A stretch of 64,000 nucleotides of DNA, taken from contig CAVWFY010000006.1 in the NCBI GenBank assembly GCA_963754485.1, positions 83,205 to 147,204 of the forward strand, in the 5' to 3' direction. Both the position numbers and the translations under genes were made by a program. The stretch comes from an uncultured Chloroflexia bacterium (GTDB taxonomy: Bacteria; Chloroflexota; Limnocylindria; Limnocylindrales; CSP1-4). Positions 1-64,000 of the stretch are shown piece by piece. The notes beneath the pieces are model-generated. The model saw nothing but the letters and a program-made list of their open reading frames with translations, did not search any database and was not told the DNA's origin. The first letter of the stretch is position 1; every line of letters starts with the position of its first letter.

Positions 1-92
1 TTCGAATCCGGCTGGGGGTACCACCGCAGCCTGTTGCGAAGCTCGGCCGCTCGCGGCCGACGCCCAACCTGCGGCTGGGGCATCCTGACGCC

Positions 93-1049
93 ATGACCCT
101 CGTCGCGCTCTCCCCTGCCCACGTGCTGCCGGCCGCAGAGCTCGTCGCGATCGGCGTCGCGCGGTTGCGCCGGCGCGTCCCTGCGCTCCCGGAGGCATGG
201 ACCGAACCTGGACACGTGGCCAAGGTGGTGGCCGGTCTCGCGGACCGGGGCGCCGGGCTGGTGGCGCTGGACGACGGCGACCTGGTCGCGTTCAAGGCCG
301 CGATCCTGCTGGACGGACGCGGCGGCCGGTTCGCCTACACCCCGGACGTGGGCCACGCCGCGCCACCCGATCCGGCCGGACGTGTCCGCATACGCCTGTA
401 CGCCGAGCTTGCGGACGGGTGGATCCGCGGCGCCTGCGTGGAGCACGTGGTCACCGTCCTGGCCGACGACGACGTCGCGCTCGCCACGTATGTCCGCCTG
501 GGCTTCGGGCACCACGTCGTGGACCTCGTGGCGGACCTGCGCCCCATCGAGGCCGGCCCGCTGCCCGAGGGCGTGACGATCCGGCGTGCCCTCCCCGCCG
601 ACGCGGGTCGCGTCGTGGATCTCGATGCGGGACTGCGCCGCCACCTCGAGGCGTCGCCCGTGTTCCTGCGCCTCGGGCCGCAGTCGCCGCCCGAGGTCCA
701 CCGCCGGCGCCTGGAGGACGCTGCCGCCGCCACCTTCGTCGCGGAGCGTGACGGGGCGCTCATGGCGTTCCTGCGCATCGGGCCGTGCGCCACCGACGTC
801 GCGACGATCGTGCGCGACACGGGCACTGCGAGCGTCACCGCCGCCTTCACCCGCCCGGAGGTTCGCGGCTCCGAGGTTGCGTCGCACCTGCTGGCCGCCG
901 CGGTCGACTGGGCCCATGACGACGGGTATGAGCGCTGGGCCGTGGACCACGAGTCCGCGAACGGCGAGGCCGCCCGCTTCTGGGCCCGCCACGCCACCCC
1001 GGTCGCGATCTCGCTGAGCCGCCGGCTGGCCCCTGGCACGGTGCCCTGA
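93..1049 (+). CDS. GNAT-family acetyltransferase (tandem GNAT-like domains)
   Basis: 318 aa ORF; C-terminal AFTRPEVRGSEVASHLL resembles the acetyl-CoA motif A; NGEAARFW tail. Confidence 0.75.
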   Translation: MTLVALSPAHVLPAAELVAIGVARLRRRVPALPEAWTEPGHVAKVVAGLADRGAGLVALDDGDLVAFKAAILLDGRGGRFAYTPDVGHAAPPDPAGRVRIRLYAELADGWIRGACVEHVVTVLADDDVALATYVRLGFGHHVVDLVADLRPIEAGPLPEGVTIRRALPADAGRVVDLDAGLRRHLEASPVFLRLGPQSPPEVHRRRLEDAAAATFVAERDGALMAFLRIGPCATDVATIVRDTGTASVTAAFTRPEVRGSEVASHLLAAAVDWAHDDGYERWAVDHESANGEAARFWARHATPVAISLSRRLAPGTVP

Positions 1050-1100
1050 GCACTCCTTGACCGTGTCTGCGATCGCGGCCCCCTGCTATCCTCCGGGGCG

Positions 1101-1454
1101 ATGGAGATCATGGGCGTGACGATCCGCACCATCGTCAACGACAACGTCGCGATCCGTTGTGACGGCTGCCGGGAGGTGATCCCGGACACGCCGTGGCGGG
1201 TGAACCTGCTCGACATCGTCGCCCCCGAGGTAGCGGTGGGCTGGACCGAATCCACGCCGGTCAACCCCGGTCCGCACCAGTTCCACTCCGACCCGGCGTG
1301 TGTGCGCCGCTGGATGGGGGAGCACGGCTACCGGTTCTGCCGTCGAGGTGAGGTGCGCGAGATCATGCGCCCGGTCGCGCTGCCCACGGACCCGCTGTCC
1401 TGGGGTCTGTGCGACGGCCTGCACCGCGACGACCACGAGTTCGTCCCGGCCTGA
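1101..1454 (+). CDS. Small Cys/His-rich hypothetical protein (possible metal binding)
   Basis: CDGC, HxxxxC and CDGLH motifs; TATCCT -10-like box 8 nt before ATG. Confidence 0.7.
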   Translation: MEIMGVTIRTIVNDNVAIRCDGCREVIPDTPWRVNLLDIVAPEVAVGWTESTPVNPGPHQFHSDPACVRRWMGEHGYRFCRRGEVREIMRPVALPTDPLSWGLCDGLHRDDHEFVPA

Positions 1455-1500
1455 CATCCGGCGCCGAGATCGTCCGGCGCCCGGATCGTCCGGCGCGCCG
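1455..1500. repeat. About 16 bp imperfect tandem repeat (GATCGTCCGGCGC twice plus a partial copy)
   Basis: Read directly in the intergenic DNA just upstream of the TTGACG -35 box. Confidence 0.6.
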
Positions 1501-1501
1501 G

Positions 1502-1531
1502 TTGACGCCCCACCCGGACCCGGCCTACACT
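1502..1531 (+). promoter_or_regulatory. Sigma70-type promoter for the HTH/membrane-protein operon
   Basis: TTGACG(1502-1507)-18 bp-TACACT(1526-1531). Confidence 0.6.
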
Positions 1532-1561
1532 CGCGCCTCCGATCGATCTCGCGAACCCAGT

Positions 1562-1574
1562 TTTGCCCAGAATC
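1562..1574 (+). promoter_or_regulatory. Candidate operator TTTGCCCAGAATC (copy 1)
   Basis: Identical 13-mer at 40761-40773; CCCAG recurs at a 10 bp period here (1556, 1566). Confidence 0.5.
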
Positions 1575-1613
1575 CAAGGCCTCCCACCGGCCCGGATCTG
1601 CAGTGGAGAACCA

Positions 1614-2392
1614 GTGTCCGATTCCCGGCCGCCCGCGACCGGCCGCCCGCAGACCGACCCCCGCCCGAGCGGCTTGCGCTCGGCGAGGCCAGCCGCCTCC
1701 TGGGCGTCGACCCCGACACCCTGCGTCGCTGGGCCGACGAGGGCCGGGTTCCCGCGTTCACCACGCCTGGCGGCCACCGCCGGTTCGAGCGGCGCGCGCT
1801 GGAGCGGCTCATCGCCGCCCGACGCACCGGCCCCGCAGGCAGCCTCGCGGGCCTCGGCGCGAGCCAGGACCGCCTCTCGGCGGCCTACCGCCGCCGTTAC
1901 GGCGAGCACCACGGCGGCAAGCTCGACCCGCGCGCGACGGTCCCGGCCTCGGAGCGCGAGACGTACCGCGAGCTGGGTCGCAGCCTGGTGGACGCGCTGG
2001 TCCGGCATCTCGATGAGACTGGTCCCCGGCGCGCCCTGGCCGAGCGTGAGGCCGTGGACCTTGCGGCACGCCTGGGCGAGCGCCTCGCGGTCCACGGGGT
2101 CCCGCTCGCGGACGGCGTCTCGATGTTCGTGTCCGCTCGACGTCCGTTCCTCGCCGAGCTGAGCGTCGTCGCCCGCCGACGAGGCGTGGAAGGGGCACGG
2201 ATCGGCGAGCTCTACGACACCTCCACGGGCCTCCTGGACCGGCTGCTCCTGGCCTTTGTCGCCGCCCACGAGGGCGCGACCCAGGAGCTCGCCAGCGCGG
2301 ACGTCCGGGCGCGGCGCGTCGGGGGCGCAGACGCCGGTGACGAGCCAGCCGCAGGTGCTGATGCGTCCGTCGATGCCCGGCCCGGGACCTGA
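1614..2392 (+). CDS. MerR/BldC-like HTH regulator with C-terminal all-helical (globin/RsbRD_N-like) domain; probable frameshift near 1660
   Basis: LGEASRLLGVDPDTLRRWADEGRVPAFTTPGGHRRF; GGAG RBS and GTG at 1614 are out of frame with the HTH across a C-run. Confidence 0.75.
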
Positions 2393-2396
2393 CGCC

Positions 2397-3488
2397 ATGC
2401 CCGCCCTGCTGCCGGCCGTCACCTCGCTGCTGGCGTTCCTGTTCGCGTTGATGCTGCTGGACCAGTGGCGCGAGCGGCGCCACGGCTTCCAGCTGGTCTG
2501 GGCGCTGGGGATGACGTGGTTTGCGATCGGCACGGGCGCCGAGGCGCTCGCTGCGACCGGCGGCTGGAACGAGACGCTCTACCGGATCTGGTACCTGACC
2601 GGTGCCGTGTGGACGGCGGCGTGGCTGGGCCTCGGCACCGCCTACCTGCTGGGTCGGACGCGGTTCGGCTACACGTATGCGGTCCTCCTCCTCCTGTCGG
2701 GGCTGGTTGCCCTGATGATCAGGAACAACCCCGCCTACGCTGGCGCCGGGCCGTTGCCGCTGCTGTATCTCATCGGCACCGTGATCCTGGCCTTGGCCAT
2801 CGGGGTGGAGACCTACTTCGGCAATGACACCTGGCCGCGCTTCGCGGCGGGCGCGATCGTGGGGGTGACGCTGCTCTCGATCGTCCTGATGGTCCTCACG
2901 CCGCCGCTGCCGGCACCTGGGTACGCGCTGAGCCCGCAGACCGGGCAGCCCGTGGGTGACGCGATGCCGGGCTACCTGCGCCTGCTGACCCCTGTCATGA
3001 ACATCCCCGGCGCGCTGGCGCTGCTCCTGGGCGCCGTGTTCTCGGCGTACGTGTTCATGCCCAAGAAGCGGGTGCTGGACTACTCGCTTGACCCGAACCA
3101 GCCGGGCGACCAGTTCCTGTTCAACCTGTGCATCGCCCCCGTGGCGATCGTGGTCAACCTGGTCGCGTCGCTGCCCGGCGCGGCTCGCGACCTGGCGGCC
3201 GGCCGGCTGCACTCGCGGGTCCCGGCGACCATCCTGATCGCGATCGGCGCGTTCTTTCCGACCATCACGGACTCCCTGAACCGCGCGGGCTCCACGGAGC
3301 TGTTCCAGCTGGGCAAGTTCCTGGGCGTAGTGTTCCTGTTCGCCGGGTTCCTCGTCTCGTCCGAGGTGTTCCGCGAGATCCGCATCCCGTTCACGCACAT
3401 CCGCCTCGCGACGCGCCGCCGGGAACGCGCCCACAGGCGGGACCAGGCGGCGGGTGAGGCCCACGAGGCGCCGGCGCCCCAGTCCTGA
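2397..3488 (+). CDS. Uncharacterised polytopic membrane protein (paralogue A)
   Basis: Many hydrophobic segments; ATG 4 nt after the HTH stop; clearly homologous to 39627-40661. Confidence 0.8.
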   Translation: MPALLPAVTSLLAFLFALMLLDQWRERRHGFQLVWALGMTWFAIGTGAEALAATGGWNETLYRIWYLTGAVWTAAWLGLGTAYLLGRTRFGYTYAVLLLLSGLVALMIRNNPAYAGAGPLPLLYLIGTVILALAIGVETYFGNDTWPRFAAGAIVGVTLLSIVLMVLTPPLPAPGYALSPQTGQPVGDAMPGYLRLLTPVMNIPGALALLLGAVFSAYVFMPKKRVLDYSLDPNQPGDQFLFNLCIAPVAIVVNLVASLPGAARDLAAGRLHSRVPATILIAIGAFFPTITDSLNRAGSTELFQLGKFLGVVFLFAGFLVSSEVFREIRIPFTHIRLATRRRERAHRRDQAAGEAHEAPAPQS

Positions 3489-3523
3489 GGCCCACGAGGC
3501 GCAGGAAACGCAGTCCTGAGGCC
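3455..3523. repeat. 31 bp-period tandem repeat (about 2.2 copies) spanning the stop codon
   Basis: TGAGGCCCACGAGGCGC at 3455 and 3486, TGAGGCC at 3517; CAGTCC precedes copies 2 and 3. Confidence 0.75.
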
Positions 3524-3555
3524 GCCCGGCGGTCGCCACCGCTATGCTCGTGCTG

Positions 3556-4368
3556 ATGAACGCCCCGCCCACGCGTCCCTCCCCCGCGGACACGGCTCCA
3601 CGGACCAGTCCGGACACCCGGCCGTGGATCACCCTGGGGCCCGTGGACGCCCCGGGGATCGTGTTCCTCCACGGCACCCGGCTGACGCGCGCCCAGTGGT
3701 GGCCCCAGCTCCGGAGGCTCAGGGGCGCCTACCGGTGCGTGGCCGTGGACCTGCCGGGACACGGCGTCCTCGCGGACCGCCCGTTCACCATCGAGGCGGC
3801 GACCGACCTGGTCCGGACGGCGATCGAGGCCGAGATCCCGTCGGGGCGTGCCGTCATCGTGGGCCTGTCGCTGGGCGGCTACGTGGCGATCGACACGGCC
3901 GAGGCGTATCCCGAGCGCGTCTCGGGCCTCGTGCTGGCGGGATGCTCCGGGGAGGCCTTCGGGCCGATGTCCTGGCCCTACCGCGGCTTCCGCGCGCTGC
4001 TCGAGCGCTTCCCCGACTGGGTCCAGGAGCCGGCGAACAGGGGGTTCTTCCGGCTGCGCTACGGGCGCCTGATCGCAGAGCCCATCATCGCCGGCGGCTT
4101 CTGGCCACGCGGCGGTGCAGCGGCGCTCGCCCTGCTCATCGGCCGCCGATACCTTGACCGCCTGGGGCGGCTGTGGACGCCCGTCCTCGTGGTCAACGGG
4201 TCACTCGACCCGGTGTTCGGGCCGGGAGGCGAGTACTGGGCGGCGTCCTGCCGGCGGGGTCGCCACGTTGTCATCCCGCGCGCCATGCACCTCTCGAACC
4301 TGGATCGCCCGGGCGCCTTCTCCCGCCTGGTCGCCGGGTTCGCGAGTCGGGCCGCACGCGGTCGCTGA
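3556..4368 (+). CDS. Alpha/beta fold hydrolase
   Basis: FLHG, VDLPGHG, GLSLGG nucleophile elbow, late His; TATGCT 7 nt before ATG 3556. Confidence 0.85.
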   Translation: MNAPPTRPSPADTAPRTSPDTRPWITLGPVDAPGIVFLHGTRLTRAQWWPQLRRLRGAYRCVAVDLPGHGVLADRPFTIEAATDLVRTAIEAEIPSGRAVIVGLSLGGYVAIDTAEAYPERVSGLVLAGCSGEAFGPMSWPYRGFRALLERFPDWVQEPANRGFFRLRYGRLIAEPIIAGGFWPRGGAAALALLIGRRYLDRLGRLWTPVLVVNGSLDPVFGPGGEYWAASCRRGRHVVIPRAMHLSNLDRPGAFSRLVAGFASRAARGR

Positions 4369-4454
4369 CGCTCAGCGGCCCAGCCCGCCCGCAGGGGTTG
4401 CGGAACGGTGACGGGTATACTGGGCGCCTCTCCACCTTCCGCCCGAGGCGTTCG

Positions 4455-5333
4455 ATGCGCGTCCGCAAAGCCGTCTTCCCGGCCGCCGGCTGGGGCACCC
4501 GTTTCCTGCCGGCCACCAAGGCCCAGCCGAAGGAGATGCTGCCCCTCGTCGACAAGCCCGTGATCCAGTACGCCGTCGAGGAGGCGGTGGCCGCCGGCAT
4601 CGAGCAGGTCATCATCGTCACGTCCTCCCAGAAGCGGGCCATCGAGGATCACTTCGACCTCAACTACGAGCTGGAGCACCTGCTCGAGGAGAAGGGCGAC
4701 ATCGAGAAGCTGCGCCAGGTCCGCCACATCAGCGACCTTGCGCAGATCGCCTACGTGCGCCAGAAGGAGCAGCTGGGGCTTGGGCATGCGGTGCTCATGG
4801 CCAAGGACCTCATCGGCCACGAGCCGTTCGCCGTCATCCTCCCCGACGACGTGCTGATCGCAGACCGGCCCGTGATCGGCCAGCTGATCCACGCCTATCA
4901 CCAGCACCACGGATCCGTCGTCGCGGTCGCCGAGGTCCCGGACGAGGAGACGAGCCGCTACGGGGTGATCGCGGGCGAGCACATGGACGAGGGCCAGGAC
5001 CGGGAGCGCACCTACCGCATGACCGGCATCGTGGAGAAGCCGGCGCCCGGAACCGCACCCTCGAACCTGGCGGTCATCGGCCGCTACGTGCTGACCCCCA
5101 AGATCTTCGACAAGCTGGAGCAGACGCAGCGCGGGGCCGGCGGTGAGATCCAGCTCACGGATGCCATCCAGGCGCTGATGGAGGAGCAGAGCGTCTTCGG
5201 CTACGCGTTCGAGGGCACCCGCTACGACGCAGGCACCACGATGGGCTGGCTCCGCGCGTCGGTGGAGCTGGCGCTCGCCCGGCCGGAGTTCGGGAGCGAG
5301 TTCCGCGCCTACCTTCGCTCGCTGGACATCTGA
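4455..5333 (+). CDS. galU: UTP--glucose-1-phosphate uridylyltransferase
   Basis: KAVFPAAGWGTRFLPATKAQPKEMLP, GLGHAV, VEKP, GEIQLTDA. Confidence 0.95.
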   Translation: MRVRKAVFPAAGWGTRFLPATKAQPKEMLPLVDKPVIQYAVEEAVAAGIEQVIIVTSSQKRAIEDHFDLNYELEHLLEEKGDIEKLRQVRHISDLAQIAYVRQKEQLGLGHAVLMAKDLIGHEPFAVILPDDVLIADRPVIGQLIHAYHQHHGSVVAVAEVPDEETSRYGVIAGEHMDEGQDRERTYRMTGIVEKPAPGTAPSNLAVIGRYVLTPKIFDKLEQTQRGAGGEIQLTDAIQALMEEQSVFGYAFEGTRYDAGTTMGWLRASVELALARPEFGSEFRAYLRSLDI

Positions 5334-5400
5334 CCCCGGCTGCCGATCGGAGTCCGTGCGGTAGGATGCGCCGTGGCGCGCCATCGGGCGCACGGCACAG

Positions 5401-7314
5401 ATGGGAGACAGGCAGACGGTGACCGAGATCGGGAGCGTGCTGGGCGGGCGGTATCGCCTCGTCGAGCTCCTTGGGCAGGGTGGCATGGCCACGATCTACC
5501 GGGCGCGCGACGCCCAGCTGGATCGCGACGTCGCCGTGAAGCTGCTGCGACCCGAATTCGGGCGCGACCCGGACTTCCTTGCGCGGTTCCGCGACGAGGC
5601 CAAGGCCGCCGCCTCGCTGAGCCATCCGAACATCGTGGCGGTGTTCGACTTCGGCGAGGAGCAGTCCGACCCGTACATCGTGATGGAGCTGATCGACGGG
5701 CAGGACCTGTCCTCGATCCTCCGCGAGAACGGGCCGCTCCCGCCGCGGCAGGCCGCCCGTGTTGCCGCCGAGGTGGCCAAGGCGCTCCAGGCCGCCCACG
5801 TGCGCGGGATCGTCCACCGTGACGTCAAGCCCTCGAACATCCTCGTCGGCCGCGACGGTCGCGTGAAGGTCGCCGACTTCGGCATTGCCCGCGCACTCGA
5901 CGATTCGCAGCTGACGCTGCCGGGCGTGACGATGGGTTCTGTCCACTACTTCAGTCCCGAGCAGGCGCGCGGCGAGCCCGCGACCCAGGCGTCGGACATC
6001 TACTCGCTGGGCATCGTCGTGTACGAGTCGCTCACCGGGAAGCGGCCGTTCTCCGGTGACGGCGCCGCCGCCGTGGCGCTCGCCCGCCTGACCACGACGC
6101 CCCCGCGCCCGTCGGCGATCCGGCCCGGTGTGCCTGCTGCGCTCGACCAGATCGTCCAGCGCGCGATGGCGCTCGATCCGGCCGCACGCTATGCCTCCGC
6201 CGCGTCGATGGCCAGTGCGCTCGAGGGCTGGCTTGCCGACCCCGCCACGCCGGGTACGGCAGCCGTCGCGGGCGCCGCCGTCGGTGCGGCCGGTGCCGCG
6301 GCCACCGTCGCCAGCGCCCAAGCGCGCCCGAACCCCGTCCCGTACCCGCCCGACGCCTATGCGCGCTCGACGCCGCCGGCGGCCCCCGTGACCACGAGCG
6401 GCGCGCCGCCTCCGCCCCCGGCCGCCGATGGCGTGGGTGAGGACGACGGGGGCGGCTCGAGCCCCTGGGGCTGGGTCGCCGGCCTTCTCGGGATCGGCAT
6501 CCTGGCCATCGTGGGTTTCCTCGTGTTCCGCATGCTCACGGGCGGTGGCGGCGAGGAGCCCTCCGCCTCCCCGAGCGAGTCCGCCTCCGGGGCAACGGTC
6601 GAGGTGCCCCGGCTCATCGACATGACGGTCACCGATGCCCAGGCAGCGGCCGATGAGGCCGGCCTGGTCCTCAGGATCACGGGCGAGGAGCGCAGCGACA
6701 TTGAACCGGGCATCGTCCTGGCGCAAGACCCCGGGGAGGGCCAGACCGTCGCCGGTGGCTCCGAGGTCGCCATCACGGTCTCTATCGCCAAGGGCCTCGT
6801 CACGGTGCCGGACATCCGGAACCTCCCTCGCAACCAGGCGGTCCAGCTGATCGCCAGCGAGGACCTGACCGTCGGGACCGAGACGAGCGACTTCAGCCCG
6901 ACCGTGCCCGCCGGCGCCGTGATCTCGCAGAGCCCCAGCCCCGGCATCGCGGTGGCGCCCAAGACGCCGGTGGACTATGTCCTGTCCGACGGCCCCGAGC
7001 CGACACCCAGCCCCACGCCGACCCCGGCGCCCACGCCGACCCCCGCCCCCACGCCGGTTCCCACGCCCACGCCCACCCCGGCGCCCGTGAATGTCGGTGA
7101 TTACCGGTGCGTGACGGTCGAGGAGGCGACCACGAAGATCGACGAGGACGGGTTCACGCTCGGCATCGTGACCTCGTCGCCGGTCGGCATCGACCCGGTT
7201 CCGGGGACCTGGTACGTGATCCAGCAGGATCCAGCCCCGGGCAAGAAGATAGCCCCCGCCTCGGCGATCGACCTCGTCGCCCAGGAGATCGACCCGGCCC
7301 CGAACTGCCCGTAG
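5401..7314 (+). CDS. pknB: PASTA-domain Ser/Thr protein kinase (PknB/Stk1 type)
   Basis: LGQGGMA, VAVK, HRDVKPSN, DFG, SPEQ; one TM helix; about 3 PASTA repeats; Pro-Thr linker near 6995-7085. Confidence 0.9.
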   Translation: MGDRQTVTEIGSVLGGRYRLVELLGQGGMATIYRARDAQLDRDVAVKLLRPEFGRDPDFLARFRDEAKAAASLSHPNIVAVFDFGEEQSDPYIVMELIDGQDLSSILRENGPLPPRQAARVAAEVAKALQAAHVRGIVHRDVKPSNILVGRDGRVKVADFGIARALDDSQLTLPGVTMGSVHYFSPEQARGEPATQASDIYSLGIVVYESLTGKRPFSGDGAAAVALARLTTTPPRPSAIRPGVPAALDQIVQRAMALDPAARYASAASMASALEGWLADPATPGTAAVAGAAVGAAGAAATVASAQARPNPVPYPPDAYARSTPPAAPVTTSGAPPPPPAADGVGEDDGGGSSPWGWVAGLLGIGILAIVGFLVFRMLTGGGGEEPSASPSESASGATVEVPRLIDMTVTDAQAAADEAGLVLRITGEERSDIEPGIVLAQDPGEGQTVAGGSEVAITVSIAKGLVTVPDIRNLPRNQAVQLIASEDLTVGTETSDFSPTVPAGAVISQSPSPGIAVAPKTPVDYVLSDGPEPTPSPTPTPAPTPTPAPTPVPTPTPTPAPVNVGDYRCVTVEEATTKIDEDGFTLGIVTSSPVGIDPVPGTWYVIQQDPAPGKKIAPASAIDLVAQEIDPAPNCP

Positions 7315-7346
7315 GTCCTGGTGTCGTCCGGGGCTGGGAGTCCGGG

Positions 7347-7838
7347 CTAGAAGTCAGGCCAGGGCTCCGGATCGCCCCATAGCCACCACGTGCCCGGAAC
7401 CCGTCCGCCGGTGCCCGTCGCGGGCGAGATGGACGCCGCATGGGCCACCGCTGCGTCCGTCGTGGTCCCGGCCGGGGTCGATGCGTCGTCGCGCGTCATC
7501 GCCCTCGTCTCGGGCTCGACTGGAACAAACGTTCTGAGTTGACGCCCTGATCCGCTGCCCGCATGCGCCTCACGTTCGGACCGGCGACCCGGGCCGACGG
7601 CGATCAGGCGCCGCTCGTCGGGCTCCGCCGCCCGGGGCGCTGCGGTCCAGCAGGCACGCATCTCGGTCCCGTCAAGAGCCGCCCGCTTCGGATCGAGACC
7701 GCACAATCCCAGGCCGCCCGCTATCCCGCGCCGGAAGTGCCGGCAGGTCGCGCACGACGTGGTGGACCGCCGACAGACCCAGCAGCGGGACGACTCCGGC
7801 TGCGGAGAGGCGCAATGCGGGCAACGCCAGACCGGCAT
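7347..7838 (-). CDS. Cys-rich hypothetical protein (zinc ribbon plus second 4-Cys cluster)
   Basis: CPHC...CWVC...CATC-x13-C-x16-CW; TACGAT 7 nt before ATG. Confidence 0.7.
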   Translation of the reverse strand: MPVWRCPHCASPQPESSRCWVCRRSTTSCATCRHFRRGIAGGLGLCGLDPKRAALDGTEMRACWTAAPRAAEPDERRLIAVGPGRRSEREAHAGSGSGRQLRTFVPVEPETRAMTRDDASTPAGTTTDAAVAHAASISPATGTGGRVPGTWWLWGDPEPWPDF

Positions 7839-7897
7839 GGCCCGGATCGTAGCTGCGCTCGAGCCTGCTGTCGAGGCCAATCTGCGCGGACAACGAC

Positions 7898-9106
7898 CTA
7901 CTTGGTGATGGTCAGGACCTGGCGATCGGTGATTGTGCCGTCTCCGGATGTCACCAGGACCGTCGCGAGCCCGCCGCCTGGCGTCGCGCCCGCTGGGATC
8001 GTGGTGGTGAACGCCGCCACGCCGCTCTTGTTGGTCGCGACCTCGCCGGAGACGATCGCCTCGAGGCCCGGGACGCTGATCGTGAACAGGGCCGTCGCGC
8101 CGGCGACGCGCCGGCCGTCGGGGCCAGTGACGGCCACGGTGAGCGTGATGCTCTTGGGCAGCCTGGACGCCTTGTACCGGTAGGCCGAGCTCGTCAGGTT
8201 GGCGGTGAGACGGCCAGAGCCCTTCCGCACGTTGAGCGTCGCGCTGTTCTCGTTCCCCGCCGGGTCCGTGGCGATGACCGTGATGGTGTTGCTGCCGTCA
8301 GCGATCGCCAGGGTGGTCTCCCAGAGGTTGTCCTTGCCGGCCACCGTGGTGGCGATGGCGCCGTTGCTCGCGTTCTGGAGGCGGATCCCTGCGCCGGCCT
8401 GGGACTTGCCCTTGACGGTGATCACCGCCTTCTTGACCTGTGCGTTGTCCTTGGGCGAGATGACGCTCACCTTGGGCTTGGACTGGTCCAGCACCCACGT
8501 GGCGACCGGCGAACGTTCGCTCTCGCCAGCGGGGCCCATGATCGCGGCCTGCATGTCGTTGCGGCCGGCAGTGAGGCCGACTCCCGCGAGCACTTGGGCC
8601 GAGATGCCGCCCACCGGCTCCTCGACGACGAGCTGCGGGTCCTGATCCTTGAGCGTGACGTAGAGGCGGACCGTGTAGCCCTCGAGGCCCGTCACCGCCG
8701 GCGGGACGTTCACGGTGACGTCGACCTCGTCCTGGTTGGTGTACGGCTTCTCGGGGACCTCGATCGACGGGGCGTCGACCAGGTCGGGCGCGTCCGTGGG
8801 CTTGGGGCTGCCCGCAACCACCCCGACCTGCGTGACGAACCCCCCGAACCCCTTCACGACCGAGGAGATGAACGGTCCGACCTGGCCGCTGCCGACCCAC
8901 AGGATCGCGCCACCCAGCATCACGATCGACAGGGCGAGAAGGGCCTTCATGGCGAGTGGGAGCCCGCGCCGGCGCTCGATGCGGCGGTAGCCGCTCAGCC
9001 TGGTGGGCGATGGCGTCACCGGACGCGTGCGCACAGGCGCGGGCCGACCGGTGGAGGGTGGACGGGGCCTGACCTGCGACGGCCGGTCCCCGCGGCGGGG
9101 ATCCAT
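7898..9106 (-). CDS. Membrane-anchored protein with bacterial Ig-like domains
   Basis: Basic N-terminus, single TM, G-x-N-x-I-x-V-x-A-x-D-x-AGN Ig-like signature. Confidence 0.75.
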   Translation of the reverse strand: MDPRRGDRPSQVRPRPPSTGRPAPVRTRPVTPSPTRLSGYRRIERRRGLPLAMKALLALSIVMLGGAILWVGSGQVGPFISSVVKGFGGFVTQVGVVAGSPKPTDAPDLVDAPSIEVPEKPYTNQDEVDVTVNVPPAVTGLEGYTVRLYVTLKDQDPQLVVEEPVGGISAQVLAGVGLTAGRNDMQAAIMGPAGESERSPVATWVLDQSKPKVSVISPKDNAQVKKAVITVKGKSQAGAGIRLQNASNGAIATTVAGKDNLWETTLAIADGSNTITVIATDPAGNENSATLNVRKGSGRLTANLTSSAYRYKASRLPKSITLTVAVTGPDGRRVAGATALFTISVPGLEAIVSGEVATNKSGVAAFTTTIPAGATPGGGLATVLVTSGDGTITDRQVLTITK

Positions 9107-9461
9107 CGGGCTCGATTGTCGCACGAAGCGCGGCGGAGCCCCGCGCCGGGTCGACGCTTGGTCGACGCGCGAGGCGGAGGGGGATCGGCTCGGCCGGCGC
9201 TCCGGTGATACGCTGCGAGCGCGTCGCGGCCCGTTGCCCGGGGCCGCTGGAGGCGAGGGAGCAGTGGAAGCGCGGGACCGGAGACCTGTACGTCCGTCCC
9301 CGGGAGATCGCGGCTCATGGAGCCACGGACCGATCTCCCGCGTCAACCCGCGACCCGCGACCGGCGGCGACCCCGTTCAGGATGGGACCACGGTTCCGGG
9401 ACCGTACCAGCCCCTGCGCAGGCCGCTGCCGGCCGTCGCGCCGCCACGCTCGACCGTCCGC

Positions 9462-9833
9462 ATGGATCCGCGCCAGGTGATGGCCGGCTCTCCCGTCACG
9501 GCCCCGGTCCAGGGCCGGCCGTGGGTGACCCCGTACCCGCTGCGCCCGGGCGCCCCTGCCGGGCCGCGCGCCTCGATGCCGCCCGGGCGCGGCTTCGGCC
9601 TGCCCAGCCTGCGGCGCAACGTCTGCCCGCACTTCTACATGACCGGCACGCGTGGCGCGATCCCGATCCAGGCCCCGCACCTGCTCAAGGGCCTGCTTCG
9701 CCAGCCGAGCACCATCTCGCGCTGCCAGCTGCGCGGGGGGGTCCATCTCGACGAGGGCTTCGTCAACGATGTCTGCCTCACGCCGCGCTTCAACCAGTGC
9801 GTCTTCTACGAGGACGAGCTGACCCGCGAGTGA
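9462..9833 (+). CDS. Pro-rich/Cys-containing hypothetical protein coupled to folC (may start at 9317 across a frameshift)
   Basis: CPHF...C...C...CVFY; stop overlaps the folC GTG (GTGA). Confidence 0.6.
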   Translation: MDPRQVMAGSPVTAPVQGRPWVTPYPLRPGAPAGPRASMPPGRGFGLPSLRRNVCPHFYMTGTRGAIPIQAPHLLKGLLRQPSTISRCQLRGGVHLDEGFVNDVCLTPRFNQCVFYEDELTRE

Positions 9834-11232
9834 GCGACCCCGTTCCGCGGTTCCCGCCGCCAGCCGCGCAGGATGTGCGGACCTACGCGCAGGCGCTCGA
9901 GGCGATCGAGGCCCGGGGCCGCTTCGGCATCCGCCTGGGCCTGGGCCGCGTCCGCGCGCTGCTCCGCGCGATCGGCAACCCGGAGCTGGCGGTGCGCGGG
10001 GCGCTGGTTGCCGGCACGAACGGCAAGGGGAGCGTCATCGCCCTGGCGGGCTCCGCGCTGCGCGCCGCCGGCTACCGGGTGGGGGAGACCCCCAAGCCGC
10101 ACCTCGTGAGCTACCGGGAGCGGATCGTGGTGGACGGGCTGCCGATCGCGGCGGCGGACTTCGCGCGGCTCGTTGACGAGGCGCTGCCGGAAGCCGATCG
10201 CATTGCCCGGCGCCTCGGCCCGCCCACGGAGTTCGAGCTCCTGACCGCGGTCATGTTCCGCCACTTCGCCGAGCTGGACCTCGACGTCGCCCTGGTCGAG
10301 GTGGGCCTTGGCGGGCGCCTGGACGCCACCAACGCCTGGGATGGGGGCGTGGCGGTGCTCACGAACGTGGGCCTGGACCACACCGATCGCCTCGGGCCGA
10401 CGATCGCGCACATCGCGCGCGAGAAGGCGGCGATCGTCAAGCGCGGGGACGTTGCCGTGACGGGCACGGATGGCGAGGCGCTGACGGTCGTGCGCAGGCG
10501 GTGCGCGCGGCTGGGCGTCCCCCTGGCCGTGGCGCCGCCGGCCCCGATCCTCGGCTGGTCGCGGGACGCCCTCACGCTGGAGCTGCCGCGTCTGGGCCTC
10601 GTGGACGTGGGGCTCCGCGGCCGCCACCAGGCCTCCAACGCGGCGGTGGCCGACGGGCTGCTGGATGCGCTCGAGCTGGCGGGGATCGCCACGGTGCCCC
10701 CGGAGGCGCGGCGCAAGGGCTACGCGGCCGCGCGCTGGCCCGGGCGCCTGGAGCTGGTCGCGGCGCGGGTGCCGGGCTCCGGCGAGCTGCGCGAGGTCCT
10801 CCTCGACGGCGCCCACAACCCTGACGGAGCCCGCGCCCTCGCTCAGGCGCTCGACGACCTCCGTCCGCACCTCGCCGGCGGTGGCGAGACGCCTCCGGCC
10901 CCGCTGGCCGTGGTCTGGGCGGCCATGGCCGACAAGGATGTGGTGGGCGTCGTGACCGCGTGGCGGCCTCGCGGTCCCTGGCCGGCGCCACGATCGTGTG
11001 CACCGCGCTGGGTCTGCCGCGCGCGATGCTCGCCGCGGACCTCGCCGCGATCTGGCGGGCCGCGCTGCCCAGGGCGGACGTCCGCACGGCCCCGACCCCG
11101 GACGAGGCGCTGGATCTGGCGTTCGCGACAGGGCGCGGACCGGTCGTCGTGGCGGGCTCGCTGTATCTCGTCGGGGCGGCCCGGGCCCGGCTCGTGGACG
11201 ACCCGGCGCTGCGCGACCCGGACGAGGCGTGA
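9830..11232 (+). CDS. folC: Folylpolyglutamate/dihydrofolate synthase, frameshift near 10958
   Basis: VAGTNGKGS, EVGLGGRLDATN, WPGRLE, LDGAHNP; GSLYLVG tail in another frame (10960-11232). Confidence 0.9.
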
Positions 11233-11250
11233 ACGGGGCATGATTCGGCG

Positions 11251-12231
11251 ATGAACGAGCGGCATCTTCCCGACGAGCTCGGCGTGGTCCGTGCCCGCCC
11301 CGACGAGGGTGGCGGCGCCGCGACGCCGTCCCGCTCGCTCCCGGCCGACGCCGGATCCGGCCTGCCCGGCACGCCACGGCCGATGGTGGCCGGCCCGCGG
11401 ACGCTGGACTGGGGCCGGCGGACCTGGATCATGGGGATCCTCAACGTGACCCCGGACAGCTTCGCCGGTGACGGCCTTCTCGCGGCAGCCGACCCCATCG
11501 CCGCGGCGCTCGACCAGGCGCGCCGCATGGTGGCGGACGGAGCCGACCTGCTCGACGTCGGGGGCGCCTCCAGCCGGCCCGGTCACGCTGCCATCCCGCC
11601 CGACGAGGAGATCGCGCGCGTCGTACCGGTCATCCGCGTGATCGCCGCGGAGCTGCCGGGCACGGCCATCTCCATCGACACCACGAGCCCAGCCGTCGCC
11701 GCCGCGGCCCTCGAGGCCGGCGCGCACCTCCTCAACGACGTCTGGGGCGTGGCCGAGGACCCGGGGATGGTCCGCCTCGCGGCCGAGAGGGGCGTCCCGA
11801 TCGTCCTGATGCACAACCGCGCCGAGGCCCGCTACCGGAATCTGGTCGCCGAGGTGGTCGCGGACCTCCAGCGGGCGCTGGAGCGGGCCATGGACGCCGG
11901 CGTGCCGTGGGACCACCTGGTCGTGGATCCGGGTTTCGGGTTCGGCAAGACGCCGGACCACAACGTGGCGCTGCTGGCGGACCTCGGTGCCCTGCGCGTG
12001 CTCGGACGTCCGATCCTCCTGGGGACCTCGCGCAAGTCGACGCTGGGCAGGCTCCTCGATCTGCCAGCGGACCAGCGCATGGAGGCCACCACCGCCACCA
12101 CGGCGCTGGGCATCGCCGCTGGCGTCGACATCGTCCGGGTCCATGACGTGCGCGAGAACGCCCGCACGGCGCGCGTCGCGGATGCGATCCTGCGTGGGTG
12201 GCGCCCGGACGGGTGGCCCCGAGGAGCCTGA
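11251..12231 (+). CDS. folP: Dihydropteroate synthase
   Basis: MGILNVTPDSF, DPGFGFGK, SRKS, VRVHDV. Confidence 0.95.
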   Translation: MNERHLPDELGVVRARPDEGGGAATPSRSLPADAGSGLPGTPRPMVAGPRTLDWGRRTWIMGILNVTPDSFAGDGLLAAADPIAAALDQARRMVADGADLLDVGGASSRPGHAAIPPDEEIARVVPVIRVIAAELPGTAISIDTTSPAVAAAALEAGAHLLNDVWGVAEDPGMVRLAAERGVPIVLMHNRAEARYRNLVAEVVADLQRALERAMDAGVPWDHLVVDPGFGFGKTPDHNVALLADLGALRVLGRPILLGTSRKSTLGRLLDLPADQRMEATTATTALGIAAGVDIVRVHDVRENARTARVADAILRGWRPDGWPRGA

Positions 12232-12238
12232 AGGCGCA

Positions 12239-12604
12239 ATGAGCGACCGCATCATCCTGGACTCGATGGTGTTCCAGGGCACGCACGGCGTATACGTCGA
12301 GGAGCAGCAGACGCCGCAGCCGTTCGAGGTGGACGTCGAACTGCGGCTGAACCTCCAGCCCGCCGGTCTGTCCGACGACCTCGAGCAGACCGTCGACTAC
12401 AGCCGCGTGTTCGACACCTGCCGCCAGATCGTCGAGTCCACGCGGTTCAACCTCATCGAGGCCCTCGCCGAGGCGATCGCGCACGAGATCCTGGCGGGCT
12501 TCCCGGCCGACGAGGTGACGATACGGGTCCGCAAGCCAGAGGTGCGCATGGGCGGCACCCTGCGGGCCGCGGGCGTGGAGATCCAGCGCCGACGCGTCAC
12601 CTGA
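12239..12604 (+). CDS. folB: Dihydroneopterin aldolase
   Basis: HGV..EE...Q.F.VD, TVDYS, LIEALAE, RVRKP. Confidence 0.92.
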   Translation: MSDRIILDSMVFQGTHGVYVEEQQTPQPFEVDVELRLNLQPAGLSDDLEQTVDYSRVFDTCRQIVESTRFNLIEALAEAIAHEILAGFPADEVTIRVRKPEVRMGGTLRAAGVEIQRRRVT

Positions 12605-12743
12605 CCGGCGCGGGCGTGACCGACGCGTTTCTGACGGCGCAGGCCGGACTTGCCCCGGTCCCGAAACGACGAACGCGCCGCCCGGGCCCTCCGGACGGCG
12701 CGTCGGTTCGCGAGGGGGCGGACACCCACCCCTCGCCCGCTTG

Positions 12744-14189
12744 CTAGAGGTCGGCCGGCCGCGTCCCGAGGACCACGCTCACCGTGACCGAGGCCCCGTC
12801 CCGCAGGACGTCCAGGGTCACCGTGCCGCCGGGCGCGAACTGCGTCAGCATCGCGTCCAGCGGGTGCTCCTGGTCGATCTTCTTGCCGTTGATCGAGAGG
12901 ATGATGTCGCCGTCCTGGATCCCGGCCTGCGCAGCGGGACTGTCCTCGACGACCGCCGGCCCGGTGCCGCCGGTGTTGCTCACCAGGGCGCCGCTGTCCA
13001 CCGTGAGATTCAGATCCTTCTTGACCTGGAGGTTGATGGGCTGGAACCGGATGCCGATCCACGGCCGGCTGAGGGCCTCGCCCTTCAGTGCCTGGTCCAT
13101 GATCGGGCGGGCGATGTCGATGGGGATGGCGAAGCCGATCCCGGACGAGTCCGTGGCGACGGCCGTGTTGATGCCCACGACGGCCCCGGAGGCATCGGCG
13201 AGCGGTCCGCCCGAGTTGCCCGGGTTGATGGCCGCATCGGTCTGGATCAGGTTGTTGATCCGCGTGCCATTGTCGACCTGGATGTCGCGGCCCGTACCGG
13301 ACACGATGCCGCTGGTCACCGAGAACGAGTAGGTTCCCAGCGGGCTGCCGATGGCGACGACGAGCTGGCCGATCTTGAGGCCGTCGCTCTTGCCGATGGG
13401 TGCGGCGGGCAGGCCCGTCTCCGCGACCTTGACGATCGCGAGGTCGGTCAGGGTGTCGATCCCGTAGACCGTGCCCTCGAACTGGCGGCCGTCCTTGAGC
13501 TCCACGGTGAGTGTGTCCGCGTCCGCGACGACATGGCGGTTGGTGAGGATCCAGCCGTTCGCGTCGTAGATGAAGCCGGAGCCGACGCCGCTGGTCGGGA
13601 TCGAGCCGAACTGGTCCTGGGTGGCGGCGCCCTTGGTCGAGATCTTGACGACGGCCGGGCCGACCCGCTCGGCGGCCCCGATGACCGCCGAGGACTCGTC
13701 GATCGTGACGGGCTGCTGGCCCGCGGCGGGCTGCGCGACGCCGAGGCTCGAGGCCGGGACGGTCTGGTCGAAGGCGCCGGAGCGCTCGAGCGCGACGACG
13801 GTGCCGCCCGAGGCGAGCACGGCCGAGAGCAGGGATGCCGCGACGATGGTGCCGACACCGGCTCCGCCCCGCTTCCGGGACTGTGAATCCGCCTGGACGG
13901 GCGGGGTGCCATATGCGGGCGGCGGGGGCGTGCCGCCGCCGGTCGCCGGCTGACCCCATGACGGGGCCGTGCCGTACGGCGCCTGGCCGGAAGCCGGGCT
14001 GGGTTCATACCAGCGCTCGGACGTGACCTGACTGGCGGGCGATGCGCTGGTGGGCGACGCCCACGCCCAGCGGGCGTCGGGCCGCGGATCCGGCGTGGGG
14101 GCATAGCGGGGGACGTCGACGGGCTGGGTGTCGTCGAGCTGGTCGGGGCCGGTGCGCTGGGGGGCGTCCGGGGTCTGGTCGTCGTTCAT
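12744..14189 (-). CDS. htrA: HtrA/DegP-family serine protease with PDZ domain
   Basis: GSGF, TNRHV, DLAIVK, QTDAAINPGNSGGPL, C-terminal PDZ, N-terminal TM. Confidence 0.93.
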   Translation of the reverse strand: MNDDQTPDAPQRTGPDQLDDTQPVDVPRYAPTPDPRPDARWAWASPTSASPASQVTSERWYEPSPASGQAPYGTAPSWGQPATGGGTPPPPAYGTPPVQADSQSRKRGGAGVGTIVAASLLSAVLASGGTVVALERSGAFDQTVPASSLGVAQPAAGQQPVTIDESSAVIGAAERVGPAVVKISTKGAATQDQFGSIPTSGVGSGFIYDANGWILTNRHVVADADTLTVELKDGRQFEGTVYGIDTLTDLAIVKVAETGLPAAPIGKSDGLKIGQLVVAIGSPLGTYSFSVTSGIVSGTGRDIQVDNGTRINNLIQTDAAINPGNSGGPLADASGAVVGINTAVATDSSGIGFAIPIDIARPIMDQALKGEALSRPWIGIRFQPINLQVKKDLNLTVDSGALVSNTGGTGPAVVEDSPAAQAGIQDGDIILSINGKKIDQEHPLDAMLTQFAPGGTVTLDVLRDGASVTVSVVLGTRPADL

Positions 14190-14270
14190 GGGCCGGGAAC
14201 TTCTCTCTGGTTCGTGGGTGATGACAGGTTCGGGGGCGGTGACGGACTCCGTCTTGAAGGAGTCCCAGGA

Positions 14271-16001
14271 CTAGGTTGCCGGATCGTGGTTCAAGGCCGG
14301 GTCCTGAGATGGTGAAGAAACGTCCACGTTCTCGCCCAGGCCAGTCGCCGGCGTCCTGGTCTGTGGTGCGGAGGCCACGGAAACGGCAGGCAGTTCGGCG
14401 ACGGCTGGCTCGACCTCGTTGACCTCGCGCGGGTCCTTGGGCAGGGTGACCACGAACCTCGAGCCGTGGCCCGCGCGGCTCTCCACCACGATCGTGCCGT
14501 GGTGCAGGTCGACGATGGACTTGACGATGGACAGGCCGAGGCCGGATCCCGTGCTGCGGGCCTCGTTGAGCTCGGTGCCACGGTAGAAGCGGTCGAAGAT
14601 CAGGGGCATCTCGGACGCCGGGATGCCCACGCCGGTGTCGACCACCTCGATCCGTGCCCCGCCGTCCGGCTCCGCACGCGCGGTGACCCGGACCTGGCCC
14701 CCGCGGCCCGTGAACTTGAGCGCGTTGCCCACGAGATTCGTCACGACCTGGCCGATCCGCGGCGAGTCGTGCCGGATCCGCAGCGGCCGGTCCGGCAACG
14801 CGACGGTCAGGCCGATCCCCTTCCGCTCGGCCGAGGCCAGCTGCTGCTCCACCGCGGACTCGATGGTGCCGCGCACGTCGTCGGGGCGCAGCTCCAGGAG
14901 CACGAGGCCTGAATCCAGCTTCGAGAGCTCCAGGAGGTTCTGGGCGAGCCAGTCCAGGCGGTCGAGCTGGGTTGCCGAGGAGCCCAGGAACTCGGCCCGG
15001 GCCGCGGGGTCCACCCCAGCGGGCCCCTGGAGCAGCTCCACGAACGTGCGCATGGCCGAGATCGGGGTCCGCAGCTCGTGGCTGACGTCGGCCAGGAAGT
15101 CGCGGCTCAGGTCGCGGTCGCGGCGGATGATCCCGACACTCTCCTCGAGCCGGTCGGCCATCTGGTTGAACTGCGTGGACAGCGCCCTGAGCTCGAGGGT
15201 CCCCGACGACAGCTCGTCCGTGGCGACGCGCGCCGACAGGTCGCCTTCCGCCACGCGCCGCGAGGCATCGGTGAGGCGCGTGATCGGGACCGTGAAGCGG
15301 TGGGCGAGGAACGCGGCCACCAGCACCGCCACCAGGAACGCCGCCGCGGCCATGAGCAGGAGCAGGCCGTTGATCGCGGCGAGGGTGCTGGCCCGGCTGG
15401 TGTACGGGTTGCTGAGCGTGACCCCGAGACCCCAGTCGGCCGTGGCGTTGGCCCGCCCCGCCATCGCCGATGCGGGCTCGATCGCCGGGTCGGGCGCCTG
15501 GCCGCTCGGGAAGGCGACCCCCGGATCTGCGTCGAACGCGAGGCCGGGATCGGGGTCCGGGGCGATCGTCCCGTCCGTCTCCATGCGCGCCGGGCCGAAT
15601 GCGACGTCGACCTTGGCCTGGGCGACCTGGTCGGTGACGAGCTGCAGGAGCCCGCCCTTGACCAGAAGGGCCTGGACCTCGGGCTTGAGCGTGGCCTTGC
15701 CAGTCTCCGGGTGCACCCACACGATCGCCTTCTCGTCGCCGAAGGTGTCGCCGATCGCGCGCGCCAGGATCTCGGCCGTCGCATCCGCTCGATCCTGGAG
15801 CCGGGTCTCCTCCTGCTGGCGGAAGAAGTCGTCGAGGCGCAGGACGAGCACCGGGGCGACCAGCGTCAACGTGAGGGCGACGACCGCCATGAACGCGAAC
15901 GTGAGGCGCGTCTGGAACGACTGGGGGACCGGGTTGCGCCGTCGTCCGTCCGTGCCGTGACTGGCCGGCGGGACCCCGTCCGGCGCGCGGACGTCGGCCA
16001 T
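14271..16001 (-). CDS. HAMP-domain sensor histidine kinase
   Basis: Two TMs, HAMP, SHELRTP, NLVGNALKF, DTGVGI, GSGLGL. Confidence 0.93.
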   Translation of the reverse strand: MADVRAPDGVPPASHGTDGRRRNPVPQSFQTRLTFAFMAVVALTLTLVAPVLVLRLDDFFRQQEETRLQDRADATAEILARAIGDTFGDEKAIVWVHPETGKATLKPEVQALLVKGGLLQLVTDQVAQAKVDVAFGPARMETDGTIAPDPDPGLAFDADPGVAFPSGQAPDPAIEPASAMAGRANATADWGLGVTLSNPYTSRASTLAAINGLLLLMAAAAFLVAVLVAAFLAHRFTVPITRLTDASRRVAEGDLSARVATDELSSGTLELRALSTQFNQMADRLEESVGIIRRDRDLSRDFLADVSHELRTPISAMRTFVELLQGPAGVDPAARAEFLGSSATQLDRLDWLAQNLLELSKLDSGLVLLELRPDDVRGTIESAVEQQLASAERKGIGLTVALPDRPLRIRHDSPRIGQVVTNLVGNALKFTGRGGQVRVTARAEPDGGARIEVVDTGVGIPASEMPLIFDRFYRGTELNEARSTGSGLGLSIVKSIVDLHHGTIVVESRAGHGSRFVVTLPKDPREVNEVEPAVAELPAVSVASAPQTRTPATGLGENVDVSSPSQDPALNHDPAT

Positions 16002-16002
16002 C

Positions 16003-16698
16003 TCAGTGCTCGGCGAACTGGTAGCCGGCACCGCGGACCGTCAGCACGAACTGGGGGAGGGACGGGTCGTCCTCGATCTTGTCGCGCAGGTGGCTGACGT
16101 GGACGTTGATGGTCTTCTCATCCTGGTCCAGGGCTTCGTAGTCGCGGAGCAGCTCGAGGAGCTCACGGCGGCTGAAGACGCGGCCCGGCCGGCTGGCGAG
16201 GTGGCGCAGGATCTCGAACTCGGTGGCCGTCAGGGCGATCCGGCGGTTGCCGCGCTGGACCCGCCGCCGCTCCAGGTCGATCACGAGGTCGCCGTGGCGG
16301 ATCACGCGCCCGCCCGCGGCGTTGGCGAGGTCGCCGTAGGCGCGCCGCAGGAGCGCGCGGATCCGGCTCATCAGCTCGCGCAGGGCGAAGGGCTTGGTCA
16401 CGTAGTCGTCCGCGCCGAGCTCCAGCCCGACCACCTTGTCGAACTCGTCCCCACGCGCCGTGAGGAACAGGACCGGGGCCTTGGAGCCGACCGCACGGAG
16501 GCGGCGGAGGACCTCGAACCCGTCCATGCCCGGCAGGCGGACGTCGAGGAGGATCAGGTCCGGAGCCTGGGTGGTGGCGAACTCCAGCCCCTCCTCGCCC
16601 GATCGCGCGATCGTCACTTCGTAGCCTTCCTGCTGGAGGGCGTACTGGATGCCTCGCGCGACGGCGAACTCGTCTTCAACGATCAGGATGGTTGCCAC
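16003..16698 (-). CDS. OmpR/PhoB-family response regulator
   Basis: VEDE, LDVRLP, GADDYVTKPF, winged-helix TVRGAGY. Confidence 0.95.
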   Translation of the reverse strand: MATILIVEDEFAVARGIQYALQQEGYEVTIARSGEEGLEFATTQAPDLILLDVRLPGMDGFEVLRRLRAVGSKAPVLFLTARGDEFDKVVGLELGADDYVTKPFALRELMSRIRALLRRAYGDLANAAGGRVIRHGDLVIDLERRRVQRGNRRIALTATEFEILRHLASRPGRVFSRRELLELLRDYEALDQDEKTINVHVSHLRDKIEDDPSLPQFVLTVRGAGYQFAEH

Positions 16699-16871
16699 GG
16701 CCCGCCGATCCTACACCGGGGTGCGACGGGTGGGGTAGACCGGCGGTGTTCGGCCACCCCTGTGGTAACCTCGCGCGTGACGTCAGACGGGTGGGAGACC
16801 CCCGACGACCCGGTCCCGCCCCGAGAAACGCGAGGGGTGTGCGGGCCGCCCACACAGCGAGGAACATCCAC

Positions 16872-17513
16872 GTGCCCGACCGACCCAGCCTCGCGGCCGC
16901 CAGCCGCACCGTGACCGGCAAGAAGGTCGCGCGTCTCCGCCACGAGGGCCTGCTGCCGGCCGTGATCTACGGTCACGGTGCAGAGAGCGAGCCCCTCACC
17001 CTCGATGCGCACGAGTTCAGCCTGCTCCGCCGCCGCGTCGGTGCGTCCACCCTGGTGGACGTCGTCGTGGACGGCCAGAAGGCCAGGCCGGTGATCGTGC
17101 ACAACATCCAGGTGCACCCGGTCACCCGGCGGCCGCTCCACGTCGATCTGTTCGCCGTGCGTATGACCGAGGAGCTGACGGTCGAGGTCCAGCTCGTGGG
17201 TGTTGGCGCTGCCCCCGCCGTCGAGTCCGGTGGCACGCTCGTGCACCCGACGTCGAGCGTGAAGGTCAGGGCGCTGCCCGACAGGCTGCCCGAGTCGCTG
17301 CAGTACGACCTCGGGAGCCTGGTCGACTACGACAGCACGATCACCGTCGCCGACCTCCAGGCCCCCGAGGGCGTGACGATCCAGGCGGAGGCGAACGACG
17401 TGATCGCCCGCGTCCTGGCGCCGCGCGTCGAGGAGGCCGTCGTCGTCGAGACCCCGGAGGGTGCCGCCGAGGCGCCGGCCGAGGGTGCCGCCGAGGCCGA
17501 CGCCGAGGGCTGA
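16872..17513 (+). CDS. rplY: 50S ribosomal protein L25 (Ctc form)
   Basis: GKKVARLRHEGLLPAVIYGHG, QVHPV...LHVDL; GAGGA RBS and GTG. Confidence 0.92.
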   Translation: MPDRPSLAAASRTVTGKKVARLRHEGLLPAVIYGHGAESEPLTLDAHEFSLLRRRVGASTLVDVVVDGQKARPVIVHNIQVHPVTRRPLHVDLFAVRMTEELTVEVQLVGVGAAPAVESGGTLVHPTSSVKVRALPDRLPESLQYDLGSLVDYDSTITVADLQAPEGVTIQAEANDVIARVLAPRVEEAVVVETPEGAAEAPAEGAAEADAEG

Positions 17514-17541
17514 CCGGTCGGGCCGCTCAGCCGGCCCGCCG

Positions 17542-18390
17542 TCAGGGGCGGTTGCAGCGTGACCGTCGGGGCCGCGCCGAGCGCCGCCCTGTCACAACCG
17601 AGATCGGCAGCTGCATCCGCAGACCGTCGGGCGGGAGCGCGCGCAGCCGTGCCAGCAGGTCCGCCTCGAGCGCGGCGCGCGCCGCGGGTTCCAGCGTGTC
17701 GAACAGCTCCTCGTCGTCGAAGCACGCGAGGAACCCGAGGAATCCCTCGGGGGTGTACCGCTGGTCCACCTTGCTCCGACGCGAGGTGACGCCGGAGAAC
17801 CCGGCACGCCGGAGCTGCGCCGCGGCCTGTGCCGGCGAGTGCGGCTCGTCGTGGGCGCCGCCCCCGTTTCGTGGTTCCAGCCCCGCCGCCACCAGCGCGT
17901 CCGCGTAGGTGTCGTCGGCCGGGAACGAGCCGCCGGCCAGCCACGTTGCGTGCGCCAGGGTTCCGCCCGGGGCGAGGACGCGCCTCGCCTCTCGCAGCGC
18001 CCGGTAGCGCGACGGCACGAGCTGGAGCACGAACGCCGTGACCACGATGTCGAACTCGCCGTCGCCGAAGGGCAGCCGGTCCGCCGTGGCCTGGACCAGC
18101 GACACGCGATCGCGGGCCGTGCCGTCGAGATCCCCCAGCTCGCGCGCCGCCAACCCCAGCATCCCCGCTGAGGCATCCACGCCCGTGACCCGCACGCCCG
18201 GCCAGCGTCCGACGGCAGCGGCGGCCAGCGCCCCGGTCCCGCATCCGACGTCAAGGATCCGCGTCGCGCCGGCGGCCACGGCCGGCCCGATCTCGTCGAG
18301 CAGGGAAAGCGTTGCCGGCCGGTGCACGGGCGCCCACCACCGGGCGTAGCCCTCGGCGATCCGGTCGTAGCGCGCTTCCTGGTCCGTCAC
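17542..18390 (-). CDS. Class I SAM-dependent methyltransferase
   Basis: ILDVGCGTG, GVDAS, LPFGDGEFD, RVLAPGG. Confidence 0.9.
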   Translation of the reverse strand: MTDQEARYDRIAEGYARWWAPVHRPATLSLLDEIGPAVAAGATRILDVGCGTGALAAAAVGRWPGVRVTGVDASAGMLGLAARELGDLDGTARDRVSLVQATADRLPFGDGEFDIVVTAFVLQLVPSRYRALREARRVLAPGGTLAHATWLAGGSFPADDTYADALVAAGLEPRNGGGAHDEPHSPAQAAAQLRRAGFSGVTSRRSKVDQRYTPEGFLGFLACFDDEELFDTLEPAARAALEADLLARLRALPPDGLRMQLPISVVTGRRSARPRRSRCNRP

Positions 18391-18570
18391 CCCGCAATCG
18401 TGCCATGCCGAATCGTGCCGTTCGGCCCCTCGGCGCGGTCCGGGGGCCGCTGGGCGCCGTCAAGCGCCGGGTGGATGCTCCTGCCGTGGTGGGAGGCGCG
18501 TTCCTGTCGCCCGAGTTTGCTGTCGCCGTCGCCCGGGGTAGCTGTCGACGTCGCCCGAAAGGAGCCGAGC

Positions 18571-18972
18571 ATGAAGAAGATCCTGCTCGCCTACGACGGG
18601 GGCGAACCCGCGAAGCGGGCGCTCGAGCAGACGATCGAGCTGGCGACGCGGTTCCAGGCCGAGGTCGGCGTGATCAGCGTGGTGCCCGTGCGTTCCGGCC
18701 GCACCGCGATCGACCCCTGGGACGACCGCACGGTCCACGCCGAGGAGCTCCTGGAGGCGCGCAGGGCCCTGCGCGAGGCCGGGATCGAGGCCGAGATGCT
18801 CGAGCCGGGGGGCGATGTTGCCCGCACCATCGAGCGCGTCGCCGATGAGCGCGGCTACGACACCATCGTCATCGGCACGCGCGGCGTCCGCAGTCTCGCA
18901 AGGACGCTCCAGGGCAGCGTGTCGGAGCACGTCGCCAGCCACGCCCATGTCACCGTCGTCGTCGCTCGCTGA
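18571..18972 (+). CDS. Universal stress protein
   Basis: KILLAYDG, IVIGTRG, GSVSEHV; AAGGAG RBS. Confidence 0.92.
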   Translation: MKKILLAYDGGEPAKRALEQTIELATRFQAEVGVISVVPVRSGRTAIDPWDDRTVHAEELLEARRALREAGIEAEMLEPGGDVARTIERVADERGYDTIVIGTRGVRSLARTLQGSVSEHVASHAHVTVVVAR

Positions 18973-19056
18973 GATGCCGGCGCCACACCCCTCGTCCATC
19001 CCTGGCCGCGTGTCGACCCACCCGGCCGGCCGCGCCCGATCCCGGAGGATCATCTC

Positions 19057-20811
19057 GTGACGCTCACCGAACCGGCCACGCCACGCGGCAATGCGCACCG
19101 CCTCTCACGCCCGGTGCTGGATGCCCTGCGGACCGGCGCCGGCCCCGCGCCCGTCGCCCTGCGCGGCATGGCGCTGCTGTCGGACGCGGTGCTCAACAAG
19201 GACGCGGCCTTCACCGACGACGAGCGTCGCGACCTGGGGCTGCGCGGCCTCCTCCCACCGCGTGTCGTGGACATCGATCACCAGGTCGCCCTGGAGCTCG
19301 AGCACGTCCGGCGCAAGGCTGACGACCTGGAACGCTACATCGGGCTGGCGGCCCTGCATGACCGCAACGAGACCCTCTTCCACCGCGTGCTCCTGGAGCA
19401 CCTGGAGGAGCTGCTCCCGATCGTCTACACGCCCACCGTCGGCCGTGCCTGCCAGGACTTCAGCCACCTGTGGCGCCGTCCCCGCGGCGTCTGGATCACA
19501 CCGGACGACGTCGATCGCGTGCCCGAGATCCTGCGCAATGCCGCGCTCGACGAGATCCGGCTGATCGTCGTGACCGACAACGAGCGGATCCTCGGTCTCG
19601 GCGACCAGGGAGCCGGCGGCATGCCGATCCCCGTGGGCAAGCTCGCGCTGTACTCTGCCGCGGCCGGCATCCACCCGGGGCTCACGCTCCCGGTCTCCCT
19701 GGACGTCGGCACGGACCGCGTGGAGCTCCTCGTGGACCCCCTCTACGTGGGTTGGCGGCACCCGCGCCTGCGTGGCGATGCCTACGACGAGGTGGTCGAA
19801 GCCTTCGTCGCCGGCGTGCGCGAGGTCCTGCCGAGGGCCGTGCTCCAGTGGGAGGACTTCAAGCAGCACAACGCGATCCGCCTGCTGCACCGCTATCGCG
19901 ACTGGGTCTGCTCGTTCAACGACGACATCCAGGGCACGTCCGCCATCGCCCTGGCCGCGATCCTCGGGGCGCTGCGCTCCACCGGCCGTCCGCTCGTGGG
20001 CAGCCGGTTCGTGCTGGCCGGCGCGGGGGCGGCGGGCTCGGGCATCGCGCGGCTGCTGCGCGTGGCGATGGTCGAGGCGGGCCTGTCGGCCGCCGAGGCC
20101 CGCGACGCGATCGCGATGCTGGACTCGCACGGCCTGATTGTCGAGGGGCGCCCGGGGCTCGAGGACGACAAGAAGGATGGGGCCCTGCCGAGGGACGTCG
20201 TCACGGCCATGGGGCTCGACCCCGATGCCCCGCACGACCTGCACGAGGTCGTGGCGGCCTTCCGGCCCGACGTCCTGCTGGGCACGACGGGCGTCGGTGG
20301 CGCGTTCACGGAGGAGACGATCCGGGCGATGGCCGATGGCTGCGAGCGCCCGATCGTCCTGCCGCTCTCGAACCCGACCTCGAGCACCGAGGCGCGCCCC
20401 TCGGACATCCTCGCCTGGACCGAGGGCCGGGCGGTCGTCGCCACGGGCAGCCCGTTCGCGCCGGTCGAATTCGGCGGCCGTGCCATCCGCATCCCGCAGG
20501 CCAACAACGCGTACGTGTTCCCGGGCATCGGCCTAGGGGCCATCGTGTCCGAGGCGCGGATCCTGCCCGACTCAGCGTTCCTCGTCGCGGCGCGGCGCCT
20601 GGCCGACATGACCTCCCCGGCCGGGCTGGCCGAGGGCGCCCTGTTCCCGCCCATCGCGGACCTCCGCAGCGTGGCGCGCGAGATCGCGATCGCGGTGGTT
20701 GCGCACCTGGGCGAGCTGGGCGTCGGGCGGCGGTTCCCGCTGGCCGCGATCCCGGCCGCGGTGGACGCCGCCATGTGGCGGCCAGCCTACGTGAAGTACG
20801 AGGCCGTCTAG
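19057..20811 (+). CDS. maeA: NAD-dependent malic enzyme
   Basis: PIVYTPTVG, ILGLGDQG, FNDDIQGT, GAGAAG, LSNPT, QANNAYVFPG. Confidence 0.93.
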   Translation: MTLTEPATPRGNAHRLSRPVLDALRTGAGPAPVALRGMALLSDAVLNKDAAFTDDERRDLGLRGLLPPRVVDIDHQVALELEHVRRKADDLERYIGLAALHDRNETLFHRVLLEHLEELLPIVYTPTVGRACQDFSHLWRRPRGVWITPDDVDRVPEILRNAALDEIRLIVVTDNERILGLGDQGAGGMPIPVGKLALYSAAAGIHPGLTLPVSLDVGTDRVELLVDPLYVGWRHPRLRGDAYDEVVEAFVAGVREVLPRAVLQWEDFKQHNAIRLLHRYRDWVCSFNDDIQGTSAIALAAILGALRSTGRPLVGSRFVLAGAGAAGSGIARLLRVAMVEAGLSAAEARDAIAMLDSHGLIVEGRPGLEDDKKDGALPRDVVTAMGLDPDAPHDLHEVVAAFRPDVLLGTTGVGGAFTEETIRAMADGCERPIVLPLSNPTSSTEARPSDILAWTEGRAVVATGSPFAPVEFGGRAIRIPQANNAYVFPGIGLGAIVSEARILPDSAFLVAARRLADMTSPAGLAEGALFPPIADLRSVAREIAIAVVAHLGELGVGRRFPLAAIPAAVDAAMWRPAYVKYEAV

Positions 20812-21048
20812 GCTCCGCCCGCGGTAGGGCCATCCGACATCGGATCGAGTCCGGCCCCGCCGTGCGGGACCGCTGGCTCCAACTCGATAGTCGTCCAGTG
20901 GGTCCCTCGGGAGCGACCCGGATCTCATCCGAAAGCGGGTGACGCGGGCGTCGGATGCGGCGCCACACGCGATCGGCGCCACACAACGGCGACTCCAGCC
21001 GTCACGCACCCGGCCGGCCCGCCCTCCGGTCCGCACGGAGATCGCCGC

Positions 21049-22806
21049 ATGTCCTCGCTCCTCCGCCGGATCGTGCTGTTCGCGCTCGTGGGCGGCATCC
21101 TGTTCGACGTCCTCGCTCCGGGCAATGCTGCCGGGCTCAACGCGGCCATCCTGATGGCCGCCTTCCTGGCCGCCGCGCTGCTCGTCGCCGGACGAGACGG
21201 GATCCGGCGCATGGATCCTGCCGACGCCTGGCTCGCCCCCGCGGCCCTGGCTCTCGCGTCGATGGCCGTGGTCCGCGCCGACGACTGGCTCGTGACCCTC
21301 GACCTGCTGCTCGCGGCGGTCCTGGCCGCCGGGTCCGTGGGGTGCCTGGCCGGCGGGCGGATCACCCGAGGCCTCGTTCCGCACGTCCTGGAGCTGGCCG
21401 TCGGTGCCGTTGCCGCGGCCGCGATCGGGGCGGGGAGTGTCCTGCGGGCGCCGCGCCCCGGGACTGCCGGCGCCGCCGCGCCCTCCCGCTGGAGACGCCT
21501 GGGTGGACGGTTCCATCGGGGCGCGCCCGTCGCGCGGGGCCTGGTCATCGCCCTGCCGGTCGTCACCGTGTTCATCGCCCTGTTCGCCTCCGCCGATGCC
21601 GTCTTTGCCCGGCTGACCTCGGACGTGCTGGCATGGCAGCCGGACGTGGACGTGGAGGACCTGCTGTTCCGGACCGTCGTGGTGACCCTGGTTGCCTGGG
21701 GAGCTGCCGGGCTGCTGGGTCTGGCGGCCGGCCTGCTGCCAGCGCATGCGGCGACCCATGCCGTGCAGCGGCCGGAGCCCGTCGGCGGCGTGGAGCCCAC
21801 CGGTGATACGGGGGAGGCGCCCCCGCCCGCGTCCGCAGGCGCGGCCTCGAAGGCGACGCCTACCACCGCCGTGCCGTCCGAGCCGCCCCTCCCGCCCGCG
21901 CGTGTGGCACCACCGGCCGGCGGGGCCTGGTACGGTCCGGCGGCCCCGTACGCGCCCGTGGTCTGGCCCCCGGTCGCCGCGGCCGACGATCGCCCCCCGC
22001 TGCGCCTCGGAACAACAGAGGCGGCCACGATCCTGGTCGTCGTCGACGCACTCTTCGCCGCCTTCGTTGTCCTACAGCTCGCCTACCTGTTCGGCGGCAC
22101 CGACACGATGGCCATGGCCGGGCTCACCTACGCGGAGTACGCCCGCCGTGGGTTCTTCGAACTGGTGCTCGTCACCATGCTGGCCGGGCTGCTCGTCGTG
22201 ACGCTGGACCTTGCGGTCGGCTCGCGGTCACGCGGCCAGCTGGCCGGCGCGCTCGCGCTGCTGGCGCTCACGGCCGTCGTGCTCGTATCGGCCTTCACCC
22301 GGCTGCGCCTGTACCAGTCGATGTACGGCTGGACGGAGCTTCGCCTCGTCGTGCTGGTCGCGATCGCATGGCTCGCCGTGGCGCTCGCGGTGACCGCGGG
22401 CCTGCTCCTCGCGCGTCGCACCCGCTGGACGCTGCACGCCCTCGGGATCATGGTCCTGGTGGCGGTCGGCGGCATGAACGCGGTCGGCCCGCAGGCGTTC
22501 GTGACGGAGCGGAACCTGGAGCGGGCGATCGACCCGTCGCTGGTACCGCCCGGCGGCAGCACGGGTCTCGACACGGACTACCTCACGCAGCTCGGCGACG
22601 AGGCGGTCGTGCCGGTCGTGGATGTGTGGGATCGGCTCGGGCAGGCGGACCGGGAGGCGCTGGCCCCGGCGCTCGCGTGGCGCGAGGAGCAGCTGCGCAC
22701 GGACCCGTCCCTGCAGGGCTGGCCCGCCTGGAACCTCACCCGCGAGCGGGCCCGCGCGGCGCTGCTGGTGTGGGAGGCAGTGCAGGGCACCGCCTCCCGC
22801 CAATAG
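21049..22806 (+). CDS. DUF4153-like polytopic membrane protein
   Basis: LFASADAVF, TYAEYARRGFFEL, RLRLYQSMYGWTELR, DTDYL motifs. Confidence 0.75.
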   Translation: MSSLLRRIVLFALVGGILFDVLAPGNAAGLNAAILMAAFLAAALLVAGRDGIRRMDPADAWLAPAALALASMAVVRADDWLVTLDLLLAAVLAAGSVGCLAGGRITRGLVPHVLELAVGAVAAAAIGAGSVLRAPRPGTAGAAAPSRWRRLGGRFHRGAPVARGLVIALPVVTVFIALFASADAVFARLTSDVLAWQPDVDVEDLLFRTVVVTLVAWGAAGLLGLAAGLLPAHAATHAVQRPEPVGGVEPTGDTGEAPPPASAGAASKATPTTAVPSEPPLPPARVAPPAGGAWYGPAAPYAPVVWPPVAAADDRPPLRLGTTEAATILVVVDALFAAFVVLQLAYLFGGTDTMAMAGLTYAEYARRGFFELVLVTMLAGLLVVTLDLAVGSRSRGQLAGALALLALTAVVLVSAFTRLRLYQSMYGWTELRLVVLVAIAWLAVALAVTAGLLLARRTRWTLHALGIMVLVAVGGMNAVGPQAFVTERNLERAIDPSLVPPGGSTGLDTDYLTQLGDEAVVPVVDVWDRLGQADREALAPALAWREEQLRTDPSLQGWPAWNLTRERARAALLVWEAVQGTASRQ

Positions 22807-22818
22807 GATCGCTGGCGA

Positions 22819-23796
22819 TCAGCTGCCGCCGCCCCAGCCCGGGACCGGCTCGGCCGGCGCGGGCTTGGGCATGAACCTGCGGAACGCCCAGCGGGCGATC
22901 AGCACGATGACCAGCAGGACGAGGATCACCGGCAGCCAGACGATGCCGAACCAGATCGCCCCCGAGACGATCGCCTGGCCGGCGCCGATGAGGGTCGCCG
23001 TCGCGCCGTCCACGTCGGACGTCGGATCCCAGCCCTTGGCCGTCTCCTGGACCTGGACGATCTCGGTACCGAAGGTGGCCACCAGCGTTCCGTACGCGAC
23101 CTGGTCCTGCAGCTGCAGCCGCTGGCCGTCCAGCTGCTCGATCTGGCCGCGGACGTCGGCGATCCGCGCCTCTACCTCCAGGAGGTCGGTGACCTTGCCC
23201 GTGCCCTTGGCGATGTCCACGAGCACCTGCTCGCTGGCCCGCAGGTTCCGGAGCCGGGCCTCGATGTCGACCAGCTGCCCGCCCACCTCGGTCGCCTGGG
23301 TCTGCTCGCCCACGACCTCGGTCGCGAGGCCGCGCAGCGACGCCAGGGCATCCTCCCAGCGGGAGGCCGGGACGCGGTAGGTGATGGTGGCGACGGAGCG
23401 GTCGCCGTCGTTGGCCTCCTGCGAGGCGCCGATGTAGCCGCCAGTGGCCAGCACGGAGGTCCTGGCCCTGGCGAGGGCGGCCTGCAGGTCGTCCACGACG
23501 AGCTCGAGGGAGCCCGTGTAGACGATCTTGAGGTCGTCGCGCGGCGCGGACGGGGCCTGGCCGTCGCCGGAACCCGCGGCCCTGTAGGACGTGTCCTCGG
23601 CAGGGGCCTCGACGGCGGGCGCCTCGGACGCGGCAGCGGCCTGGGGGATGGCGCCGCTCTCGCCGCCGTCGACGGAGTTGCCTACGGTCGAGAGGATCGA
23701 TGACGAGCTGCCGCCGCAGGCGGCGAGGAGCATCGCCAGGACGGCGATGGGAATCAGGAGGTTGAGCAGCCGGCTCCGCGGTCTGGCGTTCGACAT
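22819..23796 (-). CDS. DUF4349-like lipoprotein
   Basis: Lipobox LLAAC, TYRVP, coiled coil DIEARLRNL, C-terminal TM. Confidence 0.8.
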   Translation of the reverse strand: MSNARPRSRLLNLLIPIAVLAMLLAACGGSSSSILSTVGNSVDGGESGAIPQAAAASEAPAVEAPAEDTSYRAAGSGDGQAPSAPRDDLKIVYTGSLELVVDDLQAALARARTSVLATGGYIGASQEANDGDRSVATITYRVPASRWEDALASLRGLATEVVGEQTQATEVGGQLVDIEARLRNLRASEQVLVDIAKGTGKVTDLLEVEARIADVRGQIEQLDGQRLQLQDQVAYGTLVATFGTEIVQVQETAKGWDPTSDVDGATATLIGAGQAIVSGAIWFGIVWLPVILVLLVIVLIARWAFRRFMPKPAPAEPVPGWGGGS

Positions 23797-23986
23797 TCGG
23801 TTCCCACCCTTTGCGATGGGCACGTGGCTCGCGTGCTCGGGGCCGCATGTTGCGGCGATAGGCGGACGCGGTTCGCGCCGCGCGGGTTCCGCATCGTGCG
23901 CATCGTGCGCGCACGACCCCCAACCGCGGTCCAGGGATGTCCCGCATGCCCGGACCCGGGGTTCCGTGGCGGGGTATCGTGCCGCC

Positions 23987-25076
23987 ATGCGACTCCCGTT
24001 CGAGCCCCCGGTGGAGCCCATGCTCGCCAAGGCGTCCGACACCCTGCCCGAGGGCGACGGCTGGCTCTACGAGCCCAAGTGGGACGGGTTCCGCGCGCTC
24101 GTGTTCCGCGACGGCGACGAGATCCTCACCCAGAGCCGGGACCTCAAGCCGCTGGACCGCTACTTCCCGGAGCTCGCGGCGCCGTTCCGGGCCCAGCTCC
24201 CGGAGCGCTGCGTGCTCGACGGCGAGGTGGTCATCGCCCGAAACGGCGCCCTGGACTTCGAGGCGCTGCTGCTCCGGATCCACCCGGCCGCGTCGCGGGT
24301 CGCCATGCTCGCCGCGGAGAGCCCGGCCTCGTTCGTGGCCTGGGACCTCCTGGCGCTCGGCGACGAGGACCTGCGGGCGGTCCCGCAGGGCGAGCGACGG
24401 AGCCCGGCTCGTGGAGGCCCTCGCCGGCGTCGTCGCACCCGTCCACGTCACGCCCGCCACGCAGGACCGTGCTCTCGCCACCGAGTGGTTCGAGCACTTC
24501 GAGGGCGCTGGTCTGGACGGCGTGGTCGCCAAGCGCCTCGAGGGCGCCTATCAGCCCGGCAAGCGCGCCATGCTCAAGATCAAGCACGGGCGGACCGCCG
24601 ATTGCGTGGTCGCGGGCTTCCGCTGGCACAAGAACGGGCCAGGGACGCACGTCGGCAGCCTGCTGCTCGGCCTGTTCGACGACGGGGGCAAGCTCCACCA
24701 CGTCGGCATCACGTCCTCGTTCACCTGGGAGCGGCGCGCCGCGCTGGTCGAGGAGCTGGCGCCGCTCCGGGATGGCGCCCTGGACGGGCACCCCTGGGCC
24801 GAGTGGGCCGAGTGGGCGAGCACCGGCACCGATGGCTCCGGCCAGCGCCTCCCTGGCGCCGGCTCGCGCTGGAACCGCGGCAAGGACCTGAGCTGGGAGC
24901 CGCTGCGCTGCGAGCGCATCGCCGAGGTCGGCTACGACCACCTCCAGGGCGACCGGTTCCGCCACGCGACCACGTTCAAGCGCTGGCGCCCGGACAAGGC
25001 CCCCGCGGACTGCCGCTACGACCAGCTCGAGACCACCGTGCCGTTCGAGCTGGCGCGCATCTTCGGCGGCGGCTGA
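23987..25076 (+). CDS. ligC: ATP-dependent DNA ligase (LigC type), frameshift near 24400
   Basis: PMLAK, YEPKWDGFR, LDGE, DGVVAK, KIKH, RFRH...RWRPDK split over two frames. Confidence 0.9.
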
Positions 25077-25082
25077 CCGGAC

Positions 25083-26408
25083 GTGACCCCGGACGGCGGC
25101 TCCGGCATCCTGGCCCTGCCGGCCGGGCTCGTCGGCGGGCTCGCGATCGCCGGCTTCGTCGTCGCCATCCTGGCCGCCGCCGATCACGCCGGTCCTCTCG
25201 CGCCTCGACCGGCTGGAGGCGTGGCGGGGGCCGCTCAAGCTCGTTCCCTACGCGCTGCTCCTGGTCGGCGCGATCCTCGCCGGTGCGGCGGCCGTGCTCG
25301 GGTCGGTGTCGGCCGAACGGCCCGGCGTGCGCGAGGTGGCGTCCGTTGCCCTCGCGATCCTGTGCCTCACGCCGCTCATCGGCGCATCGGCCGTCCGGCT
25401 CCGCTATGGCGCCCCGGGCAGGCGGACCTTCCAGCAGCAGATCGCCGCCAACCGCGGCTCGTCCGTGCTCCTCGTCGCCGTCCTGTTCGAGATCATGGCG
25501 GTCACGGGGTTCCTGATCGGCGCGGCGGTGGGGGTCGCGTTCGGGCCGCGCTTGCCGCGGGGCTGGCGGTCGCGGCGATCTCGATCCTGGTGACATTGGG
25601 GGCGACCGGCTTCGCGATGGCCTCCGGCGACGGCATGGTCCTGGACATCACGGCGGCGAAAGAGGCGGGTCCGCAGGAGCAGCAGCTCAGGAACGTCGTC
25701 GCGGAGCTGGCCACGGCGGCGGGGATCGCGGCCCCCAGGGTCTACGTCATCGAGTCGCCCGCGGCCAACGCGCTGTCGGTTGGTCGCAACCCGTCGAACG
25801 CCTCCATCGCCATCACGCGCGGCCTGCTGGAGAAGCTGGACCGCGAGGAGCTCCAGGGCGTCATCGCCCACGAGCTCGCGCACATCGCCAACCTGGACTC
25901 GCGGCACGCCGTGCTCGTCGCGCTGCTCGTGGGCGCCATCGTCCTGCTGACCGACGTGTTCCTGTCGCTGATCATCGAGGTGGCCAAGAATCCCTGGACC
26001 GGCAACGACATCGGGGACACGCTCGCGGCCCTCGCGCTGTGGCTGGTGGTCGTGGTGGTCGGGCTGATCGTCGGGGGCCTGCTCAGGCTGCTGGCGCCCG
26101 TCGCCGCGCTCGCCGTCCAGGCGGCGGTCAGCCGGGATCGCGAGTACCTGGCGGATGCGACCGCCGTCGGCATCACCCGCAACACCGCCGGGCTCATCGG
26201 CGCGCTGGTGAAGCTGGAGCGGACCCGGGCCGAGATGAAAGACACCAACCGCGGCACCCAGCACCTGTGGATCGTGAACCCGGTCAAGGAGGGCAAGGAG
26301 GGTGGACGCGGCTGGTTCGATACCCACCCCGCGACCTCGGACCGCATCGAACGCCTGCGGGCGCTGACCGGGCAGGACACGGAGCGCGGGGACGCGAAGG
26401 CCACCTGA
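25083..26408 (+). CDS. M48/HtpX-like zinc metalloprotease with extra N-terminal membrane segment; about 2 frameshifts
   Basis: TFQQQIAANR, HELAH, SRDREYLAD, THP...RIERL. Confidence 0.85.
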   Translation: MTPDGGSGILALPAGLVGGLAIAGFVVAILAAADHAGPLAPRPAGGVAGAAQARSLRAAPGRRDPRRCGGRARVGVGRTARRARGGVRCPRDPVPHAAHRRIGRPAPLWRPGQADLPAADRRQPRLVRAPRRRPVRDHGGHGVPDRRGGGGRVRAALAAGLAVAAISILVTLGATGFAMASGDGMVLDITAAKEAGPQEQQLRNVVAELATAAGIAAPRVYVIESPAANALSVGRNPSNASIAITRGLLEKLDREELQGVIAHELAHIANLDSRHAVLVALLVGAIVLLTDVFLSLIIEVAKNPWTGNDIGDTLAALALWLVVVVVGLIVGGLLRLLAPVAALAVQAAVSRDREYLADATAVGITRNTAGLIGALVKLERTRAEMKDTNRGTQHLWIVNPVKEGKEGGRGWFDTHPATSDRIERLRALTGQDTERGDAKAT

Positions 26409-26415
26409 CGCCAAC

Positions 26416-26446
26416 TTGACTGTGACGTATTGCGGCGTGCTACGTT
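26416..26446 (+). promoter_or_regulatory. Promoter of the toxin-antitoxin operon (leaderless)
   Basis: TTGACT at 26416; extended -10 TGcTACGTT at 26438-26446; ATG 7 nt later. Confidence 0.5.
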
Positions 26447-26453
26447 GCATCGC

Positions 26454-26894
26454 ATGAGCGAGCGAGCAGACGCGAGGCGGGCCCTCCGCGAGACGACCAG
26501 CTTCCGGTTCCCCCAGACCCTCGTCCAGCGGCTCGACCGTCGTGCGGGGAACCTCGGCGTCACCCGCACGACGCTGGCCGAGCAGTATCTCGAGGAAGGC
26601 CTGCGGCTCGTCGAGCACCCGGGCATCGCCTTCCGGGACGGCGCATCGGGCGAGCGGCGGGCGGCGATCTCCGGCACCCGCCTTGATGTGTGGATGGTGG
26701 TGGAGATCATCCGGGCGAACGGTGGCATCGCGGGGGCGGCCGACTACCTGGAGGTGCCGGCCCACCGGATCGAGACCGCCGCGCGCTACTACGCCGCGTA
26801 TCCGGATGAAGTCGACGACGAGATCCGGCAGAACGAGGAGTACGCCGAGCGCGAGATGCAGCTTGACGCTGAACGGCGCCGGCTCCTCGGGTGA
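26454..26894 (+). CDS. Antitoxin: RHH-like plus DUF433 (VapB45-like)
   Basis: TTSFRF..., HPGIAFRDG..RRAAISGTRLDVW, AARYYAAYPDEVD. Confidence 0.8.
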   Translation: MSERADARRALRETTSFRFPQTLVQRLDRRAGNLGVTRTTLAEQYLEEGLRLVEHPGIAFRDGASGERRAAISGTRLDVWMVVEIIRANGGIAGAADYLEVPAHRIETAARYYAAYPDEVDDEIRQNEEYAEREMQLDAERRRLLG

Positions 26895-27268
26895 GGTTCC
26901 TGCTCGACGAGCACATCTCGCCCCTGGTCGCGGCGAGGCTCCGGGCACTCGGCCACGAGGCCGTCGCCGTGGCCGAACGCGAGAGCATGCGTGGCGGGTC
27001 GGACGACCGGATCCGTGAGGCTGCGGCAGCCGAGGACCGGGTGCTGGTGACGTACGACGTACGCGATTTCGGGAGCCTTGGGGCGCGCATCGCAGCGGCC
27101 GGCGAGCCTCACCCCGGCATCATCCTCGTGTCGAGCCGGAGGTTCCCGCCTTCGGTCGCCAACGTCGGACGCGTGGCCGACGCGCTCCACGCCCTGGCGA
27201 TCTCGACCCGCGCAGGCGGCCTGGACGACCGGGTTGTCTGGCTCTCCGAGGCCGGCGGCGCCGCCTGA
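26891..27268 (+). CDS. DUF5615/VapC45-like PIN-domain toxin
   Basis: RFLLDEHIS, SDD, RVLVTYD..DF, HPGII; GTGA overlap with the antitoxin. Confidence 0.85.
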   Translation: MRFLLDEHISPLVAARLRALGHEAVAVAERESMRGGSDDRIREAAAAEDRVLVTYDVRDFGSLGARIAAAGEPHPGIILVSSRRFPPSVANVGRVADALHALAISTRAGGLDDRVVWLSEAGGAA

Positions 27269-27314
27269 CGGCTACTCGAACAAGATCGTCCGGCCCCGGG
27301 GAAGCGAGCCCGGT

Positions 27315-28812
27315 TCAGCTCGCCAATTCGTCGGTCGACGGCGAAGGGCTGGCGCGACGGGTCGGCGTCCGGCCGGCCATCCAGGCGGCCCGCTCGTCGT
27401 CGGACAGGTTCGCCCAGTCGTCCGGGGCGGCGTCGGGGTCGAGCGGCTCCTGCGGCGGCCGCAGAGCCTCCGGCACGTGGACGAGGTTCAGCCGGAGGCG
27501 GTACCAGGCGTACGCGCGGCCGCGCATCGCCGTCTCGATGACGTCCGCGGGCTCCAGGTACGTGGCGGCCTCCGGGTGGCGGGCCTTCCAGCGCTCGAGG
27601 CCCTCGTAGCACCTCCGCCTTGGTGGGCGCCCGACCCAGCTCGATCACCGGGACGCTCGACCGGCGGCGCCCGGTGGGCGACGGGCGCGATCCCTCCCAC
27701 TCCGTCGGCAGCCCGGCGTTCGGGTCACCCGCCGCGACCGCGGCCGCACGCGCCTCGGCGACCTCGGGCGGGGGACCGCCGTCGACGCCGCGGCCCGCGT
27801 AGTCCGCATCGGCGCGACGCTTGCGGGACGGCTGGACGCGCGGCGGCTCGCCCTCCTGCTTGGCGTAGTTGGGCGGCCACGGTGCGTCGCCCTCGCCCTC
27901 GGCCTCGTGGCGCTTCGACAGCTCCAGCAGGGCGTCGAGCGAGCCCACCATGCCGTCGATCCCCGCCCCGGCGTCGCCGCGCTCCGCGTACAGCGCGGGA
28001 ACGGTCGCCAGCGTGAAGTCCTCCATGGCGCAGTCCGGCACCTCGTCCCAGCGCAGCGGGAACGAGACCCGCGCGTCCGGCGTGGGCCGCACGGAGTAGG
28101 CGGACGCGACGGTCCGGTCCTTCGCGTTCTGGTTGTAGTCCAGGAAGACGCCGTGGCGCTCCTCCTTCCACCACTTGCTGGTGGCGATCGACGGCGCCCG
28201 CCGCTCCACGTCCCGTGCCAGCGCGAGGGCCGCCCGCCGGACCTCCGGGTACGTCCAGCGCGGCTCGATGCGCACGTTGATGTGGATGCCGCGCGAGCCG
28301 GACGTCTTCGGCCAGCCGACGAGGCCCACCGCCTCGAGCGCCTCGCGGCAGACCAGCGCGACCTCGCGCACGTCCGACCAGGGCACGCCGGGGACGGGAT
28401 CGAGGTCGATGCGCAGCTCGTCGGGGTGGTCCAGGTCCTCGGCGCGGACGGGATGCGGGTTGAGGTCGAGGCAGCCCAGGTTGGCGACCCAGGCGAGGCC
28501 CGCCGCCTCGTCCACGACCAGCTCGTCCGCGGTTCGCCCGGAGGGGAACGTCAGCGTGGCGACGCGCATCCAGTCGGGGCGGTTGTCCGGGGCCCGCTTC
28601 TGGAAGAACGGCTCCTTCTCGGCGCCGTCGACGAAGCGCTTGAGCGCCATCGGCCGGCCGCGGACGCCGACCAGCGCGCCGTCGGCCACGGCGAGGAAGT
28701 AGCGGACGAGGTCCAGCTTGGTGTGGCCGGCGCGCGGGAAGTAGACCTTGTCCGGGTTGCTGACCGCGACCTCGCGGCCGCCGATGTCCAGGATCTCCTT
28801 CCGGGTGACCAT
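27315..28812 (-). CDS. LigD-type primase-polymerase (Prim-PolC-like) with C-terminal extension; frameshift near 27605
   Basis: SNPDKVYF, FFQK, ELRIDLDP, KTSGSRGIH, FLDYNQNA, YSVR; tail continues in the frame of ORF 27315-27527. Confidence 0.88.
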
Positions 28813-28832
28813 GGCATTGATCCTAGGCGACC

Positions 28833-28859
28833 TGTCGATTCACGTGTCTTGCGTTCGTC
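28833..28859 (+). promoter_or_regulatory. ECF42-type promoter upstream of the DGPF/YciI gene
   Basis: TGTCGA-17 bp-CGTC matches the consensus I recall for ECF42 sigma targets. Confidence 0.6.
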
Positions 28860-28914
28860 GTTAGGATGCGAGGGCCGGAGGAGCCGGCCCGGTCACGGGA
28901 CGAGGAGGCACGCG

Positions 28915-29262
28915 ATGCGCTACCTGCTGATGATCTACGAGGAGCCTCCGGCCACGCCGCCCACCGACGAGGAGTGGGCCGCGATGATGCCGGAGTACAA
29001 CGCGTTCGGTGCCTGGGCGGCCGAGAAGGGCTGGATGCTCGGCGGCGAGGCGCTCCAGGACGTCTCGACGGCGACGACGGTGTCGGTCCGCGATGGGCGG
29101 AGGATCGTGACGGACGGGCCGTTTGCCGAGACCAAGGAGCACCTGGGCGGGTACTACCTGATCGACGCCCCGTCGCTCGACGACGCCATCGAGGCCGCCG
29201 CCCGGATTCCCGGGGCTCGGTTCGGCAAGGTCGAGGTCCGCCCGATCATGGAGATGGGCTGA
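28915..29262 (+). CDS. YciI/DGPF-domain protein
   Basis: MRYLLMIY, TDGPFAETKEHLGGYY, VEVRP; GAGGAGG RBS. Confidence 0.92.
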   Translation: MRYLLMIYEEPPATPPTDEEWAAMMPEYNAFGAWAAEKGWMLGGEALQDVSTATTVSVRDGRRIVTDGPFAETKEHLGGYYLIDAPSLDDAIEAAARIPGARFGKVEVRPIMEMG

Positions 29263-30554
29263 TCGGCGGTCCGCCGCCCGGACTCCGGCGAGGCCGTCGC
29301 CCGTGTCTTCCGCGAGGAGCACGGGCGGGTCGTCGCCACCCTGATCCGCGTCCTGGGCGACTTCGACCTCGCCGAGGAGGCGGTCGCGGACGCCTACGTC
29401 ACGGCCCTGGAGCGCTGGCCGGTCGACGGGCGTCCCGGCGAACGCGGGCGCCTGGATCACGACGACCGCGCGCAACCGGGCGATCGACCGGATCCGGCGC
29501 GCGCGCCTGTTCACCGAGAAGGCGCCGGCACTCGTGCGCGATGAGGCGTTCGATGCTGCGGCGCGCCAGGGGGCACTGCTCGCGGCCGTGGAGGAGGAGA
29601 TGCACCCGATCCCCGACGACCAGCTCCGGCTGATCTTCACGTGCTGCCACCCCGCTCTCGCGCCCGAGGTGTGCCGTGGCGCTGACGCTGCGCACGCTGG
29701 GTGGCCTGACGACGCCGGAGATCGCCAGTGCGTTCCTGGTCCCGGAGGCGACCCTTGCCCAGCGGCTTGTCCGTGCCAAGAAGAAGATCCGCGAGGCGGG
29801 CATCGCTACGAGGTGCCGTCCGGCGAGCGCCTGGCGGACCGGCTGGACGCCGTGCTGCGGGTCCTGTACCTCGTGTTCAACGAGGGCTACAGCGCCTCTT
29901 CCGGGGACGCCCTGATCCGCCTGGAGCTGAGCGCCGAGGCGATCCGCATGGCGCGGGTCGTGGCGGACCTGCTCCCGGGCGAGCCGGAAGCACAGGGGCT
30001 CCTCGCGCTGACGCTGCTCACCGACGCGCGACGGCCCGCCCGCGAGGGACCGGGCGGCGAGCTGATCCGCCTGGAGGACCAGGACCGATCCCGCTGGGAT
30101 GCGACGCGGATCGCCGAGGGCCGGGCGCTGGTGGAGCGGGCGCTGCGGATGGGGCGCGTGGGGCCGTACCAGCTCCAGGCGGCGATCGCGGCGGTCCACG
30201 ACGAGACGCCGACCGCGGCCGACACGGACTGGGCGTCAGATCCTGGGCCTGTACGAGGTGCTCCGGCGGGTGGCGCCGTCGCCGGTGGTGGATCTCAACC
30301 GGGCGGTGGCGCTGGCCCAGGTCGAAGGCCCCGAGGCCGGGCTGGCCGCCGTGGACGCGCTGGGCGCCGACCCCGCGATGGCGGAATACCGGTTCTTCCA
30401 CGCCACGCGCGCGGACTTCCTGCGGAGGCTCGGTCGCTGGGGCGAGGCGGTGTCCGCCTACGAGCGGGCCGTGGCGCTGGCGACGAACGGGCCCGAGCGC
30501 GTCTTCCTCCAGCGACGGATTCGTGAGACGACGCTCCGGGGCTCGGCTGGCTGA
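29259..30554 (+). CDS. ECF42-type sigma factor (DUF6596/TPR extension); several frameshifts, start approximate
   Basis: GDFDLAEEAV, AWITTTARNRAIDR, LRLIFTCCHPAL, YLVFNEGY, GPYQLQAAIAAVH, LNRAVA. Confidence 0.85.
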
Positions 30555-30602
30555 CGGCCGGCTGACGGTCGGCCCGGCCGGGTCGCGGAGTTGGAAGGGC
30601 GT

Positions 30603-32006
30603 TCAGATCCCGGTCACGCCCGTCACCACCAGGATCAGGGACAGGACGACGAGCAGCGCGGTCGCGAGCCACCCGACCGGCGCCAGGAACCGCCCGCTGA
30701 CGAGCGGCCCCATGAGCTCCTTGTCGGTTGCCAGCAGCATCACGAAGACCAGCACGAACGGCAGCAGGAGCGCGTTGAGCACCTGCGCCGCGAACATCAC
30801 GGTGATGAGGGGCAGTCCCGGGATCATGACGAACAGCGCCGCGAAGCCGATGAAGAAGGCCAGCAGGCCGTAGAAGGCGGGTGCTTCGCGCCAGTTCCAG
30901 TTGACGCCGGTCTCCCAGCCGAACGCCTCGCACGTGGTGTAGGCGCTCGACAGCGGCACCACGCCGAGGCCTAGGAATGAGGCGCCCAGCAGGCCGATCG
31001 CGAACACCGCCGCGGCCGCAGCGCCGGCGATGGGCTCCAGGGCTTGGGCGGCATCGGCCGCCGACGTGATCTTGAGCCCGTTGGCGTACAGGGTGGCGGC
31101 GCAGGCGATCACGATGAACGCCGCGATGACGTTGGTGAGGAGCGAGCCCGCGAACACGTCCACCCGGCTGGCCGGCAGGTCGTCCGGCCGCAGGCCCTTG
31201 TCCGCGACGTACGACTGGATGAACGCCTGACCCCAGGGGGTGATCGTCGTGCCCACGGTGCCGACCACCGCCAGCCAGTAGACCGGGGACGACGAGAACG
31301 TGGGGTGGATCATGCTGGAGACGGCCAGGCTCCAGTCCGGCTGCGAGACCACCGCGGAGAACACGTAGGCGAGGGAGACCATGATCCCCACGCCGACGAA
31401 CAGGTATTGGACGCGGCTGTACGAACCGAGCGCGATGAAGGCGACCACGACGACCGCGGCGACCGCAGCGCTGACCTGCGGCGGGACGCCGAAGATGCCG
31501 AGCGCAGAGCCGATGCCGGCGAACTCGGCCACGATGGAGCCCAGGTTTGCCGTCAGCATCAGGAGGGCCGCGAACACCGTCCAGCGGACGCCCCAGCGCT
31601 CCCGGATGAGGCTGATCAGGCCCTTGCCGGTCGCGAGCCCGAGACGTGCGCCCACCTCCTGCGTGAAGAACAGCACGATCTGGCTGGCGAGGATGACCCA
31701 CAGCAGCTGGTAGCCGAAGTTCGCGCCCGCCAGCGAGTAGGTGGTGATGCCGCCGGCGTCGTTGTCGGCGAAGCCGCTGACCAGGCCCGGTCCGAGGACG
31801 GCGAACGTTGCGATGAGGCGCACGCGCCAGTGGGGCAGGCGCGGGAACGGCCGGAGCGCGCCGGCGCGCCTCCGGCGCGCTGTGCGCTCGACCGGCGCCG
31901 CGGGAATCGCGCCACCCGCGGCGTTCCCGTGGGCCGTGGTCGCGCCCGCCGGCGTGGTCGTCGTGGGCGTCGTGGGCGGCTTGGGCCGCCCGGGCATCCC
32001 GCTCAT
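30603..32006 (-). CDS. NRAMP-related divalent cation transporter (NRMT-like, probably Mg2+)
   Basis: GPGL...ADNDAGGITTY and GTTITPW in place of the NRAMP DPGN/MPH motifs; many TMs. Confidence 0.85.
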   Translation of the reverse strand: MSGMPGRPKPPTTPTTTTPAGATTAHGNAAGGAIPAAPVERTARRRRAGALRPFPRLPHWRVRLIATFAVLGPGLVSGFADNDAGGITTYSLAGANFGYQLLWVILASQIVLFFTQEVGARLGLATGKGLISLIRERWGVRWTVFAALLMLTANLGSIVAEFAGIGSALGIFGVPPQVSAAVAAVVVVAFIALGSYSRVQYLFVGVGIMVSLAYVFSAVVSQPDWSLAVSSMIHPTFSSSPVYWLAVVGTVGTTITPWGQAFIQSYVADKGLRPDDLPASRVDVFAGSLLTNVIAAFIVIACAATLYANGLKITSAADAAQALEPIAGAAAAAVFAIGLLGASFLGLGVVPLSSAYTTCEAFGWETGVNWNWREAPAFYGLLAFFIGFAALFVMIPGLPLITVMFAAQVLNALLLPFVLVFVMLLATDKELMGPLVSGRFLAPVGWLATALLVVLSLILVVTGVTGI

Positions 32007-32013
32007 CGCCCCG

Positions 32014-33281
32014 CTACCGCGTGAACACGCGGGGCAGGCGCTTCTTCCACGCGGTCGGGATGACCGTGTCGATCGCGTCGTCGACGGTGACGATGCCCAT
32101 GAGCACGTTCTGCTCGTCCACCACGGGGACGGCGAGCAGGTTGTAGTGCGCGACGACCTCCGCCACCTCTTCCTGGCTCGCCGTGACCGCCACCGCAACG
32201 GGCTCGTCGATCATCACGTCCCGGACGAGGCGTCTCGGGCCGGGCGACGATCAGGTCGCGGAGCGAGATCACGCCCACGAGATGACCCTCGTCCGAGGTG
32301 ACGTAGACGTAGTAGATGGTCTCGGCGTCAGGCTCCAGCTCGCGCAGGCGATCGATCGCCCCGCCGGCCGTGATGTGCTCCTCGAGAGCGATGAACTCGG
32401 TCGTCATGAGGCCACCCGCCGAGTCCTCCTCGTAGCCGAGCAGCTCCTGGACCTCGTCCGCCTCGTCCTTCTCCATGCAGGGCGAGGATCTCGTCCCGGG
32501 TCTCCTGGTCCAGGTCCGCGACCAGGTCGGCCGCGTCGTCCGGGCTCATCTCCTCGAGGATGTCGGCGGCGCGCTCCGGGGTGAGGTCCTCCAGGACATC
32601 CACCTGGGTCTCGGGTTCCATCTCCTCGACCACGTCCGCCAGCGCCTCGTCGTTGAGCGAGGCGAGGACGCCGGCACGGTCGCGCGGGGCGAGGTCCTCG
32701 ATGATCGAGGCCAGGTCCGCCGGGTGGAGCTCGGCGAGGCGCGCGTGGGGGACGCGGAGACGGACGCTGGCGATGGTCGTGTCCAGCGGGTCAACGTCCT
32801 CCCAGTCGATGTAGCGCTCCGGGACGGACGCGTGGATGTTGCGCGCGATGACGCGGAAGGGCCCCTCGATGCCCAGGCGGCGGAGGAGTCCGGCGGCCCC
32901 GACGTCAACAGCCACCAGCCGAAGGCGACCCTCGACGTTGTCCAGGCTCACGTCGTTGACCCTGATGACCTTGCGGCCCTCGATGTCGACGATCTGCTTG
33001 TCCAGCAGGTTCGCCTTCAGCAGGATCTCGTTGTCGCGCTGGCGGAACTTACCCACGTCGATGGTGCGTACGCGGAGGCGCGCGCCCGTGGCGTCGAACG
33101 AGGCGACGTCGCGCCACGGGATGAAGATGCGCCGGCGGTCCGTGCGCGCGACAAGGCCCGTGACGGGCGGGTACTTGCCGCCGATCGCGACGATCAGGTC
33201 CGCGATCGAGCCCAGGGGCTCGCCGGACGGATCGCGTACCGGCAGGCCGATGCAACGGCTGAGGAACTGCATGGTGGCCAC
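32014..33281 (-). CDS. Stand-alone MgtE cytosolic module (PRC-like, MgtE N domain, CBS pair); about 2 frameshifts
   Basis: LLDKQIVD, LHPADLA, EMSPDDAADL, SAGGLMTTE, YNLLAVPVVD..GIVTVDD; no TM domain. Confidence 0.85.
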
Positions 33282-33342
33282 CAGGCTGGGCAGGCCCGCC
33301 CGTCCGTGGTGGCCGCCGGCGTGATGGTGCCGGGCCGGGCCG

Positions 33343-33408
33343 TCAGGGTACGGTCGGAACCTGGGTCATGCCGGCGATCGTGCCGGCGAGTCTAGGTCCG
33401 GTCTCCAC
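33343..33408 (-). other. Candidate 21-aa leader peptide (uORF) VETGPRLAGTIAGMTQVPTVP
   Basis: GAGGA RBS 10 nt before GTG, inside a roughly 185 nt leader. Confidence 0.35.
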
Positions 33409-33471
33409 GTGGGAGAGATCCTCGTACGGCGCTGGACACCCCGAACCGGGACGCGGAGCGGGGGCACCGCG

Positions 33472-33500
33472 ACTGTAGTCCTCGCGGTGGAGTCGGTCAA
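33472..33500 (-). promoter_or_regulatory. Sigma70 promoter of the MgtE-N/NRAMP operon
   Basis: TTGACC-17 bp-TACAGT on the minus strand. Confidence 0.65.
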
Positions 33501-33572
33501 ACGAGTCCGGGCGTCGCGCCTCGTGCCCCCCTCGCCTTCCGTCCGCCCGCCGACCCGCCGTACCATCGCGCC

Positions 33573-34415
33573 ATGCGCACGCTGCGGGTCGCCCTCGTCC
33601 AGCTCGAGGCGCGTGACGATGTTGACGCCAACATCGTCCACGCGGTGGCCCTCGCCCACGAGGCCGCCGTCGAGAGCGACCTCGTGGTCCTGCCGGAGTA
33701 CGTGCAGTACCGCGGCACGCCCGAGGGGTGGCGCCAGTCTGCGCGCCCGGTGCCCGGTCCCACGACCGACCCGTTCGCGTCCGTCGCGCGCGAGCACGGT
33801 TGCTGGATCCTGGCCGGGACCCGCGCCGAGGCATCCGGCGATCCCCTCCGCCCCTACAACACCGCCGTCGTCATCGATCCGTCCGGGGCGCTCGTGGCGC
33901 GGTACCGCAAGGTGCACCTGTTCGACGTCGCGGTGGAGGACGGACCGCAGACCACGGAGTCGTCGAAGGTGACCCCGGGCGACGGGCTGGTGGCCGTCGA
34001 TCTGGCAGGGACGCGGCTCGGGCTCTCGATCTGCTACGACCTGCGGTTCCCGGAGCTGTACCGCGCGCTCGCCCTGGCCGGCGCCGAGGTGCTCGCCGTG
34101 CCGTCCGACTTCAGTGCGCGGACCGGCCGCGACCACTGGGAGGTCCTGCTCCGTGCCCGGGCGATCGAGAGCGGGGCGTGGGTGCTGGCGGCCGGGAGCT
34201 GCGGGGCCGGCGGCCCGGGGGCGATCCCGGCCTGGGGCCACTCGATGGTGGTGGACCCGTGGGGACGGGTGGTCGCGCAGGCGGCGGACGACGAGGCGAT
34301 CGTCCGGGCGGAGCTGGACCTCGACCAGGTGACCGCGACACGGCGGCAGATCCCGGCGCTCGCCAACGTGCGGCCGGACGCGCTGCCGCCGGCACGGGTC
34401 GTACGGGTGGTTTGA
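33573..34415 (+). CDS. Carbon-nitrogen hydrolase (Nit1/deaminated glutathione amidase-like)
   Basis: LPE, YRKVHLFD, SICYDLRFPEL, ARAIE, GHSMVVDPWG. Confidence 0.92.
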   Translation: MRTLRVALVQLEARDDVDANIVHAVALAHEAAVESDLVVLPEYVQYRGTPEGWRQSARPVPGPTTDPFASVAREHGCWILAGTRAEASGDPLRPYNTAVVIDPSGALVARYRKVHLFDVAVEDGPQTTESSKVTPGDGLVAVDLAGTRLGLSICYDLRFPELYRALALAGAEVLAVPSDFSARTGRDHWEVLLRARAIESGAWVLAAGSCGAGGPGAIPAWGHSMVVDPWGRVVAQAADDEAIVRAELDLDQVTATRRQIPALANVRPDALPPARVVRVV

Positions 34416-34855
34416 TGCGCGGCCTGCTGGTCGCCGTCGGGATGGCGGTGGTGTGTGCCGCCTGCGGCTCCCAGCCGGCTTCGCCTGTCGAGGGCGCCGC
34501 CTAGCCCAGCACCGCGTTCCTGGCCCGCCACAAGCCGATGAACGGGGGCCCTGCGGCGATCGTATCGGGCACGCTTGTCGAACGGGACGGATGCCTGTTG
34601 CTCGAGGTCGCGGGCGGCAGCGCGCTCGCCCTGTGGCCACCCGACGCGTCCGCGTGGGTCATCGACGGCGTGACCACGATCGTCGACGGGAAGGGTCGCC
34701 CCGCGGTTGCCGTGGGTGCCATGGCGTCGTTCGGTGGCGGGTATGACTACCCGCTGGACTGGGCCGAGACACAGGCGGGGCCAATCCCGGAGCGCTGCCG
34801 CACGGGCACGTACCTGCTCGTCAACGACCTCGAGCGGATCGTCCTGGAGCCGTAG
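34415..34855 (+). pseudogene. Putative lipoprotein interrupted by an in-frame TAG at 34502-34504
   Basis: Signal peptide with CAAC lipobox; the downstream ORF 34538-34855 is in the same frame. Confidence 0.6.
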
Positions 34856-35031
34856 CCGCGCGACTCCGTCCGCACCCCCGCCCCTGGCGCGCCTCATCCG
34901 GGATGGGATCGCATCCGGGCCGTCCACGACGGGCCCGCTGGCCGAAACCCGACCTTGGGGCACCGGTGGTGCGGGGAACGTGCGGGCTTCATCCGATCGC
35001 GGATCACGGAGCGATCGGGCACCCCGGAGCC

Positions 35032-35098
35032 TTGCGCTGCCGCCCGCCGGGGCGCACAATAGGTGGTGCACATCCACCCACGACTGAGCATCTGCTCA
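35032..35098 (+). promoter_or_regulatory. Promoter plus palindromic operator TGAGCA-TC-TGCTCA (35085-35098)
   Basis: TTGCGC-17-CACAAT; perfect inverted repeat of SorC/LsrR-like style upstream of a SorC-family gene. Confidence 0.65.
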
Positions 35099-35113
35099 CT
35101 CCCCGGAGGGACG

Positions 35114-36107
35114 ATGCCGTCCCTGGACATGCTGGCGCCCGACGAGTTCGAGCTGCTGGCGCGGCTCTCGCTCGGCTACTACGAGGACGGCCTCACGCAG
35201 GAGGCCCTGGCCCGGCAGCTTCGGCCTCTCGCGGCCGAAGGTGCAGCGCCTGCTCGATCGGGCGCGCGCGACCGGCGTCGTCGACATCCGGATCGCGAAG
35301 CCCCCGTGGCTCCACGTGGACCTCGAGCGTGAGCTGCGGGAGCACTTCGCGCTGCGCGAGGTGATCGTCGCCCCGGATCGGGCGGACCCCCAGGCGCAAC
35401 GCGAGGAGGTCGCCCGCGGCGCGGCGCGGTACCTGGAGCGCAGGCTCGAGGACGGCGCCGTCGTGGCCGTCAGCCACGGCCGCGACACCGGCGAGGTCCC
35501 GCGCTTCTTCGGCCCCCGCCGGCGCATCGACGCGACGTTCGTGAGCGCGATGGGCGGCTCGCCCCTCGCGGACTCCCCGACCAACCCGAACGAGATCGTC
35601 CGGCGCCTCGCGGACCGCTGCGGCGGCCAGGCGATGGGGCTCTACGCGCCGGCCTACGTCGAGAGCGGCCGGATGCGCGACCAGCTCCTGCGCCAGCCGG
35701 CCGTCGCGGAGACCCTCCGCGCCGCGGCCGCGGCGTCGGTCGCCCTGGTCGGGATCGGCGGCACGGACGACGCCTGCACGATGGTCCGGAGCGGCTGTTT
35801 CTCGATCGACGAGCTCCGCCGTCTGCGCGCCGCCGGCGCCGTCGGCGACGTGCTCGGCAACTACGTCGATGTCCACGGCCGGCGCCTGGAGTCCCCGGAG
35901 ACGGCGCGGCTCGTGGGCCTGGGCCTCGACGAGCTCCGGGCGATCGACACCGTGGTGGTCGTCGTGAGCGAGAGCGAGAAGCCGTTCGCGATCCTCGGCG
36001 TGCTGCGCACGGGGATCGTGGACGTCCTCGTCGTCGACGAGTCCAATGCGCACGTCCTCCTCGAGGCGGTGCGCGAGTCGAACCTGCGTCCCAGATCGGA
36101 GGTGTGA
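35114..36107 (+). CDS. SorC/DeoR sugar-binding transcriptional regulator; frameshift near 35215
   Basis: YYEDGLTQEAL..GLSRPKVQRLL HTH, LVGIG, GAVGD, VLVVDE. Confidence 0.88.
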
Positions 36108-36108
36108 C

Positions 36109-36960
36109 GTGCCGGTCGTCCCGACACAGGAGATCCTCAAGCGGGCGTTCGCGGAGCGCTACGGCGTCGCGGCCATCAACGTGGTCAACGACCTGACCAT
36201 GGAGGCGGTCCTCGCCGCCGCCGAGGAGCTGCAGGCCCCGCTGATCGTCCAGACGTCCGTCAAGCACGTGGAGATGACCGGCGTCGAGGTCATGTACGCG
36301 ATGTGGGCCGAGATGACGAAGCGCATCTCGGTGCCCGTGGCCCTCCACCTGGACCACTGCCCGGACCGGGCGGTCATCTCGGCCTGCCTCGCGGCGGGCT
36401 GGAACTCGGTCCTGTTCGACGCCTCCAAGCTGACCGTCGAGGAGAACAAGCGCCAGTGCATCGAGGTCGTCGCCGAGGCCCGCCGCTACGGCGCGCTGGT
36501 GGAGGGCGAGATCGAGGGCTTCAAGCGCACCGAGGAGATGACGGGCGACGAGGCCGAGCACGTCCAGACCCTCGAGACGGTCGTGGACTTCGTCGAGGCG
36601 ACCGGCGTGGACGTCTTCGCGCCGGCGATCGGCAACGCGCACGGCACCTACAAGACGGCGCCGCACCTCGACTCGCAGCGGGTGACGGACATCGTGGAGG
36701 CCACCGGCATCCCGGTCGCCCTCCACGGCGGCACGGGGATGTCCGCGGAGCAGTTCACGGACCTCATCAGCCGCGGCTGCGCCAAGGTCAACATCTCCAC
36801 GGCGCTCAAGATCGCGTTCATGAAGTCCGGCTACGACTTCATGACCGAGAACCCCGGCAAGTACGACCCGCCGTCGATCTTCAAGGCACAGCGGGCCGCG
36901 GTGAAGGACATGGCGGCGGACCACATCCGCAAGTTCGGCAGCGTCGGCAAGGCCTGGTAG
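36109..36960 (+). CDS. Class II fructose/tagatose-bisphosphate aldolase
   Basis: LHLDH, SVLFDAS, VEGEI, IGNAHG, LHGGTG, KVNIST. Confidence 0.93.
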   Translation: MPVVPTQEILKRAFAERYGVAAINVVNDLTMEAVLAAAEELQAPLIVQTSVKHVEMTGVEVMYAMWAEMTKRISVPVALHLDHCPDRAVISACLAAGWNSVLFDASKLTVEENKRQCIEVVAEARRYGALVEGEIEGFKRTEEMTGDEAEHVQTLETVVDFVEATGVDVFAPAIGNAHGTYKTAPHLDSQRVTDIVEATGIPVALHGGTGMSAEQFTDLISRGCAKVNISTALKIAFMKSGYDFMTENPGKYDPPSIFKAQRAAVKDMAADHIRKFGSVGKAW

Positions 36961-36964
36961 CCCG

Positions 36965-37739
36965 ATGAGCACGCTCATCTTCGACTGCGACGGCGTGCTC
37001 GCCGACACCGAGCGCTACGGGCACCTCCCGTCGTTCAACCAGACCTTCGAGGAGTTCGGGCTGCCGTTCCGGTGGTCCGAGGAGGAGTACGGGCGCAAGC
37101 TCGCGATCGGCGGCGGCAAGGAGCGGATGAGCTCCATGCTGACGCCCGAGGTCATCCGGCGAGGCCGGCCTGCCGGAGGATCCGGAGGCGCTCGCCGCCG
37201 AGGTCGCGAAGTGGCACAAGCGCAAGACCGCCATCTACACGGAGATGGTCGCGGCGGGGAAGCTCCCCCCGAGACCCGGCATCCGCCGCCTCATCGGCGA
37301 GGCGCAGGACGCCGGCTGGACGCTCGCCGTGGCCTCCACGTCGGCCGAGCCGGCGGTGCGGGCCATCCTCGGCTACGCCGTGGGCCAGGAGCGGGCCGAC
37401 CGGTTCGATCTCGTGCTCGCGGGTGACGTGGTCCCGAAGAAGAAGCCCGATCCCGCCATCTACCTGCTCGCCCTCGAGCGGCTGGCCGTCCCTCCGGCCG
37501 ACGTGCTCGTGGTGGAGGACTCGCGCAACGGCCTGCTCGCCGCCGTCGGCGCCGGCCTGCGCTGCCTGATGACCGTCAACGGCTACACGGAGGAGGAGGA
37601 CAGCAGCGAGGCAATCCTGGTGGTGTCGTCACTTGGAGATCCCGACGGCGAGCGGACGCGGGTGATCGCGAACCGCAGCAAGGCATCGCCGGGGAGCTAC
37701 GTCACGCTCGCGGATCTCGAGGCCGTGCTGGCTTCGTAA
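36965..37739 (+). CDS. HAD-IA hydrolase, CbbY-like; frameshift near 37160
   Basis: FDCDGVLADTE..GH, IGGGKERM, KKPDPAIY, VEDSRNG. Confidence 0.88.
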
Positions 37740-37778
37740 CGCGGCGGCAGGAGGATCAACCCTCGAAGGGAGGTTGGG

Positions 37779-38440
37779 ATGGCAGCGTCATCCCTCGACG
37801 ATCTCGACCTCGTCGTCATGACGATGGCCAACACGATCGTCGACAACGCGGACTACTTCGCCCAGCTCGACTCGATCGTGGGCGACGGCGACTTCGGGTA
37901 CTCGCTGCGCAGCGGCTGGGAGGTGGTCCTCGCGGACTACGACTCCTGGGACAAGCCCAACGCGGGCGCGGTCTGCAAGAAGATCGGCCTCACGCTCGCC
38001 GCCAAGGTCGGCGGTGTCAGCGGCCCGATGTGGGGCACGGCGTTCCTGCGGGCCGGCGCCACGGCGGGCGACCAGGATCTCACGCCCGACCTGGTGATCG
38101 CGATGCTCCGTGCGGCGATCGCCGGGATCATGACGCGCGGCGGGGCCTCCCTCGGCGACAAGACGCTGCTCGACGCTCTCTCCCCGGCGACCGACAGCCT
38201 CGAGGAGAGCTTCAAGGACCCGGCGACATTCGAGGACCACGGCGTGGCCGCGATCCAGCGAGCGGCCGACGTGGCCGTCCAGGCCGCGCGAGGACACCAA
38301 GGGCATGCTCGCGCTCCGCGGGCGCGCGGCCTACACGGGCGACCGGAGCCGGGACTCGGTGGACGCCGGCGCCACCGCCATCGGTGTGATCCTGCAGGCC
38401 ATCGCGGCGGCCTGGCGGGACAAGCACGGCACAGCAGTAA
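37779..38440 (+). CDS. dhaL: Dihydroxyacetone-kinase subunit L family; frameshift(s) near 38290 and probably 38430
   Basis: LDSIVGDGDFG, GGVSGPMWG, GDKTLLDAL, GRAAY.GDRS..DAGA. Confidence 0.85.
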
Positions 38441-38452
38441 GGGAACGCCATC

Positions 38453-39449
38453 GTGAAGAAGTTCGTCAACGACCCCAAGCAGTTCGTGCCCGAGTTCCTC
38501 GAGGGCGTCATGCTCGCCAGCGACGGCACGCTGAAGTACGAGCCCAAGTACAACCTGATCTACCGGGCCGACATGCCCAAGCCGGACCGGGTGTCGATCA
38601 TCCAGGGCTCGGGCTCCGGGCACGAGCCGGCGCACACGATGATCGTGGGCCCGGGCATGCTCGACGCGGCCTGCCCCGGCGACGTCTTCGCGGGCCCGCC
38701 CGTGGAGTTCGTGACCGAGACCTCCAAGCTGATGGACACGCCGGCCGGCGTGCTCTACATCGTCAACAACTACACCGGCGACCGCACCGCGTGGGAGATG
38801 GCCCGCGAGATGTGCGAGGCCGAGGGCCAGAAGATCGGCTGGCTGCTCGTCAACGACGACGTGGCGGTCAAGGACTCCACCTGGACCGTCGGGCGCCGCG
38901 GCGTGGCCGGCAACTTCTTCGTCATCAAGGCCGCGGCCGCGATGGCGGACAAGGGCGGCTCGCTCGAGGAGTGCGTGCGCGTCGGCGAGAAGGTCATCGG
39001 CCAGGTCCGGACGATGGGCATCGCCCTCTCGTCCTGCACCCCGCCGGTGCGCGGCACGCCGCTGTTCGAGATCGCGGACGACGAGATGGAGGTCGGCATC
39101 GGCATCCACGGCGAGCCGGGCCGCCAGCGGACCAAGATCATGCCCGCCAACGAGATCGTGGACCTGCTGCTGGACGCGATCGTTCCCGACCTGCCGTTCG
39201 TGGCCGGCGACGAGGTCGCCGTCATGGTCAACGGCCTCGGCGGCACCCCGATCACCGAGCTCTACCTGCTCTACGGCAGCCGCCCACAAGAAGCTCGCCG
39301 AGAAGGGCATCACGGTCTTCCGCAGCTACGTCGGCGAGTACTGCACGTCGCTCGAGATGGCCGGCGCGCACATCTCGCTGCTCAAGGTCGACGCGGAGCT
39401 CAAGGAGCTGCTCCTGGCCCCGGCGGAGGTCGCCTACCGCGTCTTCTGA
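38453..39449 (+). CDS. dhaK: Dihydroxyacetone-kinase subunit K family; frameshift near 39280
   Basis: GSGSGHEPAH, NYTGD, GRRGVAG, GIHGEPG, TSLEMAG. Confidence 0.9.
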
Positions 39450-39471
39450 GCCATCGCCTGTTCGAGGATTC

Positions 39472-39512
39472 GAGACGCCCGGCCCCGTGCCGGGCGTCTC
39501 CATGTCCGGCGC
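39472..39512 (+). terminator. GC hairpin followed by an 18 bp repeat (CGTCTCCATGTCCGGCGC, 39495-39512)
   Basis: GAGACGCCCGGC-N5-GCCGGGCGTCTC after dhaK; no U tract. Confidence 0.55.
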
Positions 39513-39626
39513 GAGGGCGGGGGAGTGGGAGTCCGTGAGGCGTGTCCCGGCCGCGTCCGACTCCCACGCGAGTCACGGCTCCGGGTCGGCGGTGCCGTCG
39601 GGGGTGCGCCCGGGGCGCCGCGACCG

Positions 39627-40661
39627 TCAGACCGCCTCTTGCCGCACCTTGAACACGCGGCGGGTGAACGGGATGCGGAACTCGCGGAAGACCTCGACCG
39701 AGACGAGCGTGCCGGCGAACAGGAAGATCACGCCCAGCAGCTCGCCCAGGAAGAACGTCTCGGTGATGCCGAAGCGCGACAGGCCCGACGTCAGCGACGG
39801 GATGAAGCCGCCGATCGCCAGCAGGATCGTCGCGGGGACGCGCGAGTTGAGCTTGCCGGCGAACAGGGCGGTGACCGTGCCCGGGATGGAGGCGAGGAGG
39901 TTGACGGTGATGGCGATCGGGGCGATGGCGAGGTTGACCAGGAAGCGTCCGACGCCCCGCGTGCGCGCCAGGTCGTAGCGCATGACCCGCTTCTTGGGCA
40001 TGTACATGTACGTGCTGTAGAGCGCGCCGAGGGCCAGCGCGAAGCCGCCCGTCACGTTGAACAGCGGGGTGAGCAGCCGGACGGATCCCGGCATCGCCGT
40101 GCCGACCGGGATGCCGTTGGCGTCGAGTGCATATCCCGGGGGCGGGATCACCGCGGTGAGGACGATGGGGATCGCGACCACGGAGCCGCCGATGATCAGG
40201 GCCCCGGCGATCCAGGACCAGCGCCCGGTGCCCCGGTAGGTCTCGATGACGATGAGGATCGCGCCGACGGTCGCGATCGCGAAGGCGGCGTAGGGGAGGA
40301 TCCCGGTGTCGGTGTACTGCGCCTTCGCCTGGGCGAGGACCGTGAACAGGCCGGCCAGGACGACCGAGAAGGCAGCGCCGTACCCGAACCGTGTCTTGCC
40401 CAGCAGGTACATCGTCCCAAGGCCCAGCCAGGCGGCGACGTAGACCGCCCCGATGAGGTACCAGACCCGGTACAGCGGCTCGCTCCAGCCGTAGGCGCCA
40501 CCCAGGAACTCGGTGCCGGCGGAGATCCCGTACCAGACCATGCCGATCGTCCAGATCAGCTGGTACGAGCGTCGCCGCTCCAGCCACTGGTCCAGCAGGA
40601 ACAGCGCGAAGACGAAGCTCAGGAGGGATGACAGGAAGGGGAGCAGGACGTTGGGCTGCAC
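39627..40661 (-). CDS. Uncharacterised polytopic membrane protein (paralogue B of 2397-3488)
   Basis: Shared LLDQW.ERR..QL.W, LYR.WYL.GAV..AAWLGLGT.YLLG, MPKKRV, SRVPATIL, EVFRE.RIPFT; GAGGTG RBS. Confidence 0.85.
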   Translation of the reverse strand: MQPNVLLPFLSSLLSFVFALFLLDQWLERRRSYQLIWTIGMVWYGISAGTEFLGGAYGWSEPLYRVWYLIGAVYVAAWLGLGTMYLLGKTRFGYGAAFSVVLAGLFTVLAQAKAQYTDTGILPYAAFAIATVGAILIVIETYRGTGRWSWIAGALIIGGSVVAIPIVLTAVIPPPGYALDANGIPVGTAMPGSVRLLTPLFNVTGGFALALGALYSTYMYMPKKRVMRYDLARTRGVGRFLVNLAIAPIAITVNLLASIPGTVTALFAGKLNSRVPATILLAIGGFIPSLTSGLSRFGITETFFLGELLGVIFLFAGTLVSVEVFREFRIPFTRRVFKVRQEAV

Positions 40662-40703
40662 GCGCGGACACCTCGGTTTCCCGGGACCTCGCCCGGTGAT
40701 CGA

Positions 40704-40773
40704 ACAGTATCGACCTGCACGGGGTGCCTCAATGTGCCCATGGATGATGCGCAGGCGAGATTTGCCCAGAATC
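40704..40773. promoter_or_regulatory. Minus-strand promoter TTGAGG-17-TACTGT and candidate operator TTTGCCCAGAATC (copy 2, 40761-40773)
   Basis: Read directly in the divergent intergenic region. Confidence 0.55.
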
Positions 40774-40880
40774 GGTCCCCCGGAGGGCATGGATCGTTGG
40801 ATACCCATCCGGGCAGCCACGTCGGGCGAATAGGTGGTCGAACCCGAGACAGGCCCCCCGCACCTGGAGCACCCGCCCCG

Positions 40881-41540
40881 ATGAACATCCGCAGGAACGT
40901 CTCGCTCGCGCTCGTCGGCGCGGCCTTCACGACGGCCATCGCCGTCCCCGCCGTCTCCGCGGCGACGCCGGTGAACGCCCCCGCCGGCTCCGTCCTCGAC
41001 CTGCTCGAGGCCGACGGCACCGCCTTCGACGGTAACTGGTACGACTTCGACATCCTCGAGGCTGCCGCGCGCGTCGTGGTGGACGGCAAGCCGGGCACGA
41101 CTGTCGCCGCGCTTGCCAACCCGGCCGCCAGCCTGACCGTCCTCGCCCCCAACGATCGCGCCTTCCAGGTCCTCGCCCACAGCCTCACCGGCAAGTGGTA
41201 CGGCACCGAGGCGGGCGTGCTCGGCGGCATCGCCGGCGCCATCACGAACGGCCTCAAGGCCGACCTCGAGGACACGCTCGAGACGGTCCTGCTCTACCAC
41301 GTCATCGGCGGCAAGGCGACCTTCGCGGACGTCAAGGCGCTGAGTGGCAAGTCCGTTCCGACGGTCGGCGGCGGCTCGATCGGCATCAAGTACTACCCGT
41401 GGCTCAACCTCGTCGTCCTGCGTGACGCGGACACCGACGACGCGAACCCGTGGGTCGTCAACAGCAAGCGCAACATCGCCGTCGGCAACAGCATCGTGCA
41501 CGGCATCAGCCTGGTGCTGCGGCCCATCAACCTCCCGTAA
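40881..41540 (+). CDS. Secreted fasciclin (FAS1) domain protein
   Basis: Signal peptide, TVLAPNDRAF, VLLYHVI, IVHGISLVL. Confidence 0.88.
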   Translation: MNIRRNVSLALVGAAFTTAIAVPAVSAATPVNAPAGSVLDLLEADGTAFDGNWYDFDILEAAARVVVDGKPGTTVAALANPAASLTVLAPNDRAFQVLAHSLTGKWYGTEAGVLGGIAGAITNGLKADLEDTLETVLLYHVIGGKATFADVKALSGKSVPTVGGGSIGIKYYPWLNLVVLRDADTDDANPWVVNSKRNIAVGNSIVHGISLVLRPINLP

Positions 41541-41588
41541 CAGTCCCGCGCGGGCCTGACGGCCGGCGCAGTCACAAGCAGCGTCCCG

Positions 41589-41635
41589 GACGGGGCCTGG
41601 CCACAGCGGCCGGGCCCCGTCTCCATGTCCGGCGC
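41589..41635 (+). terminator. GC hairpin followed by the same 18 bp repeat (41618-41635)
   Basis: GACGGGGCCTGGCC-N5-GGCCGGGCCCCGTC after the fasciclin gene. Confidence 0.55.
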
Positions 41636-41717
41636 AAGGCCGTCCTCGTGTCCGGCATAAGCCCGGGCGAAGTCCGGCGTACGTCCCCGGTGAGCGGTCG
41701 TCGTCACCCTGCTCCTC

Positions 41718-42416
41718 ATGAATGACACCGAGAAGCGACGCGCCAAGCGCCGGCGCAAGGCCGGCAAGTCCTACCGGACGACGGACCTCGGCAACGGCAT
41801 GGTCCAGGCCACGCCGGAGGCGGTCCTCCGGGCGATGGGCGGGCTGCCCCCGGACCTCGAGTGGCCGGTCATGGCACCCAACGTCATCCCGATCCTCCCG
41901 CGACGCCGCCCGATGCCACCCCAGGCCGGCGAGCCGTTCCGGGTGACCCTGCCGCCGGGGATTCCCACCGGGTTCGGGATCGACATCGGCCCCGCGTTCC
42001 TGGTGGTCGGCGAGTCGCTGCTGGCGAGCTGGTCCATCGGTCCGGCCGACCTGGTCGCGACGGCACTGGCGAACCTCCGGGCGCGGATGCAGGCGCTTCG
42101 GCCTCGGGACCTCGTCCGGCAGTCGCTCGACGGCGTGCCGGTGCGGATCCTCCAGTCCGGCGTGGGCTGCGCCTCGGCGCTGGTGCTGGTCCCGGACGAG
42201 CTGCGACGGATCGTCGGGCCGGACCCGCAGCTGCTGATCGCGCCGATGCGCGACCTCGTGATCTCCATGCCCCCCGACACGGACCGGGCGTTCGCGGCCT
42301 GGATCAACGACGAGTTCGCGGAGATGGATCCCAACGGCCTGGCGCTCGACGCGTTCACCCTGGCCGACGGCGAGCTGCGCTACGAGGCGCTTCGATCGCC
42401 GATGCGCTTCTCCTGA
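41718..42416 (+). CDS. Hypothetical protein
   Basis: 232 aa ORF with typical high-GC codon usage; basic N-terminus; no family recognised with confidence. Confidence 0.7.
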   Translation: MNDTEKRRAKRRRKAGKSYRTTDLGNGMVQATPEAVLRAMGGLPPDLEWPVMAPNVIPILPRRRPMPPQAGEPFRVTLPPGIPTGFGIDIGPAFLVVGESLLASWSIGPADLVATALANLRARMQALRPRDLVRQSLDGVPVRILQSGVGCASALVLVPDELRRIVGPDPQLLIAPMRDLVISMPPDTDRAFAAWINDEFAEMDPNGLALDAFTLADGELRYEALRSPMRFS

Positions 42417-42444
42417 ACGCCGCCGCCGCTACAGTGGGTTCGAC

Positions 42445-43669
42445 ATGACCAGCCGGCCGAACCCCAACGCCCGCGTGCTCCGGTACGCCGGCTACCGATC
42501 GTTCGCCTACCTCGAGGGCCGGCGCGGACTACCGGCCTTTCCACCTCGCGTCCGAGACCGATCGGGTCCCGCCGTTCTTGGTGGACGTCAGCGACGCCGA
42601 GGAGGATCGGGCCTGGCGCCTGCTCGCGGCCCACCCGGCGATCTCGCTCCACGACCACCTCGAGGTGGCCCCGGACGACATCACGCAGCAGGACGAGTGG
42701 GTCCGCGAGGCGCACCTGGCCACGGGCTACGAGGGGCTCGCGCGCTCCGGTCTGGCCGCGGTCTTCGAGAACTTCGGGGACGGCACCGCCACCATCACCA
42801 GCAGGAGCGGCTGGAAGTGGTCCGACGTCATCCACGACGTCGGGATGCGCTACGCGGACTGGGCCCACCAGGACTTCGCCGTGCGCGCGGAGACGGTCGC
42901 CGATATCCACGCCGCCTTCGGGAGCGGCCGGGTGGCGCTGATCGGGGCGCTGGAGGCCGCGACCCCCATCGAGAACGAGCTCGACCGCATCGATGTCCTC
43001 TACGGCCTGGGCATCCGGATGCTGGGCGTGGTGTACAGCGATAGCAACGCGCTGGGCTCCGGCTGCCGCGAGACGCGGGACGGCGGGCTGACGGTGTTCG
43101 GCTGCCGCGCGGTGGAGCGCATGAACCGGCTGGGCATGCTGATCGATGTCAGCCACGCCGGCGACGAGACCAGCCTGGACACGATCCGCCTGTCCAGGGC
43201 GCCTGTGGTCATCAGCCACTCGGGCTCGCGCGCGCTGTGGCCGATCAGCAAGTGCAAGCCGGACGCGGTGATCAAGGCGTGCGCGGAGCGGGGCGGCGTC
43301 ATCGGGATCGAGGCGGCACCCGGAACCACGATGGTCAGGCCGGACCTCGTCGAGGCATCCATCGAGACCTTCATGCGCCACTTCGAGTACTGCGTGGACC
43401 TGGTGGGGATCGACGGCGTGACCTTCGGGCCCGACACGTTCTTCGGCGACCACGCCGGCAGCTACGGCATCCCGAGCGGCGCCCTCCTCGCGAGCGGCGA
43501 CTCGGAGTACGACGCCGTCGTCCCGGAGTACGTCGTGGGCCTCGAGAACATCGGCGACTTCCCGAACATCGTCCGCTGGCTCGTGAAGCACGGCTACTCG
43601 GATGACGAGATCGCGAAGGCCATCGGCGGCAACACGCTGCGCGTGCTCGGCCAGGCCTGGTCCGGGTGA
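42445..43669 (+). CDS. Membrane dipeptidase (M19) family; frameshift near 42520
   Basis: LHDH, GALE, MNRLGMLIDVSH, ISHS, GGVIG, FGPD, IGGNTLRV. Confidence 0.88.
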
Positions 43670-43758
43670 CCCCCTGGCCCCGGGGTAACCTCTGACACTA
43701 CGGCAGGGAGCCGCTCGGGAATATGATCGCCTCGCTGGATCGCGCAGGAGACGCACGC

Positions 43759-44541
43759 GTGGGTGTGACCGGGACGGAAGCGCAGCCGGTTGAGGCGCAG
43801 CGGGCCCTCGTGCTTCACGACCGGCCGTTGGTGGTCGATCTCATCGAGCTCACCCTCAATCACGGGATGTTCGTCGTCCGCGCCGTCCAGTCCCTTGCCG
43901 AGGCCGACAACCTCCTGGCTGATTGGCACCCGCAGCTGGTCGTCCTGGACATGGACCACGACGACAGCACGGCCCTCCTCGGTCGGCTGGGGGCCTCCGA
44001 CCAGCTGACCAAGCGCGGGACCCCGGCGCTTGGCCTGACGCGGCGGGGCGACCTCAAGACGAAGCTGCGGGCCTTCGACCTGGGCGTCGACGACATCCTG
44101 ACGATGCCGTTCTCGCCCGAGGAGCTGCTCGCCCGCTCGATCGTCATCACCCGTCGTGCCACGGGGACGGATCTGCCGCTCATCCCGACGATCACCCTCG
44201 GCGAGATGGAGATCGACATCCTGAGCCGCGAGGTGCGGACCGGGAGCTCGGTCATCCACCTCTCCGGCATCGAGCAGAGCCTGCTCTACCTGCTCGCGAG
44301 CCGGAGCGGACGGGTGGTCACGCGCGACGAGATCCTCGACGCGGTCTGGGGCACCGACTTCGTGGCCGAGAGCAACATCGTGGACCGCCACATTCGCAGC
44401 TTGCGGATCAAGCTCCAGAACGACTACCGCCAACCGCGCTTCATCGCGACCGTCCCGGGGCGGGGCTACCGGTTCATCCCGACGTTCTCGAACCGGGGAT
44501 GGGCCGGCGAAGGAGATCCGGGCCACAAGCCGCAGCCCTGA
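43759..44541 (+). CDS. Orphan atypical OmpR-family response regulator
   Basis: Winged helix (SNIVDRHIRSLR, TVPGRGYRF); receiver has LHD and TMPF instead of (E/D)D and KPF; TATGAT -10 at 43722, AGGAG RBS. Confidence 0.85.
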   Translation: MGVTGTEAQPVEAQRALVLHDRPLVVDLIELTLNHGMFVVRAVQSLAEADNLLADWHPQLVVLDMDHDDSTALLGRLGASDQLTKRGTPALGLTRRGDLKTKLRAFDLGVDDILTMPFSPEELLARSIVITRRATGTDLPLIPTITLGEMEIDILSREVRTGSSVIHLSGIEQSLLYLLASRSGRVVTRDEILDAVWGTDFVAESNIVDRHIRSLRIKLQNDYRQPRFIATVPGRGYRFIPTFSNRGWAGEGDPGHKPQP

Positions 44542-44594
44542 TCGACGCCGCGTCTTCTGCGAACAACGCGCGCCCGTCCGGCGTGCGCCGGCCA

Positions 44595-44611
44595 CATGAC
44601 GAACGGTCATG
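44595..44611. promoter_or_regulatory. Operator-like motif CATGAC-N5-GTCATG (site 1)
   Basis: Matches the island motif; ATGCCG-17-CACATT follows on +. Confidence 0.45.
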
Positions 44612-44683
44612 CCGTGGCCGTGCATCGCACCCACATTGTCCCCAGAGTCCCAGCGACTCGTCGTTGAGAGGCCGAGGCCGGCC

Positions 44684-45580
44684 TCAGGGGTTGCCGCTGA
44701 ACGTGTCGCACCCGTCCGGTGACTCCGCCTCGTAGCCGGCCGTGAACCACTTCTGGCGCTGGGCGGACGAGCCATGGGTCCACGTCTCGGGGTTCACCTG
44801 GCCCTGCATCTCCTGCTGGATCCGGTCGTCGCCCACGGCCGACGCGGCATCGAGCGCGTCGGCGATCTCGGCCTCCGTGAGCGGCACAAGGTAGCCCGTC
44901 GCAGCCGCGTTGCCCGCCCACACGCCCGCGTAGCAGTCGGCCTGGAGCTCGACCCGGACCGACTGCCCGGCGGCCCCCTCCTGGCTCGCCCCGCCCGACA
45001 ACGTTCCGACCAGGTCCTGGACGTGGTGCCCGTACTCGTGGGCGAGGATGTAGGCCTGTGCGAACGGCCCTCCCTGGGCGCCGAACGTCGAGCGGAGCTC
45101 GTCGAAGAACCGGAGGTCGATGTAGACGTACTGGTCGTTCGGGCAGTAGAACGGGCCGCTGGCCGACGACGCATTGCCGCAGCCGGTGCTGATCTGGTCG
45201 GTGAAGAAGCGGGTCCTGGCCAGCACATACTGCTGGCCCGAGGCAGCGAACTCGTCGGTCCAGTAGGCCTGGATGCTGTTGACGTAGCCGACGATCCGGC
45301 AATCCTCGCTGGCGTTCGCGTCGGCCCCGGTCTGGCACTCGGCCGCCAGGGCGCTGCTGGCCGGCCCCGGCTCCTCGGCGCCACCGCCGATCGTCTGGCC
45401 GACGAGACCGCCGACCGTCTCGCCGGTCTCAGGGCTGCCGCCCAGGAGCACCCACACGAGGGCGACGATGATCCCGATCCCGCCGCCTCCGCCGACCATC
45501 AGGCCGCGCCCGCCGATCCGCGAGCCGCGGACGTCCTCGACCTGTGATGGATCGAGCTTCGCGCCCGTGTTGAACGACAT
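44684..45580 (-). CDS. Neutral zinc metallopeptidase (YpfJ family)
   Basis: [34 protein letters not shown]. Confidence 0.92.
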
Positions 45581-45646
45581 CTCAGGAGGCTCCCGCGGGC
45601 GACGCGCTCACGGCGGGCCGGGACGCCACCGGGCCGTCTCCCGGCG

Positions 45647-45733
45647 TCACAACCTGATGACGCCGACCAGGATCAGGATCACCACGACGATGACAATCAC
45701 GCCGATGATCCCGACGCCGCCGCCTCTGTTCAT
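45647..45733 (-). CDS. 28-aa single-pass membrane peptide MNRGGGVGIIGVIVIVVVILILVGVIRL
   Basis: Translated by hand; GGGAG RBS 6 nt upstream; not in the ORF track. Confidence 0.7.
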   Translation of the reverse strand: MNRGGGVGIIGVIVIVVVILILVGVIRL

Positions 45734-45862
45734 CTCGATCTCCCGTTCGATGACCGCCAGGACCGTTGAGCCGTCGCGTCGGGAGCGGGTCGCGCTCATG
45801 TGCGTGGTGCCTCGCCGCGACAACGCCTAGGCTATGCCAGTGTCTCGTCCAGTCTCCGGCGC

Positions 45863-45883
45863 GTCATGACGGTCGATCATCAC
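45863..45883 (-). promoter_or_regulatory. Operator motif site 2 overlapping the -35
   Basis: GTCATGAC-GGTCG-ATCATCAC; minus strand ATGACG-17-GACACT. Confidence 0.6.
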
Positions 45884-45963
45884 CTGCCGGCGTCGCGACC
45901 CGAGGAGGACGCGGCTCGATCACCCGCCAGATCGCCCCCCACGATCCTCGCGCCTCGGGGGAC

Positions 45964-46392
45964 TCATCGATCGTTCCCCTTGCCCGGGAGTCGACCGGGA
46001 CGCCCGCGGACGCCGCCGAAGGGTGACCCCGGGCGGGTGGCCATCGCTCCGACAGCGAAGAATGCCGGCGCGATAGCCGCGAGGGTGATGAGGCGGGGGG
46101 CGCCGGCGAGGTGGAGCCCGGTCGCCAGCCCGATCGAAGCTGCCCCGAGGAGCCGCAACGATGGGTCGGACAGGACCTGAAGCGTGGTCGTGGTCTCCTG
46201 GACGCCGAGCCGGGTGCGTTCAGCGGCATCCGGCAGGCGTCCGGCGACGCGCTCGGCGCCGGTCCGAGCGTTCTCGAGCACCTCGGGAACGTGATCGACG
46301 GCGCTCTCGAGCGCGACCCGGATCTGGCCCGCTCTCGAGCGCGTTTCGTCGATGGTCTCGGTGGCCCTGGTGTGGGCCTCGGCGGTGGTCAT
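45964..46392 (-). CDS. Small helical protein with C-terminal hydrophobic hairpin (paralogue of 49521-49886)
   Basis: GAASIGLATGLHLAGAPRL; AAGGAG RBS. Confidence 0.7.
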   Translation of the reverse strand: MTTAEAHTRATETIDETRSRAGQIRVALESAVDHVPEVLENARTGAERVAGRLPDAAERTRLGVQETTTTLQVLSDPSLRLLGAASIGLATGLHLAGAPRLITLAAIAPAFFAVGAMATRPGSPFGGVRGRPGRLPGKGNDR

Positions 46393-46510
46393 CGGGTCTC
46401 CTTCATGGGATTCGCGCTGTGCATGGCCGACCCTGGTCGACTCCGGGGCAAGCCCAGAGCCGCACCGTGCGGATCCCCTGAACGGCCCGCTGCCGCGGTG
46501 ACTCGCCGGG

Positions 46511-46693
46511 TCAGTCGTGCCCACCCTTGTTGAGGGCGTCCTGGACGTCGCCCAATCCGTCCTGGGCCTTGCCCTGGACCTTCTGGACCTTGCCCTTCGT
46601 CTCGAGCTTCTTGTCGCCGGTCACCTTGCCGACGCCCTCGTTGACGGTGCCCTTGACGGTGCTCACGGCACCCTTGACGTGCTGGTCGGTCAT
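46511..46693 (-). CDS. CsbD-family stress protein
   Basis: KGTVNEGVGKVTGDKKLETKGK..K.QG.AQ. Confidence 0.88.
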   Translation of the reverse strand: MTDQHVKGAVSTVKGTVNEGVGKVTGDKKLETKGKVQKVQGKAQDGLGDVQDALNKGGHD

Positions 46694-46959
46694 GAGGCGG
46701 TTCCCCTTGCTCCGCGCGACAGGAAGAGCCGCGCGACGAAGATGACGACGATGGCGCCGAACACGGCGACGACGAGGCTGGAGAGGTTGAAGCCCGTGAT
46801 GTCGGCGATGCCGAGCACGGACCCTGCGATGAAGCCGCCGACCACGGCGCCGACGATTCCGAGGACGATCATCATGATGAGGCCGTCGCCCCCACCCATG
46901 ATCAGGTTGGCGATGAACCCAGCGAGTGCGCCGAGCGCGATCCAGGCGATGATTCCCAT
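46690..46959 (-). CDS. GlsB/YeaQ/YmgE transglycosylase-associated membrane protein
   Basis: MGIIAWIALGALAGFIA, IVLGIVGAVVGG, SLVVAVFGAI. Confidence 0.9.
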   Translation of the reverse strand: MGIIAWIALGALAGFIANLIMGGGDGLIMMIVLGIVGAVVGGFIAGSVLGIADITGFNLSSLVVAVFGAIVVIFVARLFLSRGARGTAS

Positions 46960-47048
46960 GGGAACAGTTCCTTTCGTGGCGCGCCCGCCAGTGACGGGTC
47001 ACGATGAAAGCGGGGGATCACCCGCCCGCTGCGGGGACCGCGATGCGG

Positions 47049-47468
47049 TCAGACGGTTGCTGCGGTCGATCGGCGTCCGAAGAGCCCGATGACCCAGAGC
47101 ACGATGAGCTCGAGGATCGTCCAGCCGACGAAGGCCACGATGGCGGTGATGTCGAGGACCGAGCCCGCCGAATGGATCGAGTCCGTTCGCAGGATCCCTT
47201 CGAACGGCGCCACGAACACCTGGCTGATGTTGAGGACCGCGGACACGAGGGCGTTGGCCTCCCGCGCGTCGAGCAGGAGCAGGACGATGCGCGCCCCGAT
47301 GACGATCTGGATGAGCCCGAAGGCGAGGACCACGATGCGGCGGGCAAGCTCGGCGCCGCCGGGGCCCGACCTGGTGGTGCGCTTGCTGTCCGTCTGCACG
47401 GTCGCCTGGCCCGTCGCCGTGGGTTCCTGGGTGGTGACGACCGTCCGGTCGACTTGATCGACTGCCAT
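47049..47468 (-). CDS. YggT-like small membrane protein
   Basis: R.VLLLLDA...N..V......S..FVAPF.GI; two to three TMs. Confidence 0.7.
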   Translation of the reverse strand: MAVDQVDRTVVTTQEPTATGQATVQTDSKRTTRSGPGGAELARRIVVLAFGLIQIVIGARIVLLLLDAREANALVSAVLNISQVFVAPFEGILRTDSIHSAGSVLDITAIVAFVGWTILELIVLWVIGLFGRRSTAATV

Positions 47469-47576
47469 GGAGCTCTCCCGTGCCTTCTGCATCCGGGGAA
47501 GCGGGGCCTGGCGACCACCGCCGGGCTACTCGCCGGCCAATGCTGTGGTTGCAGTAGGCACCCGGGCCGGCACGGT

Positions 47577-47656
47577 GTCATGACGGTCGGTCATTCCGCC
47601 AGGGTGTCGTGAACGGACCGTCCCGCCCGCCTCCCGCGATGACGAACCTTCATGAC
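47577..47656. promoter_or_regulatory. Two operator motifs (sites 3 and 4) in a divergent promoter
   Basis: GTCATGAC-GGTCG-GTCATTCC (47577-47597); GCGATGAC-GAACC-TTCATGAC (47636-47656) with ATGACG-17-CATGCT on +. Confidence 0.6.
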
Positions 47657-47737
47657 GCGCCCGTTGCGGGGAGGCATGCTGACCGAGCCCTGACCCAGGG
47701 CCGGCGGCCACTCAGCCAGGCAGTCGAGGATTGCACC

Positions 47738-48565
47738 ATGACCAACGGTCGAGACAGCAGCGCGACCTCCGGGCCCGACATGACGGTCGTCCGGCGGGCC
47801 GTAGATCCTGAGGCGCTGTTTGCCGACCTGGCTGCTGCAAGGCTCGACCGTGGGATTGCGGGTGACGACACGGCCGCCTCCGACGCCGACCGCACGGCGT
47901 CCGAACGCGATGACGCGGCTCGGCGCCGGGAACGGCGGGCCCTCCTGGTCGAGGACGCCATCGCGGGTTCCGACGCTTCCGTCGCGGAGAAGGTCGAGCA
48001 GTTGCGGCAGCAGGCGGCCCACGATCGTGCCGGTGCGGCCGCGGAGCGCGAGCGAGCTGCCGAGGAACGGACCGAGGCGACTGCCGAGCGCTCCCGTCTG
48101 GAGGCGGAGCTTCACGGCGCGTACCTCGATGGCCTCACCGGAGCGTTCCGCCGGGAGGTGGGCCAACACGCGCTCGCACTCGAGATCGACCGCGCCCGTC
48201 AGGCCGACGGGCGCTTCGTGCTTGCGCGCATCGACGTGGATGGCCTGGGGGGCATCAACGAACGAGCCGGTCACGCAACCGGGGACCACGTGCTCAGGAC
48301 ACTCGTCGCGATCATGCGGTCAGGCCTCCGATCGTACGACCCCATCGTGCGCATGGGGGGCGACGACTTCGCATGCGGGATCGCCGGGGCCGGGCTCGAC
48401 GAGGTCGACCTCCTCTTCTACGAGGTCGAGCGCTCGATGCAGGCGGACACGGGAGTTGGGATCAGCGTGGGCACGGCCGCCCTCGCCGTCGGCGAATCGA
48501 TTGAGCAGATCACCGCCCGAGCCGATGCCGCCCTGCTCGACACGAAGGGGTTGCGCCCGGCCTGA
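47738..48565 (+). CDS. Coiled-coil plus GGDEF-domain protein with variant GGDDF motif
   Basis: DGLTG, IDVDGL..IN..GH..GD.VL, RMGGDDF, ADAAL. Confidence 0.82.
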   Translation: MTNGRDSSATSGPDMTVVRRAVDPEALFADLAAARLDRGIAGDDTAASDADRTASERDDAARRRERRALLVEDAIAGSDASVAEKVEQLRQQAAHDRAGAAAERERAAEERTEATAERSRLEAELHGAYLDGLTGAFRREVGQHALALEIDRARQADGRFVLARIDVDGLGGINERAGHATGDHVLRTLVAIMRSGLRSYDPIVRMGGDDFACGIAGAGLDEVDLLFYEVERSMQADTGVGISVGTAALAVGESIEQITARADAALLDTKGLRPA

Positions 48566-48733
48566 CGGCCGGCTTCGGCTGCAGCCGGCCGAGTTGGTGG
48601 ACGCCGACAACCGGTTCGCCACCGCCCCGCCGTAGTCCGTGCCGTCGGTGGTGTCGGTCGGGATCGGTGCGGACGGTCGGAAGCCGGCGAGGCACGTTGG
48701 CGCCACGCCGGCCGCCTCGGAGCGGGGGGTGGA

Positions 48734-48919
48734 TCAGCCCTTGTCCTTGGGCTTGTTGAGGGCGTCCTGGAGATCGCCGAGCGCCTCCTGGCCGCTGCCC
48801 TGGACCTGCTTCGCCTTGCCGTGGATCTCCTGGCCCTTGTTGCCGGTCACCTTGCCGGCGACCTCCTCGGCCTTGCCCTCGATCTTGCTGACGGTTCCCT
48901 TGACGTGCTCATCGGTCAT
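48734..48919 (-). CDS. CsbD-family stress protein (second copy)
   Basis: MTDEHVKG...GKVTGNK...GK.KQVQG..QEALGDLQDALNK; AAGGAG RBS. Confidence 0.88.
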   Translation of the reverse strand: MTDEHVKGTVSKIEGKAEEVAGKVTGNKGQEIHGKAKQVQGSGQEALGDLQDALNKPKDKG

Positions 48920-48983
48920 GTCGGTGCTCCTTGTGCGTGTCGCGTTGCGTTGGGGTGGTCGCCGAGCCCGCCGGCGCCGCGCT

Positions 48984-49439
48984 CTAGACCAGGTCGCCGA
49001 TGGCGGCGAGCTCGTGGACCTCGCCATTGGAATGGGACAGCGCGTCGTTCTTGCCGGGCACGGACATGCCCTCGTTTGCGGCGCGGTCGATGGCGTCCCG
49101 GTCGAACTCCCTGTCCTCGACGCGATCGCGCGCTGCGACGCCGGCCGTGCGGCGATGCATCAGCCAGGTCGCCACGCCGACCACTGCGAGGACGCCGACG
49201 GCGACACCGGCCACCAGGATCGGGAGCCGGCTACGTGGCCGCCGCTGACCGGGGAGCCGCTCGATGACGCCGCGCGCGGCCTCCGACGCCGCCTCCATCG
49301 CGGCGTCGACGTGGGCCGGCACGTCCACGCGCCGCAGGAACTCGCCCGGGTCAGGCAGGGAGAGTTCGCGTGCCGAGCGCACGACCGCCTTCGGGTCGAT
49401 GCCCGCGTCGGCGATGCGGAAGGATGAGGTGTTGAACAT
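48984..49439 (-). CDS. Hypothetical single-TM protein
   Basis: 151 aa, one TM, AANEGM motif near the C-terminus; GAGGA RBS. Confidence 0.65.
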   Translation of the reverse strand: MFNTSSFRIADAGIDPKAVVRSARELSLPDPGEFLRRVDVPAHVDAAMEAASEAARGVIERLPGQRRPRSRLPILVAGVAVGVLAVVGVATWLMHRRTAGVAARDRVEDREFDRDAIDRAANEGMSVPGKNDALSHSNGEVHELAAIGDLV

Positions 49440-49520
49440 GGATGGTGTTCCTCTCGGTACGGCACTTCGTCGTGCGGTTCACATCTTGGGGATCGCTGGA
49501 TGGGCGGGTGCCTCGGGTGG

Positions 49521-49886
49521 TTACGCGGACCTGGTGCCGCTGCGGCCCATCGCTGTCGCGGCGACGGCGATGGCCGGGAGGAGTGCCACGCCGAGGACGA
49601 GACGCGGTACTCCCGCGATCGCCAGTCCGGCGCCCAGCCCGATCGAGGCGGCCGCGACGAGGCGTCGCGTTTGTTCCGGCCACCCGTCGACCTGCCGCGC
49701 GCCTGCCGCGGCCCCGTTGCGGACGCCGCCAACCAGACCGGGCACCCGGTCGCCGACGTCGCCGGCCGTCGAGCGAATGGACTCGATACCTGTCGTGATG
49801 GCCCTCCGGGTGCCGGACATGACGTTCTGCTCTCGGGTGCGGATCGGGACGTGGCGCATCCCGGGATCGTGTTGAGGATCAGTCAT
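49521..49886 (-). CDS. Small protein, paralogue of 45964-46392
   Basis: AAASIGLGAGLAIAGVPRL. Confidence 0.68.
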   Translation of the reverse strand: MTDPQHDPGMRHVPIRTREQNVMSGTRRAITTGIESIRSTAGDVGDRVPGLVGGVRNGAAAGARQVDGWPEQTRRLVAAASIGLGAGLAIAGVPRLVLGVALLPAIAVAATAMGRSGTRSA

Positions 49887-49985
49887 GAAGCGCGCTGCTT
49901 CCTCGGTGCCATGGTCGCCCGCAGGCTTGCTAGCCTGTCCCAGATGCGGGGACGCCCCCTCAGCATCAGCCGCTCATCGGACGTT

Positions 49986-50006
49986 GTCATGACTTCGTGT
50001 CATGAC
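49986..50006 (-). promoter_or_regulatory. Operator motif site 5 (perfect)
   Basis: GTCATGAC-TTCGT-GTCATGAC; minus strand ATGACA-17-GATGCT. Confidence 0.7.
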
Positions 50007-50019
50007 ACCATGCCCGTCC

Positions 50020-50508
50020 CTACTCCTCGGATGCGCCCGGTGTCGGGACCGCGTTGGGATGATCGGCAAACAAGGACCCGATCGCCCCGAAGAGCCCCTG
50101 GAGGGGGAACGGCTTGCGGAGGAAGACGAACGGCTGGGCGAGCTGGAGCGTCGTGGCCCCGGACCATCCCGACATGAGGACGACCGGCAGGCCCGCTTGT
50201 CGCTCCCGGAGGAGCGTCGCGAGGTCGAGCCCCGACTTGCCCGACATCTGCAGGTCCGTCACGAGGAGGTCGATCGCGTGACGCCGGGCAAGCGCCGCGG
50301 CCTCTTCGGCCGCGGTCGCCACGACGGTGCACCAGCCCTGCGAACCGAGGGCCATGGCCAGCAGCTCGCCGACCATGGGCTCGTCGTCAACGACCAGGGC
50401 GGTGAGCTGCGAGCCGTTGACGGCCGGCGTCCCTGGTCGTGCCGCCGGGTCGAGCCCACGCCGGCGCCGCGCGGTGACAGGCACGTCCGGGATCGGGTGA
50501 GGGCGCAT
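50020..50508 (-). CDS. Single-domain response regulator (receiver only)
   Basis: LVVDDE, VTDLQMSGKSG, LMSG, LRKPF; leaderless ATG 7 nt after CAAGGT. Confidence 0.85.
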   Translation of the reverse strand: MRPHPIPDVPVTARRRRGLDPAARPGTPAVNGSQLTALVVDDEPMVGELLAMALGSQGWCTVVATAAEEAAALARRHAIDLLVTDLQMSGKSGLDLATLLRERQAGLPVVLMSGWSGATTLQLAQPFVFLRKPFPLQGLFGAIGSLFADHPNAVPTPGASEE

Positions 50509-50539
50509 GAGCGGCACCTTGCGCGGATGCTCCGAGCCC

Positions 50540-50560
50540 GTCATGACGGGCCGTCATGAC
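50540..50560 (-). promoter_or_regulatory. Operator motif site 6 (perfect)
   Basis: GTCATGAC-GGGCC-GTCATGAC; minus strand ATGACG-17-CAAGGT-7-ATG. Confidence 0.7.
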
Positions 50561-50587
50561 CGTGCCCCCGAGCGGGTCCGCTGCCGA

Positions 50588-50701
50588 TCAGGCGGTGCCC
50601 ACGAGGGACTTGTCCGGCAGGTCAGGCGTCGTCGCAGCAGCCTGCACGAGCTCGATGTCGATCTCGATCTGCACCTCGTCGCTGACCAGCACGCCGCCGG
50701 C
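50588..50701 (-). pseudogene. 3' remnant of a YceI-family gene
   Basis: Hand translation AGGVLVSDEVQIEIDIELVQ...* matches the YceI C-terminus; no 5' part. Confidence 0.7.
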
Positions 50702-51575
50702 ATCCGCCTGGAACACGAGCATCGTCGACGGGGCGGTGCAGGGCGTGCCCTGGTACGTCGAGACCAGGCTCCTCTACTACCGCACCGACATCGCCGAGAA
50801 GGCGGGCATCACCGCGGCACCCGAGACGTGGGACGAGCTGACGGCCATGGCCAAGGCCATGCAGGCCAAGGGCGATGCGAAGTGGGGCATCTCGCTGGGG
50901 ACCAAGAACTGGCAGGAGTACCTGCCGTTCCTGTGGTCGAACGGCGGTGCCGTGATGGACGACCAGGGCAAGTTCCAGCTGAACAGCACCCAGGCCGTTG
51001 AGGCCCTCACCTACTACGCGTCCTTCTTCAAGGACAAGCTGTCGCCCGACCTCGGTTCCCGAGGGGTTCGACATCACGCCGGCGTTCGTCGCCGGCACGC
51101 ACCCGATGTTCTTCTCCGGGCCATGGCACCTGGGCCTGATCAAGGAGGCCGGCGGCCCCGGCTTTGAGACCAAGTGGGCGATCGCCCCGATGCCGGAGAA
51201 GGTCGAGCTCGACCTCGTTCCTGGGCGGCAGCAACCTGGTCGTCTTCAAGGACAGCCCGAACAAGGACCTGGCCTGGGCCTTCGTCCAGTACCTGTCCGA
51301 TCCCAACGACCCAGGTCGCGTGGTATACGGACGTTACCGACCTGCCGGCCGTCCAGGCCGCATGGACCGATCCCGCGCTGGCCGCCGACCCGAACGTCGC
51401 CATGTTCGGCGAGCAGCTCAAGAGCACGATGGCGCAGCCCGCGATCGCGACCTGGAGCGAGCTCGGCAACGCCCTCAACTCGACCCTCGAGAAGCTGACC
51501 ACCGGCACGATGACCCCGCAGGCCGCCGCCGATGAGATGCAGGCCGAGGCCGAGAAGATCGGGACCGGCAACTGA
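50700..51575 (+). pseudogene. Sugar ABC transporter substrate-binding protein, 5'-truncated and frameshifted
   Basis: GVPWYVETRLLYYRTD, APETWDEL, FFSGPW, SFLGGSNL; no start or signal peptide. Confidence 0.85.
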
Positions 51576-51576
51576 C

Positions 51577-52525
51577 ATGACCGTCCCGGCGCTTGCGCAG
51601 CGTCGACCGGCGGAGGCGGCTCCGGCCGCCTCCGCCGGCTCGCGGCTGGAACTGGCGGGAGGATCTCGTCGGGTGGGCGTTCGCCGCGCCGTTCGTGATC
51701 CTGTTCCTGGTCTTCCTCGCCTTCCCCATTGCCGCCTCGCTCGCCCTGAGCTTCACGGGCTTCGGGCTGCGCGACCTGCAGAACCCTGTCGGCGCGACGT
51801 TCGTCGGCCTCCAGAACTATGCGGACCTGCTCGGCGACCCGACGTTCTGGAAGAGCCTGGGCAACACGGTGTACTTCGTCGTGATCGGGGTGCCCGTGAC
51901 GCTGACCCTCGGCCTGCTGATCGCCAACGCGCTCAACAGCGGCATCAACCGGTTCCGCACGGTCTTCCGGGTGGGCTACTACATGCCCGTGATCACGAGC
52001 ATCGTGGCCATCGCCGTGGTCTGGCGGTTCGTCCTCAACCCCGACGTCGGCCTTATCAACATGTTGCTGGGTGCGATCGGCATCCAGGGCCCGGCGTGGC
52101 TCGCCGACCCCGCGCTCGCCATGCCCTCGATCATCGCCATGGCGGTCTGGCGCAACCTCGGCTTCGCCATGATCGTGTTCCTCGCCGGTCTCCAGGCCAT
52201 CCCCCGGGTGCTCTACGAGGCCGCCTCGATCGATGGTGCTGGCAGCCGGCAGCAGCTCCGCTACGTCACGCTGCCGATGCTCAAGCCGACGATCCTGTTC
52301 ATGACCGTCATCACCACCATCGGCTACCTCCAGCTGTTCGAGGAGCCGTTCGTGATGACCGGTGGCGGCCCGCTGGACGCCACCCTGTCGGTGACCATGT
52401 ACATGTACCAGCAGGGCTTCACGTTCTTCCACCAGGGCTATGCATCGGCGATCGCGTATGTCCTGTTCGTGATCGTCGCCTTCGTCGCCTTCCTGCAGTT
52501 CAAGTTCCTCCGGTCGGACGTGTGA
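51577..52525 (+). CDS. Carbohydrate ABC transporter permease (MalF-like); probable frameshift near 51645
   Basis: FVGLQNY, LAGLQAIP..LYEAASIDGA EAA loop. Confidence 0.9.
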
Positions 52526-52538
52526 GGGAGGCGGATCG

Positions 52539-53444
52539 ATGACGACCATGCCCGCGCCGGCCACCGCGCCGGCTCCCGTGCCCGCACAGGCCCCCAAACC
52601 TCCCGACCCTGCCGGCGGGGGCGGCCGCGCCGCGTCCAGCCCGTGGAGCTACATCATCCTGACCCTCGGCCTGGTGGTGATGGTCGGGCCGTTCCTGTGG
52701 ATGCTCCTGGGCTCCCTCAAGCCCGCGGCGGACTTCCTGCGCAACCCGCCGACGTTCCTGCCATCCGTCGCCACGACCGACAACTACGGGCGGCTCTTCG
52801 AGCAGCTCGACTTCCCGAGGTTCTTCTTCAACTCGGCGGTGATCGCGCTGGCCGTGACCGTCGGCACGCTCGTGTTCTGCCCGATGCTGGGTTACGCGCT
52901 GGCCAAGCTCCGCTGGCACGGCAAGGGCCTGATCATGGCCCTCGTCCTGGCGACCCTCATGGTGCCGGCCGGGATCACCCTCATCCCGAACTTCATCCTG
53001 ATGAGCAACCTGGGGCTGGTGAACACCTACCCGGGTCTGATCCTTCCGTTCCTTGTCGGCGCGTTCGGCGTGTTCCTGATGCGCCAGTTCATGCTGGGCA
53101 TCCCCGACGAGCTGCTCGAGGCCGCGCGGATCGACGGCGCGAACGAGTTCAAGGTCTTCTGGTCCGTGGTCATTCCGATCGCCACGCCCGTCCTCGCGAC
53201 GCTCGCGATCCTCACCTTCCTCGGCAACTGGAACAGCTTCCTCTATCCCCTGGTCATGGCCCAGGAGCCAGGGATGTACACCCTGCCCGTCGCCCTGGCG
53301 ACCTTCGCGACGGGCCAGTACCAGGCGGACCACGGGATGCTCATGGCCGGCTCGGTGGTCCTCGTGGTCCCCGTGCTGATCGTGTTCGTCCTGTTCCAGC
53401 GCTGGATCACCGAGGGCATCGCCACGACCGGGCTCAAGGGCTGA
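52539..53444 (+). CDS. Carbohydrate ABC transporter permease (MalG-like)
   Basis: IPDELLEAARIDGA, WNSFLYPL, FQRWITEGI. Confidence 0.93.
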   Translation: MTTMPAPATAPAPVPAQAPKPPDPAGGGGRAASSPWSYIILTLGLVVMVGPFLWMLLGSLKPAADFLRNPPTFLPSVATTDNYGRLFEQLDFPRFFFNSAVIALAVTVGTLVFCPMLGYALAKLRWHGKGLIMALVLATLMVPAGITLIPNFILMSNLGLVNTYPGLILPFLVGAFGVFLMRQFMLGIPDELLEAARIDGANEFKVFWSVVIPIATPVLATLAILTFLGNWNSFLYPLVMAQEPGMYTLPVALATFATGQYQADHGMLMAGSVVLVVPVLIVFVLFQRWITEGIATTGLKG

Positions 53445-53508
53445 GCCATCCGGCCCTGCGGCGCCTGCACGCGCGCCGCAGGGCCCTCCCGAAACCGGAG
53501 GTTCCGAC

Positions 53509-54740
53509 ATGCTGACTCGCCGGCGCGCACCCCGGCTCCTGGCCATCGTGGCAGGCCTGCTCGCGACGACGCTCGCGCTGCCGACCTTCGCCTTGGCGGC
53601 TCCGGCTGGAACCCAGTCCTGGGACCCTGGCGCCACTGGAGCCCCGGAGGCGAAGGCCACGAACGACGCCACGCTCATGCGCTACGCCCGCGACACCTGG
53701 GCGTCCTTCGTCGCGATGACCGATCCGAAGACCGGCCTCCCCGCAGACAGCCTGGCCTCCGACGGCACCACCAGCGTGCAGACGTCCACGACCAACATCG
53801 GCGCCTACATGTGGAGCACCCTGGTCGCCGACAACCTGGGGATCATCGGCCACAAGGAGGCGGTCCAGCGGCTCGGACGCACGCTCCGCTCCCTGAAGAC
53901 CATGGAGCGCCACCAGCCCAGCGGCCAGTACTTCAACTGGTACGACCACCACACCGGCGCGGTGTTGACGGCCTGGCCGTCGACGGGCGACCCGCTCACG
54001 CCGATCCTGTCGTCGGTCGACAATGGCTGGCTCGCGGCCGCCTTGCACATGGTCGCCACGAGTGTGCCGGAAGTCGCCACCCGTGCCGGCACGCTGTACG
54101 ACAGCATGGACTTCGGGTTCTACTACCGCCCGGACGTCAACCGGATCGCCTTCCACGTCGTGCCGTCGACCGGCGAGTCGCCGTGCTGCTACGACACGAT
54201 CGTGAGCGAGAGCCGGATCGCGAGCTACATCGGCATCGCCAAGGGCGAGATCCCGGCCAAGGAGTACTTCGGCTCCTGGCGGACCTTCCCGGACACGTGC
54301 GACTGGAGCTGGCAGGAGACGCAAGCCGATCGGCGTCACGCGGACCTACCTCGGGGTCAGCGTCTTCGAGGGTGCCTACCCGTACGACGGCATGCGGATC
54401 GTCCCCGGCTGGGGCGGCAGCATGTTCGAGGCCCTCATGCCCGCCCTGTTCGTGCCCGAGGAGACGTGGGGTCCCAACAGCTGGGCGCTCAACCACCCGC
54501 TGACCGTGGCCGCCCAGATCCACCACGGGCTCGACGAGGCCGAATACGGCTACTGGGGCTTCTCACCGGCCAACATCCCCGAGGGCGGGTACGCAACCTA
54601 TGGCGTCGAGGCGCTCGGCCTGAACCCGGACGGCTACGTGTCCAACGAGGACAACACCCACGTTGATCGCGGCTTCGGTACCTGCCCCGGCCGTGAGGCG
54701 AAGCCGGTTCCGCCGCCCGCGGCCTACACGAATGGCGTCG
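53509..54740 (+). pseudogene. Secreted DUF3131/glucoamylase-like glycoside hydrolase (GH144-like beta-1,2-glucanase), frameshifted and 3'-truncated
   Basis: Signal peptide, TGLPAD, TSTTNIG, SSVDNGWL, SESRIASY, WGGSMFEALMP, WGFS; homology ends at YTNGV. Confidence 0.75.
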
Positions 54741-57700
54741 GGGCTCGGCAACGTGTACCTCCGGCGACGCACCCGGGGCGGCGCCACGTTCGTCCCGCTG
54801 CTTGGACCGGCCGCCTCGGGCCGTTTCAGGGCCGATGGCGACGGAGCGACTTGGGAAGGCTCGTTCGACGAGCTCGACTACACCTGCACGCTCCGGCTCC
54901 ATCCGACCGCGCCGACCTGGTTCTGGAGCGTGGAGGTGATCAATCGCACCGGCAGGCGCCTGAGCTTCGACGTCGTCCTTGCCCAGGACCTGGGGCTGGC
55001 CCACGAGGGCGTCGTCCGCAGCAGCGAGGCCTACACCAGCCAGTACATCGACCACGCGGTCCTCAGGGCAGGCGACCTCGGGGTCGTGCTGTGCTCGCGG
55101 CAGAACATGCCCCAGGACGGCGCCGTGCCCTGGATCATGCACGGCTGTCTGGACGGGGCGGCCGGCTTCCTGACCGACGGCGTTCAACTGTACGGGCTCC
55201 AGCTACAGGGCGACGAACGTGCCGGCGGCTCTCGGGCGGCCGACCCTGCCGAACCGCGTCTACCAGTACGAGCTCGCGCTCCCCACGATCCGGTCTCGCA
55301 GCGTCCTGCTTCGGGCCGGTGCGACCGGGCGGCATCACCTTCTTCGCAGCATTCGAGGCTGACCACCCGGCGGCCACGGGCCCAGCGGACGTCGCCGGGG
55401 CGCTTCGCGCGGCGGAGGCCCTCGCGAGCCTCCCCCGGCTCGTGCACGGCGTCGAGCCGCGGCCCAGGCTTCGGCCGGCCGGGCTGTTCGATTCGCCGGT
55501 GATGTTCGCCAGCAGAGACCTCGAGATCGACGAGCTCCAGCGCTGGTTCGGCGCGGACTGGCGACACGTGGAGCGATGCGACGACGAGCTGCTGTCCTTC
55601 TTCCACGGCTATCAGCAGCACGTGGTGCTGCGGGCGAAGGAGCTGATCTCGGAGCGGCCGACCGGCCTCATCATGCGTTCCGGCCGGGACGTGCTCCCGA
55701 GCGACGAGACGCTCTCCAGCACCGCCTGGATGTCCGGCGTGTTCGCGTCCCAGGTGGCCATCGGCAACACGTCCTTCAACAAGCTCCTGAGCGTCTCGCG
55801 GCACCCGCTCAACGCGCTGAAATCCAGCGGTCAACGCGTCTTCGTCGAGGTCCGACGACGAGTACGAGCTCCTGGGGCTGCCCTCCGCCATGGAGATGGG
55901 CCCGAACAGCGCGCGCTGGATCTACGCCAACGACCGGTTCGCGATCGCGGTTCGTGTCGTGACCTCGCTGGACGCGCCGGTCTGCCGGCTGACGATCGAC
56001 GTCGAGCGGGGCGGCCCGGTGGAGCTGCTGATCACCCATGACCTGGTCCTGGGCGAGAACGAGCACGAGGCGGGAGTGGTGAAGATCGACCGAGTCGCCA
56101 GACGGGTCACGCTGCGGCCCGCCCAGGGTTCGCGGCTTCGCCTCCGCTACCCGAGCTCGACGTTCTTCATCGTCTCCCCCGATCCGGATGCGATCGATGC
56201 CATCGGGCGCGACGAGTTGCTCTACGCGGACGGGATCCGACGGGACGGGGAGTTCATTGTCGTGCGGACGAAGCCGGTCACGCACGTCTCGCTGGCGTTG
56301 ACGGGCTCCATCGTGAATGCCTCGCGCGCCGCGGCGCTCGCGGCGGAGATCGGCCCGGATCCAGAGCCCGACGGCGTGACGACTGAGGGCTGCCGACCGC
56401 CTTCTGGTCGGGCCTCGGTCGGGGTTGGGTGCTCAGCGGCGCGACGGGGCGACGGGCGGACGATGTCGCACGCATCAACGACGTCGTCCGCTGGTACCTC
56501 CACGACGCGCTGATCCACCTCACCGCCCCGCACGGTCTGGAGCAGCACAGCGGTGGTGCGTGGGGCGTTCGCGATGTCTGCCAGGGCCCGATCGAGCTGC
56601 TCCTGGCCGCCGGCAGCACCGCGCCGAATTCGCGATGTGATCAGGCTGGTGTATGAGCACCAGCTCCGCAGGAGCGGCGACTGGCCGCAGTGGTTCATGT
56701 TCGACCGGTTCCGCGAGGTCCAGGCGCGCGGGGAGCCACGGTGACGTCATCTACTGGCCGCATCAAGGCGCTGTGCGACTACGTGGAGGCGACAGACGAC
56801 CTCACGATCCTCGACGAGCGGGTCCCCTACACGGACGACGACACGTTGGCCGCCACCGCCGGATCCGAGTCCATCCTCGCCCACACGGTGCACCAGATCG
56901 CGAGGATTGAGCGTGACTGCATCCCCGGCACCTCGCTCCCGGTCTTCGCCGGCGGCGACTGGGAAGACACCCTCCAGCCCGCCGACGCGGCCATCGCTCA
57001 GCGCCTCGTGAGCTCGTGGACCGTCGGGCTGGCCTACCAGACCCTGGGCCGCTACCGGATCGTCTGCGAGCGGGCCGGCGAGGGCGTGCTGGCGGACCGG
57101 CTGGCGGACCTGTGCGGGCGCCTGCGGGCCGACTTCAACGAGTACCTGGTGCCGGATGGCGTGGTCACCGGCCTGGCCCATTTCGCGCCGGCGGCGAGTA
57201 CCTGCTCCATCCGCGCGACCGGCAGACACGCGTCGCCTACCGGCTGTTGCCGATGACGCGGGGCATCATCGGCGGCCTGTTCAGCCCCGAGCAGGCGCGA
57301 CGGCACGCCGCGCTCATCGCGCGCCACCTCCTGTTCCCGGATGGCGTCCGGCTGCAGGACCGGCTCATGGACTACCACGGCGGCACGTCGCGCATCTTCA
57401 TCCGCGCGGAGACCGCGGCCAACTTCGGCCGTGAGGTGGGGCTCCAGTACGTCCACGCCCACGTCCGGTACATCGAGGCGATGGCGGTGATGGGCCGGGC
57501 TGACGCGGCATTCCAGGGGCTCCTCGCGATCTGCCCGATCCTGCCGGATCGCGACGTGCCGACGGCGCTGCCCCGCCAGGCCAACGCGTACTCCAGCAGC
57601 TCCGACGCGGCGTTCATGGACCGCTGGGAGGCGAGCCGCCACTTCGGCTGGATCCGGTCGGGCCGTGTCGGCCTCAAGGGCGGCTGGCGGGTCTACTCCA

Positions 57701-58026
57701 GCGGCCCGGGCATCTACCTCAACCAGCTCGTCTCGAACGTGCTCGGCCTGCGCTCCTACTACGACGACATGGTCTTCGACCCGGTGCTGCCGGCGGATGC
57801 CGACGGGCTCACCTTCGAGGTCGACGAGGGGGACCGCCATGTCCGCTACCTGTTCCATGTCACGAGCGCCGGCGTGTCGCCGCGCGAGGTGCGGGTGAAC
57901 GGCCGGCCGCTCCCCGGCGGGCGGTACGCCGCCAATCCCTACCGTCGCGGCGGGTACCTGGTCGCGAAGACGACCTTCAGAGAGGCGCTGGAACGGGCGG
58001 ACAACCTGGTCGAGATCTTCGCCTGA
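54741..58026 (+). pseudogene. GH94 phosphorylase (1,2-beta-oligoglucan phosphorylase-like), 5'-truncated, many frameshifts
   Basis: EAYTSQYIDH, PHGLEQ..GGAWGVRDVCQGP, WPQWFMFD, GDWEDTLQP, RAETAANFGREVGLQYVHAH, GGWRVYSSGPG. Confidence 0.8.
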
Positions 58027-58077
58027 CGCCGCCTGGGGCAGCCCGCGCGGACCGCCGTCGGTGCGAGGATGTGATCG

Positions 58078-59424
58078 ATGCCCGCCTCTCCCTCGCCGTC
58101 CCGTCGCCGGCTCGGCTCGCTGATCGTCGATCCCGCTCCGCTGCGCCTGGACCACGACTTCCGTCTGCTGTGGGCCGGGCAGGCGGTGAGCACGGCGGGC
58201 CGGATGATGACGGCGATCGTCCTGCCCTACCAGGTCTACGTCCTGACCGGCGAGGTGCTCGCGGTCGGGGCCCTGTCGCTCGTCCAGCTGCTGCCCATCC
58301 TGGTGTTCACGCTCGGCGGCGGCGCGGTCGCCGATGCGGTCGACCGTCGCAGGCTGCTGCTCGTCACCCAGCTGGGGATGACGGCCGTCACGGTCGGGCT
58401 GGCGCTCGTCGCGCTCACCCCGGCGCCCCCGGTCGCGGCTATCTTCGCGCTGGCGTTCGCGGCCGGCGGCCTGGGTGCCGTGGACCAGCCGGCACGGGCC
58501 TCCGCGATCCCCCGGCTCGTCCCGCCGGAGCGTCTGCAGAGCGCCATCTCGCTCAACCAGATCGTGTTCAACGCTGGGGCGGTGGTGGGGCCGGCCCTCG
58601 GCGGGATCGTGCTGGCGGTCATGAGCATCTCGGCGGCCTACTTCATCGACGCCGCGACGTATGGGGCCGCGATCCTGGCCCTGCTGCTGATGCGGCCGAT
58701 CCCACCCGCGCCCGGTGCGGTCCGCCCGAGCCTGAGTGCCGTGATGGACGGTCTCCGCTTCGCACGGCGCAAGCGCCCCGTGCTGGGGACATTCGTGGTG
58801 GATCTCGTGGCGATGGTCTTCGGGTCGCCTCGGTCGCTGTTCCCCGCCATGGCCCTCGACGTGTTCAAGGTGGGACCCGCCGGGATGGGCCTGATGTCGT
58901 CGTCCATTGCGCTGGGCGCCATGGTGGCGGCACTGTTCACCGGCTGGACCACCGGGCTGCGGTATCCCGGGCGGGCGGTGCTCATCGCGGTGGCCGTCTG
59001 GGGTGTGGGCATCGCCGGGTTCGGCCTGTCCACGTTCAGCTTTCCGCTCGCGCTCCTGTGCCTGGCGATCGCGGCCGGCGCGGACGTCATCAGCGCGGTC
59101 ATCCGGAGCTTCATCGTCCAGTCGCTCACTCCGGATGCGCTGCGGGGCCGGGTCAGCTCGATCCACATCCTGGTGGTGACCGGCGGGCCGAGGGTTGGCG
59201 ATGCGGAGGCTGCGGCCGTGGCGGCGGTTGCCTCGCCTGCCGTGTCCGTAGTCTCGGGCGGGATCCTGACTGTCCTGGGCGTGGGCCTGGTCGCCCTGGC
59301 GATGCCCGAGTTCGCGCGGCTGGACATGCGGGCGGCCGCGGCCGAGGCGTCCGAGGAGGCGGGGCTCACCGCGGAGGCGGAGCTCGCCGCCGAGGCCGAG
59401 GCGTCCGGTCAGCTTTCGCCCTAG
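58078..59424 (+). CDS. MFS transporter (EntS/DHA3-like)
   Basis: FRLLWAGQ, GAVADAVDRRRLL, PDALRGRV; about 12 TMs. Confidence 0.88.
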   Translation: MPASPSPSRRRLGSLIVDPAPLRLDHDFRLLWAGQAVSTAGRMMTAIVLPYQVYVLTGEVLAVGALSLVQLLPILVFTLGGGAVADAVDRRRLLLVTQLGMTAVTVGLALVALTPAPPVAAIFALAFAAGGLGAVDQPARASAIPRLVPPERLQSAISLNQIVFNAGAVVGPALGGIVLAVMSISAAYFIDAATYGAAILALLLMRPIPPAPGAVRPSLSAVMDGLRFARRKRPVLGTFVVDLVAMVFGSPRSLFPAMALDVFKVGPAGMGLMSSSIALGAMVAALFTGWTTGLRYPGRAVLIAVAVWGVGIAGFGLSTFSFPLALLCLAIAAGADVISAVIRSFIVQSLTPDALRGRVSSIHILVVTGGPRVGDAEAAAVAAVASPAVSVVSGGILTVLGVGLVALAMPEFARLDMRAAAAEASEEAGLTAEAELAAEAEASGQLSP

Positions 59425-59653
59425 CGGTTCACGCTAAGGTGGGCGTCATGAAGCCGCCGCAGTCGGGCACCGGAGGGCTTGCCGACGCCGGGAACGCCGC
59501 CCATTCGATCTCGCGCCTGGATCGGCGAGCTCGGGCGCTGCGACATCGTCAGCGGGCCGGCGCTAATCACGTTCGATCGAGACGATCGTCTCGGCGACGC
59601 GTGGCCGGCATGAGGGCCTAGCGATCCAGCCCGGCGGACGGTGGTCCCCTGCG

Positions 59654-60544
59654 ATGCCAGGCTCGGTGCCGCCGTGGCTCACGACCCTGTTCGGGGTCCA
59701 GCTGCGAGACGCGGTCCCGCTGCCGTGGGGGTTCCACAACGAGACGTGGCGGGTTCGACTCGTGGACGGGCGAACTCTCGCCATCACCCGGCTTGCGGAT
59801 GACGGCACGCCGCGGCATGCCGCAACGGTGCTCGCCGGCGTCGGCCATCGCCTCTCCGAGGCCGGCCTTCCGGTGCCGGCCCTCGTTGGACCCTGGACCT
59901 TCGAGTCGGATCGCGTGCTGGTGGCCGAGTTCATCGAGGGCACGGTTGCGGCGGACCTGCTCTCGGAGCCGTCCGGACCGCGGCTTGTGGGCAGGATCGC
60001 CGGGTCCGTCATCCGGACCCTGGCTGCGGTCGATCCGGCGGGGCTGGGAATCACCACCGCGTGGGCCGACGCGGACCAGCTCGCCGAAGCGGCAGCCCGG
60101 TGGTCCCGGGTCATCTCGGCCGACTTGTCGATCGCCGATCGCCGCCGCCTCGAGGCAGCCGTCGGATCGGTGGCCACGCTCCTGGCGGGCCGGTCACCGG
60201 TGCTTGTCCACGGGGACCTGGCCCCGGTGAACATGCTGGTACGCGACGGGCGCCTGGCGGGTCTCCTCGACCTCGAGGCGGTGCGACTCGCGGATGCGCT
60301 CTTCGACGCCGCGTGGTTCGACTGGCTGATGAGGTTCCACCACCCGGCCCAGCGAAGTGACGCCTGGCTCGGCCTGGTCGAGTCCGCCGGGCTCGACCTC
60401 GACGAGCCCGGCTCGGCCGAGCTGCGCCACGTCCTCCCGACGCTCAGGATCCTCGAGGACCTGGCAGTCCCGGCGGGGTACCGCGAGCGGCAGCGGCAGC
60501 GCTTCACCTACCTCCGCGCGAGCCTGGACCCCCTGCCTGGCTGA
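59654..60544 (+). CDS. Aminoglycoside phosphotransferase (APH)-like kinase
   Basis: HGDLAPVNML, LLDLE, D.LFD. Confidence 0.8.
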   Translation: MPGSVPPWLTTLFGVQLRDAVPLPWGFHNETWRVRLVDGRTLAITRLADDGTPRHAATVLAGVGHRLSEAGLPVPALVGPWTFESDRVLVAEFIEGTVAADLLSEPSGPRLVGRIAGSVIRTLAAVDPAGLGITTAWADADQLAEAAARWSRVISADLSIADRRRLEAAVGSVATLLAGRSPVLVHGDLAPVNMLVRDGRLAGLLDLEAVRLADALFDAAWFDWLMRFHHPAQRSDAWLGLVESAGLDLDEPGSAELRHVLPTLRILEDLAVPAGYRERQRQRFTYLRASLDPLPG

Positions 60545-61388
60545 ACGGCGCGGGAGCGCCGCCGACGTCTGCGAAGACGATCTGCTCCCCGCGGTCCCGT
60601 GTCTCGGCGACCGCGCGTCCCGACGGGTCGACGACGAAGCTCGGCCCCACGAAGTCGAGGCACGGGTGGGGGCGGCCGGCCTGGTTCACGAAGAGCGCCC
60701 AGAACCGGCCCTCCCGGGCGAGATCGGGGATCGTCTCGTAGAAGTCGTCGCGCATCTGGTCGTGCGTCTTCCAGCGCAGTTGCCCGGAACGCCGGAGCCG
60801 GACACCGATCTCCTCCATCGAGCCGTACTCGATCACTGTGCCGTCCTCGTCGAGCGCGTCCGCGTCCCAGGCGTGGGGCATGAGGACGATCTCGGCGCCG
60901 CCGCGAGCGTAGTGGCGAAGCAGCTCGGGGTGCCGGTTGTCCCAGCAGGTTGAGACGGCCATCGGGCGGCCGAGCGCACGAAACACCGGCCGGGCGGTGT
61001 CCCCCTGCCAGAACGGAACCTCGAGCCTGGGGATGTGGTTCTTACGGTAGACGCCCGCGAGCGCCCCATCCGGCTCTACCACGACATAGGTGTTGAACGG
61101 CAGCCCGTCTGCCCTCTCGGTGAAGCCGAAACCGATGGCCAGTCCGAGACTGCGGGCGAGCCTGCGGACGAAGGCGACCGACGGACCGTCGAGGGTCTCC
61201 GTGACCGAGGCCAGCCGCTCGTCCTTGCAGATCCCCGAGACGCAGAGCTCGGGGAAGACGACCAAGTCGGCGCCGCCTGCCTTCGCCTGCTCCGCCCTGC
61301 CGGCCATGCGCTCGAGGTTTCCCTGGGTGTCGGCCCAGGGGCATTCGACCTGTGCCAGGGCCACCCGGATGGGCGTGGCGGAACTCAA
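60504..61388 (-). CDS. Carbon-nitrogen hydrolase (nitrilase family)
   Basis: VALAQ, FPEL, YRKNH, TCWD catalytic triad; TTG start overlaps the upstream stop. Confidence 0.88.
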   Translation of the reverse strand: MSSATPIRVALAQVECPWADTQGNLERMAGRAEQAKAGGADLVVFPELCVSGICKDERLASVTETLDGPSVAFVRRLARSLGLAIGFGFTERADGLPFNTYVVVEPDGALAGVYRKNHIPRLEVPFWQGDTARPVFRALGRPMAVSTCWDNRHPELLRHYARGGAEIVLMPHAWDADALDEDGTVIEYGSMEEIGVRLRRSGQLRWKTHDQMRDDFYETIPDLAREGRFWALFVNQAGRPHPCLDFVGPSFVVDPSGRAVAETRDRGEQIVFADVGGAPAPFSQAGGPGSRGGR

Positions 61389-62521
61389 GACACCCAGCGC
61401 ATGTTGGCCGCGTACTCGTTCGAGATGGCGCGCATCTCCCAGTACAGCGCGGTCACGTCCTCGTCGGTCCAGCATTCGTCCAGGATGCAGACCGGGATGC
61501 CGATCACGTCCGGCGCCAGCATCTCCATGGACGATCGGAACGACGAGAGCATCGCCTCCGGCGTCAGCTCGTTGTCCAGCACGATGTGGACCACACCCCA
61601 CCCGGCGAGGATCTCCCGCAGGGCCGGGAAGTCCTTGTGCGAGTACTTGTAGGCAACATGGAGGCCCTTGAGCCTCGGGTCGTGGTCCAGGTAGATGTTC
61701 CGTGACGGGTGCGGGCCGCAGTTGTGCAGGACGCCGCTACCCCAGGGCCGGAGGAGTCGGCTGTTGTACGGGAGGCCGAACTCCCGGAAGAGATCCGGGC
61801 CGATGGTCGCGCACACGTCGTCCCCGACGAAGCCCCTGTACGGCTCGGGTGCCCACTCGGTGTTGAAGTCGACGCACGTCATGCGCTCGATGCCACCCGC
61901 CGCCTCCACGACGGCGCGGTACACGTCGAGCTGCACATCGGTCACCAGGTCGAGCAGGTGGTGCATCGCCTCGGGGTGGTCGTAGAAGGCGGTGTACAGG
62001 AGGTTCGTCTCGACCAGGTCCTTGCAGTTGTTGAGGGGTCCGCCGGCATCGATCCCCGTCAGGGATACGTCGGGCGAGAGGGCCGCGGCATGCTGGCGCA
62101 GGCGGCGCAGGTTCTCCGGCAGCAGGCCGGCGTCCAGGCCCGGGCGTCGGAGGCGGAAGACATCCTCAATCTCGTGGACCAGGGGAGCTCGGACGCCCGG
62201 CGCCTGCGCGGGATCATCGCTCCAGTGAACGTCCGCCCCGAACATCGTCGCGACGGTCATGTACCCGGACCAGACGCGCGCCCAGGGGATGTAGTCGTCG
62301 GGGAGCACCCGCAGGCTGCGCTCGATCGTGCGGGTGTTGACCTCGAGCTGGACGTCCCCGTCCTCGGTCATCTCACGCGGCGTGTAGCCGAACGTCCAGT
62401 TTGGCCAGAAGGCGACGGGGATATGGTCGACCCGCCGGTATCCCCAGAGATCCCTGCGGAACTGCTTGCGCCGTTCCACCTCGCGGTGGTCGATCCGGAG
62501 CGCTGGAAGACGGCCCGCCAT
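61385..62521 (-). CDS. Uroporphyrinogen decarboxylase/MtaA-like TIM-barrel protein
   Basis: ATMFG, GGPL, Y.HPE..H.LL, GDD...IGP..F.EF..PY, LHNCG. Confidence 0.7.
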   Translation of the reverse strand: MAGRLPALRIDHREVERRKQFRRDLWGYRRVDHIPVAFWPNWTFGYTPREMTEDGDVQLEVNTRTIERSLRVLPDDYIPWARVWSGYMTVATMFGADVHWSDDPAQAPGVRAPLVHEIEDVFRLRRPGLDAGLLPENLRRLRQHAAALSPDVSLTGIDAGGPLNNCKDLVETNLLYTAFYDHPEAMHHLLDLVTDVQLDVYRAVVEAAGGIERMTCVDFNTEWAPEPYRGFVGDDVCATIGPDLFREFGLPYNSRLLRPWGSGVLHNCGPHPSRNIYLDHDPRLKGLHVAYKYSHKDFPALREILAGWGVVHIVLDNELTPEAMLSSFRSSMEMLAPDVIGIPVCILDECWTDEDVTALYWEMRAISNEYAANMRWVS

Positions 62522-62523
62522 GC

Positions 62524-63867
62524 CTACCGGCCGCCCATGCCGCAGGCCCGTGCGTAGGCGTCGACGACGGCCCCAATTCCCGCACCGATGAGCGCACGCG
62601 GATCGTTCGGCAGGGTGCCCTCGCGAACTGCCTGATACTGGATCGGCAGGTACTGGCTCAACAGGGTCAGTGGGATCGGATGGGCCGAGAGGTTGTCGAC
62701 GAGGCGCTCGACGGATGCCCGCAGCTCGGCCTGCGGCCAGTAATAGCGCGAGCGGTCGCTGAAGCTGAAGTCTCGGGCGAAGCGGAGCTCGTCTTCATCG
62801 CCGTGGAAGTAGGCCTGCCAGTGCTCCGGGTGCTCCTGCATCACCCGCTGGAGCGTCTCCCGAAGCCTTGAGGGGACCACGCCGCGACGGTGCACCAGCC
62901 ACTCGCGCTCGATCGCCTCGAGCGCGAACAGCGTCTCGCGGAGCGCGAAGGTGAGGCCGGGGCCGACCTTGAGGACCGCGAAGTGGTCACGGACCATCCG
63001 TTCCAGCGCGTCCTCCGTCTGGTAGTCCGTGGAGTGAGCCTCGTAGATGAAGGGTGCCCGGTCCGGCGTTCGGGACGCGAGTGCGGCGGCGGCACGGTCG
63101 TCGTACTCGAAGACCACCGCGTCCCCGAACTCCACGCCGGGCTGCGTGACGAGCGCCAGGACGCGCTCGAGGGCGTCTCCGACGCCGTGCCTCGTGAACG
63201 CACGACGCGTCTCGTCCAGCGTCCGCTCGACGGCCTCGACGCTTGTCACGGCCGGGGCGGCCGAGTCGGCCAGCTCACCGCCCGGGATGGGGACCTCGCT
63301 GCCCACGACATAGACCGGGCGCGGGGCGTCCGCGGGCAGGAGCGCCGCCGCCTCTTCCGCGACGGAGCACAGGTCGGCGGCGCGCTCGGCGACCGTCGCC
63401 TCGTCGAGTGGCCGATCAGCCGGATCGTCGGCGAGCCGCATGCTGGCGTCGAGGTGGATCTTCGTGAAGCCGGCCAGGACGTAGTCACGCACGAGGTCGC
63501 GCGCCAGGCCCATCGCGGCGTCGCTCCCCTGTGACCTCCAGACGTGCGGCCCGATGTGATCGCCACCCAGCACGATCCGGGTGATGGGCAGGCCGACCTC
63601 GTCCGCGATCGAGTGGACGAAGGAGCGGAAGTCCGGCGGCGTCATCCCGGTGTACCCGCCGAACTGGTTGACCTGGTTGCTCGTGGCCTCGACCAGGACG
63701 ATGACGCCGTCCCGCCGGGCCTGGATCAGCGCAGCCCGGAGGACGGACCGGTCCGCCGAGCAGACCGAGTAGATGCCGACCGGTTCGCCGGCCCGGTTCG
63801 CGCGGGCGAGATCCAGCAGCCGCGACGTCGCGTCCCAGCCGTCGGCCCCCTCGGTCCACCAGGTCAT
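62524..63867 (-). CDS. gatZ: GatZ/KbaZ-family tagatose-phosphate enzyme
   Basis: YSVCSA, EATSNQVNQFGGYTGM, GGDH.GP, KIHLDAS, EVPIPGG, EAHSTDYQ, LKVGP, SDRSRYYW. Confidence 0.92.
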   Translation of the reverse strand: MTWWTEGADGWDATSRLLDLARANRAGEPVGIYSVCSADRSVLRAALIQARRDGVIVLVEATSNQVNQFGGYTGMTPPDFRSFVHSIADEVGLPITRIVLGGDHIGPHVWRSQGSDAAMGLARDLVRDYVLAGFTKIHLDASMRLADDPADRPLDEATVAERAADLCSVAEEAAALLPADAPRPVYVVGSEVPIPGGELADSAAPAVTSVEAVERTLDETRRAFTRHGVGDALERVLALVTQPGVEFGDAVVFEYDDRAAAALASRTPDRAPFIYEAHSTDYQTEDALERMVRDHFAVLKVGPGLTFALRETLFALEAIEREWLVHRRGVVPSRLRETLQRVMQEHPEHWQAYFHGDEDELRFARDFSFSDRSRYYWPQAELRASVERLVDNLSAHPIPLTLLSQYLPIQYQAVREGTLPNDPRALIGAGIGAVVDAYARACGMGGR

Positions 63868-64000
63868 TGCAGGTAACCCTCCAGCGCCGCCAGGGCCTCA
63901 TCCATCGTCGGTTGCCCGTCGATGCCGCCGAGCTGCCGGGTCGAGATCGCGCCGGAGGCGGCACCCCAGCGAAGGCACTCGCGAAGGTCGGCGCCGTCCA
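63864..64000 (-). CDS. 3' end of a probable PfkB-family carbohydrate kinase (runs off the window)
   Basis: Hand translation ...LRECLRWGAASGAISTRQLGGIDGQPTMDEA...*; ATGA overlap with gatZ. Confidence 0.65.
   Translation of the reverse strand, partial: DGADLRECLRWGAASGAISTRQLGGIDGQPTMDEALAALEGYLQ

Follow-up and report, generated by a model that had tools for sequence, protein, structure and literature searches.

A BldC-like regulator with a sensor-globin-like domain and a conserved direct repeat at its promoter in Candidatus Limnocylindrales

The window, a 64,000-nucleotide stretch of an uncultured Chloroflexota genome, carries a three-gene cassette that is conserved in Candidatus Limnocylindrales (Chloroflexota). 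Its middle gene is best explained as encoding a one-component transcription regulator that joins a BldC-type winged HTH to an RsbR-type non-haem sensor globin. We propose, with a probability of about 0.65, that this regulator controls its own operon through BldC-like head-to-tail binding to a tandem repeat, and that copies of the repeat elsewhere mark a small, variable regulon. If this reading is true, the regulon would comprise the regulator's own gene together with a few genes of the cell envelope. Neither the regulator type nor its partner membrane protein nor the repeat has been described to date.

The cassette and its regulator

The host is described as a freshwater/soil Chloroflexota genome. 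The genus genomes used for comparison are related and hence are not independent samples. Cassette order is conserved: a 117-aa Cys-containing protein is followed by the regulator and then by a 10-helix membrane protein (Table 1). Searches of Pfam and NCBIfam with the 117-aa protein gave zero matches. Every one of its 892 homologues is unnamed or "hypothetical", and those with organism names come from Candidatus Limnocylindrales. Its gene lies upstream of the regulator at 16 of 19 regulator loci.

Table 1. Features of the window discussed in the text
Feature	Position	Strand	Remarks
117-aa Cys-containing protein	1101..1454	+	first cassette gene; without family
Regulator operon promoter	TTGACG 1502-1507, TACACT 1526-1531	+	18-nt spacer; predicted from consensus
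Tandem direct repeat ACCCAGTTTT-GCCCAGAATC	1555..1576	+	10-bp period; proposed operator
Regulator RBS and start	1605..1616	+	GGAG 1605-1608; conserved GTG 1614
Frame-error stretch	1620..1653	+	lacks one base that close relatives have
BldC-like winged HTH	1673..1825	+	Pfam HTH_17/MerR, PDB and fold matches
RsbR-type (non-haem) sensor-globin-like domain	1829..2314	+	mapped from L009 orthologue model
Regulator ORF stop	2390-2392	+	
Membrane protein 1	2397..3488	+	363 aa; 10 predicted helices and C-terminal beta-hairpin
Membrane protein 2	39627..40661	-	344 aa; paralogous to membrane protein 1
Likely promoter of paralogue 2	TTGAGG 40732-40727, TACTGT 40709-40704	-	17-nt spacer; predicted from sequence
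Second motif copy GGCGAGATTTGCCCAGAATCGG	40754..40775	+	oriented toward fasciclin
Fasciclin-domain protein	40881..41540	+	PF02469; N-terminal signal-like hydrophobic stretch
232-aa protein	41718..42416	+	without family; at loci lacking fasciclin, usually the divergent neighbour of paralogue 2

An earlier note on this DNA had called the HTH BldC-like, and both sequence and fold now place BldC nearest. Against Pfam, the HTH ORF exceeded the cut-offs of HTH_17 (43.4 bits), MerR (39.7) and MerR_1 (31.8); NCBIfam HTH_BldC matched the regulator at 47.8 bits, under the family cut-off of 77. The BldC-DNA complexes 6AMK/6AMA were the best matches in a PDB sequence search (E 1.5e-6), in which 8JBS ranked third (E 2.1e-5), and they were also the best PDB matches by fold comparison. 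Foldseek aligned the HTH with BldC at an rmsd of 1.4 A and 37% identity (TM 0.88). In the alignment, the regulator keeps counterparts of BldC Arg30, Trp31, Gly44 and His46, residues whose roles we took from PMC5859096, and has Asp at BldC Lys26 and Pro at BldC Leu43.

For the C-terminal domain, an RsbRD_N or globin fold had been guessed, and computation supports a domain of this kind. PF14361 (RsbRD_N) is precomputed on most regulator homologues, and VIA-align matched the domain to pXO1-118 and pXO2-61 (Z 12.2), 3ZTA (Z 11.5) and RsbR 2BNL (Z 9.5). An hmmscan of two regulator orthologues did not return PF14361 even at E up to 10. We sought an invariant His in the globin-like domain across homologues and found none.

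The HTH gene had been placed at 1614-2392. GTG 1614 is indeed the conserved start, in frame with the HTH in 20 of 20 orthologues, but in this window alone it is off the HTH frame, which is that of ORF 1409..2392. Given this mismatch, the earlier note was apt in speaking of a "repaired" HTH protein. The frame-error stretch has about 14 extra bases in the window against 15 in L006, and both metagenome contigs that span it have an additional base, after 1635 or 1639. We conclude that the missing base is probably an assembly error.

The repeat at the regulator promoter

The promoter hexamers of the regulator align and are retained at 20 of the 21 orthologous loci, the exception being L024, which has no -35 box. 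Other genera have similar hexamers; by consensus, the promoter appears to be of sigma-A type. In the leader, about 23 nt past the -10 box and about 40-75 nt upstream of the start codon, lies a tandem direct repeat. It consists of two, sometimes three, units of the form RCCNAG-NTTY. The 13-mer TTTGCCCAGAATC to which the earlier note drew attention is the second unit; ACCCAG at 1555, one of the extra half-sites listed there, is the first.

This motif turned out to be strongly conserved. Within the genus, all 21 orthologous loci keep its position and sequence, and across the class the repeat scored at least 17 bits at 16 of 19 sampled regulator loci. These 16 are exactly the loci with the cassette; the three non-cassette paralogues scored 8.0, 12.9 and -2.4. 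The distance from repeat to promoter is fixed across six genera. With a matrix built from the sites of 19 other genomes, the primary site reached 26.5 bits, the top score of its genome. Paralogous regulators, 40-44% identical, have similar repeats upstream of their own genes.

We suggest that regulator protomers would sit head-to-tail on the repeats, along one face of the DNA, in the manner of BldC. With the site positioned just past the transcription start, binding would repress the regulator's operon. The globin domain may take a small hydrophobic ligand or a membrane signal and thereby alter DNA binding or oligomerisation.

Perhaps some other factor binds the repeat, such as a paralogous HTH-globin regulator, a nucleoid-type protein or an alternative sigma factor, and there is no autoregulation? 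The very similar repeats of paralogous regulators in relatives would suit this idea, as would the sites in 3' or convergent intergenic regions. However, the division between cassette loci (16/16 at 17 bits or more) and non-cassette paralogues (0/3) and the constant spacing to the regulator's own promoter argue against it, and we consider it improbable. We give very little credence to the idea that the block is a 5' leader RNA element (riboswitch, sRNA target or attenuator) rather than a DNA site. It does lie in the transcribed leader, but an Rfam search returned no family at gathering score, RNAalifold on 20 leaders predicted 0 base pairs and no covariation, and at other sites the block can lie on either strand with respect to the genes around it. 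We continue to favor autoregulation by the cassette's own regulator.

Copies of the repeat elsewhere

TTTGCCCAGAATC occurs at 1562-1574 and 40761-40773, on the + strand both times. Searching the window with up to 2 mismatches gave those two sites only (shuffle mean 0.26; 3 of 100 shuffles reached 2 matches). In the whole assembly (2,827,924 bases), the 13-mer was found just twice with up to 1 mismatch, and the reversed-pattern control gave 0. Both sites named by the earlier note were thus confirmed, and the genome-wide search it had called for revealed a rare sequence with two exact copies in the 2.83-Mb assembly. A degenerate pattern matched 1-3 times per genome in five genomes; over 70 genomes it gave 141 matches versus 39 for the reversed control.

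Recurrent further sites adjoin envelope or secreted-protein genes. In relatives, these are genes for a LysM-M23 peptidase, an NHL-repeat protein and signal peptidase I, which might belong to the regulon there. The few extra copies would make a small and variable regulon that, in the window, may include the intergenic region between paralogue 2 and fasciclin. Among the recurrent secondary sites, several are found 3' of genes or in the opposite orientation, a placement at odds with simple promoter control.

Does the second copy in the window belong to such a regulon? The alternative is that the repeat by the regulator is a real operator while the resemblance of the copy at 40754-40775 is neutral or due to chance, leaving the cassette unlinked to paralogue 2 and fasciclin. 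The copy has a poor first unit and scored 16.1 bits, compared with 26.5 at the primary site. Only 3 of 19 paralogue-2 intergenic regions reached at least 10 bits, so the motif is not the general link between the two paralogues that the earlier note had made of it. A scan for a sigma-70-like promoter near the fasciclin-side site found none.

Against chance, the copy ranked 4 of about 5.66 million positions with a matrix that excluded this genome, and the probability of a best score of at least 16 in a random 480-nt stretch is 0.0006. The unusual AGAAT variant is common to both sites of this genome, and the two sites of G058 likewise have similar forms, AGAAT and AGAAC. G082 and G012 also have the motif in this intergenic region, but elsewhere within it. 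In G082, which is without fasciclin and has the 232-aa protein as neighbor of paralogue 2 (locus L161), a 29.6-bit site lies on the far side of a conserved block, which suggests a separate gain. We regard a neutral or chance origin as somewhat unlikely and prefer to view the copy as a candidate regulon site.

The earlier note's fasciclin gene is real: ORF 40881-41540 matched PF02469 at 38.6 bits (cut-off 22). The second copy is directed at it and away from paralogue 2. Fasciclin as the controlled partner, in the form first stated, was not supported; it is an accessory gene, present in 11 of 70 genus genomes. At -128 to -149 of five close orthologues, motif-like sequence scored 16.1, 16.2, 10.8 and 3.9 bits; in the fifth, L051, the copy is shifted in register and stays below 3 bits, so that two of the five sites are degenerate. 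These loci share common ancestry and their sites are not independent, but the motif is retained in two fasciclin sub-groups with differing flanks.

On the other side of the intergenic region, the promoter hexamers of paralogue 2 are kept in an alignment of 19 loci; a consensus promoter scanner reported nothing there. TGTGCCCA and GGCATGGAT, near 40735 and 40786, had been counted among the half-sites. They are different conserved elements, and both blocks are also kept at paralogue-2 loci without the motif.

The membrane protein family and known systems

Membrane protein 1 starts 4 nt past the regulator stop and is probably translationally coupled to the regulator. Its AF2 model has a mean pLDDT of 91.5 and a pTM of 0.87. 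The two membrane ORFs are paralogues, as first proposed (53% identity over 329 aa, E 1e-113), and the family remains uncharacterised: searches of Pfam and NCBIfam matched no model. It is an unannotated family of Chloroflexota.

We wondered if the membrane protein might be an ordinary regulated target (a transporter, a flippase or an enzyme for a globin-sensed hydrophobic ligand) rather than a signalling partner. The operon layout resembles many regulator-plus-transporter pairs, and fatty acid binding is reported for RsbR-type globins in PMC8717448. The family is widespread (141 of 301 Chloroflexota genomes), and in a small-genome sister family the membrane protein 2 type is a lone, single-copy gene in 16 of 16 genomes, with the regulator in 0 of 5 sampled. 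However, Foldseek at E up to 0.001 gave no match and hence no transporter or enzyme fold. The best 50 VIA-align matches were almost all 7TM receptors, not transporters, at Z 10-13, which may reflect a generic helix bundle. Gly, Trp, Leu and Ala make up most of the invariant residues of the family, and its alignment has no conserved acidic or His residues. An ordinary target is a genuine possibility, at somewhat less than even odds.

The family recalls the prokaryotic 7TM sensor modules (HisKA_7TM, PF16927; 7TMR-DISM_7TM, PF07695) in that its shortest members comprise about seven helices. Each profile matched 1 of 30 members, at E 0.055 and 0.0016, respectively; these sub-cut-off matches are weak leads, as is an Atlas score of 0.81 for the same reading. 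In contrast to those modules, the family is without an output domain, and its long form has three extra helices.

CarH/LitR-type regulators (PDB 5C8D, 8JBS) share the order of the regulator, an N-terminal MerR-like HTH and then a helical sensor part, and CarH is among its Foldseek matches. Profile searches of the regulator detected no B12-binding domain, and its C-terminal domain is nearest RsbR-type globins, unlike the helical bundle plus Rossmann module of CarH. The best structural matches of that domain are the RsbR N-terminal domain and pXO1-118/pXO2-61 (PF14361; PDB 2BNL, 3ZTA, 3PMD, 3PMC), with Z 9.5-12.2 over 130-153 residues at about 10% sequence identity. Those globins are STAS-joined or stand-alone and work via protein partners, whereas here the globin is fused to a DNA-binding domain.

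BldC of Streptomyces (PDB 6AMK, 6AMA; NCBIfam NF033787) is 33-37% identical to the HTH at TM 0.88, and its GGHRR[FY] motif is kept. BldC has 68 residues and no effector domain, whereas the regulator adds a domain of about 160 residues after the HTH. According to PMC5859096, the BldC repeat unit combines an A/T tract with a C-G pair, for example GATTTCCCC, which much resembles GATTTGCCC of the present repeat. The tandem arrangement of A/T tract and G/C box is likewise similar to the AATTXXXX(C) units described there. Two further differences from BldC are the period, 10 bp here versus 9, and the place of the site, past the promoter that drives the regulator itself.

The tandem repeat and likely promoter of the regulator

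The earlier note had tied the regulator and the two membrane-protein genes together through a shared 13-mer, TTTGCCCAGAATC. Both copies are present, on the same strand, and the window holds no further copy at up to two mismatches (the mean in shuffled sequences was 0.26, and 3 of 100 shuffles reached two). A genome-wide search had also been proposed. Allowing up to one mismatch, it returned the same two copies only in the 2.83-Mb, 57%-complete, high-GC assembly, and the reversed control returned none. By the names on near-identical proteins the window belongs to Candidatus Limnocylindrales (Chloroflexota).

We aligned the sequence upstream of the regulator from 21 loci of the genus, in all of which the regulator lies directly before the membrane gene. 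The conserved elements are listed in the table below; TTTGCCCAGAATC proved to be the T-tract plus the second repeat unit of the regulator-side block. A weight matrix was built on 19 sites, none of them from the window's own genome. With this matrix the regulator-side site scored 26.5 bits, the highest among about 5.66 million positions of the assembly, and the second copy scored 16.1 bits, ranking fourth. When 480-nt stretches were drawn at random from the window's genome, a fraction of 0.0006 reached a score of at least 16. When one mismatch was allowed, a degenerate pattern matched 141 times across 70 genus genomes, compared with 39 times for the reversed control, and 68 of the 70 genomes contained at least one match.

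Features of the window, with the basis of the aligned elements
Feature	Position	Strand	Basis
117-aa Cys-containing protein	1101-1454	+	
Predicted promoter, TTGACG-18 nt-TACACT	1502-1531		alignment of 21 loci
Block ACCNAG-NTTT-RCCNAG-RTTY, two 10-bp direct repeats (proposed operator)	1555-1576, about 23 nt past the promoter		same 21-locus alignment
13-mer TTTGCCCAGAATC, first copy	1562	+	
Variable stretch between the repeat block and the GGAG/GTG of the regulator			21-locus alignment
GGAG and GTG start codon of the regulator	1605-1616		21-locus alignment
Regulator ORF	ends at 2392	+	
Membrane protein 1	2397-3488	+	
dhaK ORF	38453-39538		
Membrane protein 2	39627-40661	-	
Conserved blocks, CTCAATGTGCCC and GGCATGGATCGTTCGATA-like	40727-40745 and 40786-40803		
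Second motif copy	40754-40775	+	
13-mer TTTGCCCAGAATC, second copy	40761	+	
Fasciclin gene	40881-41540	+	

The block lies downstream of the promoter, and one could ask if it is an element of the leader RNA. Rfam gave no match at gathering score anywhere in the window, and RNAalifold placed no pairs in 20 regulator leaders, which thus lack a consensus RNA structure. Hence, a DNA site is the better fit, and we consider an RNA element very improbable.

Domains and reading frame of the regulator

The MerR-like HTH that the note had seen in the regulator agrees with its Pfam matches: HTH_17, PF00376 at 39.7 bits (cut-off 28.2) and PF13411 at 31.8 bits (cut-off 21.6). The NCBIfam model NF033787 (HTH_BldC) matched at 47.8 bits (E 9.5e-13), below its curated cut-off of 77. 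Searched by sequence against the PDB, the HTH matched two BldC-DNA complexes best, 6AMK and 6AMA (E 1.5e-6); 8JBS, a LitR-like cobalamin-binding protein, came next. The AlphaFold model of the regulator (mean pLDDT 82.9) has a BldC-like winged-HTH fold: Foldseek aligned it to 6AMK_A with a TM score (target) of 0.88 and an rmsd of 1.4 A over 51 columns at 37% identity, and VIA-align scored it against BldC at Z 8.2-8.5. Excerpts of PMC5859096 give Lys26, Arg30, Trp31, Lys36, Leu43, Gly44 and His46 as DNA-contact or head-to-tail residues in BldC. In the PDB-search alignment Arg30, Trp31, Gly44 and His46 are identical in the regulator, while Lys36 is changed to Arg, Lys26 to Asp and Leu43 to Pro (numbering mapped by us). 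Cooperative head-to-tail binding by the regulator is putative; what is seen is a conserved tandem repeat beside its gene.

The C-terminal domain (about 160 residues) was suggested earlier to have a globin or RsbRD_N fold, and structure comparison indeed showed its helices to be folded like a globin, with RsbR-type sensors as the nearest relatives. VIA-align ranked the non-haem sensor globins pXO1-118 and pXO2-61 highest (3PMD, Z 12.2, 153 residues aligned, rmsd 4.0; 3PMC, Z 12.2, 132 residues, rmsd 2.6), then the stressosome RsbR domain 3ZTA (Z 11.5) and RsbR 2BNL (Z 9.5), with haem globin sensors trailing at Z 9-10; Z values of this size are moderately specific at most for helical domains. 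Most of the 120 homologues shown carry a precomputed PF14361 (RsbRD_N) annotation. Our own hmmscan of two orthologues, at E up to 10, returned neither PF14361 nor any other Pfam match in the C-terminal domain. Aligned homologues share no invariant His in this domain; they do share invariant Arg at 110, 114, 171 and 185 (numbering of the L009 orthologue). According to excerpts of PMC8717448, RsbR-type globins bind a fatty acid by means of a conserved Arg. Full-text searching found no literature linking BldC with globins, and for RsbRD_N it led to mycobacterial stressosomes. The regulator is a predicted BldC-type HTH joined to a sensor globin, encoded beside two unannotated protein families.

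Is the regulator intact? A conserved GTG is in frame in all 20 orthologues and out of frame in the window. In other samples two metagenome contigs cover 1620-1653, and both have one extra base there, which restores the frame. Among the sequencing runs searched, no RNA run was listed and the best DNA run matched 0.26 of the words, so that the source sample is not one of them. A second frame error affects another conserved gene of the window, dhaK: the DhaK of a relative aligns in one frame to about 39277 and then in another to about 39446. Because the contigs restore the regulator frame and dhaK also changes frame near 39277, the frame breaks are likely assembly indel errors, and a real mutation is less likely. 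Orthologues are 230-291 aa long, L022 (genome G015) apart. At that locus the regulator ORF continues without a stop into the membrane-protein ORF, either as a fusion or through an error; we gave this read-through little weight because the membrane gene of that MAG is itself broken in frame.

The membrane-protein family and the conserved cassette

The two membrane proteins are paralogues, as proposed, being 53% identical (E 1e-113), and they also still lack a family. Neither reached a Pfam or NCBIfam cut-off; the same held for 33 distant representatives and for all 30 members of alignment A2. At E up to 0.001 the family numbers 1130 cluster representatives. Of 301 Chloroflexota genomes sampled, 141 contain it, a tally that takes in three unpublished genomes. 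The long form measures about 345 aa; short forms, at about 240-300 aa, lack internal helices.

The model of the membrane protein (pLDDT 91.5, pTM 0.87) comprises ten helices, with a conserved C-terminal hairpin. The family also has a conserved tail on the cytoplasmic side, VFRExRIPFT. Foldseek found no PDB match at E up to 0.001. An exhaustive VIA-align scan placed eukaryotic 7TM receptors in almost all of its top rows (Z 10-13, 201-247 residues aligned, rmsd 4.1-5.9 A), values which for a helix bundle may reflect merely a common arrangement. HisKA_7TM (PF16927) and 7TMR-DISM_7TM (PF07695) each matched 1 of the 30 members, at E 0.055 and 0.0016, both below cut-off; on the window's membrane protein neither these nor any other Pfam or NCBIfam family was found. 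The ESM Atlas returned unnamed Chloroflexota clusters only, with a 7TM lead at an Atlas score of 0.81. Since the structural scan and these weak leads point alike, we tentatively name the family a receptor-like seven-helix core.

Does such a protein feed a signal to the regulator? A complex prediction with regulator residues 1-235 scored 0.00 against a mark of 0.32; it gave no answer and counts neither way. In a sister family with small genomes (1.0-1.4 Mb), one membrane-gene copy is kept in all 16 genomes, and the regulator is found in none of the 5 sampled. That the membrane protein is a regulated target and not the signal input is quite possible, if short of an even chance.

A class-wide search found the regulator C-terminal domain in 91 of 121 genomes (five of the genomes are unpublished, and no specific claim depends on them). 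Among the 19 loci that it returned, 16, drawn from six genera, have both a repeat scoring at least 17 bits and the full cassette of 117-aa protein, regulator and paralogue-1-type membrane protein. Where the printed stretch of these loci includes the promoter, TTGACN...TANNNT, the repeat lies about 20-25 nt past it. The remaining three loci, which lack the cassette, hold more distant paralogues of the regulator; their repeats score 8.0, 12.9 and -2.4. We judge it improbable that another factor binds the repeat. At one locus, L110 (genome G463), a tandem pair of membrane-family genes follows the regulator.

The 117-aa protein has five Cys and no family. Its best 120 homologues, all unnamed, are 68-97% identical, which makes it more strongly conserved than the regulator. 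The protein may form a third part of the system.

The second site, other sites and relation to known systems

The gene beside the second motif copy does encode a fasciclin protein (PF02469, 38.6 bits against a gathering cut-off of 22). In 19 loci of the genus that carry membrane protein 2, the divergently oriented gene beside it is usually the homologue of window 41718-42416, and fasciclin is inserted between the two in only 3; fasciclin occurs in 11 of 70 genus genomes. Five close fasciclin orthologues have a motif-like sequence upstream, at 128-149 nt from the start codon and oriented as the gene is. Four of these score 16.1, 16.2, 10.8 and 3.9 bits, and the fifth (locus L051) is register-shifted and falls below 3. 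The motif persists across two sub-groups of the five loci despite their differing flanks. The window's copy is oriented away from the gene for membrane protein 2, and a consensus promoter and terminator scan of 40600-40950 found nothing.

The second motif is flanked by two conserved blocks, CTCAATGTGCCC and GGCATGGATCGTTCGATA-like, which recur in most of the 19 loci, motif-less ones included, and are probably promoter or operator elements of membrane protein 2 and its divergent neighbour.

The corresponding intergenic region of genome G082, which lacks fasciclin, contains a 29.6-bit site on the opposite side of a conserved block. In genome G012 an inverted motif pair stands upstream of the membrane-protein-2 gene, right after the stop codon of another gene (locus L026, about 2670-2710). 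The two inverted copies form an inverted repeat with 15-nt arms and an 8-nt spacer, which may serve as an operator or else form a terminator-like hairpin. We had considered that the second motif merely travels with the fasciclin gene, and dropped the idea in view of these two genomes. We conclude that the region gained the motif more than once and that the motif is a minority feature there. The link that the note had drawn between the paralogues through the motif holds weakly: at least 10 bits is reached in only 3 of the 19 regions upstream of the membrane-protein-2 gene. A neutral second site is in our view somewhat unlikely.

Other sites recur in relatives. In three genomes one stands between Rho and the gene for a LysM-M23 peptidase, with matching orientation. 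Another lies between folE and a gene for an NHL-repeat secreted protein, in opposite orientation, in two relatives and in the window's own genome (contig C17:86554). The latter, outside the window in the stretch from about 86540 to 86730 of C17, is the second-best matrix match of the genome (19.0 bits, minus strand) and lies just 3' of folE; a conserved leader of roughly 150 nt is found there. In G058, a relative, the same place precedes the NHL-repeat gene; in the window's genome that gene is largely deleted and its last codons remain. A three-unit GGTCTACCCAGCTTTGCCCAGATG-type repeat is seen in many genus genomes (L118 of G006, L147-L153, L166), 3' of an aldehyde dehydrogenase gene and beside a signal peptidase I or chlorite-dismutase-like gene. 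No target gene is evident for it, and the intergenic region is often convergent. A secreted-protein and envelope theme among the sites is suggestive; the mixed orientations and 3' positions are at odds with plain promoter control.

Sites also recur upstream of paralogous regulators. At L154, L155, L156 and L149 (genomes G067, G010, G061 and G085), HTH-globin paralogues, 40-44% identical in the C-terminal domain, have their own ACCCAGATATACCCAGATT-type tandem repeats, and L154 has a second pair, of GGCAGATTTGGGAGGTTT type, near the start codon. These repeats suggest a putative family of regulators whose operators are related, with cross-talk possible among them.

The best reading, to which we give a probability of about 0.65, is an autoregulated one-component regulator. 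It would bind its own direct repeats in a putative BldC manner, just past the transcription start, and when bound would block transcription of its own operon. The regulon would be small and lineage-variable, taking in the region between membrane protein 2 and fasciclin. So far as the note's interpretation goes, the regulator, its sensor fold and the putative operator hold up well, but the paralogue link only weakly. A fuller scheme, distinctly unlikely as a whole, would have the seven-helix receptor-like membrane protein, which lacks an output domain, relay a lipid or envelope signal to the non-haem globin, perhaps together with the 117-aa Cys protein. The globin would then gate a BldC-type, filament-like head-to-tail assembly on 10-bp repeats, and the regulon would be secreted and envelope proteins (fasciclin, LysM-M23 peptidase, NHL-repeat protein, signal peptidase).

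Limnocylindria are abundant, uncultured bacteria of freshwater and soil, and to our knowledge their regulation is almost uncharacterised. If the proposed binding mode holds, it would extend the BldC mode to signal-responsive one-component regulators. A site of 22-30 bp and a protein of about 240 aa make the system an easy test case, and it offers a first functional context for two unannotated families, the membrane proteins and the 117-aa Cys-containing protein.

How does the regulator compare with its known relatives? Classical MerR proteins dimerise through a long coiled-coil helix, and their palindromic operator sits in an over-long promoter spacer (19-20 bp). In contrast, the regulator model has a 12-residue helix after the wing and then a low-confidence linker, and the repeat is direct, downstream of the -10 box of a promoter with an 18-nt spacer. 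The B12-dependent photoregulators CarH and LitR carry a B12-binding domain, whereas regulator orthologues had no Pfam match to it (PF02310/PF02607) at E up to 10. BldC, in excerpts of PMC5859096, is the only MerR-like protein consisting of just a winged HTH, and it binds head-to-tail to 9-bp direct repeats, AATTXXXX(C), such as GATTTCCCC and CATTTGCAC. The regulator-side unit, GATTTGCCC or GATTTACCC, is alike in composition and recurs with a period of 10 bp instead of 9, and where BldC is small and a winged HTH alone, the regulator adds a second domain.

Follow-up and report, generated by a model that had tools for sequence, protein, structure and literature searches.

The six copies of a double motif that lie within 6 kb of one another in a 64 000-nucleotide stretch of DNA (hereafter the window), the source of which is a Candidatus Limnocylindria MAG of the Chloroflexota, are best explained as the promoter-operators of one trans-acting regulon that is widespread but patchy across the Limnocylindria families searched. 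From the sequence comparisons described below, the best candidate for the factor that reads them is REG, an orphan OmpR/PhoB-family response regulator encoded at 43723–44541 on the plus strand (with its start at 43759 in the database gene model), which probably acts as a phosphorylation-independent, class II-type activator of weak promoters. We found no published description of the motif or of the regulon.

With up to three mismatches allowed, GTCATGAC-N5-GTCATGAC matches the window exactly six times (44593, 45863, 47577, 47636, 49986 and 50540). All six copies listed in a preliminary description of this DNA were recovered, the double motif appears nowhere else in the window, where none had been noticed before either, and the two copies called perfect are indeed perfect double palindromes (site 5, 49986–50006; site 6, 50540–50560). 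Shuffled windows held a mean of 0.25 matches, and none of 100 shuffles reached six. The 8-mer GTCATGAC alone has seven copies in the window against 0.91 expected, six of them inside the sites, while the lone copy at 37815 has no partner. Across the whole assembly (2.83 Mb) there are 12 matches at up to three mismatches, the six island sites included, and all four matches to ATGAC-N5-GTCAT fall inside the island. The bare core with N5 (four matches) is not commoner than with N4 (nine) or N6 (six); specificity is in the extended motif and its placement, not in the bare N5 core. When a PWM built from the sites of relatives was scanned over the genome, the six island sites were its six best matches (22.1–38.1 bits), and the next two scored 16.6 bits, on contig C4, and 14.0 bits; in the reversed genome, used as a control, the maximum was 12.7. 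The C4 match is a weaker seventh site, outside the island contig, and precedes a gene whose orthologue in relatives is driven by the motif.

Each island site is followed by a -10 box at the same distance. Site 1 (ATGACGAACGGTCATGCC; 44596–44637, plus strand, 30.0 bits) has ATGCCg, a 17-bp spacer and CACATT (44632–44637). It lies just past the REG stop codon, a position that is conserved; the downstream gene is convergent, so that site 1 has no gene to drive and is an orphan or relic promoter. Site 2 (ATGATCGACCGTCATGAC; 45839–45880, minus strand, 37.1 bits), with ATGACg, a 17-bp spacer and GACACT (45839–45844), serves a minus-strand unit at 44684–45799 that encodes a 50-aa membrane protein (45647–45799) and, by Pfam match, a Zn_peptidase (44684–45580). 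Site 3 (ATGACCGACCGTCATGAC; 47553–47594, minus strand, 38.1 bits), with ATGACa and a 17-bp spacer, heads a minus-strand operon (45964–47492) of a YGGT-like gene (47049–47492), Transgly_assoc/GlsB (46690–46959), CsbD (46511–46693) and a 142-aa membrane protein (45964–46392), in a gene order common to relatives. Divergent from it is site 4 (ATGACGAACCTTCATGAC; 47639–47680, plus strand, 32.5 bits), with ATGACg, a 17-bp spacer and CATGCT (47675–47680), whose target is a GGDEF-domain protein (47738–48565, plus strand; Pfam GGDEF 1.2e-18). Site 5 (ATGACACGAAGTCATGAC; 49962–50003, minus strand, 22.1 bits), with ATGACa, a 17-bp spacer and GATGCT (49962–49967), heads a minus-strand operon (48734–49886) that encodes a 121-aa membrane protein (49521–49886), a paralogue of that at 45964–46392, a 151-aa protein without a Pfam match (48984–49439) and CsbD (48734–48919). 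Site 6 (ATGACGGCCCGTCATGAC; 50516–50557, minus strand, 33.7 bits), with ATGACg, a 17-bp spacer and CAAGGT (50516–50521), precedes a receiver-only protein (50020–50508, minus strand; Pfam Response_reg 3.8e-16), the ATG of which, at 50508, starts 7 nt past the -10 box; on the plus strand the same site scores 24.4 bits and has no -10. The boxes at sites 1, 2, 4, 5 and 6 thus read as they had been given in the preliminary description. Site 3 had been thought to lack a clean -10, but CCTACT is present there (47553–47558), and 15 of the 23 orthologous YGGT promoters have C[CT]TACT in that place.

Conservation of the motif was examined in 80 related loci, which yielded 137 sites by the pattern ATGAC-N8-ATGAC, and in 60 genomes of the same genus, used for counts. 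The double 8-mer palindrome is not what relatives conserve: in them the distal GTC is only weakly kept, and the conserved unit is therefore the 18-mer ATGACG-N3-CGTCATGAC. It consists of an inverted repeat, ATGACG-N3-CGTCAT, with an added GAC, such that the last AT and the GAC form a -35-like ATGACn with a TTGACA-like core, TGAC. ATGAC and GTCAT form inverted half-sites whose centres are separated by 10 bp, and ATGAC also forms a direct repeat with the odd period of 13 bp. The N8 spacing is specific (137 occurrences, vs 0–6 at nine other spacings from N4 to N13), GTC is the triplet before the proximal ATGAC in 119 of the 137, and 110 of 111 core matches carry GAC or GTC. Activator-dependent promoters usually have poor -35 boxes; the well-kept TGAC core counts against an activator reading.

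The motif is not equally frequent in random or coding DNA: 126 of the 137 sites lie wholly between genes in loci of which 79% is coding, and the reversed pattern gives about zero matches per genome. Where sites have a single orientation (n = 101), a gene starts on the GAC side in 84 and on the other side in 24. The sites are also conserved at orthologous promoters. Each of the 23 close orthologues of the YGGT-like gene, which come from 23 genomes, has a co-oriented copy (32.6–47.9 bits), vs none of seven distant paralogues, six of them from genomes without REG and one from a 60%-complete genome in which REG was not found. The regulon had been described for a small-gene stress island, but in one complete relative the sites are scattered over the chromosome.

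The register downstream of the 18-mer is fixed. Over 119 oriented sites from the 80 loci, a -10 of the form [C/G]A.A.T lies exactly 17 bp after ATGACn, with A at position 38 in 87 sites, A at position 40 in 61 and T at position 42 in 90; T at position 37 occurs in eight only, i.e. the usual first T of the -10 is mostly missing. The dyad centre lies 29–34 bp upstream of this -10 and hence near -41, assuming a start about 7 nt past the predicted box. The sites thus share a feature of class II activator-dependent promoters, in which a site near -41 overlaps the -35 in fixed register to the predicted -10. The spacer is unconserved, and information is about zero outside the 18-mer and three -10 positions, on which ground a dispersed repeat or mobile element was rejected.

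REG, which the preliminary description had named by the 43759 start, shows the OmpR/PhoB domain layout, with an N-terminal receiver (PF00072, 1.9e-9; 38.1 bits against a cut-off of 30.2) and a C-terminal winged-helix Trans_reg_C domain (PF00486, 1.6e-23). Its best PDB matches are M. tuberculosis PhoP (the closest, 1e-25), KdpE, MtrA and PrrA. The canonical phosphorylation pocket is absent, with HD in place of the acidic pair DD and Met in place of Lys. In all 27 aligned members of the family the Lys position holds M, L, V or A; the phospho-Asp is invariant, the pocket Thr is kept, and the acidic pair is degenerate in all relatives. No kinase gene lies near REG, the nearest HATPase_c being about 29 kb off (14433–14768 in the window) beside another regulator, and the neighbours of REG differ across the 80 loci. 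Given the missing Lys and acidic residue and no nearby kinase, REG is probably not set by ordinary phosphotransfer.

Motif counts follow the presence and copy number of REG. Of the 60 same-genus genomes, 25 carry REG and show a median of six core hits, with at least two in 24; the other 35 lack it and show a median of zero, with none in 22. REG copy number and motif count give a rank correlation of 0.82, although these are related genomes and not independent, and a co-oriented site lies within 350 bp past the stop of 51 of 90 REG genes. In a sister family, homologues of REG (41–52% identity) retain this layout with a shifted motif, ATGAm-N5-G[TA]AATGAC. There are exceptions on both sides. Seven of the 35 genomes without REG have at least two core hits, but two of these come from assemblies of 60% and 67% completeness, and a broken REG copy is present in one; conversely, G116 has REG and no core hits, and G066, at 50% completeness, has two REG copies and one hit. 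Close targets such as the YGGT-like gene occur only in genomes with REG, or in incomplete or broken-REG assemblies. The targets are thus co-inherited with REG, and the phyletic link alone cannot single REG out among co-inherited genes.

One other factor to be weighed is a Crp/Fnr-like protein that is often divergent beside REG, where an HTH protein (Pfam HTH_Crp_2, 2e-10) occurs in nine of the 80 loci. Class II activation from inverted repeats (-41.5) is the textbook role of Crp/Fnr proteins, and our sites resemble theirs in that an inverted repeat centred some 41 bp before the presumed start overlaps the -35 in fixed register. However, the Crp-like gene was found in only nine of the 60 genus genomes and not in six with at least 10 sites, yet it is present in G042, which has one core hit and no REG; a CRP/FNR regulon was rejected on this mismatch between genes and sites. 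In addition, with an odd half-site spacing the dyad falls on a base pair, as is not the case in CRP/FNR boxes, the -35 core is well kept, and REG belongs to another protein family. Together with a dispersed repeat element, against which stand the unconserved flanks and spacer and the unrelated downstream genes, and a chance cluster, against which stand the shuffled windows, such another factor is a very improbable source of the sites.

The closest known precedents for REG, PhoB and HP1043, are of its own family. OmpR-family proteins normally bind tandem direct repeats with a period of 10–11 bp, and PhoB does so at 11 bp; the PHO box replaces the normal -35 and keeps a constant distance to the -10 downstream of it. 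PhoB is of the same family as REG, its DNA-binding domain matching REG residues 157–254 (1.7e-11), but its sites are direct repeats whereas the candidate site of REG combines an inverted repeat with one additional GAC, and PhoB is phosphorylated by PhoR whereas REG has a receiver without the Lys and no kinase gene nearby. The most conserved PHO box motif, CTGTCAT (PMC4415409), contains the half-site GTCAT of our motif. A second precedent is HP1043 (HsrA) of H. pylori, an atypical orphan OmpR-family regulator that stimulates RNA polymerase, has a degenerate receiver and works without phosphorylation, and whose site, hexamer-5 bp-hexamer, is modelled head-to-head and lies close to the -35 (PMC8345958). 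REG resembles it in the degenerate receiver, and its candidate site in having two short half-sites 5 bp apart, one helical turn, that are readable as an inverted repeat close to the -35. A degenerate receiver and orphan status, both seen in REG, are among the marks of atypical OmpR-type regulators of the HP1043 and ChxR kind, though the phospho-Asp of the REG family is still invariant. The half-sites differ (TTTAAG vs ATGAC/GTCAT). HP1043 serves an AT-rich member of the Campylobacterota as an essential housekeeping regulator; REG, by contrast, is accessory, often multi-copy, with stress-type targets in GC-rich Chloroflexota. HP1043 was not found by name among 38 PDB matches of REG, and no specific sequence relationship was seen.

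We propose, as the probable mechanism, that a REG dimer would bind the inverted repeat with its two winged-helix domains one helical turn apart, centred near -41, and would assist RNA polymerase at a promoter that is weak in itself, in the manner of class II activators, PhoB and HP1043, with an activity that ordinary phosphotransfer would not set. The promoters do look weak at the -10: among 124 motif promoters, TAnnnT occurs in three and [CGA]AnnnT in 83, the first T being absent in 121. Canonical boxes occur in the same loci, with TAnAAT upstream of 20 of 91 REG genes vs 10 of 2000 random windows, and TTGAC-N17/18-TANNNT is enriched in this genome. A sigma-70-type consensus scan of 43600–50800 returned no promoters.

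An operator over the -35 is, on the other hand, the classic repressor position, and REG might use the same operator to repress, blocking RNA polymerase while bound over a near-consensus -35 core (TGAC) with the optimal 17-bp spacing until stress releases it. Such a role agrees with the retention of TGAC at -35 in essentially all sites. In the sister family, the promoter of the first REG paralogue has ATTAC-N5-TTCAT between about -35 and -21, with a canonical TAGACT after it; from this repressor-type position, the REG family can probably repress. For the motif promoters we nonetheless consider repression unlikely, because their -10 lacks the first T although canonical TAnAAT is used in the same loci, because more than 100 unrelated promoters share one unvarying register, when repressor operators usually vary in position, and because both the centre near -41 and the precedents of PhoB and HP1043 point to activation. 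Activation by REG is favoured here on promoter anatomy only.

The same -10, so different from the housekeeping TANNNT, could also belong to an alternative (stress) sigma factor that reads GTCATGAC as an extended -35 together with CA.A.T as the -10, while REG would be no more than an accessory of that regulon or a member inherited with it. In other phyla sigma factors control genes of the CsbD and GlsB types, and targets, motif and REG are inherited together, so that the phyletic data cannot fully separate them. We find a sigma factor promoter quite improbable, however, as it accounts neither for the upstream half-site, ATGACG at a distance of 10 bp, which is just as well conserved, nor for the G6/C10 symmetry, and as motif number scales with REG copies and a site so often follows the REG gene. 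As far as the gene annotation goes, the island has no sigma gene, and none recurs across the 80 loci.

Extending the activator reading of REG to the whole clade is more tentative, and we offer it as a possibility short of an expectation. The REG family might be a Limnocylindria-specific master regulator that, without phosphotransfer, sits head-to-head on an inverted repeat and recruits RNA polymerase from -41, so that an OmpR-type protein and not a stress sigma factor would run the general stress/dormancy regulon of the clade; the tandem paralogues of the sister family would form heterodimers that read the asymmetric variant ATGAm-N5-G[TA]AATGAC and, bound between -35 and -21, repress their own promoter.

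The putative REG targets are small membrane and stress-type proteins, among them YGGT-like, GlsB/Transgly_assoc, CsbD, Gly-zipper, SHOCT and degenerate GGDEF proteins, and it is from this gene content only that we infer a 'general stress' role. General stress regulons with CsbD and YmgE/GlsB-type genes are usually run by sigma B, RpoS or EcfG; CsbD, Transgly_assoc/GlsB, Gly-zipper and small membrane proteins are common to those regulons and to ours, but here a DNA-binding response regulator acting at an operator seems to exert control in place of a dedicated sigma-type promoter. The gene types first named for the window hold up, i.e. two CsbD, Transgly_assoc (GlsB/YmgE type), GGDEF and receiver-only, with the YGGT match weak (E 6e-5, under the Pfam cut-off). 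The receiver-only protein has the canonical DD, D, S and K residues and no counterpart in the 80 related loci (cluster size 1). The GGDEF protein has GGDDF instead of GG(D/E)EF and an RxxD five residues upstream, and four of the six members of its cluster in relatives are motif-driven.

A scan of the window for GTCATGAC-N5-GTCATGAC with up to three mismatches returned six matches, at 44593, 45863, 47577, 47636, 49986 and 50540 (sites 1–6), two of them perfect copies of the double motif, which confirms the six copies and two perfect palindromes of the preliminary description. Shuffled versions of the window held a mean of 0.25 matches, and in none of 100 shuffles were six reached, while a position weight matrix (PWM) built from relatives ranked the six sites first in the whole assembly (22.1–38.1 bits), ahead of a match of 16.6 bits at C4:3349 (− strand) and a control maximum of 12.7; these results rule out a chance cluster. 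The single 8-mer GTCATGAC occurs seven times in the window versus 0.91 expected; the only one that does not belong to a site, at 37815, is unpaired. In the whole assembly (2.83 Mb, 71% G+C, 22 contigs, 57% complete) there were 12 matches with three mismatches or fewer, the window's six among them, and all four copies of the core, ATGAC-N5-GTCAT, fall inside the small-gene island that carries the sites. The bare core is not commoner in this genome at N5 (four copies) than at N4 (nine) or N6 (six), so it is the extended motif and where it stands that carry the signal. The seventh site, at C4:3349, precedes an acidic-repeat protein 50–57% identical to motif-driven orthologues, and the complete genome of a relative (G056) contains 16 core sites scattered over the chromosome, which together indicate a trans-acting regulon rather than a peculiarity of the island.

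The anatomy of the motif was drawn from 80 loci of related genomes (1.11 Mb in total) around orthologues of REG, an OmpR/PhoB-family response regulator encoded at 43723–44541 (+ strand) of the window. These loci contain 111 copies of the core, 110 of them flanked by GAC at one end or by GTC at the opposite end. Among 119 aligned sites, oriented by their GAC side, the conserved unit is ATGACG-N3-CGTCATGAC, in which G6 and C10 each reach 84%, a pairing consistent with a dyad; GTC on the distal side is only weakly present and the spacer is without conservation. The −10 lies in a fixed place (A at position 38 in 87 of the 119, A at position 40 in 61 and T at position 42 in 90), which sets a −35-like hexamer, ATGACn, at positions 14–19 with a 17-bp spacer, and the first −10 base, position 37, is T in only eight. 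If transcription starts about 7 nt past the −10, as assumed here, the dyad centre (position 8) would fall near −41. The pattern ATGAC-N8-ATGAC matched 137 times in the 80 loci, versus 0–6 times at nine other spacings from N4 to N13, and the triplet preceding the proximal ATGAC was GTC in 119 cases, GTA in 13, TTC in four and ATA in one. Although gene calls cover 79% of the loci, 126 of these 137 sites are fully intergenic; among 101 singly oriented sites, a gene starts no more than about 430 nt away on the GAC side in 84 and on the other side in 24, and leaders are mostly 40–110 nt long. The trailing GAC appears best explained as a −35 contact of the polymerase, though it could instead belong to the site of the factor.

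The gene content and promoter geometry described for the island also stood up. Pfam recovers two CsbD proteins, a Transgly_assoc protein (GlsB/YmgE type), a GGDEF protein, a receiver-only protein and a weak YGGT match, and in addition finds a Zn_peptidase and the OmpR-type regulator REG, with several small proteins left without a family. The promoter-side ATGACn is followed, after the 17-bp spacer, by CACATT, GACACT, CATGCT, GATGCT or CAAGGT. Site 3, which had been said to have no clean −10, reads CCTACT; C[CT]TACT is the −10 in 15 of 23 promoters of YGGT-like orthologues, and this recurrence accounts for it. Conservation at orthologous promoters, on which the preliminary description had made its regulon depend, was found in all 23 of these close orthologues (62–100% identity, 23 genomes), each with a co-oriented site of 32.6–47.9 bits at 60–141 nt upstream. 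None of seven distant YGGT-like paralogues has such a site (best scores below 0); six of the seven belong to genomes lacking REG, and the seventh to a genome, 60% complete, in which REG was not found.

Across the 80 loci, 186 sites carry at most one mismatch, and the genes that most frequently lie downstream are those for YGGT-like proteins (23 sites; a cluster of 27 members), GlsB-type proteins (10), a repetitive secreted protein (7), the family of window 45964–46392 and 49521–49886 (6), REG itself (5), a small membrane protein (5), an acidic repeat protein (5), degenerate GGDEF (4), DUF4177-like (4), Gly-zipper (4) and SHOCT (4) proteins, a sugar-binding protein (SBP) operon (3), a HAD hydrolase (3) and a cupin (2). 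With no called gene of at least 40 aa downstream of 50 of the 186, the motif doubles as an annotation tool that flags many small unannotated genes. We consider the existence of the regulon and its operator very likely.

Some of the window's proteins deserve separate mention. The genes at 45964–46392 and 49521–49886 encode paralogous small membrane proteins without a Pfam family, the first with a sub-threshold match to DoxX_2, and the 151-aa protein of 48984–49439 is likewise without a family; both kinds are motif-driven in relatives, where they form clusters of 15 and 3, respectively. An I-site consists of RxxD five residues upstream of the GGDEF motif. In the translation of the GGDEF protein (47738–48565), inspection by eye shows the active-site motif GGDDF with RxxD at that distance (RSYD-PIVRM-GGDDF), which suggests a protein that binds c-di-GMP without being catalytic.

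Among 60 genomes of the genus, the 25 with a REG orthologue (E 1e-50 or better) contain 1–19 core matches (median 6; at least two in 24 of the 25), versus 0–4 (median 0; none in 22) in the 35 without, a control with the pattern reversed yields 0 in almost every genome, and REG copy number correlates with motif count (rho 0.82), figures that overstate the link between REG and motif because related genomes are not independent. The exceptions are partly accounted for by incomplete assemblies or remnants of REG: two REG-less genomes (G048, G051) are 67% and 60% complete, and a third (G141), with five good sites and no REG match at 1e-40, has an 84%-identical C-terminal fragment of the gene. A further genome has a REG copy (G021:C3:25850–26221) broken by a TGA and shortened, with 57% identity over residues 139–263; next to it remain three perfect sites and a YGGT-like operon. 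Genome G116 has REG and no core matches. At the level of the class, orthologues with E < 1e-100 (at least 68% identity) are patchy in several genera belonging to two families, with 0–6 core matches; only these tallies take in two unpublished genomes (G136, G160), and our specific claims rest on others.

Position links REG and motif as well. A co-oriented site lies within 350 bp past the stop codon in 51 of 90 REG genes, often at 14–50 bp and whatever the next gene, and upstream of REG in only five of the 90. A caveat is that close YGGT-like targets are likewise confined to genomes with REG, or with an incomplete assembly or a broken REG copy. The regulator, its putative targets and the motif appear and disappear as a set, and REG stands out as the one recurrent DNA-binding protein of the module; we predict, with good confidence, that it is the factor reading the motif. 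A Crp/Fnr-like regulator (HTH_Crp_2) adjoins REG, often divergently, in nine of the 80 loci and is encoded on a separate contig in the genome studied here (C13:45389–46081). It was rejected as the factor, being present in only nine of the 60 genus genomes and not found in six genomes with ten or more sites.

REG comprises a receiver and a Trans_reg_C domain (Pfam); the closest solved structures are those of Mycobacterium tuberculosis PhoP (1e-25), KdpE, RpaA, MtrA and PrrA, and the winged helix also matches PhoB (1.7e-11). Its best relatives, 74–87% identical, are mostly from Chloroflexota, Candidatus Limnocylindria or Limnocylindrales metagenome-assembled genomes, and the few labelled otherwise are tentatively taken for binning errors. 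The protein database holds at least 5624 relatives at E 1e-20 or better among 8000 candidates scored, and the names among the best 120 of these are generic or automatic only (‘OmpR family regulator’, PhoP, KdpE). The phospho-accepting Asp and the Thr are kept in 84 orthologues and 27 members of the wider family; the acidic pair is degenerate (HD in orthologues), and all 27 family members have M, L, V or A in place of the conserved Lys. REG thus lacks the canonical pocket of response regulators, and it also lacks a kinase neighbour, the nearest HATPase_c gene being about 29 kb away and paired with another regulator. A C-terminal tail, IPTFSN.GW (residues ∼250–262, window ∼44470–44510), runs past the usual end of the winged helix; it is conserved in orthologues from the window's own family of organisms and absent from sister-family homologues.

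In a third, sister family, REG homologues of 41–52% identity occur as tandem pairs (L104–L113; G090, G163, G102 and others). A motif with asymmetric half-sites, ATGAm-N5-G[TA]AATGAC, follows the second paralogue in nine of ten loci and leads, after about 18 bp, to TAnnnn; a further site precedes this paralogue (three nearby sites per pair), and in most of the ten loci the promoter of the first paralogue carries its own repeat at about −35 to −21. The build is the same with altered letters: protein and motif have diverged in step, but the arrangement of the sites and the synteny are retained. The tandem pairs also hint at autorepression and heterodimers.

As to the mode of control, REG bound to the inverted repeat centred near −41 would help the polymerase at promoters with a poor −10, and inverted half-sites with centres 10 bp apart would fit a two-fold dimer on a single face of the DNA. 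The same operator could be used by REG as a repressor occluding the −35. At the −35, the core TGAC is strongly conserved, which is unusual for activator-dependent promoters and would be overlapped by such a repressor, and the family seems able to take a repressor position on its own promoter (ATTAC-N5-TTCAT before TAGACT in the tandem pairs). We nevertheless regard repression as unlikely and activation as fairly probable, because more than 100 unrelated promoters share one and the same register to the −10, because the predicted centre lies near −41, because a scan of window 43600–50800 for a sigma-70-type consensus found no promoter, and because the −10 avoids the first T though canonical boxes are used nearby. 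Motif −10 boxes read TAnnnT in three of 124 cases and [CGA]AnnnT in 83; TAnAAT occurs in 20 of 91 REG upstream regions versus 10 of 2000 random windows, and the genome is enriched in TTGAC-N17/18-TANNNT (28 and 24 of 2845, versus at most 0.15% after other pentamers). Taken whole, a REG-bound, activator-driven regulon is moderately likely. In the one RNA-library run, 0.08 of the sampled words were present, and the contigs, mostly those of relatives (31 of 511 at 99% identity or more), cover coding parts (peptidase, CsbD/GlsB/YGGT and CsbD/151-aa), which does not amount to expression since DNA carry-over is possible; they show neither starts, strand nor level, and uncovered promoter bins carry no weight.

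The inverted half-sites resemble the head-to-head arrangement modelled for HP1043, whose site ttTAAG-5bp-tTTAAg is near the −35 (PMC8345958), and the PHO box core, CTGTCAT (PMC4415409), includes the half-site GTCAT. In its mode of action, the REG system would have its nearest counterparts in HP1043 and PhoB, and its geometry would be that of class II. Neither the motif nor the regulon was found described in the literature searched, and a search for Limnocylindria together with response regulators returned nothing relevant. The Limnocylindria are abundant and uncultured, and we know of nothing on their gene regulation; for this class the analysis yields a well-delimited operator, a specific candidate factor and a list of targets. 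If REG binds as proposed, it would be a second independent case, beside HP1043, of a degenerate-receiver OmpR-family protein reading an inverted repeat at −35, and a stress-type regulon (CsbD, GlsB, YGGT-like) would be under the control of such a protein. The regulon is cleanly defined and testable, and its proposed OmpR-type regulator is unusual, but no new principle is involved.

Site 1 occupies the conserved position after REG, but in the window the peptidase gene converges on it and its GAC differs at one base. As for a small ORF or RNA past it, inspection by eye showed only a TTG-initiated frame of 23 codons and a GC hairpin. This GC-rich hairpin, gaggccgaggccggcctc (∼44668–44686), between the convergent REG/site 1 and peptidase gene, could act as a terminator in both directions, one that lacks a T run; it was not among the hits of the consensus terminator scan. 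Three loci of relatives (L027, L037, L073) have REG, a site and an intact SBP operon in succession. That the island was inserted between REG and this operon stays a guess, because no homology was found between the DNA past site 1 and the SBP leader. The window's own SBP gene (50560–51575) aligns to intact orthologues (∼81% identity) only from 50705, about codon 133, with its reading frame split over three frames; it looks like a 5′-truncated, frameshifted pseudogene or an assembly error, and the two permease genes that follow it are intact.
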